From Bilabrum cf. latius (lineage: Eukaryota), in NCBI GenBank assembly GCA_965178125.1, contig OZ237748.1, positions 558,001-622,000 on the forward strand: a stretch of DNA of 64,000 nt, in the 5' to 3' direction. The position numbers were made by a program, and so were the translations under genes. Shown here piece by piece: positions 1-64,000 of this stretch (the first letter of the stretch is position 1; every line of letters starts with the position of its first letter). The notes under the pieces are model-generated. The model made no database searches, was not told the origin of the DNA, and saw only the letters and a list, made by a program, of their open reading frames with translations.

Positions 1-2230
1 TTGCTCGTGGCAGCGACGTCCCTGGTGTGCTTCGCCTCCTGCTCGCGGCCGCCATCGGTCATTCTGATTGGACATGGTCGCACTTGCCCGAGCTGCTCCT
101 TGCCCATGAATGGGCTTTAAATATGCAGTTGCTCGTGGCAGCGACGTCCCTGGTGTGCTTCGCCTCCTGCTCGCGGCCGCCATCGGTCATTCTGATTGGA
201 CATGGTCGCACTTGCCCGAGCTGCTCCTTGGCCATGAATGGGCTTTAAATATGCAGTTGCTCGTGGCAGCGACGTCCCTGGTGTGCTTCGCCTCCTGCTC
301 GCGGCCGCCATCGGTCATTCTGATTGGACATGGTCGCACTTGCCCGAGCTGCTCCTTGCCCATGAATGGGCTTTAAATATGCAGTTGCTCGTGGCAGCGA
401 CGTCCCTGGTGTGCTTCGCCTCCTGCTCGCTGCCGCCATCGGTCATTCTGATTGGACATGGTCGCACTTGCCCGAGCTGCTCCTTGTCCATAATGGGCTT
501 CGGATATGCAGTTGCTCGTAGCAGCGACGTCCCTGGTGTGCTTCGGCACTTGCTCGCGGCCACCATTGCGTAGTTGGCTTGAACATAGTCGCATCTGCCC
601 GAGCTGCTCGCTGCCCACGTCTGGGCTTCGGATATACAGTGTCTTATGACTGCGACGTTCGTGGTGTGCTTCGGCACTTGCTCTGGGCCGCCCTCTGTGA
701 GTTGGCCCGGTCGTGCTCGCACTTGCTCGAGCGGCTCCCTGCCCGCATATGGGCTACGGATAAGTAGTTGTTTGTGGCAGCGATGTCCGTGGTGTGCTTA
801 ACCGCTTCCTCTTGTCCGACATCGCTCAATTGGCCTGGGCATGATCGCATTTGACCAAGCTGATTCCTGCCCACGTAAGGGCTTCGGATATACAGTTGCT
901 CGTGGCAGCGCCTTTCGTGGTATGCTTATCCACTTGCTCTTGGCCGCCATCACTCAGTTGGCCTGGACATGGTCGCAATAGCCCGAGCTGCTCCCGGCCC
1001 ACGTAAGGGCTTCGAAAATACAGTTGCTCGTGGCAGCGCCTTTCGTGGTGTGCTTATCCACTTGCTCTTGGCCGTCATGGCTCAATTAGCTTGGGCATGA
1101 TCGCATCTGCCCGAGCTGAATCCTGCCCACGTAAGGGCTTCGGATTTGCAGTTGATCGCGGCAGCGCCGTCCGTGGTGTGCTTCGGCACTTGCTCTGGGC
1201 TGCCATAGCTCAGTTGGCCTGAACATTGTCGCATCTGCCCAAGCTGCTCCCTGCCCACGTCTGGGCTTCGGATATACAGTGTCTTGTGGCAGCGATGTCC
1301 GTGGTGTGCTTAACCGCTTCCTCTTGTCCGGCATCGCTCAATTGGCCTGGGCATGATCGCATTTGACCAAGCTGATTCCTGTCTACGTAAGGGCTTCAGA
1401 GATGCATTTACTCGTGGCAGCGCCTTTCGTGGTGTGCTTCGGCACTTGCTCTTGGCCGCCATGGCTCAGTTGGCCTGGACATGGTCGCATTAGCCCGAGC
1501 TGCTCCCGGCCCACGTAAGGGCTTCGGATATACAGTTGCTCGTGGCAGCGCCTTTCGTGGTGTGCTTATCCACTTGCTCTTGGCCGTCATGGCTCAATTA
1601 GCTTGGGCATGATCGCATCTGCCCGAGCTGCATCCTGCCCACGTAAGGGCTTCGGATATGCAGTTGCTCGTAGCAGCGCCGTCAGTGGTGTGCTTCGGCT
1701 TTTGGTCTGGGCTGCCATAGCTCAGTTGGCCTGAACATTGTCGCATCTGCCCGAGCTGCTCCCTGCCCACGTTTGGGCTTCGGCAATACAGTTGCTCGTG
1801 GCAGCGATGTTCGTGGTGTGCTTCGGCACTTGCTCTGGGCCGCCCTCTGTGAGTTGGCCCGGTCGTGCTCGCACTTGCTCGAGCTGCTCCCTGCCCGCAT
1901 ATGGGCTACGGATAAGTAGTTGTTTGTGGCAGCGATGTCCGTGGTGTGCTTAACCGCTTCCTCTTGTCCGGCATCGCTCAATTGGCCTGGGCATGATCGC
2001 ATTTGACCAAGCTGATTCCTGCCCACGTAAGGGCTTCGGATATACAGTTGCTCGTGGCAGCGCCTTTCGTGGTATGCTTATCCACTTGCTCTTGGCCGCC
2101 ATGGTTCAATTAGCTTGGGCATGATCGCATCTGCCCGAGCTGAATCCTGCCCACGTAAGGGCTTCGGATATGCAGTTGATCGCGGCAGCGCCGTCCGTGG
2201 TGTGCTTCGCCACTTACGCGGGGCCACCAT
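1..2230. repeat. ~128-bp tandem repeat array (~17 units; runs off the left edge)
   Basis: The motif cagttgctcgtggcagcg recurs every 128-129 bp. The first ~4 units are near-identical. Later units are diverged variants re-used at multiples of the period (e.g. ctctgggccgccctctgtgag at ~681 and ~1833, 9x128 apart). Confidence 0.95.
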
Positions 2231-2349
2231 CGTGTTGTTGGCCCTGGCATTGTGGCATTGGCCAAGATCTGCAATTGGCGTTGACCATCTGGTCTTTGTT
2301 ATTATGGGAGTTTTGTTGGTTAGTGTCTATAGTTTAATGGACATTTCGT

Positions 2350-3635
2350 AGTGATACAGGTTTTGCAATAGTCTATGCCATCCTAGACGATTGTGGGAGA
2401 TTCATATTGGGAGTTTGAATGAGAAGTTCTTCTAGGTTTGAGTGCAATCGTTTTGGGAGTTTGAATGCAATCGTTTTGGATGGAGGGAAGAAGTAGCATT
2501 TCGGAATACAGCTTGGGATTTCGTGACACAACTTTGCATCGGTTTACCTACCAATGCATTGAGTGGCCGTGCACAGCACTGGGAGTTCACTTTGATACCT
2601 GGCCATACACACGCTTTCGACGTGGCATTACATACGGCAAAGGGCAATACCACGTCAGTGCAATACCCCGCATGTGGGTAACGGCGGGGCAAGCACTGAC
2701 TGGCAGTGAATCGATACAGGGCTGTTGCTCCGCGCTATTAGCGGTTGTAACCGCTTCGCCAAGACAATCCAAGTCTTGGCAGAGCCGTGAGGCATGGTGA
2801 CTCGGCAGCCCATACCAGGGCTGCCCGACCACTAGCACATGACCTGGAGATAGAGCCAGGTCGGTCACTAGACACACGCGTGTCTACAAAGGTGGCAATA
2901 CGCCACCGCCCTGAGAGCCAAGCATCGTAGCGAGGACTGTAGACCAAGACGAAACAATCTCGCAGTGATAGATCCCGTCAGTTGTGTGCCGTAGGTACGG
3001 AGGCACGTTACGAAGTGATTTAGATCGGAGAGATTGTGTAGTATTGGTCGCAAGTCCGAGCGCAGATGTGAGGCTCTCACTTGTTCGGAATTTCGGTGGC
3101 ACCTGTGTTCTACAGCTGTGCCCCGATATTCTCAGTAATAATTGTCATTATGTGGCAATACACACTGGGAAGACAGGCAGGGGCAACTCCAGAGGAGGTG
3201 ATTCCCACTGCTTGTTGTTTTGAACCCACCCACCATCCCCGCAGTTACTACCACTGCCGCGCTACTTCAGCAGTGCCTACTATCGCATCCCATCGCCAGT
3301 CTTTTCATTCGTAACTCATCACATTTTACCCGCCCACCTTCCCCCTTGGGCAAGCACTGACTGGCAGTGAATCGATACAGGGCTGTTGCTCCGCGCTATT
3401 AGCGGTTGTAACCGCTTCGCCAAGACAATCCAAGTCTTGGCAGAGCCGTGAGGCATGGTGACTCGGCAGCCCATACCAGGGCTGCCCGACCACTAGCACA
3501 TGACCTGGAGATAGAGCCAGGTCGGTCACTAGACACACGCGTGTCTACAAAGGTGGCAATACGCCACCGCCCTGAGAGCCAAGCATCGTAGCGAGGACTG
3601 TAGACCAAGACGAAACAATCTCGCAGTGATAGATC
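2350..3635 (+). mobile_element. 3' end of an Ngaro-like tyrosine-recombinase retroelement: 3' region + B1 (2689-2974) - A2 (2975-3225) - spacer - B2 (3349-3635)
   Basis: Reverse-complement match to 35630-36900, which adjoins a tyrosine recombinase ORF. The two B copies of ~287 bp are near-identical. The left boundary is approximate. Confidence 0.85.
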
Positions 3636-3723
3636 CCAGGCTCTTCACTCTCCTCCGGCCTACTCTGCCTTGCACTGGAAATTGCCATCCAGTTTATCGC
3701 GCAGGAAAACCACTCGGCCCTGA

Positions 3724-6372
3724 TCACCGCCACCGCGGACGAAAGTCTATATATATGTCACTGTCTCTCCGTCTGCGTCTGCGTCTGCCTCTGCCTCTGC
3801 CTCTGCCTCGGCTTCGGTCTCCTTTGATCGTACCCTGAAGTGCTGCAGCCTTTCCCTCGCCATGCCCCGTTCCCTCTGGATGAGAATCCCCCCATGGCCC
3901 CGCCTCCTGTAATATCCTCACGCATTCTTCATGGCCTCCTAGTCGAGCAGCTTCCAATGGTCCAACGATGCGAGTGCTGCCGTCCTTGAGCTCAACACTA
4001 CCCTTGATCTCGAGCCCACCAGCTAGTTTGCCTAGCCTTAGTCGCTTCTCCAGCTCCATTGGCCTTCCCTCACTTGCCGCCCGGAACACTATCGATGCAT
4101 CCCGCTTGGCTTCCACTGCCCTCCTCCACTTAACCAGGGGGCGTCGGGCTCGCATGTGCTCGAATGACCGGATGGCCGCGGCGGTCTCTGTTTTATTTTC
4201 AGAAAAAGCTCTCTATACTGGGGTTTGGCCCTTCTGCAGATCGAAATGTAGACTGATTTATGATTGGGCTTGGGTTGCAAGTAGGGTGCTGCCGATGCTC
4301 TGTTAGCGGTTGTAACCGCTTTGCCAAGACAATCCAAGTCTTGGCAGAGCCGGGAGGCATGGTGACTTGGCAGCCCATACCAGGGCTGCCCGACCACTAG
4401 CACATGACCTGGAGATAGAGCCAGGTCGGTCACTAGACCACCACGCGTGTCGACAAAGGTGGCAATACGCCACCGCCCTGAGAGCCAAGCATCGTAGCGA
4501 GGACTGTAGACCAAGACGAAACAATATCGCAGTAATAGATCCTCTGTGCTAGTATCTATTGAAAGTGTTTTTCTTGCTTACATTGTTCTGGATGTCCCGA
4601 GTGGCACCAGCCTCCATAAGAATCATGGCGCAGGTGGTGCGGCCCCAATACGCTGCTCGATGGAGCGGGGTGTCTCCATTCTGCGGCAAACACGGGGTAA
4701 TGATAGAGGATCGTTTTAAACAAAATGGCATGGGTCAACGATGTGATGGCTAGCCCAGTGGCCTCAGACACAATCTACGCATCCATATCAGCTTCAGTTG
4801 CCGAGATAAGCCGAGTGACTCGAATCAAAGTACCTGCCGAGCGGCTGGAACGCTGAGCAGTCTCACTCTATCCCTACGATTTACATCTACCCCATATTCC
4901 ACCAAGACTCGCAGGCAAGCCTCTTTGCCATATTCCGCAGCCTAGTGGACGGACGTGGATCCAGTCTGACTTGAGGGAGAGGCGAGGATAAGGGTAAGAG
5001 AGGTGCTTAGGACATGGTAGTGGGGCATCCGGGATACGGGAGCAAGGAAAAATGCGGGTCACAAAGCAACCCTGCTGAAACGTGGGCTCGCGATTTCTTA
5101 TACACGGCAATCTATATAAACTATTTATCGGTGTTGATTATCGCTCAGAGTGATCCTAGGCAATGTCAGACACTCTTCGCGACAGTCGACTAACCGGAAC
5201 AAGGAGCAGGCCCTCGTAAATCCTGCTATGCTGGCTCTTTGCGCACGATGTACACACATATCATTCGCACCCACGAAACGAGCCACGATACGACCATCTG
5301 CCGGCGTCCGAGACGTGAAGCACACCTCACTCCGATGCATCGCTCTTCCATGCGCATGCACTTGATACTAGCAAGCGGCACCCGCATCCACATTTTTACA
5401 TGATATTTCTCACATTATTTTCCCAATCCGCATCACCACCAGCTCTCATCAACACTCTCAGACAGGCTTGTTGGCCTGTCTTGACAGCGAAATGGATGGG
5501 TGTGGATTCCGACTACGTTATATGGAGTGAAGGGTCTTAATGAGGTTGTGAAGGTGGGGCATGGCAGAGATTACATCCATACACGATTTATCTCGACTGA
5601 ACAATAGCCTAGTGGCTAGAAACTAGGCGCTTCGCTTCGTGGGTCAACAGCCCGCGAATCGAATCCAGGCAAAATGACGGGCACTACCGGTGGCGCAGAA
5701 TGCACACAAGTGCTGACGATCATACTACTACCACTATTGAATCTGCCATGTAGCTTCCAGCCAACAGCGAGCTACCGTCCCCAATTCCGAGAAGCCGAAT
5801 TTCCCCGAAGGCCATGTGCCATTCCCTCACATTGTTTACCGCGTTCATGTCTGCACCTTTCTGCATCAGCAGTGCAAGACAGTTCTCCTTACCATGTAAT
5901 GCAGCTTCATGTGCAGCCGTATCTCCACTCTGTGGCACACGGAGCCAGAAATACAAATCAAGTACCTCAACGGAGGCATGATCCGGATGGAAGCACGGCG
6001 CCAGCGCAAGTTTTACTCATGGACTTGAAGGCGTGCTTGATTGCATGCACCACAACGCCCACCAAATACCGAAACTGAAACATCGATAAGCTGTTTATAC
6101 CATTACATGTTTCTCACCCAATCCTTTGAGTTGACGTTGGTCCCCGTATCCATGTAGTCTCTAAGTTTATCAGTCTGACCGTCTCTTGCTGAGGCAATTA
6201 GTGCCTATCCCCTGCGAAATATATTTGGTATGTACGCAAGTTGCATTGACCAAGGATTAGCTGTTGTAATGCATTTTGGAACGCTTGCATAGTTCTGAAC
6301 TTTTCCTGTCTCTCCGATGTTGCAACATTCAAGCAAACTGTTGATTTTCGAATGAAAACTATGACCTTACAT
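3724..6372 (-). CDS. Ankyrin-repeat array gene 1 (divergent member); exons 6371-6372, 6118-6211, 5831-5929, 5414-5512, 4867-4965, 4582-4680, 3724-4233
   Basis: Four 99-nt GT-AG-bounded exons each encode one ANK repeat (e.g. SGDTAAHEAALHGKENCLALLMQKGADMNAVNN, NGDTPLHRAAYWGRTTCAMILMEAGATRDIQNN). The terminal exon carries the WRRAVEAKRDA domain and ends at TGA. Intact only if 3 in-frame TAG are read as sense. Confidence 0.85.
4303..4541 (+). mobile_element. Solo, partial B repeat of the Ngaro-like element in the last intron of gene 1
   Basis: High similarity to 2738-2974; ends at the same terminus (...atagatc). Confidence 0.85.
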
Positions 6373-6968
6373 GACTTAATTTTTTATTGAAGTGCAGTTT
6401 TGCTTATTCAAGGTGGCCTACGAGGGCCTCTTCTGATAGGCATCCCATTGCATCTTCGATAAAGGTTGCAACCGATAAATCAAGAAGAAGAAGATTTAAA
6501 CAGATAAATCACAGAAGCATCAGATCCGTTGGACGACGATCTACGAGCCAGCAGGATGAGGAAGGTGCTGAAGCTGGTGAGTGGAAACGGCCGAGGGCAA
6601 CATAGCGAAGGCGGTCATTACACCTACCATGTGTCATCACTCCCCGAACCTCCTCACCGCCTCCACAAGCTCCCCGCAGTCCTTGGCCATGCAAGCCGCA
6701 AAACCATCCGACAGTTCTTCCGAGAACCGTCTTCGGCGATGTTCGAGTCCATTGGTTCACCAATTGGGCTTTGAATTAGGCCTGGTCGATGGGCCGTTCC
6801 GACTGCCGGTGGCCATCGCGCAGCCGGATATACAGCGGGCTGTCTGCCGAGCTGCCCCGCGCTCACCCACCGGACAGCGATTTCTGCGGCCCGGCCGCCG
6901 TCTCGAACAGCGAGGCAGGCACCCAGCTCCTGTCCCTGGGCCCATCCCACGGGAGGCACCAAGACAGG

Positions 6969-7028
6969 CCTGCACCTGCACCTGCACCTGCACCTGCACC
7001 TGCACCTGCACCTGCACCTGCACCTGCA
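6969..7028. repeat. (CCTGCA)n microsatellite
   Basis: About 10 perfect hexamer units. Confidence 0.95.
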
Positions 7029-7286
7029 GACTCATCGGGCCCTAGATCGTCTGCCCCCGCCCCGCTGGCCGGCCCTGTGCCCGCCTCCCCACGGGCCCCT
7101 CCCCGCTCCTGCCCCGCCCCTGCCTCCGCCTCGAGGGCAGCCCGGTGACCCACAAGCGCGGCCCGCGACAGAGAGGCCCGCCGGTGCTCGGCCTCGCACA
7201 GCCGCAGCCGCTGCTCCCGCACCCGCGCCTCCATCACGTCCACGGACCCGCTCCCTGCTGGATCCTTCTCTTCACTAGTCTAGTCC

Positions 7287-10200
7287 TCATCCCTAGGCCT
7301 CCTGCAGCAGCTTCACGCAATCGTCGTGCCCACCCAGCCTGGCTGCCTCCAGTGGAAGCACCAGCCTAGAAGTCCCATCATCAATCATCGTTTTACCCCT
7401 GATATCTAACCCGCCGGCCAGCTTGCCCAGCCTCAGCCTCCTGGCCAGCTCTAAAGGCCGCCCCTCACTCGCCGCCTGGAACACCATCGATGCGTCCCTC
7501 TTGGCCTCCACTGCCCGCCTCCAGCACAGGCATTTTCGAATTGTAGAGGGGATGAACAGCCGGATGGCGGCAGCAGTATCAGTCTTGCGCCAATGGTGTG
7601 CGTGTTCGGCGGGTGTCTTGCCACTCTGCTCGATCAAAGGAAGCGATGGAGAGACGAGGGGTCACGGTGTCGGGGATGCACGGGGGGTGGATTCGTGCTT
7701 GGGAGTCTCCTTCAATTCATCTGGCAGCATGATGGACATTTGCAAATCAAGAGCTGATGCAGCTGTGGAAGCTCACGATATTCTTGATGTCCCTGCGGGC
7801 CCCTGCCTCCATTAGAATGGTGGCGAAGGCGGTCTTGCCATTATACGCAGCCAAGTGAAGGGGGGTGTTTCCATTCTGCGGTTGAATCGGAGGGTTCTGA
7901 AAGGTCATGAGCCAACATGGATTTCTCGGGCAATTGCCTGGCCAATCAATCGATTTTTCAGAGCTTGACTCCATGCAGCACATATTCCACCGATGTGCTC
8001 GGCATTGTGCGGCAGCTGTCCGGAAGCGAGCCGACGACCGAGAGGTAGCGCCAGGTGCACTGCGAAACCACCACTAACGGCAATTTAAGCAAACCAAGTG
8101 CTTCCGTACAACATCTAAAAACACATATATTGCTTTGAATCCATTGCGGCTCCAGACCAGGCAGTGCCGATTAAGATGGGCTACTTCCACAGAGTTCAGG
8201 TGCTGTGCTGGAACGACTGCAGGATACTTTTCAATCAGCATCAGATCTGATCAGCATCCGATTGCGCTATCAGCAAGCTCAACGCATACCAAGTATTTCG
8301 ATACAGGATCCACATCCAAACAAACCAAACAGATTGATTTGCCTTGAAAAGCAGCCCAAAATACCGATCTTGGGTGATCCGATGCCAGTGAAGCTTCGCC
8401 AGAACGAATCGGACAGGGCGGTTCAGACACACAGTGCAAGGCCCGTCAAGCATCAAACGCAACATCAACCTGACCTAGTCAAGTTCGGTTTATCGGAAAT
8501 ACCGTACAACAAATCCAAATCATGCAGCAGACATCGCTTCATAGCCCAACACACTCTCATGGACGCCCACTGGTCTCGCGAGGAATTTAAGCAGGAAGAT
8601 CTTCTCGGCTGAATATGTTCCCCGGCTTACCGGGCACGGTCAGCTGTTCGTTCGCGAACGTTCAGCTGATACTCCCTTAGGCAAGCACTGACTGGCAGTG
8701 AATCGATACAAGGCCGTTGCTTTGCGCGGTTAGCGGTTGTAACCGTTTCGCCAAGACAATCCAAGTCTTGGCAGAGCCGTGAGGCATGCTGACTCGGCAG
8801 CCTATAACAACGCTGCCCGACCACTAGCAAATGACCTGGAGATAGAGCCAGGTCGGTCACTAGACACACGCGCGTCAACATAGGTGGCAATACGCCACCG
8901 CCCTGAGAGCCAAGCATCGTAGCGAGGACTGTAGACCAAAACGAAACAATCTCGCAGTGATAGATTCCCGGCCTCCAACAATATGCCTAGAGGACGAACT
9001 ACACTATGATGACAACAATCAGCCCCGCTAGCTGAGCCAACCGCTCTCAGCTTGAGAATCGAATGGACCATCCACCACCAGCCAAGGCTTAGCCAGGCGA
9101 GCGCAGTTGCTTCCTTCCAGAACCGGCCAATCCAGCATTGCACGACTTGACAATACAAATCATCTACAATATCATACAAAACCCCTATTTTGGTCGTTTC
9201 AGGGCGACCAATAGCTCCCAAACGGCGATACGCTGGGACCATTCGGATCCGGAGTCGAATTCGATCGCAGAAAATCACGCCCATGGAACCAAACCATGAG
9301 AGCACAGCATGCCTATAGCGTGAGATACACTCACACGCGTCCAGCCCCAATTCGCCAACGTAGCAAAAACACCGCGAAGGGACCTGCCAGCGGGTCTCGG
9401 ACCCGGGAGGGGGCAATCCCAAGCGGAACAGACACACCCACTTATCCAACATTCAAACACAGACACCCAAGACCAACCTCTCCCTCAGCATATTTCTCTC
9501 TCTCACCTTATCCACCGCATTCACGTCCCCCCCATTTTCAGTCAACATCCGCAGACAATCCTTCCTCCCATTCGCGGATGCCACATGAGCGGGTGTTTCG
9601 CCATACTGCGGTGGGGGGATGGGAGACAGGGGGTTTGGGGGGAGCAGGGAGTGTGCTTGGGGTGGGTGTGGCTGTGGATGTGTGTGGACATGGGGCTGGT
9701 GTTGGTGCTGGGGAGTTTCAGGGGGTAAATCACTTCGTAACGTGCCTCCGTACCTACGGCACACAACTGACGGGGACGGACCGGAGGGAGTCGCTCTGGG
9801 CCCTAGGGGCGCAGTACCCGGGTCGATTCCCGCTCGAGAGACAAGATTACCAAAACCGAAATCCATCCAAACATACAACAATCATCCTACCAAGCAATTT
9901 CACCGCGACATGAACCGGTCCCGGTCTCAAAATTCTCATGTCGACCGAGATAGCCGAGGGGGCCTCTGGGGGGACGGTCGGCGGCCGACTCGCCGGCTTT
10001 GCAGGTCATTGATCACAATCCAAGCACGCTACATGCATTGGTGCTATACCAGATACATATACATTGCATTGAAACCATTGCTGCTCAAGACTAGCCAGGG
10101 CCGATTGAGACGGGCTGCTGCCACAGAGTTCAGGAGCAATGCTGGTATGCATGCAGGATACTATACACACAGCATCCAGTTGCGCTGCACATCAGGGAAA

Positions 10201-12831
10201 ACACCACACGAACACGTGACCTTATGCTTCTATATCACGCCCAAGCTGATACTCATATCACATTGTTACATGTCAGCGACCCATTGCATGCCAAGCGAGC
10301 TCTGCCATCCTGTATCAAAACACTCTGTATGCGTGTAGCACGCACCAGCCACGGCTTGGCCAGGCGAGCGCATTTACTCCCTTCCAGGATCTATCACTGC
10401 GAGACTGTTTCGTCTTGGTCTATTGTCCTCGCTACAAAGCTTGGCTATCAGGCCGGGGCATAGCTGTAGAACACATGTGCTACCGAAATTCCGAACAAGT
10501 GAGAGACTCACATCAGTCTACACAATCTCTCCGATCTAAATCACTTCGTAACGTGCCTCCGTACCTACGGCACACAACTGACGGAACTAGTCAATCCGTT
10601 AATGCACGAACTGGCAAGACAAACTATGCACAGTATCATACGAACAAGCCCTATTTTGGTCGTTTCAGAGCAACCAATCCCTCCCAAACGGCGATCCGAT
10701 GCAACCAATCGGATCCGAAGTTGAATCCAATCACAGGATTGCGCTCCCAAGATCACGCTCATGGGTCCAAACCATGATACCATACCATACCTACAGCCCC
10801 AGATACGCGCACAAGTGTCCAGCCCCAAACCATCAACACAAGAGGAGAACCGCGAAGGGACCTGCCAGCGGGTCTCGGACCCGGGAGCGGGCAATCCAAA
10901 GCCGGACAGGGAAACACACCCATCCAACACACAAGCACACAAACACAAGACCAACCTCTCCCTCAACATATTTCTCTCTCTCTCACCTTATTCACCGCAT
11001 TCACGTCCCCCCCATTTTCAATCAGCATCCGCAGACAGTCTTTGTGCCCATTCCTGGATGCCCAATAAACAGGTGTGTGGCCTTTCTGCGGTGGGGGGAT
11101 GGGAGACAGGGGGTGGGGGGGAGCAGGGTGTGTGCTTGGGGGGGGGGGGGGGGTGAATGTGTGTGGGCATGGGGCGTGTGATGGGGGTATTGGGGGGGCT
11201 TTGGGACGGGCCGGTGGGAGTCGCTCTGGGCCCTAGGGGCGCAGTCCCCAGGTGGATTTCCTCTCAAGGGACAAAATCACCTTAAGCAAAAGACATCCAA
11301 ACATACACCAATATTCTTATCAGCCCATTCCATCTCGACAGGGACCGGTCCCGGCCTCTAAATCCGACTGTCGACTGAGATAGCCGAGGGGGCCTCTGGG
11401 GGGACGGTCGGCGGCCGCCTCGCCGGCTGTGCAGGTCCTGAAAGACAAATTACTCAAATTAAGCACATCAATGAATGACATACTGTGTATGTATCGATCA
11501 GTGCAAACTCATTGAGCTCTGCTCATCGGACGCGCAAGCCAGGCAATGAGGATCGAGCTGATACCCGTCACACAGGCCAGTCATGTTCTCCCCCGGGGAG
11601 CTGTCAACGATCAAGACCCAACCTTGAACAAAAGAAGTCAACAAAGTCGACCAAGCAATATACATTCGCCTCGGAAACTTAAACATATCCCAGTGAATCC
11701 ACATCCCGGAAGCCGCCACTCACCTGCCCCACCCAACACGAGAGCTAGGTGGGCCAGACGGGCAGGGCTGAACGATGGCCAGGGTGCCTCGCACAAATAC
11801 TAGAAGATATGCATGGTCAAATATTACGACATACAATCGACCGCATCCAGATGACATCAATAACAAATTGCGCCTCCTATTGAGACCGAGCCAGTCACCG
11901 GGGAGCACCTGCTCGGGGGCCCGGCTCAACCGACCAGGAGCCATTCAGATGCTATGCTCGCCACTCCAAGGGAAACAAACAGTATACAGGACACCACAAG
12001 CAAATCGAATATCCCGAATACTACCTACAATCCACCTTGTTGGGGCAGGCAGCCTCTCTCTCTCTCACGTTGCTGGCAGCATTCACGTTAGCGCCCCTCT
12101 CGATGAGCAGCTTCAGGCAGTCCGCCTTACCGTAGCATGCTGCATAGTATGCAGCTGTCTGGCCATACTACGATGCACTAAAGAAAGATTTAACCGTTGA
12201 TAGGTAGCCGTAGATGGCAGACAGACCCCGAGGGAAGAAAGCAACCTGGTGGCGGAGGGTGAGGATCCGCTGATGGCCAGGCGCGGAGAGCAAGCAATAC
12301 AAGAGGTGCATGTCACTGCCATGTACAGGTAGCAGCAGTACTACATAATCAAATCAGCTTCCCCGACTCGCCCCCTAAATTTAGCTCATCAAAGAATCGA
12401 TGGCATGCATCAGGTCTCCAATGGTGGATCGCTGTCATCCCATCACTGGTGAGCTTTGTGACAGCCTGTACGCGGACCTTCTGGTGTAAACAAGAATACT
12501 AGCTCAAAAAGAAATCCAAAAGCCCAGTCAGTCGTACTCAATCTCACTCTATCTTTGGATTCGGTGTCCGTTCCCAAATCCAGGCAGGCCCTCAGGTCGT
12601 CCACCGTGCCATTTCCGGCTGCTGTAAGAAGTGCGTCTCCCCTGTGAAGTCTTAAGATCAATGTTAATATTGTATGTATCGCGACAAGCTGACTCGTGTA
12701 AATCGAATCCACGAGGATAACTCAACGCACCACAAGAGAAAACTAGGATAGTCTACAACAGCTGCTACGGAAAACTTTCAGCCTGAACAAATTATACAGG
12801 TACTCAGATAAAGACACACAAGATCTTACAT
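7287..12831 (-). CDS. Ankyrin-repeat array gene 2; exons 12830-12831, 12548-12641, 12069-12167, 10987-11085, 9507-9605, 7777-7875, 7287-7625
   Basis: N-cap MGDALLTAAGNGTVDDLRACLDLGTDTESKDR, then four 99-nt ANK exons (types A,B,B,C) with canonical splice sites. The terminal exon ends LLQEA-TAG-GGA-TGA. Confidence 0.9.
8626..8966 (+). mobile_element. Intronic insertion: hairpin head (ggtcagctgttcgttcgcgaacgttcagctg) fused to a full B repeat
   Basis: B homology over 8681-8966. Absent from the paralogous intron of gene 3 (~14620-14640). The sequence ttcccggc occurs at both junctions. Confidence 0.8.
9726..9773 (-). mobile_element. 48-bp terminal fragment of the Ngaro-like A repeat
   Basis: taaatcacttcgtaacgtgcctccgtacctacggcacacaactgacgg is identical to 39436-39483 and absent from paralogous introns. 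Confidence 0.85.
10388..10584 (-). mobile_element. ~200-bp miniature Ngaro-like derivative retaining both element termini
   Basis: Begins with the B terminus gatctatcactgcgag and ends with the A terminus cacacaactgacgg, with internal deletions. Confidence 0.8.
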
Positions 12832-12892
12832 CTCGAACTAATATCACAAAGAGACAAGCGTCTTCCAATAGGCGGCTGCCGACCAGGTGTGA

Positions 12893-12916
12893 GCGGAACT
12901 TATTTTGGCGCCGCGC
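12893..12916. promoter_or_regulatory. Conserved upstream motif gcggaacttattttggcgccgcgc of the ankyrin genes (also at ~29618, ~40458, ~45440, ~50414)
   Basis: Recurs about 60-100 bp upstream of the split ATG in several paralogues (displaced by the hAT insertion in gene 6). The promoter role is inferred from position only. Confidence 0.45.
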
Positions 12917-13305
12917 ACGGTCGGCCAGGCGCCCGGGTCACGAATGGGCCTTTGCCGCGGTCCATGTAGATGAAACTGTCGTTTTTATTATGTCACTGAG
13001 TTTGATTACTATAGTAGTATGGTAGCCATCGTATTAAGATCTAGTACACTCGATCCTTTCTGATCCATATATAGTCAGTAATAGCAAGCAAGCAAACAGT
13101 GGCCCGAGCTGCCATTCCAAGGCAAGCCCCAGACCCAGTTCAACTTCAAATCCAACTAACACATCCAACCACCTACCCCGATCAGACTCTCAGAAGCCCC
13201 AGTTCAATCCATGCCCTCACGTGGGTCGATCGAACCTGGTCTGCCGTAGCAGCGTGCACGCAGCTACCCGTAGGATCCTCCTTCTCACCAGCCTAGATCT
13301 AGAGC

Positions 13306-16300
13306 TCATCCCTAGGCCTCCTGCAATAGCTTCACGCAATCGTCGTGCCCACCCAGCCTGGCTGCCTCCAGTGGAAGCACCAGCCTAGAGCTCCCACTAC
13401 CATGTATCGATATTCCCTTGATATCCAACCCACCGGCCAGCTTGCCTAGCCTCAGCCTCCTGGCAAGCTCAAGTGGCCTGCCCTCACTCGCCGCCTGGAA
13501 CACCATCCCAGCGTCCCTCTTGGCCTCCACTGCCTGCCTCCAGCACATGACTCTTCGAATATTAGAGCGGATGAATAACCGGATGGTGGTAGCTGTCTCG
13601 GTCTTGCCATTGGAGTCTGCTTTCTCGGTAGGAGTCTCGCCTCTCTGCTCGATCAAAGAAAGCGACGGAGACAGGAGGGGTCATGGGGTCAAAGATGTGC
13701 GGGGGGTGGATTCGTGGGTGGGAGGGTTCTTCGATCCCTTGGATAGCTTGATGGACATTTGGGAATCAAGAGCTATTGCGATACATCTGTGGAAACTCAC
13801 TTTGTTCTAGATGTCCCTGCGGGCCCCTGCCTCCATGAGGATGGTGGCGCAGGCGGTGTAGCCATAGTACGCTGCCCAGTGGAGGGGGGTGTCTCCCTAC
13901 TGCGGGTGAACCGGAGGTTTCTGTAAGGTCAAGGGCCAACATGGATTATCTCAAACGATTGCCCGACCGATCGATCTTTGAGAGCTTAAAGCTATGCAAC
14001 ATCACTACCACCGATATGCTCGGCCTGGCGCGGCAGCGGTCCGGGAGCAGCGAGCCGACGACCGAGATGTACCGCCAGGTGCACTGCCAAACCATCTCCA
14101 ACGGCAATCCAAGCAAACCAAGTGCATCCGTACAATACCTAAAACATGTAAATAATTTTGAATCCATCGCGGCTCCAGACCAGGCAGTGCCGATAGACAC
14201 GGGCTGCATCCATAGAGTTCAGGTGCTGTGCTCAAACGACTGCAGAAAACTGATCATACAGCATCCAGCTACGCTGTCAGTAAGCTCCACGCATACCTCG
14301 TTCATTGATACTAAATCCATATCCGAACAAACCAAGCAAATTGATTTGATTGGCAAGGCAGTCAAAATTCCCAATCTTGGGTGATCCGATGCCAGCGAAG
14401 CTTCGCAAGAACGAACCGGACAGAGCCGTTCATATATAGACACACAGTGCAAGGCCTGTCAAGCATCAAACCCACCATAGATCTGACCCGGACAACTTCG
14501 ATTCATAAGAAATACCATACATCAAGTCCAAATAAGGCATCCGGCATCGCTCCATAGCCCAACCCACGCTCCTGGACGGCCACTGATCTCGCGAGCAACT
14601 ACGGCAAGAGGATCATCTCCGCTGAATACGACCCCCCGCCTCCAATAACATGCCAAAAAGTCGAATTATGCAACAATGAAAACAATCAGCCCCGCTAGCA
14701 GAGCCAAACGGTCTCCGCTTGAGAATCGAATGGACCATCGAGCACCAGTCAAGGCTTGGCCAGGCGAGCGCAGTTGCATCCTTCCGGAACCGGTCAATCC
14801 GGCAATGGGTGGCTTAAACAAGAGCATAATCCACATTTCGAAAAGAATAAAGCTCTCCGAACCTTTTGAAAGCGACCAATCGCTCCCGATCGGCGATCCG
14901 ATGCGACCATTCGGATCCGGAGTCGAATCCGATCGCAGGATTGCGCTCCCAAAATCACGCCGATGAATCCAAATCATGGTACCATATCATACCTACAGCT
15001 CGAGATACGCGCACAAGTGTCCAGCCCCAATCCGTCAACGCAGCGGGAGCACCGCGAAGGACCCCTGCCAGCGGGTCTCGGGCCCGGGAGCGGGCAATTC
15101 CAAGCCGGACAGACACACACACCCGTCCAACACATAAGCACACACACACAATACCAACCTCTCCCTCAAAATACTTCTCTCTCTCTCACCGTATCCACCG
15201 CATTCACGTCCCCCCCATTTTCAAGCAGCAATCGAAGGCAATCATCGTGCCCATTGAAGGATGCATCACGAACGGGTGTGGAGCCATCCTGCGGTGGAGA
15301 AGGGGGACATGGGGTGGGGGGAGCAGGGGGTGTGCTTGGAGTGGGTGTGGGTGGATGTGTGTGGGCATGGGGCGGGTGATGGGTGTGTGTGGAGGGCGCA
15401 AAGACGGACAGGTGGGAGTCGCTCTGGACCCTAGGGGCGCAGTCCCCGAATCGATTCTCGCTCGAGGGACAAAATCATCAAAATCGAAACCAATCCAAAC
15501 ATACACCAATCTTCCTATCAAGCCATTCCATCGCGACAGGGACCGGTCCCGGCATCTGGATCCGCCTATGGACTGATATAGCCGAAGCGCCCTCTGGGGG
15601 ATCCTGTAATGCTTGCTCGACTGATGTGTCTTACAATTGGAGCCATGCGGTAGGGTGCCCAGCGGAGTAATGTGTCTTGGACATGACGAATTCCAATGGG
15701 GCACATGAACAATAGGCTGTCGAACTCCAGCTCAGCGTCAAAATTAACCCACTGTTGCAGACTCAGCCGCCATAATCCTTAGTAATTATACACGCTTAAG
15801 TTAGGAGACCGAATTCCCTGAAAACTATAGCGCAGTCTGTCCCGTTGAAGTGGAATAGCACAGAAGGACATCGTGGCGCGCCTCGCAGCACACCGAATGC
15901 AGACTTGCTGGCAGCGAAAGCGCAGCAAAAACTTCTAAAATAATTAGTGCCATCGAAGGCGTTAGAGTACTCAGTGCTGCGGCGCAGAGCTGCAGACTGG
16001 TCGTTGAGCCCTGAGCTGCGTCGCATCTTTAGCGTCGCAGGCCGTGCCAGAGAAGAAAGCTACTGGCTTAGGCTGCTTCTGTATTTCTTTGCTAATTCTG
16101 TCTAGCGCTGAGGCTGATCTCTCTCTTTCCCCAGTGTAGACTCGAACCGGAATGACACCTCGCTGGTCGATCACAGGATCACGCCAGTATCAGCTGAACG
16201 TTCGCGAACGAACAGCTGACCCTGCCCGCCGGGCAGTGCCCGGGACGGGCATCGGCCGCCTCACCGGCTGTGGAGGTCCTGAAATGCAATTGACCCAAAT

Positions 16301-17665
16301 TAATCACTTCGATGTCATACTATGTATGTACTGATTAGTACAAACTCCTTGAACTCCGCCCATCGGAGGCGCAAGTCAGGCAATGAGGATCGAGCTGAAT
16401 GCTCGTCACACAGGACAATCCTGTCCTCCCCAGGGGAGCTGCCATCGAACGACAACCAACCTTGAACAAAGGAAATACACCAAGTCAACCAATCAATTGG
16501 CATTCGCCCTCTAAACCCAGACACAACTCGGGTGAATCCGCATCCTGCAAGCCAACACTCACCTGCCCCAACCAGCACGGGAGCCAGGTGGGCCAGCCGG
16601 GCGGGGCTGAGGCATGGCCAAACGGCCTTGCGCCAATACAAGAAGACCTACCTGGTCAAACTATACCAACATAGAATCGACCGCATCCACAAGAAAGCAA
16701 AAACAAATCGCGCCTCCCCTTGAGACCTTGTCAGTCACCACCGGGGAGCACATGCTCGGGGGCCCGGCTCGATCGACGAGGAGCAAACTAGAGGCCATGC
16801 TAGCCACTTGAACGGGTAAGAACAGTATAATAAACTCCCAAGCCAACTAAAATATCCCAAGTATCGCCTACAACCCGTCCTGTTGGCCAGGTAGCCTCTC
16901 TCTCTCACGTCTCTGGCAGCGTTCACGTTGGCGCCCCTCTCGATGAGCAGCTTCAGGCAGTCCGTCCTGCCATTGCATGCAGCCTAGTATGCAGCTGTAC
17001 AACCATCCTGCGATGCACCAAGACAGATAAAACCGTTAGTGGGTAGCCGTGGATGGCAAGCAGATCCCGAGGGAAGGGAGCAACCTGGTGGCGGGGGGTG
17101 AGGATCCGCTGATGGCCAGGCGCGGAGAGCAAGCAGAACTAGAGGTGCATGTCACTGCCATGTACGCACACCATTGCACCTGAATCAAATTAGCTCCCCC
17201 GACTCGCCCCGTAATTTAGCTCGCCGATGAATCGATGGCGTGCAACAGGTCTCCAATGGTGGATTGCCATCATACCATCATTGGTGAGCTCCGAAACAGC
17301 CTGTTCGTGGACCTTCCCGTCTTGACATTAATATCAACTCAAAAAGGAATCCAACAGCTCGACCAGAAGAGCTCAATCTCACTCTATCTTTTGATTCGAT
17401 GTCCGTTCCCGAATCCAGGCAAGCCCTCAGGTCGTCAACCATGCCATTTACGGCTGCTGCTCGAAGTGCGTCTCCCCTGTGAAGCTTGAAAATTGTCGTA
17501 AGTAATTTATGTATCGCGTGAAGCAGACTCATGTGGATCAAATCCACGAGGACATCACAGCGCACCTCAGGTAGCCAGGATACACACTGTAACAACAGCT
17601 GCTACGGAGCGGTATCATACTCTACGAGTTGTACAAACCAAATATGAATACACACTATCTTACAT
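13306..17665 (-). CDS. Ankyrin-repeat array gene 3; exons 17664-17665, 17383-17476, 16909-17007, 15190-15288, 13801-13899, 13306-13644
   Basis: Exon types A,B,C, all 99 nt with intact splice sites. In-frame TAG at 16984 and twice in exon 13801-13899; one reads RDI-TAG-NK where gene 1 has RDI-CAG-NN. Confidence 0.85.
15601..16240 (-). mobile_element. Intronic insertion headed by the hairpin motif; its ~300 bp head matches 21303-21617
   Basis: Interrupts the conserved intron sequence ctctggggg|gggacgg. 15915-16222 is the reverse complement of 21311-21617. Confidence 0.75.
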
Positions 17666-19022
17666 CTCAAACTGATATCACAATAAGAACCAGTGCCCTA
17701 CAAGCAGGCTGGAGGAAGGAATTCTGGTTTAAGATGCAATTCACGATAGTGTAATAAGCACACAACCCAAAAATCCGAAAAACTACTGTGCGGTAGAACA
17801 CCTAACATAGTAAAAGCAGAAATCCAAACAGGCGGATTGTTGCGGGACAAGCCCTCGCACCCAACCACAGCGGTCGCTGTGGCACCGGTATCCCCCAAAA
17901 CTGCTTTAGTATCTGGGGAACGCGAACGGTGAGGGGCAGATCGCGATTGATGCTGCCTGCACCGTCAATGTTTCAGGGCGCCGCCATCACGCTCGTCGGC
18001 GTGATAGAGTGGCCATGAATTCGTCTCTCAGTCGTGAGGTGGCATGTGCTGCCGAGGCGAGCCGAACTGTCCATGCCTTGTCGAGTCGGCGTTCTAGGCG
18101 TCTGAGCACCTTGCGCTAGGTAGAGCCAGAGGACCACGATCCAATGCTTGTCTCCACCCCGGGTATCTGGCAGGAGATAGCCAGCGGTAAGGGTATTCCC
18201 AGGGAGAGTGCCTTGCGGCGAACAGTCGAAGACTCCTCGTTTGGAAGATGGACAATAGGCCGGGATCATGGGGAATGTTCTAAGCACACGCAACTAAAGA
18301 CAAAATACCAATTGCAGGTGCTCAGAAACAAGCTGCGCCAGCAGGAGCAGCTGACATGCAGGCAGTGGATGCGTGGTGATGCGGCGGCTGCCTTAGCCGC
18401 CACGGCCACGCAGGAGCTGATAGCGGCAACCAATGCGAACGCCCGACTACAGCGACGGATTTTCAAGCCCCACGGCTTGCTGAAGGATATAGAGAGGCAA
18501 TAGGCCAAAGGCATGAGCGCGTGCATGCTCGCCTCTCTGAAGGACCGTGAGACGCAGAAACGGTCATGGAGGAGGAAATGGTGGGTCTCGACCGGGGACC
18601 CCGATGTGGGACTGGACCGCGCCTTGTGCCGGGCACACGCTCCGCACCTGTATGTTTTCTCCTTGTGAAGGCAACAGGCTGGGGGCCTGTGGGGGACCAC
18701 ACTGATGGCGAAGAATGGGAACTCGGCGGCATAGGCTGAGAACGGGGTGCCTTTGGCCTGAAAGGGTCGGGGGTCTTGTAGTCCTTTGTTTTAGGGCTCC
18801 TCTGGATCTAGGTGATCACCCAAACCCCCTCGGGGGCGACGGTGCATCTGGGTGCTTACGGAATCTTTACCCAACAATGTATTTCTGTACTTCCAATTTG
18901 GAGCACAGAGGTGCAACACATCACTTTGAGTGCAAACCACGAGTAATCGAAGGCTCACTTGCAAATATTCATATTGGATCTGCTCTTGGCTAGCTGCGTA
19001 TTTGGACTGAATCTCTATAACT

Positions 19023-19415
19023 ATGTTCTGGAGCATATTCAAGCTGATTTCGACTAGCCACAGCCTCCATCTGAAGTTTGGAGGACTCTTCCGGGCGGTG
19101 CCTATGCCCGGCACAAAGCCTATGAAGCCAGCTCCCTCGACTTCGCTCGAGCACATTCCCAGGCTGTTTGTAAGCAGCGGCCCTGCAGCATCGGCAGCAA
19201 GCGGCGGGACTGCCGGAGCTGATGCAAACTCCCAAGTACAGGAGCAGCAGTCGCAGCGCCGTTCCAGAGGCAGCGGCAGGCGAAAGTCGAATTCCAGCTC
19301 CCGAACCGAGCAGCAGGCAGACAGCAGCCGCAGTGGCGGAGGCATGGGCATGGAAGCCCGCACCGAGTCAAGCCGCAGAGGCCATGCAAGAGGAGCTGGA
19401 TCAATCGCATCATCA

Positions 19416-19450
<35 letters not shown>

Positions 19451-20827
19451 ATCGGCGGGGAAGACCCAGGGCCCCTTGTCGGTGGCAAGGCGAGCCGGGG
19501 TGCAGGCACCCAGGGAGGCGTGTGTCCTGAAGGCGAAGGTGAGGAAGTGAAAGACAATGCCTAGCGAGATACAAGTGTACAACCACTCATCATTGCACTG
19601 ATACTCTTGATGCTGTGAATTTGCCTGTGTACCGCGACCACCGCACTCCCACCGTTGACCTCCCCTGATTGCTCATCGCAGACTATCCGGCCCGGCACTC
19701 TGGTCCTGGCGAGTGTGACCAGTGTGGGCTCCCGGTCCCTGACGCTGTCCCTCCCCTTTGGGATCAAGGGCAGAGTGACCCTGTAGGAGTGCGGCGCCGT
19801 GGTGAGGAGGAGGGTCAGGGGATGGCTCAGGGGCAGGGGCAGGGGCAGGGGCAAGGGCAAGGGCAAGGGCAAGGGGGATGCGGAGGCTGCAAGCGATGAC
19901 AAAGAATAGGATGAAAGCGAAGACACCGATGATGAGGATCATGAGTCCAGGCCAAGCACAGATGCACGCGGCCCCGCCCCGCTCACGGCATTCTTCCGCC
20001 CCGGGCAGCTGCTCCGGGCCTCCACGCTCGCTCCCAAGCCCAAGTCGGCGGCCGCGGCTCAGGCGGCAGAGGCCCGTGCCGCGCTCCTGGCTGCCAGCGG
20101 GGACGAGGAGGGGGCGGCGGCGGCCAGAGCACAGGCTGCCAGCGGGTCGAGGGGCTCTTCCGGTTTGGAAGTAGCGTGCAGTGTGGCCCCGACGCCGCTG
20201 GCGATGGGGCTGTCGAGGGCGTACGTGGAGGCTGGCACGCCGGTGGGGCGGCAGCTGGTGTCGGCCGAGGACGAGGGGTGGGTGGTGGACCTGAGGGTCG
20301 GGACGGGGGAGGGTGCAGGGAACGGTGGTGCGGTTGCAGGTGCGTCGGGCGGTAGGGGCCTCCGGGGGTTCCTTCCCTTTTCAGCGACTGACGGGACGGA
20401 CGGGCAGGGGAACCCCCTGACGGAGGGGGAATACCTGCTGGGTGCCCGTGTGACGAGTGTGAGGGGAGACGGGACGGCTGTGCTGCAGGTCCGGACGGGA
20501 GGGTACGAGATCGCGAGGGACTCCGGATCCGATGGAGCTGCAGCCAAGGGCAAGCGGAAGGGGAAGGGCTGGCCCAGCCGGTTTGGCGCCGCGGCGGTTT
20601 TGCTGGGCGGGGTGCAGGGATGGGGCAGCGTGAAGCCGGGCCAGCTGGTGCGCGGCCGCGTAGGGGGTCTGTGCAAGGGGGGCGTGTGGGTGAGCGTATG
20701 CGGGGGTGCGCTGGTGGGCACCGTCAGCGCCTGGCACCTGGGCGGCATGGCCAAAGCCGGATGGGACGAGGACATCCGCAGGTGGCTAAAGAGGACTATT
20801 AGTCGTCACACCTCCGTACGTGTCTGA
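19023..20827 (+). pseudogene. RRP5: 5' fragment of rRNA biogenesis protein RRP5 (S1-repeat protein); exons ~19023/19104-19538 and 19682-20827
   Basis: A phase-0 intron at 19539-19681 joins VLKAK|TIRPGTLVLASVTSVGSRSLTLSLPFGIKGRV. It is followed by an acidic insert, FFRPGQLLRAS, VSAEDEGWVVDL...GFLP and VKPGQLVRGRV...GTVSAWHL, the order of the N-terminal S1 repeats of Rrp5. The frame is open through 2 TAG (19784, 19907). The rest of the protein is not seen and the start is uncertain. Confidence 0.75.
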
Positions 20828-21302
20828 CGCTGCTGGTGCCATAGGCGGTTGTGTGGGCAGTCGATCGGCGCCGCGTGTCCCCGCACGAGTCTTGGTACTC
20901 CTCTCCATGCGTGAACCAGCACTTCCATCGTATTCGTTTATTGTGTTCATCCCTCGTCTCTCTCGCAGGACTTGCGCTCTAACCCATCGCGCGGTGTGTG
21001 TTGCAGGACTTTGACCACCGCTGTGACGCGGGAGTGAACGGCAGCAGGGACATGATGCAGTCATGCGTAACGATTCGGTGAGAGTGATTTTTTGTGGTCT
21101 TTGAGTGGAAGCAAACAGCAGAACCACCTGGTTGTGAGGCCTCACTGATGCTCCCATGGATGAGAATCAATCAGTAGGTTAGACGGTCGATGGGCAATGA
21201 AAGGATCCGGGGGATGTAAAACTGGCATTACATCCTGCCTGGCTAGCCTACTCTCAGAAGCAGCCCTATCGCCGAATATGATGGCTTTCACATAGTCTGT
21301 AG

Positions 21303-21617
21303 CCGGACAGGGTCAGCTGTTCGTTCGCGAACGTTCAGCTGATACTGGCGTGATCCTGTGATCGACCGGCGAGGTGTCATTCCGGTTCGAGTCTACACTG
21401 GGGAAAAAGAGAGATCAGCCTCTGCGCTAGACAGGATTAGCAAAGAAATACAGAAGCAGCCCAAGCCAGTAGCTTTCTTCTCTCCCTGCGACGCCAAGAT
21501 GCGACGGCAGCTCAGGGCACAACGACCAGTCCGCAGCTCTGCATCGCAGCACTGAGTACTCTAACGCCTTCGAGGGCACTAATTATTTTACAAATTTTTG
21601 CTGCGCTTTCGCTGCAA
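21303..21617 (+). mobile_element. Hairpin-headed dispersed repeat (second copy)
   Basis: Inverted copy of 15915-16230. Short head-only copies lie at 8630, ~48185 (minus strand) and 62807. Confidence 0.75.
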
Positions 21618-21729
21618 GCATTGCCTCAACACGGATGTGTGGCTTGACAACAAATAAATGGGCCAAACGCTTATCCCGATGCTATAGATCTCGTAAACTT
21701 GATCCAGTCTGATCCATATATAGTCAGTA

Positions 21730-24349
21730 ACAAGAGGGAAAGGACCTAAGCCCGCCCCCCATGGGTCTGGAGATGGGAGTGGGTGGCGGGCCGGGTAGCG
21801 GGAGTGGAGAGCTGCCGTCGTGTGCCCGGGGGTCGCAGCCAGGCGCCAGCGATGCCGATGGTCGCAAGCAGGAGAGCGTCAGGCACAATGGGCGTGCCCG
21901 CCACGATGGAGGCATCGCAGAGTCGGGAAATGAACGTGAGCCGTAGGATGCCACTGGCTGCCGCCGTGGTGCTTCGAGGTGCTGCTGTCGGGGTGCTGGA
22001 GGGCGGTAGCTCGCAGATGTCAGCATTATATGAGCTCACGAGGTACAGAGTGCCTGCCGGCGGTCGGCGGCGGCGATGCAATTTGCCATGATTAGCTTCA
22101 TAGAGTCCATTGTCCCGGCGCGTCGTCGTCTCCCTGAAGCCTAGATCGCTCCCGCGGTCGATTTCAGCAGTGGCAGGGCGGAGGGAGGGCGAGCCGGCCG
22201 CTTGGAGCCCTCCCTCCCCAATCAAAGCAGCAGCGCACGCAGGCAATCGAATCTATTTCTTACTTGATTTTGTTTTAAAGCGCTGTTGCATCTGCGATGG
22301 GAGCTGACTGGAGCGCGGACGCGTTGTGCCTCGAGGCTCGTGGCGTTGGAAGCTGCTGTTGGTCCGCTCACTCGACTCACCGATGCTAGCACGGCTACCC
22401 CGCCATGGAATTGCGTGTTTGATATTCAATCAAGTAAGATTTCGTTGCTCGTGGCATCGATGCTGCGGGGAATGAGCTCACGATTGGAGGTGACAGCGTT
22501 TGCGCGCCACCTCAGTGCTCCTCCAGAGCCGGGCACGACATGGGCCGCCGATCGGCTAGCAGAAATCATGATGTTATAATGCAAATACAACAATCTATTG
22601 GCTTACCGTGGCATTCGAGAGGTGCAATGGATCGGATCGAGTGGAGCGCGAGGGGGATCGGATCAGGGCGCGGCAGGGAGGAGTTTATCCGGGCGCGCGA
22701 ATCCCTAAGGCTTTTTGTTTCGAGTGAGAATCGCCGAGCATACCGTTGCGTTCGGATTCGCTGGCATGGTAGCACAAAGTTACCCGCCGGATTAGCGAGA
22801 TATGTCCCGATCGCAGAGATAAGAGCCGAAACGCGGTAGCCGAACGGACAACTCGGGGTGGCAGGCACTTCCCGCCGCCGCAAGCTCCCCGCGCGATTGC
22901 GGCAGCGGCGCGCCCGCCCATTGAATGTAATCTTACAGCATTCAACTAAGTTCTCCGCTCGGTGCGGGAGCGGGCCCCGGCCCGCAAGCCCCCGATCCCG
23001 GATCCCGCCCCGACTCGTTCTAATATTATTGTTTATGTTACAAGAGGGAAAGGACCTAAGCCCGCCCCCCATGGGTCTGGAGATGGGAGTGGGTGGCGGG
23101 CCGGGTAGCGGGAGTGGAGAGCTGCCGTCGTGTGCCCGGGGGTCGCAGCCAGGCGCCAGCGATGCCGATGGTCGCAAGCAGGAGAGCGTCAGGCACAATG
23201 GGCGTGCCCGCCACGATGGAGGCATCGCAGAGTCGGGAAATGAACGTGAGCCGTAGGATGCCACTGGCTGCCGCCGTGGTGCTTCGAGGTGCTGCTGTCG
23301 GGGTGCTGGAGGGCGGTAGCTCGCAGATGTCAGCATTATATGAGCTCACGAGGTACAGAGTGCCTGCCGGCGGTCGGCGGCGGCGATGCAATTTGCCATG
23401 ATTAGCTTCATAGAGTCCATTGTCCCGGCGCGTCGTCGTCTCCCTGAAGCCTAGATCGCTCCCGCGGTCGATTTCAGCAGTGGCAGGGCGGAGGGAGGGC
23501 GAGCCGGCCGCTTGGAGCCCTCCCTCCCCAATCAAAGCAGCAGCGCACGCAGGCAATCGAATCTATTTCTTACTTGATTTTGTTTTAAAGCGCTGTTGCA
23601 TCTGCGATGGGAGCTGACTGGAGCGCGGACGCGTTGTGCCTCGAGGCTCGTGGCGTTGGAAGCTGCTGTTGGTCCGCTCACTCGACTCACCGATGCTAGC
23701 ACGGCTACCCCGCCATGGAATTGCGTGTTTGATATTCAATCAAGTAAGATTTCGTTGCTCGTGGCATCGATGCTGCGGGGAATGAGCTCACGATTGGAGG
23801 TGACAGCGTTTGCGCGCCACCTCAGTGCTCCTCCAGAGCCGGGCACGACATGGGCCGCCGATCGGCTAGCAGAAATCATGATGTTATAATGCAAATACAA
23901 CAATCTATTGGCTTACCGTGGCATTCGAGAGGTGCAATGGATCGGATCGAGTGGAGCGCGAGGGGGATCGGATCAGGGCGCGGCAGGGAGGAGTTTATCC
24001 GGGCGCGCGAATCCCTAAGGCTTTTTGTTTCGAGTGAGAATCGCCGAGCATACCGTTGCGTTCGGATTCGCTGGCATGGTAGCACAAAGTTACCCGCCGG
24101 ATTAGCGAGATATGTCCCGATCGCAGAGATAAGAGCCGAAACGCGGTAGCCGAACGGACAACTCGGGGTGGCAGGCACTTCCCGCCGCCGCAAGCTCCCC
24201 GCGCGATTGCGGCAGCGGCGCGCCCGCCCATTGAATGTAATCTTACAGCATTCAACTAAGTTCTCCGCTCGGTGCGGGAGCGGGCCCCGGCCCGCAAGCC
24301 CCCGATCCCGGATCCCGCCCCGACTCGTTCTAATATTATTGTTTATGTT
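21730..24349. repeat. Tandem duplication of a 1310-bp inserted unit (21730-23039, 23040-24349)
   Basis: Identical ORF sets are offset by 1310 bp. The unit is inserted in the intergenic motif tagtcagta|atagcaagc, which is uninterrupted at ~13080. Confidence 0.95.
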
Positions 24350-27033
24350 AAACTGTTTATGTTAATAGCAAGCAAGCAAGCAGTGGCCCGAGCTGCCATT
24401 CCAAGGCAAGCCCCAGACCCAGTTCAACTTCAAATCCAACTAACACATCCAACCACCTACCCCGATGAGACTCTCAAGAAGCCTCAGTTCGATCCATGCC
24501 CTCACGTGGGTCGATCGAACTTGGTCTGCCGTAGCAGCGTGCACGTAGCTACCCGTAGGATCCTCCTTCTCACAAGCCTAGATCTAGAGCTCATCCCTAG
24601 GCCTCCTGCAGCAGCTTCACGCAATCGTCGTGCCCACCCAGCCTGGCTGCCTCCAGTGGAAGCACCAGCCTAGAAGTCCCATCATCAAATGTCGTTATCC
24701 CCTTCATCTGCAACCCATCTGCCAGCTTGCCCAGCCTCAGCCTCCTGGCCAGCTCTAAAGGCCGCCCCTCACTCGCCGCCTGGAACACCATCCCAGCGTC
24801 CCTCTTGGCCTCCACTGCCCGCCTCCAGCACATGACTCTTCGAATATTAGAGCGAATGAATAACCGGACGGTGGTAGCGGTCTGTGATGCGCCACTTTTC
24901 TTAGCCTCCTGAGCGGGAGTCTTGCCATACTGCTCAATCAAAGGAAATGATGAAGAGAGGAGAGGTCGCTGTGTCAAAGATGTACGGGGGGTGGATTTGT
25001 GCGTGGGAGTATCCTTCTATTCATCTGGCGGAATGATGGGCATGTGCAAATCAAGAGCTGATGTGATACATCTGTAGAAGCTCACCTTGTTCTTAATGTC
25101 CCTGCGGGCCCCTGCCTCCATGAGGATTGTAACGCAGGCGGTGTAGCCATAGTACGCTGCCAAGTGAAGGGGAGTGTCTCCATTCTTCGGTTGAATCGGA
25201 GGGTACTGAAAGGTCATGGGCTTACATCGAACATTTCACGCATTTGCCCCGCCGATGGATTTTTCAGAGCCTTGTGCGGCAGCTGTCCGGAAGCGAGCCG
25301 ACGACCGAGAGGTAGCGCCAGGTGCACTGCCAAACCAATTCAAACCGCAATTTTAACAAACTGAATTTATCCATACAATACAAAACACGCATACGTCGCT
25401 ATGGATCCATTGCGGCTCCAGACCAGACAGTGCCGATCGATACGGGCTGTTGCCACGGAGTTCAGGCGCTGTGCTGGTACGGGTACCCATAATGCAGAAA
25501 ATGTGTCCAAACCATGATACCATACCATACTTACAGCCCGAGATACGCGTACAAGTTTCCAGCCCCAAACCATCAACACAGCGGGAGCACCGCGAAGCGA
25601 CCTGCCAGCGGGTCTCCAACCCGGGAGCGGGCAATTCCAAGCCGGACAGACACACACACCCTTCCAACATACAAGCGAACACTAATACAAGACTAACCTA
25701 TCCTTCAACAGTTTCCTCTATATCTCACCCTATCCACCGCATTCGCGCCTGCCCCATTTTCAATCAGTATCCGCAGACAATCCATCTTCACCTTCCAGGA
25801 TACCATATGAACGAGTGTATAGCCATTCTACGGTGGGCGATGGAAGAGAAAGGTTGGGGGGAGCAGGGGTTGCGCCTGGGGTTAGTGCGGGTGTGGATGT
25901 GTGTGGTCATGGGGCGAGTGATGGGCGTGCCGGGGGGGCTTTGGTACGAACGGGTGGAAGTCGCCATGGGCCCTAGGGGCGCAGTCCCCAGGTCGATTAC
26001 TGCTTGTGAGACAACATGGCCAAAATCAAAACCCAACCAAGCATACACCAATCTTCCTATCAAATCATTTCATCACGACAGGGACCGATCTCAGCCTCTG
26101 AATCCGACTTTGGGCTAAAGTAGCCGAGGGGCACTATTATGGGATGGTCGGCGGCCGCCTCGCTGGCTGTGGATATCCTGAAAACCAATCATCAGAAATG
26201 AGTACATCAATGCCATACTATGTATTTCAAATACAGATTATCAGTACTTAACCGTTGAACTTCGCCCATCAGAGGCGCAATCCAGGCAATGAGGATTGAG
26301 CTAAATGCTCGTCACACAGGAGTGTCCTGTTCCGCCCCGAGGAGCTGTCATCGATCGACAAACAACTTTGAACATAGCCAGTACACTAAGTCAACCAATA
26401 CGCAGATATTTGCCACCAAAAACCAAGACACGATTCTGGTGCATCCACATCCCACAAGCCACCACTCACTTGTCTTACCAAATAGGGGAGCCAGGTGGGC
26501 CAGCCGGGCGGGGCTGAGCGATGGCAAAACAACCTTGGATAAATGTTAGAAGACGTGCGTAGTCAAACTGTACCAGCATCCAATCTCCCGATCCACAAGT
26601 CAACAAGAACAAACTGCGGCTACTCTTGAGACCTCGTCTGTTGAGGGAAGCACTTGCCACGAGGGCCCGAATCGATCGACGAGGAGCCAGACAGATACTA
26701 TGCTAGCCACTCCAACGCATATAACCAGTATGCTGAGCTCTCAAGCCAAATTGAATATCCCATGTGCCGCCTACAACCTGCCCTGTCAGGCAGGCAGCCT
26801 CTCTCTCTCACGTCTTTGGCAGTGTTCACGTTGGCGCCGCTCTCGATGAGCAGCTTCAGGCTGACCGTATCGCCGTTGCACGCAGCCCAATATGCAGCTG
26901 TCCTACCATGCTGGGATGCACCAAGGAAATACAAAACCGGTGGGATGCAAATGCAAAAAAATTACATTGAAATATAAACAATCCGTGGAACAAGTGTGCA
27001 CAGCCTGACTAGATTCGAGGTGATCAACGTCAC

Positions 27034-27229
27034 GTCTTCCCAGTGCGTACTGCCACAAAATGACAATTATTACTGAGTATACCGGAGCACAGCTGTAGAC
27101 CACAGGTGCCACCGAAATTCCGAACAAGTGAGAGCCTCACATCTGCGCTCGGACTTGCGACCAATACTACACAATCTCTCCGATCTAAATCACTTCGTAA
27201 CGTGCCTCCGTACCTACGGCACACAACGG
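27034..27229 (-). mobile_element. Partial A repeat of the Ngaro-like element in an intron of gene 4
   Basis: Close match to 39284-39478. Confidence 0.85.
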
Positions 27230-28314
27230 ATGGCATCGGTCTAGGACCAACTTGAAGCTAGTACACTATATGAAGCAAGTACACTATATGTACCAATATA
27301 AACACATTTGCCTCCAAAACGAAGACACGATCCAGCCGGAACGGCCTCTGCCGCGCCTAAGGAAGGAGATGAGGGAATGCCTCGCAAGCTGCTGGTCACA
27401 CTGGCGGTTGCAACCTCACGTTGGTAGCCCGGAGCCTGTGTTCGAGTCGCGAACGCATCGCAACATCGACCCCGAACCCCATTCGGCATTAGCATTAGCA
27501 AGCCACCACTCACCTGCCTCACCCAGCACGAGGCCACGAGAGCCAGCCGGGCGGGGCTTAGCGACAGCAATACAACCTTGTTTAAATACTAGAAGACGTG
27601 AATGGCTAAATCATACCAACATACAATCGCAACCAACCACAAAACAACAATAATAAATCGCGCCTTCTTTTAAGCCCTCGTCAGTCACCGGGGAGCACTT
27701 GCTCAGGAGCCCGGCTCGATCGACAAGGAGCTAACTAGATGCCATGTCAGCCACCGTAATCAATACGAACAGGGTATCGACCCCCCAAAATCAAAATTGA
27801 TATCCTGAATATTACCAACAATTCGCCAAGGAGCACCCCTAGTTATGAAGCACTCGTTACAATGCTAGACCTACCCCTTCCTAAGGGGCTCTCTCACGTT
27901 GTCGGCAGCGTTCACGTTGGCGCCCCTCTCGATGAGCAGCTTCAGGCAGTCCGTCTATCTTTCCCGCGCTGCACAATACGCAGCTGTACAACTATCCTGC
28001 GATGCACCACAAAGACCTGAAACGGTGGGTAGATTACCGTGGGTGTCACACCCCGAGGGAAACGAGCAACCTGGTAGCGGGGGAAGGCACCCCGTGCTGG
28101 GGACCCATGCAGGGACAGCTTCATGGAAAGCGGTTGATTCCGCCGACCCATCCAAGTCTCTAGTCTATACAGTCTCGCCTATACCCGAGCAGCTGTCTCG
28201 CCTATCTAGATCTAGCGGGTTGCATCGTGGTGAGGATCCGCTCATTGCGAGGCGCGGAGAGCAAGCTTTACAAGAGGTGCATGTCACTGCCATTTACAGA
28301 AAGCAGCAGTGACA

Positions 28315-28422
28315 CTAAAGGAAATCCATTTTCACGAATAGACCCCCACTCTGGCTCCTGGAAGAATTCTAAAGGAAATCCATTTTCACGAATAGACCCC
28401 CACTCTGGCTCCTGGAAGAATT
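28315..28422. repeat. 54-bp perfect direct duplication
   Basis: ctaaaggaaatccattttcacgaatagacccccactctggctcctggaagaatt occurs twice in tandem. Confidence 0.95.
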
Positions 28423-28605
28423 CATGGCGTACATCAAACAGGTCTGCTTCGCTCCAAAGGTGGCTCGCTATCTCATCAACGGTGAGCCTTGTGACAGCCT
28501 GTACGCAAACCTCCTGCCCTTCACATTAACATCAATTCAAGAAGGGATCCAACAGCTCGACAAGTAGTACTCAATCTCACGCCATCTTTGGATTCGATGT
28601 CCGTT

Positions 28606-29296
28606 GGTGAGGCCAGCAAGGTCTCTGAGATTGAGGTCGCGCGGTGGGCGCAGGACCCGCTCGAGGTGCAGGAGCAGATGCGACGTAGCGATGCGGAGGA
28701 GTGAGAAAGATGCGACGTAGCGATGCGGAGGAGTGAGAGAGAGAGAGAAAGCGGCTAGGGATGCAGACTAGGAGCGGCGGCGACGCGGGGTGGGCGACGG
28801 ATGGAGAGGGGAGTGGTGTGGGTGGAGCAGAAGGAGAGGGCGAGGGATGGGGGGGGGCGGAGCAGAAGGAGAGGGCGAGGGGTGGGGGGGGTCGGGGTGG
28901 GGGCAGAGCAGAGAGAGAGGGCGAGGGATGGGGGAGGGGAGGGGGGATAGAGAGAGAAGGCGATAGATGGGCGGGGGGGGCAAAGCAGGGAGGAGGGGGG
29001 GGGGGGGGGCGGCGGTTCACCAAGTGGGGAGGAAGAAGTGGAGGAGAAGATGAGTGGTGGGGTCATCGGGTTGATACGGCGGATAGGAAGGGGGGAGGCA
29101 CAGGCCGGGCAGGTGGGGCTTTGGGCATGTGGGGGACGAGTGACTCGGATCAGGGGGGATCGGATCACCCGACGACGTGCGGATGTGGAAGTTAAGAGGT
29201 CACAATTAGACTCGAGCGGCAATCAAGCCGCGTGCTATTCGGGCGCTGAGGGGCAGCGCTCGCCAGTTTTCGCTTTCTTAACCTCTTGTGATCTCA
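28606..29296. mobile_element. ~690-bp purine-rich non-coding insertion flanked by duplicated GTT; partial copy at 58916-59283
   Basis: The empty site gatgtccgttcccgaatcc is seen in paralogues. The filled site reads ccgtt|ggtgaggccagc...gatctca|gttcc. The same left end follows ccgtt at 58911. Confidence 0.8.
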
Positions 29297-32218
29297 GTTC
29301 CTGAATCCAGGCAGGCCCTCAGGTCATCCACCTTGCCATATCTGGCTGCTGCTCGAAGTGCGTCTCCCCTGTGATTTTTGATGATTAACCTTAATATTCT
29401 ATGTATCATGTCAAGCAGACTTATGTGGATTGAATCCACGAGGAGATCTCAACACACCATAGGTAGCCTAAAAACAACAGCTACCACGGAGCGGTATCAG
29501 CCTCAACAAGTTGTACCAGTACTAAAATAAAGACACAAACTTTCTTACATTTCAAACTGATATCACAATGAGACTAGTGCCTTCCAAGAGGCGGTAGCAG
29601 CTGCCGACCAAGTGTGAGCGGAACTTATTTTGGCGCCGCGCACGGCCAGCGAGGCGCCCGGGTTCCGGGGGGGGTCTGATATTTTGTGGACTCAACTCAA
29701 AAGCGCACGCTATCACGAAGAAACATCTGGAACGAGGGCCCGGGACCTACCAGACTTCACGCTTCAGCTGCAATGGCCTAAACCACCTAAGCTCCACCCT
29801 GGGGACCCATTTCCCCCTGGGGAGCGTCAGCATTCACGTTCCCTCCGGCGCCCGCTGCCGGCACCCCGTCCTGCTGCCCGTTCTGAGCCAACCCTGCCTT
29901 GACGTTGGCGATCGCCACGGCGAGGTTGTTGTTTTCGGCTGCCCCTACAACCCGGGTTCCAGGACTTTCTTGTACAGTGCTGTTTGTTCGACAAGAAAAT
30001 CTTGATTTCCCATCTTTAGGCGACGGGCGCAGCTGCAAATCGCTTATCTCAGCAATAGAGTGGCCTGAACGATTGATATTAATACTTTATAGCTTCCCAT
30101 GTGCCTGCTTGGTCGAAAATATTATTGATGTCGGAGGTATCCGCCACGCATTGAATTCTGTTTTCGACAGGGCGGTCGTTCTCGGCGAATTTTGCAAGCT
30201 TCAGTGAGAGTATTAAAATGTCACACTGGAAATACATGGATATGAGCAAGTTCAACGTACTAGTTGGGTTTATTGTCAGCTGTACTTGAAATTGGCGTGC
30301 ACTGCCATGGCAGACGTAGCCATGCTGTGCAGCGATTCGCTGAACGTAGACCTAGTCGTCTACGATCTGAAATTTGTTTCCGATGCCAATTATCTATAAT
30401 AGATAGTATCTAGCGATAGTATGGAGGCTCGCTGCTACAGTTTCCCGTCGATTAGGCCCAGCAGCGCGGCAAAAGAACTCGACAGATTGGCGGGACTGAC
30501 ATCCAAGCCTGCGGACAACATCTGGTTTAAATTGAATTAAACTGATACACAGATGGTCAAATGCGAAAGATATTCTGCTTGTCCAGTCTATACATAGCGA
30601 GGCGCAAAGTTTACTGCTGCACTGGCTCACGATAAAACCGAGGGGAGAGGCTCTCCGGTCCAAAGAGACTCGCCTCTGCCTAGCGCATTAACACCAACTA
30701 TGAGTTTATGCGTGTTTACCTTCGTAGCAGCTCCATGAGCGTATCCTACACGCATGAGCATTGCAGCCATTGCAGCCATTGACAGCATCTGCTACACCGA
30801 GGTGTTGCCCCACTCCGGCGGGTCGCCTGTGAGCACCCGGAAGTGCCTGCGGCCTGGAAGGCCTCCGCAGACACGCTTGTCCTTGCACGTGGCACCGTGG
30901 CGAACTGACTAGATCAGTTCGACTACCTTGCCCTGCTTCCGGCACCCCGGGCAGACTCCCCACATGCACCGGGCGTTGCCCCAAGAGGTTGTGGGTGAAA
31001 CATGGTTGCCTTCGGTCTGTGCTAGTGGCTAGTATGCTTGCGTATGCATCCAGTTATTCGGCGTTATATCTTAAAACTGTGGTCTTTAATATTTCCTGGG
31101 AGTATGAGCTGTTTTCTCAATGTGGCATTCGATGAAAATGTCACATGAAAGAGCACCAGTTGATGGGCTGCAGGAGTGGTTTTCATTGATGTGTCGGGCG
31201 GTGTATCGATTTTTGTCATATCCCAGCACACAGTTCTTATCAAAATTACATTTGGTATCCAATTCTGCGCGCAGGGTAACAATAACTGGAAATTGCTTAG
31301 AAAATGGACGATTGGATGATCGGCACAGGTGCACCAGCTTCTATCCGGTCGAGCACCAGCAGATTATCGAATCGAAAGGCAGCGCAAATCGCATATTACA
31401 TAGCGTTAGAATGAACTCATTCAGTTTCCCGCGACTGCCTGCTCTGCAATGATGGAAGCGGACTGGTTCACAGGTATCTGCGATTCTAGGATACTAGGCT
31501 GTCACTATCGTGGCGCTTCCACGATCTGATTAAGGCTATCCTGTCACACAAAGCGAGTATTTCGCCAGAGACTCTTGGCTGAGATGATTCTCAACCTGTT
31601 GACGCATCTATTGGCGCCTCTGAACGCGTTGAGTTTGCCGATTCAGTGTGTCGATTATGCAAAGATTGGAACGCGATGGTAATCATGGGGATGCATGATT
31701 CGGAGGGGTAGAGTACCATAGCTCTGTGAGTCTTTCAGCGCCATCTGTCACGCGATGGGTGGCGCCATCGGCAGGGACACGAGGGTTCTCGTCCCGACCG
31801 ACGTCAACGAGGCAGCAGGAGCGGCCGCTCGGGTACTGGTGGGCGCAATACAGAAGACCGCATTGTCATATCAATCGACAAGATTAAAGTGCTAGGGGCT
31901 TGCATTCCAGGCGGACAGCCGCAGAAGGAGCCGTTCCTCTGCAGCACGTGCGCGACGCCTCTAGTCCTGCAGTTATGCAACGCCTGCAGCACTGGCAAAG
32001 CAGCAGTAAACGCACATGCGTCCAAGCCAATCCGATTCTTGTTTACCAGCATCCACAGGACGATTTCGCAGGGTGCGCCGGGTCAGGCAAATCCCGGGCA
32101 GGCGGGCGTATGTGGCAGCAGCAATGTCCCTCCCGCACGTGCATCGTGTCCTCCTCTGTCCTCTGCGGCAGCCTGCAGGATCCGGCCCAGGCACACATAG
32201 CCCCGACCGCATTGACAG

Positions 32219-32470
32219 TGGCAGGGGCAGGACAGGGCAGGGCATGGGCAGGGGCAGCAGCATGGGCAGGGGCAGCAGCAGGGGCAGGGGCAGCAGCAGG
32301 GGCAGGGGCAGCAGCATGGGCAGGGGCAGCAGCAGGGGCAGGGGCAGCAGCAGGGGCAGGGGCAGCAGCAGGGGCAGGGGCAGCAGCCGGGGCAGGGGCA
32401 GCAGCAGGGGCAGGGGCAGCAGCAGGGGCAGGGGCAGCAGCAGGGGCAGGGGAAGGGGCAGGGGCAAGGG
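32219..32470. repeat. 18-bp G-rich minisatellite (GGGGCAGGGGCAGCAGCA)n
   Basis: About 13 near-perfect units. Confidence 0.9.
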
Positions 32471-33536
32471 CGAGGTGGGGCACCCGATAGGCAATACCAT
32501 AAGAAGCAGCCCCGGCTCTCGTGCACCCCCGCCTGCTGTCCCCGGGCCAGGCACGTAACTTGAAGCGCAAGGCGGTACATCTGCCAGCACCAACAGCAGC
32601 AGCGCCGACGGTGCCGCGGAGGGTCAGGGCTTCCCGGGGTCCGCGGCCAGAATGCGGAATGTAGGAGATTAAGCCCTATGGTCGACGCTGATGACGATGG
32701 GAGCGAGATAAGGGCCGCGGACGATGCGGATGCGTCCGACCCGGGCTTCGGCCCAAGCGATGGGAGAGCAAATATTACGGCTGCTGCCACCCGAAGAACG
32801 AGCAGAAGGCGCATACGTAGGCAATGTTCGAGGACCCTCGATAGCAAGCTCCAAAAGTGCAGTTGGGGGGACTGGACAAGCCATGGCGTGATCCGTCGTG
32901 GTTGCTCACTGCGGTCTAGCGGTCTCATACCTATGCAACGAGGACGTCTGCTTGCTATTAGATACGTATAGTGCGATTTACACATTATATGGGACGAAAT
33001 TGACAGAAATGCAAACAGACGAGGCGCTAGAGCCGATTGTTTGGTTTGCTCGCTGTCATCTGTATTGCCTTATGTAGACTGCTACGCCTTATTTAGGACC
33101 CTTATCAACAAGCAGGTCTCAAAATCCAAGAACTGATATACTTAATATTTGAATGAGCTGAAAAGTCGCCTACCGCGTACACCGCGGTAGGTCTGAACCG
33201 GGCACTGCAGCAAGGTATGCTCAGTGTAGAAATGACATCCTTGGACGACAGATACAAATTACGACCAGTGATCTACCACGTCAACGACTGATTATATCAT
33301 TTTTGATTGCAACTCGGCCATTACAATCTGCGTTTAATTAAAATAGATGCTTCTAGCTGGGATTGAAGATTCGCTCCCAAACTCGATCATTGTTGCGTGC
33401 CAATTGTTAACCGGAATAGCAAAGTCCTGGAACCTAGATCTACGCGGGTACAGCTGGGTCCCCTGTTAAGGTGCGCGTTACTTTGGTGGCAGTCCTCGGA
33501 TTGTCGGAAAAAAAAAAAAAAAAATCTCCTTGGGAA

Positions 33537-35630
33537 ATGGATGACCCCGGGGGGGGTCAGATCGTCCTACGTTCAGGGCGTGTTGCCGGTAAGGGTAAGA
33601 TGCCCAGAATGGGTGTGGGAGTCGCGCAAAGATTCGCCTTGGGAAGGTTACTTGCCAAGGATTCTGCCGGTGCTGCCAGCGCCGCTTAGACCGGACCAGG
33701 AGTCTCCAACCCCCCCGATTCCAATGATTCTGATTCCGACGGAGTCATTGGACGCTAGCACTTCGGTCACGCTTAGCCTCCCTAGCCTGTGGGTGAGGCG
33801 GCGGTCGGAGGTGCAGCAATCGTGGTTGCTGAGGCGGCGCCGGGGGCAGATAATGCCGCAGTCGCCGCAGCTGAAGAAGATGCAGATCAGGGTGAAGCAA
33901 ATGTTCCACATGCAGTCCCACAAGTTGCCGGCGGGGCCGGAGCGGGGGTTCCTGCGGAGCATTAGGCGGCTGAGTTGGAGGCAGTGCCACTGCCCGACGA
34001 CGTTCGCAAGCTGATCCTTGAGTGTGCGTTCTGGCCCGAACGCGAGACAGCGCTTCGTAGTATGAATTTAGATTAGAAAAAGGAGGCGCGAGCCGCCCTT
34101 TCTCTCTTCCTGAAGGAGACTATGAATGTATCCTCCGCCTGGACCAACGATTCTGGTAAAGGCAAAGAACTGGAGGAGAAGCTCACGCTGTAGGCTTTAC
34201 ATAAGCTGAAAGTGTTTGTTTTGCTGTGTCGCCGGCCGTCGGATTCTCGTGTCCCGCGCGAAGCTGCCGCTGAGTAGGAAGCCATAGCTGGTGGAGCCGT
34301 GGTAGACCGAAAGAGTGGGAGCTCCCCATCTGATGATCCCGAGTCTCTCGCAGCCCGCGGGAGGATTGTGGAGAAGTTGGGGGGTATCCTTTCCAGCGTC
34401 AGTGGCAAGGGACTTCCTTCCCCCCCATCGCGCAAGGCAGTACGCAGTTGCCTCCGGTTTCTGTCGATCGGGGACTACCGTAAGGCCATGTCGCGGTTGG
34501 CTGCTAGGCCCCACGCTAGGGGTACGGCAGCCGAAATGCAGGCGAAGGTTTAGGGGAAGTTTCGCACCAAGAGGTCCCAGCCGATCCCCAGGTTCCGCTG
34601 GACACGCCCGGTGCGAAGAGGCCGACGAGGGGGAACTGGAGGAGACGCGCGCGAGCATGTGGTGGAGCTGTCGGGGGCTAGACTAGGGGAGGAGGTCTAG
34701 AAGGCCCTACGACTCAAGGCGCCAGATGCTTTTGGTGTGACGAGAGAGGTGCTGAAAACCTTGCTGACCGGGGAGGGAGCAGATGTGAAGCGGCTTTATG
34801 ACGACTTCCATGCCTTCTGCTAGTCCATGGTTGAGGGAGCCCTGCCGCCGTGCCTATTCGCGTGCCTGGGCCTGTTTCGAGGGGTCCCAATCCCGAAAGG
34901 GGAGGGGGGCTCGGAGTTCAGGGTCATCGCAATCCAGCCTCAGTGGCATACATTTGTGAGCCGAGCCCTTCGGCCCGAATTGCTGCCGAAGGTGTAGCGA
35001 GCTTGCGCCCCACACCAGATGGGGGCGGGGCTCAAGTGCGGGATGGACGGAGCCATTGCAACGATCCAGGTTCTTCTCAGCGCTAACCCTGAGTGGGTGG
35101 TCGCTGCGCTGGATGCCTCGGATGCATATGGCTCCATCCATCGGAAGGCGACCTTGCAAGCTTTGGCGTCGCTGTCCACCGGACTGGGCACTTACGTACA
35201 CCAGTGTCTGCAGCACGCAGTACATGGTGTTGTGTCTGGCGAGGATGGAACAGAGCTTGTGCAGAACCTGGAGGGGGTGCTGTAGGGGTCGCCATTGTCT
35301 CCAGCGCTGTTCTGCGCAGCCATTTAGGGCGCTCTGAAAGCGACAAAGATTGCCCACATGGATGTGTACCTAGTAGTGTACCTTGACGACGTGTTCCTGT
35401 TGGGGGAGCTAGATAATGTCAGGGCAGCCATCGCCACGTTGGAGGGGAAGTTGGGGGACGTCGGCCTCTCCCTCAACTAGAAGAAAACGTCGTTCTTCTC
35501 CCCCTCCCGAGCCACCTATTAGCGCCTGGTCCACCTATTGGCGCCAGACCAGGAGGATAGGCTCGAAGGAGTGGTCCACGAGCATGGGCTGAGGATCCTG
35601 GGCGTCCCGGTAGGGACCGAAGTCGGAGTG
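33537..35630 (+). CDS. Non-LTR retrotransposon ORF with reverse transcriptase (CRE/SLACS-like), 3'-truncated
   Basis: One frame contains PIPKG..FRVIAI, QMGAG, ALDASDAYGSIHR, GVL(TAG)GSPLSPALF, YLDDVFL, GLSLN(TAG)KKT and ILGVPVG. It has 16 in-frame TAG and no TAA/TGA, and is cut by the B repeat at 35630. The clade assignment is by motif resemblance. Confidence 0.9.
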
Positions 35631-37066
35631 ATCTATCACTGCGAGATTGTTTCGTCTTGGTCTACAGTCCTCGCTACGATGCTTGGCTCTCAGGGCGGTG
35701 GCGTATTGCCACCTTTGTAGACACGCGTGTGTCTAGTGACCGACCTGGCTCTATCTCCAGGTCATGTGCTAGTGGTCGGGCAGCCCCGGTATGGGCTGCC
35801 GAGTCACCATGCCTCACGGCTCTGCCAAGACTTGGATTGTCTTGGCGAAGCGGTTACAACCGCTAACAGCGCGAAGCAACAGCCCTGTATCGATTCACTG
35901 CCAGTCAGTGCTTGCTCAAGGGGGAAGGTGGGCGGGTAAAATGTGATGAGTTACGAATGAAAAGACTGGCGATGGGAAGCGATAGTAGGCACTGCTGCAG
36001 TAGGTAGCGCGGCAGTGGTAGTAACTGCGGGGATGGTGGGTGGGTTCAAAACAACAAGCAGTGGGAATCACCTCCTCTGGAGTTGCCCCTGCCTGTCTTC
36101 CCAGTGTGTATTGCCACATAATGACAATTATTACTGAGAATATCGGGGCACCGCTGTAGAACACAGGTGCCACCGAAATTCCGAACAAGTGAGAGCCTCA
36201 CATCTGCGCTCGGACTTGCGACCAATACTACACAATCTCTCCGATCTAAATCACTTCGTAACGTGCCTCCGTACCTACGGCACACAACTGACGGGATCTA
36301 TCACTGCGAGATTGTTTCGTCTTGGTCTACAGTCCTCGCTACGATGCTTGGCTCTCAGGGCGGTGGCGTATTGCCACCTTTGTAGACACGCGTGTGTCTA
36401 GTGACCGACCTGGCTCTATCTCCAGGTCATGTGCTAGTGGTCGGGCAGCCCCGGTATGGGCTGCCGAGTCACCATGCCTCACGGCTCTGCCAAGACTTGG
36501 ATTGTCTTGGCGAAGCGGTTACAACCGCTAACAGCGCGAAGCAACAGCCCTGTATCGATTCACTGCCAGTCAGTGCTTGCTCCGCCGTTACCCACATGCG
36601 GGGTATTGCACTGACGTGGTATTGCCCATTGCCGTATGTAATGCCGCGTGTACAGCAAAAGTATAGGGCGAGGTAGTGAAGTGAATCCTAGTTCTGTGCA
36701 CGGCCACTCAATGCATTGGTAGGTAAACCGATGCAAAAGGGTGCTACGAACTCCCAAGTGTCTCCCCAAAATGCTACTTCTTCCTTCCATCTAGAACGAT
36801 TGCTGGCAACATTAATTGACGCATACGTACCGAGACGAACTCCCAAAATCAAACTCCCACAATTGTCTAGATGGCAAATGGAAAACCCCTGATGCGTTGC
36901 AACCAAAATCCCAAAGACTATATTTAAATGAATTAAACTCCCAGTATTGGCTAGACTGCGCCGGGGTCGAACACACATGACGGGTCTGGCCGAGAAGCAG
37001 TGGAGGCTAGTGTTCGAACAATTATTATCGCCAACATGCCGTGATTCAATGCGTTGTGCAAATCAA

Positions 37067-38155
37067 TTAAACAAATATGCTATTGATGCTAGCAGCAAGG
37101 AACTCGGGCGTGGGATGCAAATAATCCTTGTAAGCATCGCTGGCCCACCTGCCTAAGGCCTACAAGACATCGGCCGGGACGCCACGTTCCAAGCAACACG
37201 TTGCTGCTCCATGGCGGAGGGAGTGAGCTGTTAGGCGCTCGAACCCGATAACCCCGGCAGCCTAGGCTGTATCTCGAATCAGATCGGTCCAGTGCCGCTT
37301 CGTCAAAATTGGTTTTCCTCTCCTGTGGGACCATGAGGGGGCCGTGGTCGGGAAAAGGCCGCTCGAGATGGAGAAATCCTTGCGGGCAGTCAGCCGACGG
37401 AGCCGCTCTCGCACGTTAAAGGGCGCAGGAGCCTCAGGGAATGCGATACAGCGATCGTCTTCGCCCCGCTAGTTAGTCTTGTCTCGAGGTAGAGCAAGGA
37501 TAAGGGTCTGTCCACTCTTGTCCAGGTGCCTCCATGTCAGAGGTACTGCGGCATCTTTGGCCGATGGGTAGCATTCGCTGCCACGAAGCATGCCGATAAA
37601 TGCCATCAACAATGCCACCTGACAGTGCTCGTCAGCGGCTGAGTGGCACGGCAGCTGGAGCATACGTCTCAGCTCGCTGAGACGGAGCGGCCGCTTCGAT
37701 GCCAAGTGCGCCGTGATATCGAATCTAGCGAGCGTATTGAACACACCCTTGACAAACTGCTTCACGGTACGGTCTTGGCGGGGGGAGACCCAGGCTGGTG
37801 TCCAGTCACGGCGCAGGGCGATGCTGGCGAGCTAACTTAGCTTCTTGAGCATCGTCCGAGATGAAGAGACTCGGCGCGGGGGTGACTTGCCGTTGCTTGA
37901 GACAGTGGGAGGCTGAGCTAAGGCTAGATCAAGAATGAAAGTCTTCAATCTGGCTGCAGTCACACCGAAATCACTCGAGCTCCTTCGATCCTCTTGCGAC
38001 ACTGACCGCCTCCATTGCTCCTGAGTTGCCCGATAATGGTCCCAGGTGGAGGCAGCAAGATCGGCAACCTCCGCTGCCCCTGCAAGCTCCTTGAGAGAGC
38101 TGGCTGACAGGCGAGCACCGGTCGAGACTGCCAGATGAAGCTGATGGCCGTCCAT
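37067..38155 (-). CDS. Tyrosine recombinase of the Ngaro-like element (~362 aa)
   Basis: Single frame with AFIGMLRGSE, DKTN(TAG)RG, HSLRHGAAT and VL(TAG)ALGRWASDAYKDY. It has four in-frame TAG (37832, 37469, 37262, ~37159) and ends at TAA 37067. The start ATG is inferred. Confidence 0.9.
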
Positions 38156-38174
38156 GTGGGCCGGGCCTCCCCCC

Positions 38175-39233
38175 TCATTTCTTGCCTTTGGTCTTGCCTG
38201 CACTAAGAGAAGAGGAAGCATCAGGCGGCAAGGCAAATCCCGAAGGGTGCAGGTCTTGAAGACACGCAATAGGGGGATGCAGGCGAAATGGCATCGCTGC
38301 CGTCACCGTGGATCGCGATGGGCCTGACGCGCAAGCAAGAGCATCAGCAAGCGTGTTAGCCTCGCGAGACAACCAGGCAGGCAGTAGGCCCGGCACAGCG
38401 AGTCGCTGAACCTCTTTAAAAATGAGGAACAGGGCTTCATTCAGTTGCCGAGACGAAGAACTTCGCTTTGCAACTGCCCCAGCGAGGGCTCCACTATCAC
38501 CAATCCAGACAGCGCCGGTGGCACCGTGGGTGGTATGAGAGCAGAACAACAAGGCCATGTACAGTCCGACCGCCTCGCGAAGTGTACTAGATGATGCTGC
38601 GAGAGCCGAACCAGGCGAGAAGTCGACAGCCAACGCGAGAGGCTTGACAGCGTGCCGTGGTCGCTCAATGATAGCCGCAGCGCCTGACTCCCCCGCGTCA
38701 GACGTGATGATGATGATGTCGTCCCAGAACCGTGGCGCCTGCAGAGGACAACAGGTAGGAGACCGGAGCCAATTGTCCAAGCCTGCCAGGCTGAGCTTGC
38801 CCAGCGACCAGTCCTCGGCCGTGAGCTCGTTGCCGTAGCGAAGACCATTTGCGATGCGGAACAGAGGTGCTATCCCGGAAGCAAGAGTCTGTCGACAAGC
38901 TGAGTACCACGAAGCTCTGCCTGCAAGTTTGCAGAGCATGCGGTAAAGTACGGCCCGTACGGCGCGAAGTTCACCGAGCAGAGCTGAAGGTGGCGACGTG
39001 CCTGCCGGCAACAGCTGCACTTGCGATGTCCACGTGTCCATTTCCGTCCACGCAGCACGGGCGATAGCAGCCACCATACGAGAATCAGCGGCCTTTGCAG
39101 CCGGTACCGTCATTGTGGCTCCAATGACAATCGAATGCAATATGTACCAAATCTATGCAATCTGTGCAGCTGGTCCGAACGGGCTCCCTAAGCGGGCATG
39201 CGAACGGAAACCGGCTGTGCAAATCAGCTCCTG
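38175..39233 (-). CDS. DIRS/Ngaro-type RNase H with RT connection region (5'-truncated pol)
   Basis: Motifs ITSDAGESG, SSTLREAVG, WIGDS, KRSSSSRQLN and WLSREANTLADAL give the D-E-D-D catalytic pattern. Ends at TGA. Confidence 0.85.
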
Positions 39234-39483
39234 TTCAAAACAACAAGCAGTGGGAATCACCTCCTCTGGAGTTGCCCCTGCCTGTCTTCCCAGTGTGTAT
39301 TGCCACATAATGACAATTATTACTGAGAATATCGGGGCACCGCTGTAGAACACAGGTGCCACCGAAATTCCGAACAAGTGAGAGCCTCACATCTGCGCTC
39401 GGACTTGCGACCAATACTACACAATCTCTCCGATCTAAATCACTTCGTAACGTGCCTCCGTACCTACGGCACACAACTGACGG

Positions 39484-41500
39484 CTACAAGCCGCCTACGA
39501 GCATGCTGGTGAAGAGCTCGTCACGATGCTAGACCTGACCCCTCCTGTCAATGGTATAGCACACCGCTCCATAACATCAATTACAGAGCCAACTGCATGC
39601 TATGCCAACGGGTGCGAGCCTGGATCAACATCTGATGGAGTATCCGCCACCGCTGCCCCATTCGCGAACGAGGCAGCTAGATAGTGCCCGGTGGCGCACA
39701 GCATTGATCAACTCAGTGCCCAATCGTGCGCCAACAGTAAATGTACTTAGATTTTGTACGCCATACTACAGCCAAACAACATCGGCACATCTGCAAAGTC
39801 GCAGCCGCCCTCTCTGGCAGTCAGCCTTCCTCTCTCACCTTGTTTGAAGCGTTAACGTTGGCGCCCCTCTCGATGAGCAACTTCAAGCAGTCCGTCTTGC
39901 CTCTCAATACTGCGTAATATGCTGCCGTCAGACCATACTGCGATGCACCAAAGAAAAATGAACCATTGGTAGGTAGGTAGCCGTGGGTGCAGCAATTGTG
40001 GACTGTCATTCGATCACTAGCAAGCTCTTTAACAACGAATACATGGACCTACTGCTCTATACGTCGACAATATTGTAGATGCATTCACAAAGCCCGGCCA
40101 GTTCTACTCAATCTCACCATGTCTTTGGAATTGACCTTCTTTCCCGAATCCAGGCAGGCCCTCAGGTCGTCCACCTTGCCATTTCCGGCTGCTGTCATGC
40201 GCGCGAATACCCTACGAGATTTAGAAACAAACTATTTAAACTGTATGAATCGCGTCAAACATATTCATGTGAATTGAATGCACCACCAGGATTGAATGCC
40301 ATCAGACTCCATGTGCTGAACCGCTAATAAGATCATGACATTGACTAAATATGTTTGCCTTACATTTCAAACTATTACCACAACCAGACCGGTGCCTCCT
40401 AAGCAGGTTGTAAATGGCCAATGGGCTGGGCCAGCGGTAGATCTAGCGCAAGTGTTAGCGGAACCTAATTAGGCGCCGCGCGCGGCCGGCGAGGTGCCCG
40501 GATCACATCTGGGCCTCTGTCGCGGTCGATGTAGATTAAATTCTCTTTCAACTGTGTCACTGATTTTAAATACTACATTTGCATCCACAAGCGCCACGCA
40601 TCGATGCAGGATGGTCGAGTTCGGTCAGGTGCCGCCGACCGCGCCCGAACATGCCCGTCTTCAAGTTGCTAGGCCCGCACGACGATTGTGTGAAATTACT
40701 TTCAAGCATATATCACGTAGTGGCAGCAAGTCTCTAGCTAGCCCGTCCAAAGCAGGTATTGCGCACTGGCCATCTCTAGCTAGCCCGTCTAAACGTGCTC
40801 GCGGCCGTCTGTAGGCCGTCCCAGCGGCTGCAGCCGCATGTGCAAGGATGAATGCTCTTGTTCAATTGCATATATATTGCATGAACTGCATGGAGCACCC
40901 CCGACCGGGCGAAGAAGTGCGGAGGTTTGCCCCGAACCTGTCCCGCCATCTCGCTGCGGTTTTGGCAGGCCGCGCCAGGCCGTCGCTCCCGCCCCCCCCT
41001 CCTCCCAGCCATGGCTCTCGCAAATATCTCTTGATCATCCACTGCCCTTCACGAGGGCACCCCCCTTCGGGTCTATCTACCAGAGGACCAGCGCAGGGGG
41101 TCGGACCGCTTCGAGGCGTCCGCTGGGTCGTACTCGTCCTCGCTGGACCCACCCCATGCCCGTGCCCGCCACGGCTTGTCGCTCATCCATTCAACTTCCG
41201 TCCCCGCCTTTTCCCCCTTTGCACCCACCCCTTCCCCCTTCTGCCTCTCATCTGCCCTTTGATGGCACCGCCCGAGGCAGCGTTCGAGCCACTTGCAGCG
41301 GCGGCATCCGATTGCGACTGCTTCCCCTGCCTCCGCCTCAAGGGCTGCCCGGTGACCCACCAGCGCGGCCCGCGACAGAGGGGCTCGCCGGTGCTCGGCC
41401 TCGCACAGCCGTAGCCAGAGCTCCTGCGTCAACGCCTCCAACACATCAACGGACCCGCCCCCCGCGTGATCCTCCCCCTCCTCACCAGTCTAGACCTCAT
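39484..41500. repeat. Segmental duplicate of ~49410-51640
   Basis: Near-identical exons (YGLTAAYYAVLRGKTDCLK...), introns and upstream region. Similarity decays toward the right end. Confidence 0.85.
39839..40365 (-). pseudogene. Ankyrin-repeat array gene 5, 5' fragment only; exons 40364-40365, 40118-40211, 39839-39937
   Basis: N-cap MVFARMTAAGNGKVDDLRACLDSGKKVNSKDM plus one type-A exon. The following intron is cut at 39484 by the Ngaro-like element and never resumes. Confidence 0.85.
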
Positions 41501-44173
41501 CCCTAGGCCTCCTGCAATAGCTTCACGCAATCGTCGTGCCCACCCAGCCTCGCTGCCTCTAGTGGAAGCACCAGCCTAGAGCTCCCACTACCATGGGTCG
41601 ATATCCCCTTGATCTCCAACCCACCTGCCAGCTTGCCCAGCCTCAGCCTCCTTGCCAGCTCCATGGGCCTGCCCTCACTCGCTGCCCTGAACACCATCGA
41701 TGCATCCCTCTTGGCTTCCATTGACCTCCTCCAGCACAGGACTCTCAGGACTCGAGATGGAATGAACGTCCGGATGGCAGCAGCTATGTTGGACTTGCCC
41801 AATGCGTCTGCCGTCTCGAGAGCAGTCTAACCATTCTGCTCGATCAAAGGAATCGAGGGAGAGAGGAGGGGCCATGGTGTCAAAGATGCATGGGGGGTGG
41901 ATTCGTGGGTGGAAGCGTCCTTCGATTCATCTGGCAGCACGATGGGTATGCGAAAATCTAGAGCTGTTGCGATGCAGCTGTGGAAGCTCACGTTGTTCTT
42001 GATGTCCCTGCGGGCCCCTGCTTCCATGAGGATGGTGGCGCATGCGGTGCGGCCATTGGACGCTGCCAAGTGAAGGGGGGTGTACCTATTCTGCGGTTGA
42101 ATCGGAGGGTTCTGAAAGCTCATGATGTAACATGGGTTATCTCAAACAATCTGCAATCCATTGCGATATCTCGGATCCAGAGTCGAATCCAATCGCAGGA
42201 TCCCACACGCGAATTCACATCGAAGAGTACAACCGATTGTAACATAGCATTCCTACAGCCCGAGATACGCGCACAACTGTCCAGCCCCAATCCGTTAACG
42301 CAGCGGAAGCACCACGAAGGGACCTCCCATCCGGTCTCGGACCCGGGAGCGGGCAATCCCAAGCCGAATTGACACACACACCAATTCAATACACAAACAC
42401 GCACACGCATGCACACACACGCACACACACACCCATACAAGCTCAAATTATCTCTTGATATCTCTCTCACCTCATCCACCGCATTCACGTCCCCCCCATT
42501 TTCAATCAGCATTCGAAGGCAATCCTTGAGCCCACTCGCGGATGCCGCATGAACAGGTGTGTTGCCACTCTGCTGTGGATGGATGGGAGACAGGGGGAGG
42601 CGGGGCAGGGGGTGTGCTTGGGGTGGGTGTGGGTGTGGATGTGTGCGGGCATGGGGCGGGTGATGGCGTGTATGGGGGGCCACTGGCACGGACCAATGGC
42701 AGTCACGCTGCGCCCTAGGAGCGCAGTTCCATGGTGTATTCCCGCTCGAGGGACAAAATCCTCAGAATCAAAACCCATCCAAACACGCACTTGTCTTCCA
42801 ATCAAGCCATTTCGTAACGACAGGGGCCGGTCGAGGAGCCCTGTGGGGGGACGAGCAGCGGCCGCCTAGCCGGCTGTGGACTTCAACAACGACAAATAAA
42901 CCAGATTGATCACATCAGTGACATACTTTGTGTGTAACTACTAGTAAAAACTCATTGAACTCTGCCGAATGGGGGCACACGACAGTCAATAAGGATCGAG
43001 CTGAATCCACGATGTATGCTCGTCACACAGGCCAGTCCTGTTCTCCCCCGGGGGGCTGTCATCGGCCTAGAATCAATCTCGCATATAGCTAGTAGACTAA
43101 GTCGACCAATTAGTATACATTTGCCTCAAAAACCTGGACACGATCTCAGCACCAATCCCATTCAATGCCATCTCGCCTCAGTGGGAAGGGAAGGCGTAAG
43201 CTTTTGATGTCTTGGGTTAGTCTGGGTATTGGTCCCCCTTCCCTTCCCCCAGTCTACCCCAAAAGCTGCCAGAGCCCGTCCGTCACAATGGCAGTTGGGT
43301 GGAGGCAGGCGGCGCAACACGATGAGTGAATCAGAGAACCAGACGTGCTCCAGTATCGAATATGCAGAAATAGAAACGACCAAAAGTGCATCTTTATAAC
43401 AACAGTACATGCGCCATGAAATCCTATCCGCCCTGCCTCTCTCTCTCACGTTGTCGGCAGCGTTCACGTTGGCGCTCCTCTCGATGAGCAGCTTCAGGCA
43501 GTGCGTCTTGCCGAACAATGCAGACCACCATACAGCTGTCTAACCACCCTGCGATGCACTGACGAAAGATGAAACCGTTGGTAGGTAGCCGTGGATGGCA
43601 AGCAGACCCCGAGGGAAGGGAGAAACCTGGTGGCGGGGGGTGAGGATCCGCTGATGGCCAGGCGCGGAGAGCAAGCAAAACAAGAGGTGCCTTTCACTAC
43701 CATGTACAGATAGCAGCATTGCAACTGTAGAAAAACAGCTTCCACAAGTTGCCCCCCTCTTTGGCTAGCCGATGAATTGATGGCGTGCATCAGGTCTGCC
43801 TTGCTTACAGTGGTGGATTGTCATCCGATCACAGTTGAGCTCTGTGAGAGCCTGTGCACAGACCGTTTCCCCTCACAACTAATGACAACTCAAAATGGAA
43901 TCCAAAAGCGCGCTCAGTCGTACTGAAACTCACGCCATCTTTGGATTCGATGTCTGTCCCCGAATCCAGGCAGGCCCTCAGGTCGTCCAACTTGCCATAT
44001 TTTGCTGCTGCTCTAAGTGCGTCGCCCCTGTGAATCTTAACGATTAATTCAAATACTGTATGTATCGCGTCGAACAGACTCGTAGATAGCTAGGATACAA
44101 CAGCTGCTACGGAGCGGTACCAGCCTGAACAAGTTATACTGGTAGCCAAATTATGGCACAAACTATCTTACAT
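41497..44173 (-). CDS. Ankyrin-repeat array gene 6; exons 44172-44173, 43934-44027, 43450-43548, 42471-42569, 41992-42090, 41497-41835
   Basis: Exon types A,B,C, all 99 nt. In-frame TAG at variable position 3 of two repeats (43540, 41827). Ends TAG-GGA-TGA. Confidence 0.85.
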
Positions 44174-44251
44174 CTTAAACTGATATCGAAATGAGACCAG
44201 TGCCTTCCAAGTAGGTTTGAAGATGGCCAGTAGATCTAGGCCACTCGGTAG

Positions 44252-45411
44252 CAGACCCCGGCGGGGGGGGGGGGCGCATTTCAGGTACTATGTGACGAGT
44301 GGGAGGGGGGTGTCGATCGACCCCAAATCGCCGCCCCCCCCTCCCCCCTCCTAAATCTCGGCATTCAGCGCCAACCAGCCAGCAACGTCAACAATTGACC
44401 AACAATTATACAAATGTAGTGGCATTTAAAATGATTACAGCCCATAATACATCATTTTCGTGCCTGAATGGGGCAGTTCGGACTCCGGCACTTGTGGTCG
44501 CAACTTGCACTTGGGCAATCAGCAGCCAATCACAGGTACATCTGCGTCATTTTGACGCTTTTCTGCCATGTGGCCGATGCGTACAGAAAGCGCGCATTGG
44601 CACAAACTGCATATTTTAGAATATCTAAAGTTGAGTTGCAGTCGAACGGCCTAAAACTTAAACGGCCATGGGTATTCACACTTGTCGGGAGATGAGCAGC
44701 TCCCAAGGCTGCTGGTGCTTCGGCCTCAAAGGTCGCAGTTAAGGGAAAATGGTGCCACAGTTGAGGCTAAGGATACTAACGCTGGGCTGATCCCGACGCA
44801 CACACATATAATGGCACAGATAGCAAGCAATCCTTACGTCTTGGTATCCGTACCGGCGGTCCCAGGCACAGCCATGCAACGACTGTCATGCCAAGACCAA
44901 CGGAGGGCAAGGTTGACGAAAGGAGTGATGATGCAAAATCAAGCATAGCCTACAGCTGAGCAGCTGCGCGTGCATGGACAGATATGATGCCACCTGCTGC
45001 GAAAGAAGCACACGCTCTGCAGCGGCCCAGAACGTACGTCAAGGCTTTCGTCAATAATAGACTGCTTTATGGCTATTTATTGAGGATTCAAGTAGGCTAG
45101 GGGAGGCATAAGGTCAATATGGAGGTGAGTTAGGCAATATGCGACAGGAGGCGAAATTCGGAACAATACAGATTTTTGGAGTTGCGTATCAAATTTGCAC
45201 GACCTCCGAAACAACACCAAGGGAATGACATAATAATATGAAAACTGCCCAAGCAACTTATCTTCACATAAAAACATCATTTCTACCTTTATTTCTTGAA
45301 TTAGAGCATTGTGGGCCGAGATACAGGGGGGGGGGGGGCAAACGGCCCTCTGGGGTGATCGTCGGGGGGGGGGGGAATCGACCGCCCCCCCCCCCCACCC
45401 GCCGGGGTCTG
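44252..45411. mobile_element. Non-autonomous hAT-like DNA transposon
   Basis: TIR cagaccccggcggg / cccgccggggtctg with a perfect 8-bp target duplication ctcggtag (44244-44251, 45412-45419). No transposase ORF seen. Confidence 0.88.
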
Positions 45412-45855
45412 CTCGGTAGTCTAGCAGCGGCCGGTGTGGGCGGAACTTATTTTGGCGCCGCGCACAGCTGGCGAGGCGCCCGGAATCCCCGGATCACGTC
45501 TGGGCCTCTGCGGCGGTCCATGTGGATGTAACAGTATATTTTACTGTGTCACTCCATTCAACTACTATACCAGTATGGTAGCCATTGGATTCGAAGGGTG
45601 TTGCCTACACTTGTTTGGTTGGACAACGAATATTGTGCGATGCACCGATGATGCAGTCAACTAGATCCATTTGGATTCATCCGTATACAGTCAGTTGTAG
45701 CAAGCAAGCAGTGGCCCGAGCTGCCATTCAAAGGCAAGCTCCAGCCCCAATTTCAAATTTCATGACCAAACACATCAGGCCTCTTTTTCCAGTAGCCTCC
45801 ATTTCTGCAGCTCGGCGACGACGGAAAAGCCCCCCACCGCCTCCCCTAGCTCCCA

Positions 45856-47140
45856 TCAATATCCTTGCCCGAACCTCCTCACCGCCTCCACCAGCTCCCC
45901 GCAGTCCTTGGTCATGCAAGCCGCAGACCCATCCGGCCCGTTCCCCCGCAGCAACACCTCCCGCCGCAGGAACCGGTCCCACAGGCTCGCCTCTCCTGGG
46001 ACACACCGCCGCTCGCCCCACCCGAACGCCCCATACGCCTCCTCCCCGATCGGCAGCCGCACCATGGGAGCAGGCCCCGCCAGGCCCCAGCACAATCCAG
46101 AAGCAGTCACGCCCTCCACCCCCCTGCGCCCCGCATCCACAGTCGCGCACTCCCGCAGCTGGCCTCAGACCAGCTCCACCAGCCCAGACCCACCCGCTCC
46201 AGCACTCGCTGCTGTCGTCGATGCAGCATCTACCGCTCCCGCCCCCGAAGCAGCCCCAGCACTGCCACCGCTGGACCCGCCCACCATCCCACCGCTCGCA
46301 GCCTCACCCTCCCCAGCCGCCCGATGCACCTGCTCCCAGCTCCCGGGCCCGTACAGCAGGGCTCGCAGCGCGGCAATGGCGCGCTCGGGCCGCAGCCGCT
46401 TGCTGGGCAGCGACTGCAGCAGCCCCCTCAGGATGGCCTCCAGCTCCCTGCCGGCCTGGGGCAGCCTCGGGATGGCAGAGTCCTTGTACAGCCTGTCGTT
46501 GCCGGGGAGGGCAGACGCAGCCGCATCCCCTTGCGCCAGCAGCCCCCACACGGTCTTGGCCGCGGCCCACGCATCGGACATCTCGTAGGCCTGGGCCAGC
46601 GTCTCGAGCGTCTTGCCCTTGGAATCGACATTCAGGGGCCGGGCGAGCCTGCGCATGGCCATGAGCTCGGGTGCCCTAGCACCGGGTGCACCTGTCGGGG
46701 CAAGCGCAGTCACATTGAAGGGAGCATGCGTGGATCCATCCCCCGCCTCTTCGAACACATCCCCGGGAGAAAGCAGCACCGCCCCTGCCTCCTGTCCCAA
46801 GTCCTCTTCCTCTTCCTCTTCCTCCTCGTACTGGCCAAGTGGGACACTTGCACCAGAGGGTAGTTCCGCCAGACCGCCCCCGAGCTCAGGGTCCAGTCCT
46901 CCCTGAGCTGCACTCTATAAATAGCTATGAGGAAGACGACGTGGCTATGGCCATTTCGGCCTGTTGCTGCTGCTGATTGTACCGGAACTGGCGGTCCAGC
47001 TCTGCGTTCCTGCCCCCGTTAAATAGCACACCACCCGCTCCGAAATCGCGCAGCACCAAGCGATTATCTCCAGCCAGGGAAAAGTTGTTCACTTTTATAT
47101 CCCTGTGGACCACACCTCTAGACAGCATCGATAAAAACAA
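45856..47140 (-). pseudogene. Protein kinase C-lobe fragment with C-terminal tail (decayed)
   Basis: VVHRDIKVNNFSL...LVLRDFG (46925-47140), then in another frame RAPEL...SDAWAA (46165-46800), a TGA at 46165 and an in-frame tail to 45856. No N-lobe is adjacent. Confidence 0.8.
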
Positions 47141-47439
47141 TTAGGCGGAAAAACGCGACCGCCCTGAAAGCTAAGCAACGTAGCGGGGACTGTGCGCCAA
47201 TAATAAACGATCTCGCAGCCATATATCGCCATGGACTCGTAGTACCACCCCGATGAGGAAGGCCCCCTTGAGGATGCCCTGCCGCGGCGCGGGCCATGGA
47301 CTTGTAGTACTGCCCCTGCGCCCCGATCGGGGGGGCCCCCTTGAGGATGCCCTGCCGCGGCGCGGGCCATGCAGCAGAGTGCTTGCCGGGACCGATCCTG
47401 TATCCATTACCGCCAAATAACATCAACAATACAAGACTT

Positions 47440-50321
47440 TTACCGCCCCTTGGCCTCTTCCAACAACTTCGTGCACTCGTCATGCCCGCCTAGCCTCGCG
47501 GCCTCTACTGGGAGCACCTGTGTAGAGCTACCATCACCAATAGTCATAGTGCCATAGATCTCTAGCCCGCCAGCTAGCTTGCCTAGCTTCAGCCTCCTGG
47601 ACAATTCCATGGGCCTGCCCTCACTTGCTGCCTGGAACACCATCCCAGCGTCCCTCTTGGCCTCCACTGCCCGCCTCCAGCGGATGACTGTTGGGGCACG
47701 TGGTAAGATGAAGGCCCTGATCGTGGCAGCGGTTGCAGTGCGGCCCCTTGTGTCTGCATATTCCGCGGGAGTCATGCCGCCCTGCGAGATCGAGGAAGCG
47801 AGGGGGAGGGGAGGGCGCGGTGGGGGGAGGGGAGGAGGTATTCGAGGGGAGGGCGCGCGGGGGGGGGGCTAGGGGCGCATGTTTAATTGCGCAGCATGAC
47901 TGATAGATTCGAATCTAGAGATGCTGCAATGCATTCGAGCAAACTCACGCTGTTTTTGATGTACTTGCGGGCACCTGCCTCCATGAGGATGGTGGCGCAA
48001 GCGGTATGTCCAATGGATGCTGCCCAGTGGAGGGGAGTGTTTCCGTACTGCGGTTGAATCGGAGGGTTCTGTAAGGTCATGGGCCAACATGGAATATCTC
48101 AGGCAATTGCCCGGCCGATCGATCTTTCAGAGCTTGAAACCATGGAACAAACCTGCCACCGACGTGCCCGGCCAATGCGGCTGGACGTTCGCGAACGAAC
48201 CTTTGAACTTGCCCGGCAGCGGGCAAACTACTGCTGCCCACTGCCAGTGATCAGACTCTAATGCAGCCATCAAGACCGAAATGGCAGTTTTCCGCAGAAT
48301 TGATACATTGACGAAGTAATCCAAAGCCAAAAATACCCACTAATCCAATACACAAGAACACACATACATACAGGACCGATCCCCCCCTACATATATCTTT
48401 CTCGCCTTGTCTACCGCGTTTACGTCACCCCCGTTTTCAAGTAGCATCCTTAGGCAGTCAGATCGGCCAGACTAGGAAGCCGCATGGACGGGTGTACTGC
48501 CATACTGCGGTGGGGGGATGGTGAAACAAATGTAAATGAGCCTTGGCAAAGCGACCACAAGCTCCCGGTAGCGGAACAGATGTGACCAATCAGAAACGGC
48601 GTCAAATCCCATCGAAGGGCTCTACACTCGAGAGCACGCCGGTGGGTCCTAACCATAATACTATACCATACTTTTCTACAGCCCGAGATACACGCACAAG
48701 TGTACAGCCCCAATCCGTCAACGAATCGGAAGCACCGCGAAGTGACCTATCAGTCGGACCCGGGAAAGGGCAACCTCAAGCAGAATAGACACACACACCC
48801 ATCCAACATTCAAGCACACAAGCAAGACTAACTTCTCCCTCGATATCCATCTCACCTTATCCACCGCATTCACGTCTCCCCCATTTTTAATCAACATCTG
48901 CAGACAGTCCTTGCGCCCCCACGTGGAAGCCACATGAGCCGCTGTGTAGCTCTACGGAGGGAGGAGCAGGGGGTGTGCCTTAGAAGGGTACGGATGGGGA
49001 TGAAGATTTGTGTGCATGAGGCGGGTGAAGGGGGAGCGGGCTTTGACACGGACAGGTGGGAGTGGCTCTAAGCCCTAGGAGCGCAGTCACAGGATGCATT
49101 CCCGCGCGAGAGACACAATCAAAAACATCAACATCCATGCAAACATTCACCCATCTTCCTATCAAGAGATACCATTCCGGTAAGGACTGGTCCCGGCCTC
49201 TAAATCCGCATGTCAGCTGAGATAGCCAGGGGACCCTTCAAGACAAGTCCACCAGCTTGATCGCACCAATGCCATACAATACATGTATTGTCTAGTACCA
49301 ACTCATAAAACTATTTCCACTGGAGGTGCAAGCCAGGCAATAAGGAGCCAGCAAGGGGTTGTGTTGACAACTGACCTCTCAAGCTAACTTAAGTATCCCG
49401 AATATCACCTACAAGCCGCCTACGAGCATGCTGGTGAAGAGCTCGTCACGATGCTAGACCTGACCCCTCCTGTCAATGATATAGCACACCGCTCCATAAC
49501 ATCAATTACAGAGCCAACTGCATGCTATGCCAACGGGTGCGAGCCTGGATCAACACCCGATGGAGTATCCGCCACCGCTGCCCCCTTCGCGAACGAGGCA
49601 GCTAGATAGTGCCCGGTGGCGCACAGCATTGATCGACTCAGAGCCCAATCGTGCGCCAACAGTAAATGGACATAGATTTTGTACGCCATACTACAGCCAA
49701 ACAACATCGGCACATCTGCCAACAAGTCGCAGCCGCCCTCTCTGGCAGTCAGCCTTCCTCTCTCACCTTGTTTGAAGCGTTAACGTTGGCGCCCCTCTCG
49801 ATGAGCAACTTCAAGCAGTCCGTCTTGCCTCTCAATACTGCGTAATATGCTGCCGTCAGACCATACTGCGATGCACCAAAGAAAAATGAACCATTGGTAG
49901 GTAGGTAGCCGTGGGTGCAGCAATTGTGGACTATCATTCGATCACTAGCAAGCTCTTTAACAACGAATACATGGACCTACTGCTCTATACGCCGACAATA
50001 TTGCAGATGCATTCACAAAGCCCGGCCAGTTCTACTCAATCACACCATGTCTTTGGAATTGACCTTCTTTCCCGAATCCAGGCAGGCCCTCAGGTCGTCC
50101 ACCTTGCCATTTCCGGCTGCTGTCATGTGCGCGAATACCCTACGAGATTTAGAAACAAACTATTTAAACTGTATGAATCGCGTCAAACATATTCATGTGA
50201 ATTGAATCGACAAAGAGATATCAATGCACCACGAGGATGTAACAGCATTGTATGCCATCACACTCCATATGCTGAACCGCTAATAAGATCATGACATTGA
50301 CTAAATATGTTTATCTTACAT
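47440..50321 (-). CDS. Ankyrin-repeat array gene 7; exons 50320-50321, 50046-50139, 49767-49865, 48856-48951, 48406-48504, 47949-48047, 47440-47781
   Basis: Exon types A,B,B,C. One exon is 96 nt and one has a GC donor (48404-48405) and an in-frame TAG (48472). Ends EEAKGR-TAA. Confidence 0.8.
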
Positions 50322-50909
50322 TTCAAACTATTACCACAACCAGACCGGTGCCTCCTAAGCAGGTTGTAAATGGCCAATGGGCTGGGCCAGCGGTAGATCT
50401 AGCGCTAGCGTTAGCGGAACCTAATTAGGCGCCACGCGCGGCCGGCGAGGTGCCCGGATCACATCTGGGCCTCTGTCGCAGTCGATGTAGATTAAATTGT
50501 CTTTCAACTGTGTCACTGATTTTAAATACTACATTTGTATCGACAAGCGCCATGCATCGATTGATGCAGGATGGTCGACTTCGGTCAGGTGCCGCCGACC
50601 GCGCGTGAACATGCCCGTCTTCAAGTTGCTGGGCCCGCACTACGATTGTGTGAAATTATTTTCAAGCTTAAATCACGTAGTGGCAGCAAGTCTCTAGCTA
50701 GCCCGTCCAAAGCAGGTATTGCGCACTGGCCCTCTCTAGCTAGCCCGTCTAAACGTGCTCGCGGCCGTCTGCAGGCCGTCCCAGCGGCTGCAGCCGCATG
50801 TCCAAGGATAAATCATCTTGTTCAATTGCATATACATTGCATGAACTGCATGGGGTACCCCCTACCGGGCGAAGAAGTGCGGAGGTTTGCCCCGCTCGGG
50901 TCCCGCCCA

Positions 50910-51092
50910 GGGGTCTTGCCATTTAAGGTCTTATGTGCCAAAATCGGTAACTGGTACTTAACTGATAACCAATTAACAGCCGAAAATGCGTGAAATTTTT
51001 ACCAGTTACCGTTCAAATTTAAAAGGAATCTTTTAGGCTCCTGAGAGCTCACATTCACGCACAAAACAACCCCAATGTGGCAAAACAACCCC
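50910..51092. mobile_element. ~180-bp AT-rich MITE-like insertion
   Basis: Absent from the duplicate at ~40948. It has imperfect ggggtcttgcca / tggcaaaacaacccc ends and an internal inverted repeat cggtaactggta / taccagttaccg. Confidence 0.5.
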
Positions 51093-51632
51093 GCTGCGGC
51101 CCCGGCAGGCCGCGCCAGGCCGTCGCTCCCGCCCCCCCTCCTCCCAGCCGTGGCTCTCGCAAATATCTCTTGATCATCCACTGCCTTTCACGACGGCACC
51201 CCCCTTCGGGTCGATCTGCGAAAGGACCAGTGCAGGGGGGTCGGACCGCTTCGAGGCGTCCGCTGGGTCGTACTCGTCCTCGCTGGACCCACGCCATGCC
51301 CTTGCCCGCCACGGCTAGTCGCTCAGCCATTCAACTTCCACCCCCGCCTTTTCCCCCTTGCATTCACCCCTTCCCCCTTCTGCCGATCGTCTGCCCTTTG
51401 ATGGCACCGCCCGAGGCAGAGTTCGAGCCACTCGCAGGGGCGGCATCCGATTGCTACTGCTTCCCCTGCCTCCGCCTCGAGGGCTGCCCGGTGACCCACC
51501 AGCGCGGCCCGCAACAGAGGGGCCCGCCGGTGCTCGGCCTCGCACAGCCGCAGCCGCCGCTTCTGCACCGACGCTTCCACAACGTAAACGGACCCGCCCC
51601 CCGCGGGATTCTCCTCCTCACCAGCCTAGACC

Positions 51633-54324
51633 TCATCCCTAGGCCTCTTGCAGCAGCTTCACGCAATCGTCGTGCCCACCCAGCCTCGCGGCCTCCAGTG
51701 GAAGCACCAGCCTAGAGCTCCCACTGTCATGCATCGCTATCCCCTTGATCTCCAACCCACCTGCCAGCGTGCCCAGCCTCAGCCTCCTTGCCAGCTCCAT
51801 GGGCCTGCCCTCACTCGCTGCCCTGAACACCATCCCAGCATCCCTCTTAGCCTCCACTGCCCGCCTCTAAAGAATCACTATTCGGACTTGAAAGGGGATG
51901 AACGACCGGACGGCAGCAGTGGTTTCAGACTTGCCCCTTGATTCTGACACTTCAGTGGGAGTCTCGCCTCTCTGCTTGATCAAAGGAAGCGACAGAGAGA
52001 GGAGGGGTCATGTGGTCAAAGATGCACGGGGAGTGGATTCGTGCGTGGGAGTGTCCTTCGATTCATCTGGCAGAGTGATGCACATTTGGGAATCAAGAGC
52101 TGTTTCGGTGCATCTGTGGAAGCTCACGTTGTTCATGATGTCCCTGCGGGCCCCTGCCTCCATGAGCATGGTGGCGCAGGCGGTATGGCCAGAGTACGCT
52201 GCCCTGTGAAGGGGAGTGTCTCCATGCTGCGGTTGAATCGGAGGGTTCTGAAAGGTCATGATGCAACATGGATTGTCTCAGGCAATTGCCCGGCCGATTG
52301 ATCTTAGAGTTTGAATCTATGCAACACATATTCCATCGATGTGCAAGGCGTGGTGCGGCAGTGGTCCGGAAGCAGCGAGCCGATTCCGAGAGGCAGCGCC
52401 AGGTGGGCTGCCACACCACCACTAACGGCAATCCAACCAAACACATACATAGCTTTGAATCCATTGCGGCTCCAGACTAGGCAGTGCCGATTAAGACGGG
52501 CTGCATCCACAGAGTTCAGTTGCTGTTCTCAAACGACTACAGAAAACTGATCATACAGCATCCAGTTGCGCTGCCAGCAAGCTCCACGCACACAAAGTAA
52601 TTTGATACAGGATCCACATACAAACCAACCAAGCAAATTGATTTGACTTGCCAAGCAGCCCAACATTCTGTGCCATTGGTATACTACTAGTTCCGGGATA
52701 AGAGCTCATTGCTCAGCTCAAAGACCAGTGATAGCGTGCCAAATACTGGTATACGACCCGCGAACCATGGACGCCAAGAAGCAAGCATCACGAGTGGAAT
52801 CCGAAAAGAAAGGAGAATAGAGAAAAAATTGCTCCAGAAAGGCGATCCGATGCGACCATTCGGATACAGAGTCGAATCCGATCGCAGGATTGCGCTTCCA
52901 AAACCACGCCGATGGGTCCAAACCATGATACCATATCATACCTACATCCCGAGATACGCGAACTAGTGTCCAGCCCCAAGCCGTACACGCAGCGGGAGCG
53001 TCGCGAAGGGACCTGCCAGCGGGTCTCGGACCCGGGAGCGGGCAATTCCAAGCCGGACAGACACACACACCCATCCAACTCACAAGCATACACACATAAG
53101 ACCAACCTCTCCCTCAACATATTTCTCTCTATCTCACCTTGTTTACCGCATTCACGCCCCCCCCATTTTCAAGCAGCACCCGAAGACAATCATAGCGCCC
53201 ATAGTTGGATGCCCAATGAACCGGTGTCCAGCCAAACTGCGGTGGGGGGATGGGAGATAGGGGGTGGGGGGGAGCAGGGGGTGTGCTTGGGATGGGTGTG
53301 GGTCTGGATGTGTGTGTGTGGATGTGTGTGTGCATGGGGCGGGTGATGGGGGTGTGAGGGGGGTGTTGGGACGGACCGGTGGGAGTCGCTCTGGGCCCTA
53401 GAGGTGTAGTCCTCGGGTCGATTCCCGCTCGAGGGACAAAATCAATAAAATCAAAACCAATCCAAACATACATCAATCTTCCTATCAGCCCATTCCATCA
53501 CGACAGGGACCGGTCCCGGCATCTGAATCCGCCTGGGGGCTGAGATAGCCGGGGGGCCCTCTTGCGGGACGGGCAGTGGCCGCATCGCCAGCTGTGCAGG
53601 CCCTGAAAGACAAACGACGCAAATTAATAACATCTTTGTCATACTATGTATGTACTGATTAGTGCAAACTCATTGAACTCCGCCCATCGGAGGCGCAAGC
53701 CAGGCAATGAGGATCGATCTGAATGCTCGTCACACAGGCCAATCCTGTTCTCCCCCGGGGAGCTGCCATCGATCGACAACCAACCTTGAACAAAGGAAGT
53801 ATATAAAGTCGACCAAGCAATCGGCGTTCTCTTCGAAAAACTAGACACGACCCCGGTGAATCTGCATCCCGCAAGCCACCACTCACCTGCCCCTACCAGC
53901 ACGGCCAGCCGGGCGGGGCTGAGCGATGGCAAGGGTGCCTCGCACCACTACTTGAAGACAAACATGGTCACATTATACTAGCATACCTTCGACCGCATCC
54001 ACAAGACAGCAAAAAAACAATCACTCCTCCTCTTGAGACCTCGTCAGTCACCACCGGGGAGCACCTGCTCGGGGGCCCGGCCCGGCTCGATCGACGAGGA
54101 GCTAGGTAGATGTCATGTCAGCCACTTGAACGGGTACAAATAGTATAATAAACTCTCAAGCCAACTATAATATCCCAAGTACCGTCCACAACCCGCCCTG
54201 TTGCAAGGTAGCCTCTCCCTCTCACGTTGTCGGCAGCGTTCACGTTGGCGCCCCTCTCGATGAGCACCCTCAGGCAGTCCGTCTTGCCATTGTATGCAGC
54301 GAAGTATGCAGCTGTCCTACCATG
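51633..54324 (-). pseudogene. Ankyrin-repeat array gene 8, lacking exons 1-2; exons 54226-54324, 53138-53236, 52128-52226, 51633-51971
   Basis: Types A,B,C and the terminal exon are intact, but intron 2 is fused at ~54640 to far-upstream intergenic sequence. TAG replaces the conserved W of WRRAVE. Confidence 0.8.
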
Positions 54325-54345
54325 CTGCAATGCACTAAAGAAAAA

Positions 54346-55745
54346 TTAAACCGTTGGTAGAAAGCCGTGGATGGCATTGAGACCCCGAAGGAAGGGGGCA
54401 ACCTGGTGGCGGGGGGTGAAGATCCGCTGATGGCCAGGCGAGTAGAAGAAGAGGTGTATGTCAATGTCATGTACGCACACCATTGCACCTGAATCAAATA
54501 AGCTTCCCCGACTTGCCCCCTAATTTAGCTCGCCGATGAATCGATGGCGTGCATCAGGTCTCCAATGGTGGATCGCAGTCATACCATCACTGGTGAGCTC
54601 GGTGACAGTCTGTGCGTAAACCTTCTGGCCTTCTGGTCGAATTCGGCTGCAGCCGCATGTCCAAGGATGCAGCCTGTTGTTGCATTGTAATTCTATCGCA
54701 TGGACTGCATGGAGCACCCCCAACCTGGCGAGAGAGTTCGGGGGTTTGCCCGGAACGGGTCCAGCCACCCCAATACGGCACTGGCAGGCCACGCCAGTCC
54801 GTTGCTCCCACCCCCCCCCCCCCCCCTTAAACCGTTGGTAGAAAGCCGTGGATGGCATTGAGACCCCGAAGGAAGGGGGCAACCTGGTGGCGGGGGGTGA
54901 AGATCCGCTGATGGCCAGGCGAGTAGAAGAAGAGGTGTATGTCAATGTCATGTACGCACACCATTGCACCTGAATCAAATAAGCTTCCCCGACTTGCCCC
55001 CTAATTTAGCTCGCCGATGAATCGATGGCGTGCATCAGGTCTCCAATGGTGGATCGCAGTCATACCATCACTGGTGAGCTCGGTGACAGTCTGTGCGCAA
55101 ACCTTCTGGCCTTCTGGTCGAATTCGGCTGCAGCCGCATGTCCAAGGATGCAGCCTGTTGTTGCATTGTAATTCTATCGCATGGACTGCATGGAGCACCC
55201 CCAACCTGGCGAGAGAGTTCGGGGGTTTGCCCGGAACGGGTCCAGCCACCCCAATACGGCACTGGCAGGCCACGCCAGTCCGTTGCTCCCACCCCCCCCC
55301 CCCCCCCCTTAAACCGTTGGTAGAAAGCCGTGGATGGCATTGAGACCCCGAAGGAAGGGGGCAACCTGGTGGCGGGGGGTGAAGATCCGCTGATGGCCAG
55401 GCGAGTAGAAGAAGAGGTGTATGTCAATGTCATGTACGCACACCATTGCACCTGAATCAAATAAGCTTCCCCGACTTGCCCCCTAATTTAGCTCGCCGAT
55501 GAATCGATGGCGTGCATCAGGTCTCCAATGGTGGATCGCAGTCATACCATCACTGGTGAGCTCGGTGACAGTCTGTGCGCAAACCTTCTGGCCTTCTGGT
55601 CGAATTCGGCTGCAGCCGCATGTCCAAGGATGCAGCCTGTTGTTGCATTGTAATTCTATCGCATGGACTGCATGGAGCACCCCCAACCTGGCGAGAGAGT
55701 TCGGGGGTTTGCCCGGAACGGGTCCAGCCACCCCAATACGGCACT
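54346..55745. repeat. ~481-bp tandem triplication (units start 54346, 54827, 55309)
   Basis: Near-identical units separated by poly-C tracts. Each unit is a chimera of intron-2 and intergenic sequence. Confidence 0.95.
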
Positions 55746-56888
55746 TGGTATTAAGGAGACAGAGTCTGATTCGTTGTTGACGTCAAATGAGATGATAAGC
55801 GTCTGTGCGATGAGGATGGCTCTGCGAAGAAGGAGAACGCCGCAACACCTTGTCCGTAGGTGGGAAGAGGAATTGTAGCGTTAGACATCGTAATCTGATT
55901 AACGGAAGAGGCAGGCCACGAAGAGTGGAGGTTGGCATTTCTCCAGTCAATCGCCTCCATTCGGGGTGGAAGAGCTCAGGACTGACAGATCGTCTTGAAT
56001 TCTTTTCCCACCCGCCCGGGCCCGGAGAATTCGTTGTGTGTCTCCGCTGGTGGACAAATCCATCGGTGGATTCAGGCACATGGCGACGGCTCTGTGTTCG
56101 AAGCTTTCATGGAAGTCACGATGTCAGGCAGGCCACGCCAGGCCGTTGCTCCCCTCCCCCACCCCAGAGCCGGCAGGGCGCTCAGATGCCTTCCTCTGGG
56201 TTAGGCAGCAAGGGAGACTTCTTCCCTCCGATCGTGCCGAGCGCCTCAAGCTGCTTGTTGGCCAACACAGCCGCCGCCCCCCTGGCCGCCCGAGGCGCGA
56301 CCTCCGCGTCTCCTCCCTTGGCATCGATCTGCGCCTCGGAATCGGGAATCACCTCTATCCATCCTTGTCGCCCGCCATTGAGGCTGCCGTGTCCCCCTCG
56401 TCATCGGCCCTCCCGTCGCGGAGCCATCCACCAGTCCTCCGCCATGGCTCTCGCAATTGTTGCCAGAGCACCCTCATTCGGGTCTATCTGCGAGAGGACC
56501 AGTGCAGCGGTTCGGGCCACTTCGAGGCGTCCGCTCGGTCGTACTCGTCCTCGCTGGACCCACCCCGTGCCCTTGCCCGCCATGGCTAGTCGCTCACCCA
56601 TTCCACTTCCGCCCCCGCCCTTTCCCCCTTCGCACCCACCCCTCCCCCTTCTGCCGCTCGTCTGCCCCTTGATGGCCCAACCCGAATCAGAGGTCGAGCC
56701 ACTCGCAGGGGCGGCACCCGATTGCGACTGTTTCCCATGCCTCCGCCTTGAGGGCAGCCCGGTGACCCACCAGCACGGCCCTCGACGGAGGGGCCCGCCG
56801 GTGCTCGGCCTCGCACAGTCGCAGCCGCTGCTGCCGCACCTACGCTTCCGCTTTGTCTACGAAAGCTCCACCCGCGGAATTATCTTCC

Positions 56889-59650
56889 TCACTAATCTAT
56901 ACCTCCTCTCTAGGCTTCATGCAGCAGCTTCACGCAATCGTCGTGCCCACCCAGCCTCGCTGCCTCCAGTGGAGGCATCAGTCTAGAAGTGCCATCATCA
57001 ATCGTCACATTCCCCTTGATCTGCAACCCGCCGGCCAGCTTGCCCAGCCTCAGCCTCCTAGCCAGCTCCATGGGCCTCCCCTCACTCGCCGCCTGGAACA
57101 CCATCCCAGCGTCCCTCTTGGCCTCCACTGCCCTCCTCCAGCACATGGCTCTTCGCACCGGTGATGAAACAAATGACCGGATAGCAGCAGCGGTGGCAGT
57201 CCGGCACCGTGAGTCTGCCAACTCGGCAGGACTTTTGCCACTCTGCTCAATCCGGGAATCATTGGGCAGCATAATGGAGATGTAGGAATCAAGAGATGCT
57301 CTGATGCAGTTGTAGAAGCTCACCTTGTTCTTGATGTCCTTGCGGGCCCCTGCCTCCATGAGGATCATGGCGCAAGCGGTGTAGCCATTGTACGCTGCCA
57401 AGTGGAGAGGAGTGCTTCCATTCTGCGGATGGATTGGGGGTATTGGGGGTATTGACACGTCATGAACCAACATAATTCTCATTAACATATACTCGAACGA
57501 TCCGTCTTTGAGAACTTGAATCCATGCAGCATCGCTACCATCAATATGCGGCAGCGGTCCGGCACCAGCGAGCCGACGACCGAGAGGTAGCACCAGGTGC
57601 ACTGCCAAACCATTTTCAACGGCAGATCAAGCAAACCAAATGCATCTGTTTCATACGAAACAGACACACGTTACTATGAATCCATTGCGGATCCATATTT
57701 CCAGCCCAAGATACGCGCACAAGTGTCCAGCCCCAATCAATCAACGCAGCGGGAGCACCGCGAAGAGACCTGTCAGCGGGTCTCGGACCCCGGAGCGCTC
57801 AATCCCAAGCCCGACCGACACGCACACCCATCCAACACACAAGCACAAAATACACACAAAACCAACCTCTCCTTCATCATTTTAATCTCTCTCACCTTAT
57901 CCACCGCATTCACGTCCCCCCCATTTTCAGTCAACATCCGCAGACAATCATTCCACCCATTCAAGGATGATATATGAAAGGGTGTGCGGCCAAACTGCGG
58001 GGGGGGGGGAGACAGGGGGTGAGGGGTGAGGCGGGAGCGGGTGTCTGGTTGGGGTGGGTGTGGGTGTGTCACCCTGCCCGACGCTCACCTGCCCCACCCA
58101 GCACGAGAGCCAGATAGGCCAGCCGGGCGGGGCTGAGCGATGCCAAAACTACTTCGGACCGCGAATAACTCGTCTAACGATACTAAAGCACAATTCGACC
58201 CATCCCCAAGACAACAAGAACAAATCGGGCCTCCTCTTGAGACCTCGTCAGTTACCGGGGAGCACTTGCTCGGGGGCCCGGCTCGATCAACGATGATCCA
58301 TTCAGATGCCATGCCAGTCATTTCAAGGGATAAAACAGCATAATGAACTCTGAAGCCAGCTCCAATATCCCAAGTACAGCCTACAACCCGCCCTGTGGGG
58401 CGGACAGCCTCTCTCACGTTGCTGGCAGCGTTCACGTTGGCGCCCTTCTCAATGAGCAGCTTCAGGCAATCCGCCTTGCCATAATGTGCAGCCAGCAATA
58501 CAGCTGTCCAACCATACTGCGATGCGCAAAAGCAAGATGAAACCGTTGGTATGTAGCCGTTGATGGGTGGCAGACGCCGAGGGAAACGAGCAACCTGGTA
58601 GCGGGGAAATGCAACCCGTGCTGGGAACCCATGCAGGAAGGACTCCATGGACGATGCCTTTAGGCTGTTCTGCCAATATTTCCAAGTCCCTAGTCCATTC
58701 AGTCTCTCCAATGTCCGAGCAGCTGTCTCGCCTTTCTAGCGAGTAGCACCCGGGTGATGATCCGCTGATGGCCAGGCGCGGAGAGCCAGCAGAACAAGAG
58801 GTGTCTTCCACTGCCATGTACAGATAGCAGCAGTATAACATGTGAAATTAGCTTTCCCGTATCGTCCCCTAATCTAGTTCGCTGATCAATCGATGGCGTG
58901 CATCCTGTCTCCGTTGGTGAGGCCAGCAAGGTCTCTGAGATTGAGGTCACTCGGTGGGCGCAGGACCCGCTCGAGGAGCAGGCTCAGATGCGACGTAGCG
59001 ATGCGGAGGAGTGAGAGGGAGCGAGAGAGAGAGAGCAGCTAGGGGGGGGGGGGTGCAGGGGTGGGGTGGGGGGAGGGGGGCGAATGGAGGGGTTTGGGGA
59101 GGGTAGAGCAAAGGGAGGGGGGGACGACGGTTCACCGGAACGGGGGAGGAAATGGTGGAGGAGAAGATGATCGGTGGGGTCATTGGGTTGATGAGGCGGA
59201 TAGGAAGGGGGAGGCACAGGCCGGGCAGGTGTGGGTTGGGCATGTGTGACGAGTGACTCGGATCAGGGGGATCGGATCACCGACCACATGCGTATTGCTA
59301 TCATCCGATCCCTGGTGAGCTCCGTGACAGCCTTCACGTGGACCTTCGGGTCTTAACATCCAAAAAACAGGTCAGGCGTTCTCTGTCTCACTCTATCTTT
59401 GGAGTCGATGTCCGTTCCCGAATCCAGGCAAGCCCTCATGTCGTCTACCTTGCCATTTTTGGCTGCTGTTCGAAGTGCGTCTCCCCTGCAAATCTCAAAG
59501 ATAATGCATGAAATATTTTAGTAGCGTTAAACAGGCTCATGTTGATCAAATTGACCGGGAAATACAAGGCGCCACAGACAGCCAAGATGCAACAGCTGCT
59601 ATACATCGGTAGCTAAATAATGGCACCCACTGAACCTGTTCAACTTACAT
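56889..59650 (-). CDS. Ankyrin-repeat array gene 9; exons 59649-59650, 59392-59485, 58418-58516, 57896-57994, 57324-57422, 56889-57242
   Basis: Exon types A,B,C, all 99 nt. The last intron is shortened to 81 nt. With TAG read as sense, the gene ends at TGA 56889. Confidence 0.87.
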
Positions 59651-60194
59651 TCCAAAATTATATCACAACAACCAGCACGGTGAATTCCAAGCAGGTTGGA
59701 AGATGGCCAATGTGCCACCGGGCCGCACCGCGGTGCCACCGCCTCCTGGTGCACTTCTAATGTCACCTTTCAATTCAATATTACAGAGTTTTGCAAAGGT
59801 GCAGGCTCGTGCTGCTGAGTTTGCGGGTGGTGCCACGGAGGAGCAGGTAGCCGATATCGGAGCTAATGGACTTCAGTTGGGACAGGATGCTAACGATGCA
59901 CCCAGAAATATAGACAATGCGGCGGATCCGGGAGTAGCGCAAGGGCAACTCGCTCAAGCCGACCCGGGTGCCGGTGCCGAAAGTTGAAGAACTTTCGATA
60001 AGTTTTGTTATGTGTGATTATCTCAATACGTTATTTACGGACGGTGCAGGCAAAATAATAATTTGGTGCATCAAAATGATTCAGTTTTACACAGACAGGT
60101 GCAGGTTTTGGTGTGTGTAATCCCATTATCTCAACACGTAATTTACGGAAGCTTCCGTCAGGTTCCGTCGGGATCCTCCTCATGAACCTAGACC

Positions 60195-63100
60195 TCATCC
60201 CTAGGCCTCCTCCAGCAGCTTCACGCAATCGTCGTGCCCACCCAGCCTGGCTGCCTCCAGTGGAAGTACCAGCCTAGAAGTCACATCTTCAATCATCGCA
60301 TTTCCCTTCATCTCCAACCCACCAGCCAGCTTACCAAGCCTCAGCCTCCTAGCCAGCTCCAAAGGCCTCCCCTCACTCGCCGCCTGGAACACCATCCCAG
60401 CGTCCCTCTTGGCCTCCACTGCCCACCTCCAGCACATGGCTCTCCGGACTCGTGATCGAATAAACGTCCGAATGGCGGCAGCAGTATCAGTCTTGCCCCA
60501 ACGGTGTGCATGTTCGGCGGGTGTCTTGCCACTCTGCTCGATCCAGTAAGCGAGAGAGAGGGGCACAGGATAGGGCGCGTGGTGGGGGTGGGTTGTGGGA
60601 GGGGTAATTGGTCGATCGCTGCTAGGACTCCTTGGGTTCATCGGGCAGCATGGTGGACAGATGGGAATTAAGTGTTGTTGTAAGACAGCTAGCCAAACTC
60701 ACATGGTCCTTAATGTCCCTGCGGGCCCCTGCTTCCATAAGGATGGTGGCGCAGGCGGTGAGGCCATTGCGTGCTGCTCCATGGAGCGGAACGTATCCAT
60801 GCTGCGGATGAGTCATACGGTACGGGCCGGCTATGATGCAACTTGGTTATCTGAAACAATGAGTACATCATCGGTCTTTGAGAGCTTGAATCCATGCCGC
60901 ATCTCAGCCACCGATATGCTCGGATACACGCAATAGAGGCCTGCTTGCACATGATCTTCACTAAACATATCATACAAAACTAAAGGAGCCTTCTCAAAGC
61001 GACCGGAAAATCACAATCCCGGGTCAGATGCGAGCAATTGGATCCTGGATCGACTCCTATCCCAGATTTTCGCACCCGAAATCACACCATTCACTTCCAA
61101 GCCGTCAACACAGCGGTAGCACCGCTAAGGGACCTCCCAGCGGGCCCCAAAGCCGAACAAACACACAAACACACAAACACACTCATACAATCCACCCCTT
61201 ACGATTCCGCTCTCACCTACTCATCAACCGCATTCACGTTTCCACCATTTTCAATAAGTATCTGCAGACAGTACTTACGCCCATTTCCAGATGCCGCATG
61301 AACGGGTGTATCGCCATTCTGCGACGGGAGAACGGGGAGACAGGGGGTGGGGGGTGCAGGGAGTGTGCTTGGGGTGAGCGTGCATGCGAGTATGAGTGTG
61401 TGCGTGGGACTGATGCTGGGGGTGCGGTGGCCGTGGTAAACACAGGGGGGCAGTGACTAGGAACCCTGGGGGCGTATTACTCGGATAGATTCCCGCTCAA
61501 GGCGCAAAATCGCCCATACTATAACCCATACAAACAAATGTTCATCGATATATCGCAGTATTTCATCCCAACAGGGACCAGCCTTGTCCTCTCAATCCGC
61601 CTGGGGGCTGAGATAGCTGAGGGGCCCTCACTACCTGAGATATACACACACGTGTTCAACTCCAACCTGCCAACGTAGCAGCACCGGGAAAGAGCCTCCC
61701 AGCGGGTCTCGAATCGAGGAGTGGCCAATCCAAATACAAACAAACATCGGAACATAAACAACGCACAAGCACGCATACAGACAAGATCAACTTATCCCTT
61801 CATATAGTGCTCTCACCTTATTCGCCGCATTCACATCTCCCCCATTTTCAATCAGCATCCGCAAACAGTCGTTACACCCATTCGCGGATGCCGTATGAAC
61901 GGGTGTCGAGCCATCCTATGGGGGTGTAGGGTGGGCTTCGATGCGCATGCATTTGCGTGTGTGCCTTGGGTGGGTGAGGGGGGCCTTGGGGAGGGCATTT
62001 CTTGCACCCAAATATGTTTCAATTTCCCCCACTAAGGCACTGAGCAGCCAAGAGGTCCTCTGGAACAACGGGCGCCAGCCGCCTCGCTAGCTGTCGTGCA
62101 TAGGAACAGTTGCAGCACCAGTTCCAAAATGTATTCCTCTCACCTCATTCATCGTATTCACGTTTCCACCATTTGTAATAAGCAACCGCAGACAGTCATC
62201 ACGCCCTTTCTCAGATGCCGCATGAACAGGTGTCCAGCCATCCTGCGGTTTTGGGCTGAAATTCAGGGGGTGGGAGATTGCTTGGGACTGGTCTGCTGGG
62301 GGGGCGGGCGTGGGTGCGCACCGGTCCACACGCATTTGTAGTATACCATTCGCGCATAAACTGATATGTATCATTTGGAAGCTACCACTACCTGTTCCAG
62401 ATCAGGCAATGCCGAAAGAGACGAGCTGGTTGACTGAGTTCAAGCAACGAGCTGGACAAAATGCTGGAAACACTTCATACAGCATCCAGTTGAGGTATGC
62501 ATTACATAAAAGATAAACAGACACGCACACTCATCCACCACGCAAACCACCATCTCACATAAATCTACCCCTAAATGTATTTCGCTCACCTCATCCATCG
62601 TATTCACGTTTCCCCCGTTCTCAATAAGCACCCGCAGGCAGTCCTTGCGCCCACATGACGATGCCGCATGAGCAGCTGTGTAGCCGTCCTGCGGAAAGGC
62701 GATGGAAAACAGGCGGTGTTGGGAGCAAGAAAGGCGTGTGCCTGGAGTGGGTTTGAATGCGTCTGTGTGTGTGTGCATGGCGTGGTTGGTTGGGGTGCGG
62801 GGGTCCCGGGCAGGGTCAGCTGTTCGTTCGCGAACGTAAAGCTGGCGCGCACCGGTTGGAGTTGCTCTGATCTTTAGGGTCACAGTCCCCAGATGGATTC
62901 CCGCTCGAGTGACAATCGCCAAATCTGTAATCTAAACAAATACACACAATTGTGGCATTTCATACCAGCAAGGGCAGATCTCACCCTCTGCATCCGTTTA
63001 GGTGCCGAGATAGCCGAGGGGCGCTCTGGAGGCAAGAAATGCAGACGTCTAGCCGCCTGGGCCTACCAACCTCATTAACAACAAACCAGCCAGATAGACC

Positions 63101-63958
63101 GCATCAATGCCATAATGACAATGATATGTCCAGAAAGAATCTCGTTAAGCTCGACCTATCGGTGCCACCGGCCAGACAGTGCAGACCAAGCTGCACGCTC
63201 GTCACACAGGCCCGTGCTGTCATCGATCAAGAATTAAGCTTGTACATAGCTAGTACACCAATTTGACTAATCTAAATACATTTGCCTCAAAAATTTAGAC
63301 ACGATCCTAGTGCATCCACATCTCGCTAGCCAACACACATCTGCCTCACCCAGCTCGGGAGCCAGGTAGATCTAGGCAAGCCGCGGGGTTGAGCGATGGC
63401 AAAACTGCCTCGCGGCAATGTATGTGGTCGTGCAAGTTCAAATCGTACCAACAACAAAATCCAACTCATCCACACGATAGCAAGAACAATCGAATCTCCT
63501 CTAAGACCTCATCAGTCACCGGGGAGCACTTGCTCGGTGGCACGGCTCGATCGACGAGGAGCTAACTAGAGGCCACGTAGGCCACTTTAACCGATACAAA
63601 CAGCATTATGAACCCCCACTCCAAAGTATATACTACGAATATCACCTGCAAGCCGCCAAGGAGCATGTTGATAACGCACTCGTCACGATGCTAGACCTAT
63701 CCCCTGCTGATGGGCCGCCACTAATCGAGCTGAATCGGAGAACCAAACACATACCAGCAACAATTTTACAGAGGCGAAATTGATCAATACTGCATCCGCA
63801 CAACAACGGCGCATCAGCCAGGAAATCCAATCCGCCGTGTTGGGCAGGCACCCTCTCACCCAGTCGGCAGCATTCACGTTGGCACCCCGCTCGATGAGCA
63901 GCTTTAGACAGTCCATTTTGCCGTTGCATGCAGCCAACCATGCAGCTGTCCGACCACT
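60195..63958 (-). CDS. Ankyrin-repeat array gene 10 (5' end outside window); exons 63860-63958, 62590-62688, 62144-62242, 61817-61915, 61217-61318, 60703-60801, 60195-60533
   Basis: Exon types A,B,B,B,B,C. One exon is 102 nt and ends in TAG directly before the GT donor. The terminal exon ends TAG-GGA-TGA. Confidence 0.85.
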
Positions 63959-64000
63959 CTGCAATGCATCAAAGGAAGATAAAACCGTTAGTAGGTAGCC

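What the first reader, a model, noticed from the sequence alone, without database searches (positions are those of the whole stretch)
3724..63958. Natural DARPin-like repertoire: ten tandem genes built from one-repeat-per-exon ankyrin cassettes
Seen: every complete gene has an N-cap exon (94 nt), ordered 99-nt phase-0 cassettes of three classes (A: TAAY.AA..GKTDCLKLLIERGANVNAA; B: TPVH.AS..G..DCLRMLIENGGDVNAVD; C: TPLH.AA..G.TACATILMEAGARRDIKN) and a constant terminal exon. Cassette formulae differ: ABBC, ABC, AABC, ABC, ABBC, ABC, ABC, ABBBBC. Duplicated exons carry their flanking intron, implying unequal crossing-over. Phase 0 means any skipping or shuffling stays in frame. Inference: a diversifying recognition system with a variable binder and a constant domain, possibly immune or prey/host sensing.
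Basis: partly seen in the sequence, partly recalled or inferred. Interest (0 to 1): 0.85.

Follow-up and report, generated by a model that had tools for sequence, protein, structure and literature searches.

The report
Tandem ankyrin genes with sense TAG
A head-to-tail row of ten small ankyrin-repeat genes built from one repeat per exon is real, and most copies look functional once the codon TAG is read as an amino acid, which this organism appears to do.

Summary
Ten minus-strand ankyrin (ANK) gene units lie between 3724 and 63958. There are 35 cassette exons: 33 of 99 nt, one of 96 and one of 102, all phase 0, in three clear classes. Contigs from two public runs join exons exactly at two predicted borders.

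- Twelve in-frame TAG codons sit inside otherwise intact exons, with no TGA, TAA or frameshift. A reverse-transcriptase ORF in the window carries 19 TAGs. An environmental relative carries a TFIIH Tfb4 gene with 6 TAGs. TAG is therefore almost certainly a sense codon here, probably Gln, with TGA as terminator. The copies are not pseudogenes.
- The "constant domain" is itself ANK-like: a long helix plus two terminal repeats. Pfam does not recognise it. It is shared by about 100 protein clusters, most with no recognisable N-terminal domain.

Best reading: an old, germline, birth-and-death family of small intracellular ANK binders with a shared C-terminal docking module. I found no evidence for somatic, combinatorial or immune-type diversification. 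Duplications are 13–30% diverged, and dN/dS at binding-surface positions is about 1, not above.

The parts
3724..6211 (-). G1, divergent paralogue: N-cap 6118-6211, cassettes 5831-5929 (A-like), 5414-5512 and 4867-4965 (B-like), 4582-4680 (C), terminal exon 3724-4233 with an RG-rich tail and TGA stop. In-frame TAG at 6205-6207, 4942-4944 and 4213-4215.
   Evidence: X2 and X5 contigs cover 4621-5983 and 3825-4233 with 0 differences (table 8).
7287..12885 (-). G2 (ABBC, 276 codons). Non-coding exon 1 ends at 12830 (..AT|GTAAGA). N-cap 12548-12641, A 12069-12167, B 10987-11085, B 9507-9605, C 7777-7875, terminal exon 7287-7625 (..LLQEA TAG GGA TGA).
   Evidence: Contigs in X5 and X7 join 11085|12069, skipping 983 nt with GT..AG on the minus strand.
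13306..17720 (-). G3 (ABC, 243 codons). Exon 1 ends at 17664. N-cap 17383-17476, A 16909-17007, B 15190-15288, C 13801-13899, terminal exon 13306-13644. In-frame TAG at 16984-16986, 13897-13899 and 13807-13809.
   Evidence: Contigs in X5 and X7 join 13644|13801, skipping 156 nt with GT..AG on the minus strand.
24591..29603 (-). G4 (AABC). Exon 1 ends at 29549. The N-cap exon starts at 29368 and is interrupted by an insert of about 0.7 kb; its 3' end resumes near 28590. A 27898-27996 (TAG at 27955-27957), A 26812-26910, weak B 25729-25827, C 25086-25184, terminal exon 24591-24929. Probably damaged.
39839..40418 (-). G5, a 5' fragment only. Exon 1 ends at 40364, N-cap 40118-40211, A 39839-39937. 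It is part of a 1.5-kb segmental duplicate of G7's 5' end (39484-40947 against 49409-50907, 94.5%) and abuts a retroelement.
41497..44226 (-). G6 (ABC, 243 codons). Exon 1 ends at 44172. N-cap 43934-44027, A 43450-43548 (TAG at 43540-43542), B 42471-42569, C 41992-42090, terminal exon 41497-41835 (TAG at 41827-41829).
47440..50374 (-). G7 (ABBC, 276 codons). Exon 1 ends at 50320. N-cap 50046-50139, A 49767-49865, B 48856-48951 (96 nt), B 48406-48504 (GC donor, TAG at 48472-48474), C 47949-48047, terminal exon 47440-47781 (TAA stop).
51633..54324 (-). G8 (ABC). A 54226-54324, B 53138-53236, C 52128-52226, terminal exon 51633-51971 (TAG at 51867-51869, at the W/F position of the module). No exon 1 or N-cap was found; a 481-bp x 2.9 tandem repeat lies upstream.
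56889..59703 (-). G9 (ABC, 248 codons). Exon 1 ends at 59649. N-cap 59392-59485, A 58418-58516, B 57896-57994, C 57324-57422, terminal exon 56889-57242.
60195..63958 (-). G10 (ABBBBC; its 5' end lies beyond the window). A 63860-63958, B 62590-62688, B 62144-62242, B 61817-61915, B 61217-61318 (102 nt, last codon TAG), C 60703-60801, terminal exon 60195-60533.
7287..7526 (-). Conserved C-terminal 'T module' of G2, taken as the example: residues about 34-110 of the terminal exon, WRRAVEAKRDA...GRPLELARRLRLGKLAGGL...PLEAARLGGHDDCVKLL. Predicted as a long helix plus two ANK-like repeats.
   Evidence: No Pfam hit. 109 related clusters. Model pLDDT 89.8. ANK proteins are the best matches in the profile-to-PDB search and in Foldseek.
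33411..39386 (.). Retroelement next to G5. Reverse-transcriptase ORF 33411-35936 (+) with 19 in-frame TAG. Tyrosine-recombinase ORF 37070-38302 (-) with 4 TAG. It is not part of the gene family, but it is the in-window evidence for how TAG is read.

Best explanation
This is a head-to-tail tandem family of small intracellular ankyrin-repeat proteins of about 243-343 residues, in a eukaryote that reads UAG as an amino acid.

Gene structure. Each gene has a short non-coding exon 1 that ends in AT. A 94-nt N-cap exon supplies the G of the start codon. Then come 3-6 cassette exons, each one ANK repeat in phase 0, ordered A, B(n), C. A 336-nt terminal exon follows. It encodes a degenerate repeat, a long helix and two ANK-like repeats (the conserved 'T module'), and ends ...QEA-TAG-GGN-TGA.

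Shown here:
- the exon structure and the three cassette classes;
- purifying selection on framework positions and on the T module;
- free variation at the canonical target-binding positions;
- exact exon-exon junctions in public contigs;
- TAG as a sense codon, which makes G1, G2, G3, G6, G7, G9 and, as far as visible, G10 intact.
G4, G5 and G8 are damaged at the 5' end.

Inferred:
- Cassette number changed by old unequal crossing-over of exon-plus-intron units.
- The proteins act as germline-encoded binders whose ANK groove differs from copy to copy.
- The T module, shared with about 100 other protein clusters (most without a recognisable N-terminal domain), docks them to a common partner or assembly. 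The logic resembles ANK + SOCS-box or ANK + F-box-like adaptors, but none of those motifs is present.
For: Structure:
- 35 cassettes: 35/35 AG acceptors, 34 GT + 1 GC donors, 33 x 99 nt plus one of 96 and one of 102 nt. The spliced frames are open to a terminal TGA or TAA in every unit.
- 7/7 cassette exons tested pass Pfam Ank; the matches start at profile position 1-3 and end at 30-33 of 33.
- Within-class identity is 74-79%, between-class 46-53%.
- The start codon is split AT|G. A conserved block of about 55 nt ends ..AT|GTAAG in 7 units. By my reading of the sequences printed, an in-frame TGA or TAA lies five codons upstream in 6 of the 7.

Selection:
- dN/dS is 0.19-0.39 at 27 framework positions and 0.25 in the T module.
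- dN/dS is 1.04, 0.98 and 0.58 (classes A, B, C) at the six positions that DARPin libraries randomise (the position list is recalled).
- Flanking introns are 74.5% identical with 0.17-0.19 gap events per substitution. The exons are 77% identical yet keep their length.

Expression: contigs in X5 and X7 skip exactly 12068-11086 (G2 A-B intron) and 13800-13645 (G3 C-T intron), with GT..AG on the minus strand. X2 covers the region but lacks these joints.

TAG is a sense codon:
- 12 internal TAG, 0 TGA and 0 TAA in the ANK exons. The expected TAG share among nonsense substitutions is 0.53, so P is about 0.002 for the 10 of 10 counted.
- The RT ORF has 842 codons with 19 TAG, and its RVT_1 match (57.6 bits, cutoff 29.6) spans 5 of them. 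The recombinase ORF has 4 TAG and a Phage_integrase match of 35.1 bits.
- In relative L001, the Tfb4 ORF (357 codons as scanned, 2956-4029) has 6 TAG and scores 87.8 bits (cutoff 27). L001 also has a 927-codon ORF with 7 TAG. Its ANK+T gene has 3 TAG, one inside an intact repeat, and ends in TGA.
- TAG aligns with Gln at the RT 'QG.P.SP' motif and in a Tfb4 relative.
- An X5 contig from another study covers G1's terminal-exon TAG with 0 differences.

T module:
- 109 clusters at E<=1e-3 among 1.84 billion representatives.
- 30 of 35 members scanned have no Pfam family; 5 have ANK hits, 2 of them clear.
- By eye, two have LRR-like N-termini.
- The model has pLDDT 89.8. The best matches in PDB sequence and fold searches are ANK proteins: FEM1, ASB9, DARPins.
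Against: - No listed run is on record as RNA. The run kinds of X5-X7 are guesses, and X5 is flagged 'probably DNA'. The two exact junctions could therefore come from processed DNA copies.
- Only two introns of two genes are bridged at exact borders. Other joints link different genes and are ambiguous.
- dN/dS at binding positions does not exceed 1. 'Different targets per copy' is an inference from lack of constraint, not from demonstrated selection, and dS of 0.5-0.9 is near saturation.
- The function of the T module is unknown. It has no catalytic or known adaptor motif and could simply be a family-specific C-cap.
- The amino acid encoded by TAG rests on 2 Gln matches among 7 aligned positions (Q, D, L, R, V; Q, R). 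In the ANK columns that hold a TAG, paralogues mostly have K, W or E; Q is 4 of 106.
- Several TAGs near exon 5' ends (G3 C codon 1, G6 A codon 3, G6 T codon 3) could act as alternative in-frame AG acceptors rather than codons.
- ORF length alone is not decisive in the window. Reading TGA as sense also gives long ORFs (34 of at least 300 aa).
- The absence of TGA and TAA in the RT, recombinase and L001 ORFs is partly by construction, because those ORFs were delimited by those stops.
- Three of the ten units are damaged (G4, G5, G8).
Confidence: 0.62

Rival explanations
1. One reading: a dedicated diversifying recognition system, immune-like or for prey or host sensing. Phase-0 cassettes would be skipped, shuffled or spliced between neighbouring genes to make a combinatorial binder repertoire on a constant effector domain.
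For: - All cassette introns are phase 0, so any skipping stays in frame.
- Genes lie only about 0.4-0.5 kb apart head to tail.
- Laid contigs include joints between exons of different genes. One example is 7877->15192, which is in linear order: G3 B to G2 C.
- Variability sits at the binding-surface positions.
- The T module recurs on other N-termini, most without a recognisable domain.
Against: - The cross-gene joints miss the exon borders by 2 nt, or fall inside the terminal exon (7528), or run in an order impossible for cis-splicing (15287->10987). 'Goes back' B-B joints also occur. All of these fit transcripts of unsampled paralogues mapped at >=90% identity.
- Apart from the G5/G7 segmental copy (94.5%), duplicates are old. 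Unit trees are star-like with only 3 strongly supported forks, and G3+G8 is recovered in both the A and B trees.
- dN/dS is not above 1.
- I saw no obvious signal-peptide-like or transmembrane-like stretch by eye; no predictor was run.
- The constant part is ANK-like, not an effector domain.
Confidence: 0.1
2. Ordinary structural or scaffold ANK family. The copies are redundant, the variable positions are simply unconstrained, and the terminal module is only a lineage-specific C-terminal cap with no docking role.
For: - dN/dS is about 1 at surface positions, which is what neutrality predicts.
- The T module is ANK-like by features, profile and fold.
- Three units are already decaying at the 5' end.
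Against: - The T module is much more conserved than the cassettes (dN/dS 0.25; 7 invariant and 17 nearly invariant columns across 46 sequences).
- It also occurs at the C-terminal end of proteins with no detectable ANK stack to cap (30 of 35 scanned). This argues for a function of its own.
Confidence: 0.22
3. Decaying pseudogene array read under the standard code. On this view the in-frame TAGs are real premature stops, and only G2 and G9 are functional.
For: Seven of the nine units with a terminal exon carry at least one internal TAG. The array lies among satellite and retroelement sequence.
Against: - All 12 internal stops are TAG, none TGA or TAA (expected TAG share 0.53).
- There is no net frameshift in 35 cassettes or 9 terminal exons. 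Adjacent introns show 0.17-0.19 gap events per substitution.
- Framework dN/dS is 0.19-0.39.
- Unrelated ORFs with Pfam-supported domains carry 19, 4 and 6 TAGs and no other stop: RT and recombinase in the window, Tfb4 in L001.
Confidence: 0.04

Closest known systems
Designed ankyrin repeat proteins (DARPins) and consensus ANK proteins
   Same: N-cap, a variable number of near-consensus 33-residue internal repeats, and C-terminal capping repeats. Variability is concentrated at the positions that DARPin libraries randomise (the position list is recalled). DARPins are among the best PDB matches of the terminal module.
   Different: These are natural genes with three ordered repeat classes (A, B, C) rather than one consensus. 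The C-terminal part is a conserved helix plus two-repeat module that also occurs on proteins without detectable ANK repeats. Binding has not been demonstrated.
ANK + SOCS-box (ASB) and ANK + F-box-like/PRANC adaptor proteins
   Same: Logic only: a variable ANK stack followed by a short conserved C-terminal module that is shared across proteins. ASB9, ASB11 and FEM1 ANK domains are among the top sequence and fold matches.
   Different: No SOCS-box, F-box or PRANC match: 0 Pfam families for 3 terminal exons. The matches to ASB and FEM1 lie in their ANK domains, not their boxes. No link to ubiquitin ligases has been shown.
Vertebrate ankyrin genes (ANK1-3) with many 99-bp single-repeat exons, and general expansion of repeat proteins by tandem exon duplication
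   Same: One 33-residue repeat per exon and growth by duplication of exon units. The ANK1-3 exon structure is recalled, not checked here. Bjorklund et al. 2006 (PMC1553488, passages read) discuss tandem duplication and exon shuffling in repeat expansion and treat ankyrin among the families.
   Different: Here the unit is a whole small gene repeated ten times, with a varying cassette count. Bjorklund et al. report that ANK repeats mostly duplicate several at a time, whereas here single B or A units were added.
Nuclear codes with UAG reassigned: UAG=Gln with UAA kept as stop in Iotanema spirale, and UAR=Gln in ulvophycean green algae, ciliates and diplomonads
   Same: In-frame TAG in conserved genes. 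TGA is the terminator (also TAA in G7, the RT and the recombinase ORFs). TAG aligns with Gln at two conserved sites. Sources: Panek et al. 2017 (PMC5304391, abstract read) and Cocquyt et al. 2010 (PMC2984419, passages read).
   Different: The organism is unknown: GC about 55%, introns of 0.2-1.5 kb, rich in repeats. Whether TAA is also a sense codon is unresolved. The ANK exons hold 0 TAA against 12 TAG, with a CAA:CAG ratio of 5:23. No tRNA or eRF1 evidence is available.
Lamprey VLR-type somatic cassette assembly
   Same: Repeat cassettes (LRR there, ANK here) clustered in the genome with variable cassette number.
   Different: Here every cassette lies inside a complete gene with its own splice sites. 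There is no incomplete germline gene flanked by donor cassettes and no evidence of somatic rearrangement.

Membership tests
Ankyrin repeat (Pfam PF00023, Ank clan) | 33-residue repeat scoring above the Pfam gathering threshold | tested here: met
   7 of 7 cassette exons score 22.1-38.1 bits (cutoff 21.1). The matches start at profile position 1-3 and end at 30-33 of 33. The N-cap exon gave no hit.
Ankyrin repeat (Pfam PF00023, Ank clan) | The terminal 'constant' exon also belongs to the ANK fold | tested here: inconclusive
   Pfam gives 0 families for 3 terminal exons. Language-model features are ANK-like, 0.97. A family profile hits ANK chains in PDB down to E=6e-16, but that alignment also contains two members with true ANK repeats. 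All top Foldseek hits are ANK proteins, but E>=0.048 and only 63-72 residues align at low rmsd.
DARPin-like architecture | N-cap + internal consensus repeats + C-cap, with variation at the randomised surface positions | tested here: met
   Gene models. Entropy peaks at exon positions 1, 3, 8, 11, 12, 14, 15 and 31-33. dN/dS at the six a-priori positions is 0.58-1.04, against 0.19-0.39 elsewhere. The list of DARPin positions is recalled. This is a resemblance in design, not descent.
ASB / SOCS-box substrate receptors | C-terminal SOCS box (BC box + Cul box) | tested here: not met
   No Pfam SOCS_box hit in the terminal exons at E<=1. By eye, the BC-box consensus (recalled) does not fit PLEAARLGGH.
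F-box / PRANC ANK proteins | F-box-like or PRANC domain after the ANK stack | tested here: not met
   No Pfam hit in the terminal exons or in 30 of 35 T-module proteins.
VLR-like somatic cassette assembly | Incomplete germline gene flanked by cassettes that lack their own splice sites | tested here: not met
   All 35 cassettes have AG acceptors and GT/GC donors inside complete genes.
Nuclear code with UAG as a sense codon | In-frame TAG inside conserved protein domains, with no other in-frame stops | tested here: met
   RVT_1 match across 5 TAG in an 842-codon ORF with 19 TAG. Phage_integrase ORF with 4 TAG. Tfb4 with 6 TAG in relative L001. 12 TAG in the ANK exons.
Nuclear code with UAG as a sense codon | Identity of the encoded amino acid (Gln) | tested here: inconclusive
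   TAG aligns with Q at 1 of 5 RT positions, the conserved QG motif, and at 1 of 2 Tfb4 positions. Q makes up 3.8% of paralogue residues in TAG columns, against a background of 0.8%.
Nuclear code with UAG as a sense codon | Suppressor tRNA(CUA) and altered eRF1 | not testable with these tools
   The window holds no tRNA gene and no whole genome is held.
Nuclear code with UAG as a sense codon | UAA retained as a stop (UAG-only variant) | tested here: inconclusive
   The ANK exons, delimited by splice sites, hold 0 TAA against 12 TAG, with a CAA:CAG ratio of 5:23. In L001 the TAA/TGA-delimited ORFs run 927 and 357 codons, and reading TAA as sense adds little. G7, the RT ORF and the recombinase ORF end at TAA. 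Absence of TAA is partly by construction in the ORF-delimited regions.

The most novel reading that the evidence does not exclude
The array is the ANK branch of a larger, lineage-specific 'T-module' superfamily. In it, germline-diversified binders (ANK, LRR-like and others) are coupled through one conserved C-terminal module to a common intracellular pathway, giving an adaptor or innate-sensor repertoire. It sits in a eukaryotic lineage that independently reassigned UAG alone (UAA and UGA kept as stops). Only a handful of lineages are so far described with that code variant.
Probability: 0.15. Interest if true: 0.8.

Novelty: new variant of a known kind. Interest (0 to 1): 0.58.

Why it matters
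1. Annotation. Under the standard code, seven of the nine units with a terminal exon would be called pseudogenes, as would every TAG-containing gene of this genome. Reading TAG as sense restores them. Any gene prediction for this assembly and its environmental relatives needs a non-standard table.
2. Genetic code. If UAA is indeed retained as a stop, this is a further case of the rare UAG-only reassignment. The genome is GC-rich, intron-rich and repeat-rich, unlike the described cases.
3. Repeat-protein evolution. The array is an unusually clean natural example. One repeat equals one phase-0 exon, matching the Pfam repeat boundaries, and cassette number changes by single exon-plus-intron units.
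4. A new domain family. The conserved C-terminal module has no Pfam family and is shared by about 100 protein clusters. It is a tractable handle for finding what these binders are coupled to.

Tried and rejected
- Own-genome search: no genome is held.
- RNA evidence: no RNA holder was listed for window:7200-12800.
- Lineage clues: a recalled dinoflagellate spliced-leader motif gave 0 matches, Rfam 0 families, tRNA scan 0 genes.
- Pfam on 42 spacer ORFs under the standard code: 0 of 42 with a family. The retroelement domains appeared only when TAG was read through.
- Unit trees (exon + 200 nt upstream + 150 nt downstream) for A, B and C. They are mostly unresolved: 3 of 23 inner branches are starred. 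They therefore neither show nor exclude mosaicism. G3+G8 is recovered in both A and B, and G4's first A groups with G9's A.
- An earlier dN/dS run used positions chosen partly by their variability. It is superseded by the a-priori set. The N-cap dN/dS included a mis-registered G1 row and is not used.
- The 72 'gap events' it reports inside exons are aligner artefacts between equal-length sequences.
A 12-sequence alignment was used instead and found 2 near-identical loci.
- Full-length relative P0023 (ANK + T): the model is poor (pLDDT 62.8, ANK part below 60). The packing of the T module on the ANK stack is not resolved.
- Self-association of the T module: the complex job gave no verdict.
The lineage of the organism remains unknown.
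- Literature searches for single-repeat-per-exon ANK genes found nothing directly relevant. The ANK1-3 example is therefore recalled.
- Cross-gene joints were considered as inter-gene splicing and set aside as more probably paralogue mapping.
- Depth was not used as a copy number.

Full report
**What the window is.** The window is eukaryotic nuclear DNA. GC is 50-63% in 2-kb bins, and it has GT..AG introns, microsatellites and a satellite. No whole genome is held for it. All ankyrin (ANK) coding sequence lies on the minus strand.

**Checking the observation.**
- A blind scan for AG|99 nt open|G[TC] gave 410 candidates on both strands. 26 of the 410 carried at least 2 of 4 ANK motifs, and all 26 were on the minus strand. 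One of them is an out-of-register overlap.
- An HMM built from 25 cassettes recovered the weaker cassettes.
- tblastn with G2's N-cap and terminal regions located seven N-cap copies and nine terminal exons.
- The final models give ten units. From high to low coordinate, which is 5' to 3', they are: G10 ABBBBC (5' end off the window), G9 ABC, G8 ABC, G7 ABBC, G6 ABC, G5 (N-cap + A only), G4 AABC, G3 ABC, G2 ABBC, and G1 (a divergent ABBC).
- Of the 35 cassettes, 33 are 99 nt, one is 96 nt and one is 102 nt. 35/35 have AG acceptors; 34 have GT donors and 1 has a GC donor. All introns between cassettes are phase 0.
- The three classes are real: 74-79% nucleotide identity within a class and 46-53% between classes.
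- Each cassette exon is almost exactly one Pfam Ank repeat. 7 of 7 tested pass the gathering score, with matches starting at profile position 1-3 and ending at 30-33 of 33.
- Duplicated units carry their introns. The two B units of G2 are 80% identical over 577 nt.

**New details of gene structure.**
- The 94-nt N-cap exon begins with the third base of a codon.
- About 190 nt upstream, a block of about 55 nt is conserved in seven units and ends ..AT|GTAAG.
- The start codon is therefore split AT|G between a non-coding exon 1 and the N-cap exon. By my reading of the sequences printed, an in-frame TGA or TAA lies five codons upstream in 6 of the 7 units.
- The proteins begin MGDAL... (MVFA.M in G5 and G7). 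I saw no obvious signal-peptide-like hydrophobic stretch by eye; no predictor was run.
- Genes follow one another head to tail, in places only about 0.4-0.5 kb apart.
- G4's N-cap exon is interrupted by an insert of about 0.7 kb.
- G8 has no exon 1 or N-cap; a 481-bp x 2.9 tandem repeat sits there instead.
- G5 is a two-exon fragment inside a 1.5-kb segmental copy of G7's 5' end (94.5%), next to a retroelement.

**The in-frame TAGs.**
- Twelve codons inside otherwise intact exons are TAG: 3 each in G1 and G3, 2 in G6, and 1 each in G4, G7, G8 and G10.
- None is TGA or TAA. From the codon make-up of these exons, the expected share of TAG among nonsense substitutions is 0.52-0.53, so 10 of 10 has P of about 0.002.
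- No exon has lost its frame. The introns immediately beside them are 74.5% identical, with 0.17-0.19 gap events per substitution. The exons are hardly more similar (77%).
- Neutral decay therefore does not explain the pattern.

**The decisive evidence for TAG as a sense codon comes from unrelated genes.**
- When TAG is read through, the window yields an 842-codon ORF (33411-35936, +) with 19 TAG. Its RVT_1 match (57.6 bits, cutoff 29.6) spans residues 501-732 and five of those TAGs.
- It also yields a 411-codon ORF (37070-38302, -) with 4 TAG and a Phage_integrase match of 35.1 bits.
- A metagenomic relative found through the terminal module is L001 (L002 is nearly the same). It carries a TFIIH Tfb4 ORF (357 codons as scanned, 2956-4029) with 6 TAG (Pfam 87.8 bits, cutoff 27), ending in TGA.
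- L001 also has a 927-codon ORF with 7 TAG.
- Its ANK + terminal-module gene has 3 TAG. One of them lies in the middle of an intact repeat, and the gene ends in TGA.
- In L001 only the TAG-sense reading produces these long ORFs; the TAA-sense and TGA-sense controls do not.
- In the window, ORF length alone is not decisive, because TGA-sense also gives long ORFs. The domain matches carry the argument there.

**Which amino acid, and what terminates.**
- TAG aligns with Gln at the conserved RT motif (..LDQG.P.SP.. in P0112) and with Gln in a Tfb4 relative (P0113).
- The other five aligned positions are D, L, R, V and R. Gln is the best guess but not proven.
- Terminators seen are TGA (8 ANK genes, plus both terminated L001 genes) and TAA (G7, the RT ORF and the recombinase ORF).
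- The ANK exons, which are delimited by splice sites and not by stops, hold 0 TAA against 12 TAG, with a CAA:CAG ratio of 5:23. This hints at a UAG-only change but does not show it.
- Some TAGs at the first to third codon of an exon could alternatively serve as in-frame AG acceptors.
- One TAG (G1 terminal exon) is covered with 0 differences by a contig of run X5, which belongs to another study.
- With TAG read as sense, every spliced frame is open to its terminal stop. In seven genes the protein ends ...QEA-(TAG)-G (in G9, -RGGID-(TAG)) before TGA.

**Expression.**
- No listed run is on record as RNA, and the run kinds are guesses.
- Contigs in X5 and X7 nevertheless join 11085|12069 (G2 A-B, skipping 983 nt) and 13644|13801 (G3 C-T, skipping 156 nt). 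These are exactly the predicted borders, with GT..AG on the minus strand. X2 covers the region without these joints.
- This is what spliced RNA would give; processed DNA copies cannot be excluded.
- Other joints connect exons of different genes. They miss borders by 2 nt, fall inside the terminal exon, or run in an order impossible for cis-splicing. 'Goes back' B-B joints also occur.
- I read these as transcripts of paralogues elsewhere in the genome, mapped piecewise at >=90% identity.

**Selection.**
- dN/dS was computed from pairwise Nei-Gojobori counts pooled within each class.
- It is 0.39, 0.33 and 0.19 (classes A, B, C) at 27 framework positions.
- It is 1.04, 0.98 and 0.58 at the six positions that DARPin libraries randomise. 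That list is recalled and was fixed before the count.
- It is 0.25 in the conserved part of the terminal exon and 0.65 in its first 33 codons.
- The ANK framework and the terminal module are therefore under purifying selection in the family as a whole. The canonical binding surface is free to vary, and positive selection is not shown. dS of 0.5-0.9 is close to saturation.

**Age and mode of duplication.**
- Units are 70-89% identical. Only the G5/G7 copy is recent.
- Trees of A, B and C units are largely unresolved (3 of 23 inner branches starred). G3+G8 pair in both the A and B trees. G4's first A groups with G9's A and not with G4's second A, which fits unequal exchange between genes.
- Nothing indicates ongoing shuffling.

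**The terminal exon.**
- Pfam finds nothing in it.
- Searches of 5.8 billion and 1.84 billion proteins found a small family: 9 longer proteins and 109 clusters at E<=1e-3. The conserved stretch WRRA.EA.RDA..VF.AA.EGRPLELAKRLRLGKLAGGL...PLEAARLGGH.EC is usually near the C-terminus.
- Of 35 members scanned, 30 have no Pfam family and 5 have ANK hits, only 2 of them clear. By eye, two have LRR-like N-termini.
- Many of these database entries are single-exon ORF fragments, so their architectures are incomplete.
- The module is nevertheless ANK-like. Language-model features are closest to ANK clusters (0.97). A family profile hits ANK chains in PDB, although the alignment includes two ANK-bearing members.
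- The AlphaFold model (pLDDT 89.8) is a long helix, a helix, a beta-hairpin and a final helix pair. All its best Foldseek matches are ANK domains (FEM1B/C, ASB9, DARPins), with weak E-values (>=0.048) over 63-72 residues.
- No SOCS-box, F-box or PRANC signature is present.
- A full-length relative folded poorly, so how the module packs on the stack is open.

**Interpretation.**
- The array is a germline, birth-and-death family of small intracellular ANK proteins. Repeat number changed by old single-unit exon duplications, and the groove residues differ between copies.
- The conserved C-terminal module recurs on proteins without detectable ANK repeats. That makes a shared docking or assembly function more likely than a mere cap, but this is inference.
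- The 'diversifying immune-like system' is not supported by age, selection or protein features, though cDNA data could still reveal cassette skipping.
- The more consequential result is the genetic code. Without it, most of the array, the neighbouring retroelement and the relative's housekeeping genes would be misread as broken.

**Comparison with known systems.**
- UAG-only reassignment with UAA kept as stop is described for Iotanema spirale (Gln) and a rhizarian (Leu) in Panek et al. 2017 (PMC5304391, abstract read). Further UAG changes in phyllopharyngean ciliates appear in a search listing only (PMC11687900).
- UAR=Gln is known in ulvophycean green algae (PMC2984419, passages read).
- I cannot place the organism, so I cannot say whether its code is already on record.
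- Repeat growth by tandem duplication and exon shuffling is general knowledge (PMC1553488, passages read).
- The single-repeat 99-bp exons of vertebrate ANK1-3 are recalled, and my searches did not retrieve a source.

Noticed in passing
window 1-2215: A 128-bp satellite, 17.3 copies, 81% matches, directly upstream of the array on the + strand. This suggests a repeat-rich chromosomal region such as a subtelomere or pericentromere.
   Followed up: partly
window 33411-39386; also 2467-3635 and short copies near 4306-4548, 8630-8986, 10390-10470: A retroelement with reverse transcriptase (+ strand) and tyrosine recombinase (- strand), DIRS-like by its pair of enzymes. Its terminal stretch of about 1.2 kb recurs inverted at 2467-3635 (96% to 35630-36803). 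Pieces of about 250 bp sit in ANK introns and spacers; the same peptide string appears in ORFs there.
   Followed up: partly
window 54346-55745: A 481-bp unit repeated 2.9 times at 99% identity, at the place where G8's exon 1 and N-cap exon would be expected.
   Followed up: partly
window 21727-24350: A 1,314-bp tandem duplication at 99.9% identity in the 6.6-kb gap between G3 and G4. That gap has positive GC skew and no ANK exon.
   Followed up: no
window 19619-20824 (+): A 402-codon ORF with 2 TAG and a weak RRP5 S1-domain match (22.4 bits, below the cutoff of 27). It may be an unrelated gene on the opposite strand inside the array.
   Followed up: no
L001 1-4029 (L002 is nearly identical): The environmental relative carries a TFIIH Tfb4 gene with 6 in-frame TAG. 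In that gene TAG outnumbers CAG + CAA by 6 to 2. It also has a 927-codon WD40-like ORF with 7 TAG. This is the same code peculiarity in a second organism, which shares the T module at 63% identity.
   Followed up: yes
window 7117-7290 and equivalents (41324-, 51463-, 56734-): About 180 nt downstream of the stop codon are conserved at 82-85% among G2, G6, G8 and G9. They are followed by (GCAGGT)n-type microsatellites. This is probably a shared 3' UTR.
   Followed up: no
window 32242-32471: An 18-bp microsatellite (12.8 copies, 95% matches) in the spacer between G4 and the retroelement.
   Followed up: no

Follow-up and report, generated by a model that had tools for sequence, protein, structure and literature searches.

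The nuclear genetic code seldom changes, and even more seldom does a change separate UAG from UAA. In the sections of the literature available to us, the reassignment of UAG alone to glutamine has so far come from a fornicate and from ciliates, being described in Iotanema spirale, where it follows the pattern of NCBI translation table 15 (PMC5304391), in the ciliate Protocruzia tuzeti and in two phyllopharyngean ciliate clades (PMC11687900). The accessible part of the latter source also gives UAG as leucine in a rhizarian and as serine in Scotinosphaera. The green algae are represented, as far as these partial texts go (PMC11687900, PMC2984419, PMC8271138), by other schemes, namely the reading of TAR as glutamine in the Ulvophyceae, in Dasycladales, Trentepohliales, Cladophorales and Blastophysa (PMC2984419, PMC8271138), and the reading of TAG as serine in Scotinosphaera, with TAA and TGA kept as stops (PMC8271138). 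Excerpts of further reports describe context-dependent codes, in which a codon serves as stop or as sense, in Condylostoma, in karyorelict ciliates and in Blastocrithidia (PMC4967479, 10.1101/2022.04.12.488043, PMC12153298). A full-text literature search listed no report of a UAG-only reassignment to glutamine in an alga.

The locus considered here, a window of 64,000 nucleotides (the whole stretch of DNA that was analysed) from a genome with a G+C content of about 55%, can be set beside each of these systems, to the extent that the consulted parts of their descriptions allow. With the table 15 systems it shares in-frame TAG at glutamine columns, the lack of in-frame TAA and TGA, and gene ends formed by TGA or TAA; the hosts of that code are heterotrophic protists, whereas the named relatives of the reverse transcriptase (RT) in the window are green algae, and that G+C content is accompanied by introns of 167-815 bases. 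The ulvophycean code resembles what is seen here in that TAG is glutamine, TGA is a stop, TAG is far commoner than TAA in G+C-rich genes and a green setting is plausible, but the window has no in-frame TAA where about eight would be expected, and two of its genes appear to end in TAA. Scotinosphaera likewise has only TAG reassigned and retains TAA and TGA as stops, yet TAG in the window occupies invariant glutamine columns and not serine columns. Finally, the context-dependent codes have in common with the window that TAG is found inside genes and, in most of the ankyrin genes described below, right before the end; they differ in that the window gives no sign that TAG ever terminates and never has TAA or TGA in frame.

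We consider it very probable that TAG is a sense codon in this genome, and we regard as likely the fuller reading in which TAG is translated, most likely as glutamine, and termination falls to TGA and probably to TAA. A sequence-only reading of the same DNA had already proposed UAG as sense, most likely glutamine, and this proposal is borne out by the RT, by a young recombinase element, by 44 exons of host ankyrin genes and by the glutamine columns. TAG is thus tolerated in frame in three unrelated coding sets from which TAA and TGA are strictly excluded: the RT, the recombinase, the ORF upstream of it and the 44 ankyrin exons, about 3700 codons altogether, hold 36 TAG, no TAA and no TGA. Such TAG codons would arise by single-base changes, silently from CAG and as missense changes from AAG, GAG, TGG or TAY, and would persist in functional genes. 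By analogy with other lineages using this code, decoding may fall to a tRNA-Gln with the anticodon CUA, and eRF1 may no longer recognise UAG. A tRNA scan of the 64,000-nucleotide window returned no tRNA gene, and no Rfam family matched the window at the gathering score.

The ORF richest in TAG encodes the RT of a retroelement and lies at 33537..35630 on the plus strand. Direct translation of its 698 codons meets 16 TAG, at codons 51, 74, 80, 83, 143, 180, 219, 247, 339, 388, 429, 487, 583, 597, 648 and 662, with neither TAA nor TGA; when codon numbers are converted to coordinates, all 16 positions agree with those given in the sequence-only reading, which had described a frame of about 700 codons. 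In the two remaining frames there are 8 and 5 TAG, 0 and 8 TAA, and 12 and 16 TGA, respectively. Because these two frames thus contain 0+12 and 8+16 TAA and TGA, the absence of both codons from the RT frame exceeds what chance would provide (Poisson mean 12 to 24, P(0) between about 6e-6 and 4e-11). With TAG translated as glutamine, residues 458-690 match the Pfam family RVT_1 (E=1.3e-17), and a HMMER search of 1.84 billion representatives yields 2443 hits at E<=0.001. Residues 386-693 align unbroken to the homologue P0004, and since the full-length homologues align in a single stretch, the frame carries no frameshift, as had been claimed for it.

The RT homologues extend some 300 residues past the point at which the window ORF is cut. 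A contig of 3809 bases from run X8 spans 33535-35630, showing 17 differences from the window but not a single gap, and then continues for 1685 bases unlike the window; the fit of RT-matching contigs to the window ends at 35630. A tblastn search for the missing 3' part after 39483 returned nothing better than E=0.02, and the window contains no further copy of the RT or of the recombinase described next. Metagenomes were scanned twice for related loci, the queries being the RT and P0079, and neither scan gave a confirmed relative. Among 18 of the best RT hits, which were looked up, three are named as Cymbomonas tetramitiformis and one as Closterium, the remainder being one 'hypothetical protein' and entries without a name; on these sequence relationships a green-lineage alga is a plausible host.

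What cuts the RT frame is a tyrosine-recombinase retroelement-like insertion with split direct repeats at 35630..39483 on the minus strand, delimited by its repeat layout and by contig breakpoints, one of which is the start of a run X2 contig at 39484, just past the element. Its repeat A (35630-35917 and 36295-36582, 288 bases) and repeat B (36044-36294 and 39233-39483, 251 bases) are each 100% identical between their two copies, and the insertion is therefore taken to be recent. The identical repeats, the longer homologues and the X8 contig that continues differently together indicate that the window copy of the RT was truncated by this recent insertion.

Split-direct-repeat tyrosine-recombinase retroelements of the Ngaro/PAT-like type have the layout A1 ... 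B1 A2 ... B2, and the element in the window shows this repeat layout and contains a recombinase. Ngaro/PAT-like elements, however, carry an RT of their own, and because none lies inside the present element, it may be non-autonomous. The recombinase ORF (37067..38302, minus strand) has four in-frame TAG and ends in TAA, with a TGA seven codons later. Its residues 206-390 match Pfam Phage_integrase (E=5.3e-10), and three of the four TAG fall within this Pfam-matched catalytic stretch. Upstream of it lies a further ORF (38175..39386, minus strand) with one in-frame TAG and a terminal TGA, and no other stop precedes the end of either frame. The label RNase H, which had been attached to this second ORF, was not confirmed, no Pfam family matching it at E<=0.01. 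A word-index protein search found no relatives of the recombinase, and comparison with PDB sequences gave chance-level hits only, the best real relative being XerC-like at E=0.24.

The third coding set belongs to the host and is a family of ankyrin genes arranged in tandem between 3901 and 63973, each of them on the minus strand. Its reference member is the ankyrin-repeat gene at 47446..50075 (minus strand; exons 50075-49767, 48951-48856, 48504-48406, 48047-47948 and 47780-47446), whose joined frame encodes, without interruption over about 300 codons, an ankyrin protein with the end EEAKGR-TAA. An internal in-frame TAG at 48472-48474 lies in the middle of a repeat and is followed by some 190 open, conserved codons. 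The five exons at 47.4-50.1 kb are joined in contigs of the runs X6 and X8, the kind of which is a guess in both cases, X6 being marked 'probably DNA' and no RNA run being listed; record 29 of X8 measures 733 bases, the summed length of its five pieces. The four introns, 167-815 bases long, are bordered by GT-AG in three cases and by GC-AG in one, and the differences listed for the joined contigs include none at the codon 48472-48474.

With this gene as the query, an ungapped tblastn search, carried out exon by exon with the three stops scored alike, found 44 exon matches over 2184 codons, five of them the query gene itself. In frame 0 these matches hold 15 TAG, no TAA and no TGA; the corresponding counts of TAG, TAA and TGA are 19, 9 and 78 in frame 1 and 21, 24 and 56 in frame 2, which makes 33 TAA and 134 TGA for the latter two frames combined. 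From the three-frame counts it follows that TAG is about as common in the ankyrin frame as out of it, and that TAA and TGA are excluded from that frame. Of the 15 TAG, nine are internal and occur singly, each in an exon of its own (first bases 4944, 12170, 13809, 16986, 27957, 41829, 43542, 48474 and 51869, minus strand), and the other six represent one shared near-terminal site (first bases 7295, 13314, 24599, 41505, 51641 and 60203, minus strand). The exon-border dinucleotides of the contig-supported gene are kept in 40 of the 44 matches, among them every one of the nine exons that contain an internal TAG. In a word-index protein search the C-terminal ankyrin exon had six matches only, all without a name, and the ESM Atlas returned generic ankyrin clusters with no usable taxon.

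How these genes end bears on the remaining stop codons. In seven of the nine ankyrin genes, ...EA is followed at once by TAG; six of them then read GGA TGA, and the seventh has five more codons followed by TAG TGA. Of the two remaining copies, one (47505) reads AAG GGG CGG TAA and the other runs on. The claim that real ends in the window are TGA or TAA thus holds in so far as TGA and TAA do form the ends, and fails in so far as most ankyrin ends are not cleanly TGA, a TAG standing shortly before. That UAA and UGA still act as stops, as the sequence-only reading also had it, agrees with the finding that neither is ever in frame; for UAA the argument draws on this absence and on two gene ends that do not discriminate.

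Among the alternatives, the one that survives best is the ulvophycean code, where both TAG and TAA would be glutamine and TGA the sole stop, TAA being rare because of the G+C-richness of the genome; we consider it unlikely, though worth taking seriously. The named green algal relatives of the RT (Cymbomonas three times, Closterium once) are in keeping with it, and so is the uninformative nature of the two TAA ends, the recombinase TAA having its TGA seven codons on. It is a live rival because TAG is much commoner than TAA in TAR-to-glutamine ulvophytes too, according to the accessible part of PMC2984419. Against it stands the absence of in-frame TAA from about 3700 codons: if TAA relates to TAG as CAA does to CAG (14:60), 36 TAG should be accompanied by some 8.4 TAA, with P(0) of about 2e-4, a figure from a small sample that makes the argument tentative. 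The ankyrin copy 47505 also speaks against it, having CGG in place of the usual TGA and TAA at once thereafter, such that protein length is kept if TAA stops. If TAG is a glutamine sense codon, TAA is probably still a stop.

It is improbable, and rather more so than the ulvophycean code, that TAG has two meanings, being sense inside genes and a terminator near some 3' ends, after the manner of the context-dependent codes in certain ciliates and trypanosomatids. The coexistence of nine internal TAG with the ...EA TAG of seven of the nine ankyrin genes (in six of which it stands two codons before TGA) is what such a scheme would look like, and TAG could be the real terminator of these seven genes. 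The near-terminal TAG, however, is one inherited site in recent paralogues and counts once, for which reason it carries little weight either way; moreover, paralogue 47505 has AAG at this site, continues for two more codons and then has TAA.

A very improbable alternative retains the standard code and regards the RT and the TAG-bearing ankyrin copies as dead, their TAG codons having arisen chiefly by CAG to TAG changes through deamination of methylated CWG or a RIP-like process. Several observations are compatible with it. TAG at glutamine in two conserved RT columns is also expected from CAG, and another, near-identical RT copy shows Q, E and Q at three of the window's TAG sites, thus having a CAG/CAA-type glutamine at two of the three. 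An insertion has cut the RT short; a tryptophan invariant in eight of eight paralogues is replaced by one ankyrin TAG, in a copy that may be dead; three more in lysine-dominated columns could be nonsense hits in dead copies; and the joined ankyrin exons may stem from a retrocopy rather than from RNA, given that X6 is 'probably DNA'. The sequence-only reading had named, as the mark of such decay, a confinement of TAG to repeats with a matching excess of CTG to CTA changes; TAG is found in host genes as well, and there is no excess of CTA, TTG or CAA.

The composition of the coding sets likewise argues against decay. Symmetric CWG deamination gives CAA as often as TAG, but the RT has 3 CAA against 16 TAG, and its ratio of CTA and TTG to CTG is 0.78, compared with 0.60 in the ankyrin exons of the host. 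The TAG of the RT are not evenly spread over the frames but concentrated in frame 0 (16, 8 and 5). RIP-type dinucleotide indices, judged by the thresholds of the fungal literature, are unremarkable both for the RT (0.75 and 1.28) and for the window (0.62 and 1.44). The columns of the nine internal ankyrin TAG are glutamine in 10 of 10 paralogues once, lysine three times (8/10, 6/8 and 4/7), tryptophan once (8/8) and mixed four times; because they range in this way over Q, K, W and mixed columns, no single mutational process accounts for them, the lysine, tryptophan and aromatic (Tyr/Trp/Phe) columns requiring A>T, G>A and Y>G changes. Under a standard-code spectrum of nonsense changes derived from ankyrin exon codon usage (TAG 0.53, TGA 0.30, TAA 0.17), nine TAG out of nine have a probability of 3.5e-3 for the ankyrin family alone, to which the 16 of 16 in the RT and the 5 of 5 in the recombinase element come as extras. 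Dead copies are also at odds with 36 TAG and neither TAA nor TGA across about 3700 codons, with an RT free of frameshifts, with splice-site dinucleotides kept in nine of nine TAG-bearing exons and with the perfectly identical repeats of the recombinase element. Counting against the sense reading, on the other hand, TAG makes up 16 of the 31 glutamine-type codons of the RT but, with the near-terminal TAG set aside, 9 of 45 in the ankyrin exons.

As to the amino acid, granted that TAG is sense, it is highly likely, judging from aligned homologues, to be glutamine. The TAG at 35283..35285 on the plus strand (codon 583) occupies the invariant glutamine of the RT motif GVLQGSPLSP; the residue, previously described as near-invariant, is glutamine in 146 of 146 aligned RT homologues. 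At the TAG at 35325 (codon 597) glutamine is the commonest residue (65 of 146), and the column of the ankyrin TAG at 12170 is the one with glutamine in 10 of 10 paralogues; these three are the informative glutamine columns, all of them outside housekeeping genes. Log-odds summed over the seven RT columns in which 20 or more homologues are aligned, five of these columns being variable, amount to +7.6 for glutamine, with histidine next at -0.4, and serine is outside the six best-scoring residues; when column 583 is left out, glutamine still comes first at +4.5, followed by histidine at +3.0. Lysine, glutamate and arginine are the usual exchange partners of glutamine.

There is accordingly very little probability, the least of the alternatives weighed so far, in a sense TAG that specifies another residue such as serine, leucine, glutamate or lysine: the three lysine-dominated ankyrin columns and the K, E, E or R found in RT relatives at four TAG sites would suit such a residue, as would the TAG-to-serine code of the green alga Scotinosphaera in the part of PMC8271138 at hand, but the glutamine columns of 146/146, 65/146 and 10/10 oppose it, no residue other than glutamine scores above -0.4 over the seven columns, and the lysine, glutamate and arginine are explained by ordinary exchange with glutamine. 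Programmed readthrough was set aside, 16 successive events being implausible, as was pyrrolysine, given TAG at glutamine columns and a eukaryotic setting; U>C RNA editing, the outcome of which would still be glutamine, was dropped because the differences listed for the joined contigs include none at TAG.

With TAG read as glutamine and UAA and UGA kept as stops, we propose tentatively, and rating it as somewhat doubtful, that the window represents an undescribed case of a green-lineage alga having independently reassigned UAG, and UAG alone, to glutamine. If true, this would add one more independent alteration of the nuclear code, either among the green algae or in a neighbouring group, and each new lineage of this kind offers a test of ideas on the co-evolution of release factors and suppressor tRNAs.

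Some further searches of the window concern genes outside the three coding sets. A candidate housekeeping ORF, RRP5 S1-like, at 19619-20824 contains two TAG, its match being below the Pfam cut-off; a word-index search of 'longer' proteins found no homologue of it, and a three-frame Pfam scan of 17001-26002 with stops read as X gave a sub-threshold S1_RRP5 match only. A motif for the dinoflagellate spliced-leader relic matched once with two mismatches, a result equalled in 17 of 100 shuffles.

Annotated with the standard code, genes of this type would be cut at every TAG, and the database already holds such cut fragments of the RT element. The ORF fragments P0001, P0002 and P0003, which are 99-100% identical to the RT, end just before TAG 339, 487 and 583; P0003, which comes from another copy (99% identical), has its end just before codon 583. 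In relatives 52-73% identical, fragments stop immediately ahead of two canonical glutamines of the window, Q 467 and Q 672. Ends at glutamine sites are what would be expected if related elements carried the same stop-like codon at other positions, and the fragments suggest that they may do so. One more fragment pair ends before S 319, and one fragment, on a contig of 770 bases, ends at residue 448.

The reading of TAG bears directly on the predicted ends of the ankyrin proteins. Six paralogues terminate in ...EA TAG GGA TGA (window positions 7290, 13309, 24594, 41500, 51636 and 60198), such that, if TAG is sense, their products would finish in QG and, if it is not, they would be two codons shorter and furnished with a back-up stop. 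In a seventh paralogue, near 56966, ...EA is followed by TAG, five further codons and then TAG TGA. At least nine tandem ankyrin genes, lying on the minus strand (3901-63973), have in common a conserved C-terminal domain (...WRRAVEAKRDA...EGRPMEL...LGKLAGGL...), which is without a Pfam family of its own and whose relatives in the databases number only six, all of them unnamed proteins from assemblies of metagenomes or sequencing runs.

On the plus strand a G+C-rich ORF of 402 codons (19619-20824), which contains two in-frame TAG codons, may be a diverged housekeeping gene; against the RRP5 S1 domain it scores 21.9 bits (E=2.6e-4), short of the cut-off of 27.

In all four runs compared, the contigs covering the reverse-transcriptase (RT) ORF start at position 33535, immediately after an A-rich run (in 33500-33535) that was left out of the contig comparison as repeat, and 33535 consequently need not mark the 5' end of the RT element or its true start codon. 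Inserted into this retroelement is a tyrosine-recombinase element (35630-39483, minus strand) with split direct repeats in the order A ... B A ... B (A, 35630-35917 and 36295-36582; B, 36044-36294 and 39233-39483), all 100% identical. Since it carries no RT of its own, the tyrosine-recombinase element may be non-autonomous. Pieces of repeat B occur again at 3072-3224 (98% at the protein level) and at 27032-27136 (80%).

Both elements lie directly below the first copy of a duplicated ankyrin exon. This exon, the first of the contig-supported ankyrin gene (47446-50075), is present at 39839-39997 and 49767-49925, 100% identical over 159 bases, and constitutes a segmental duplication. Elsewhere, a tandem duplication of ~1.3 kb (21674-22429 / 23041-23739 and 22438-23340 / 23748-24362) contains ORFs with an identical reading in both copies. 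At 32188-32511 a unit of 18 bases is repeated in tandem, with 13 copies in overlapping register, and translates in several frames into low-complexity sequence of the GAGAAA/PLPLLL type.
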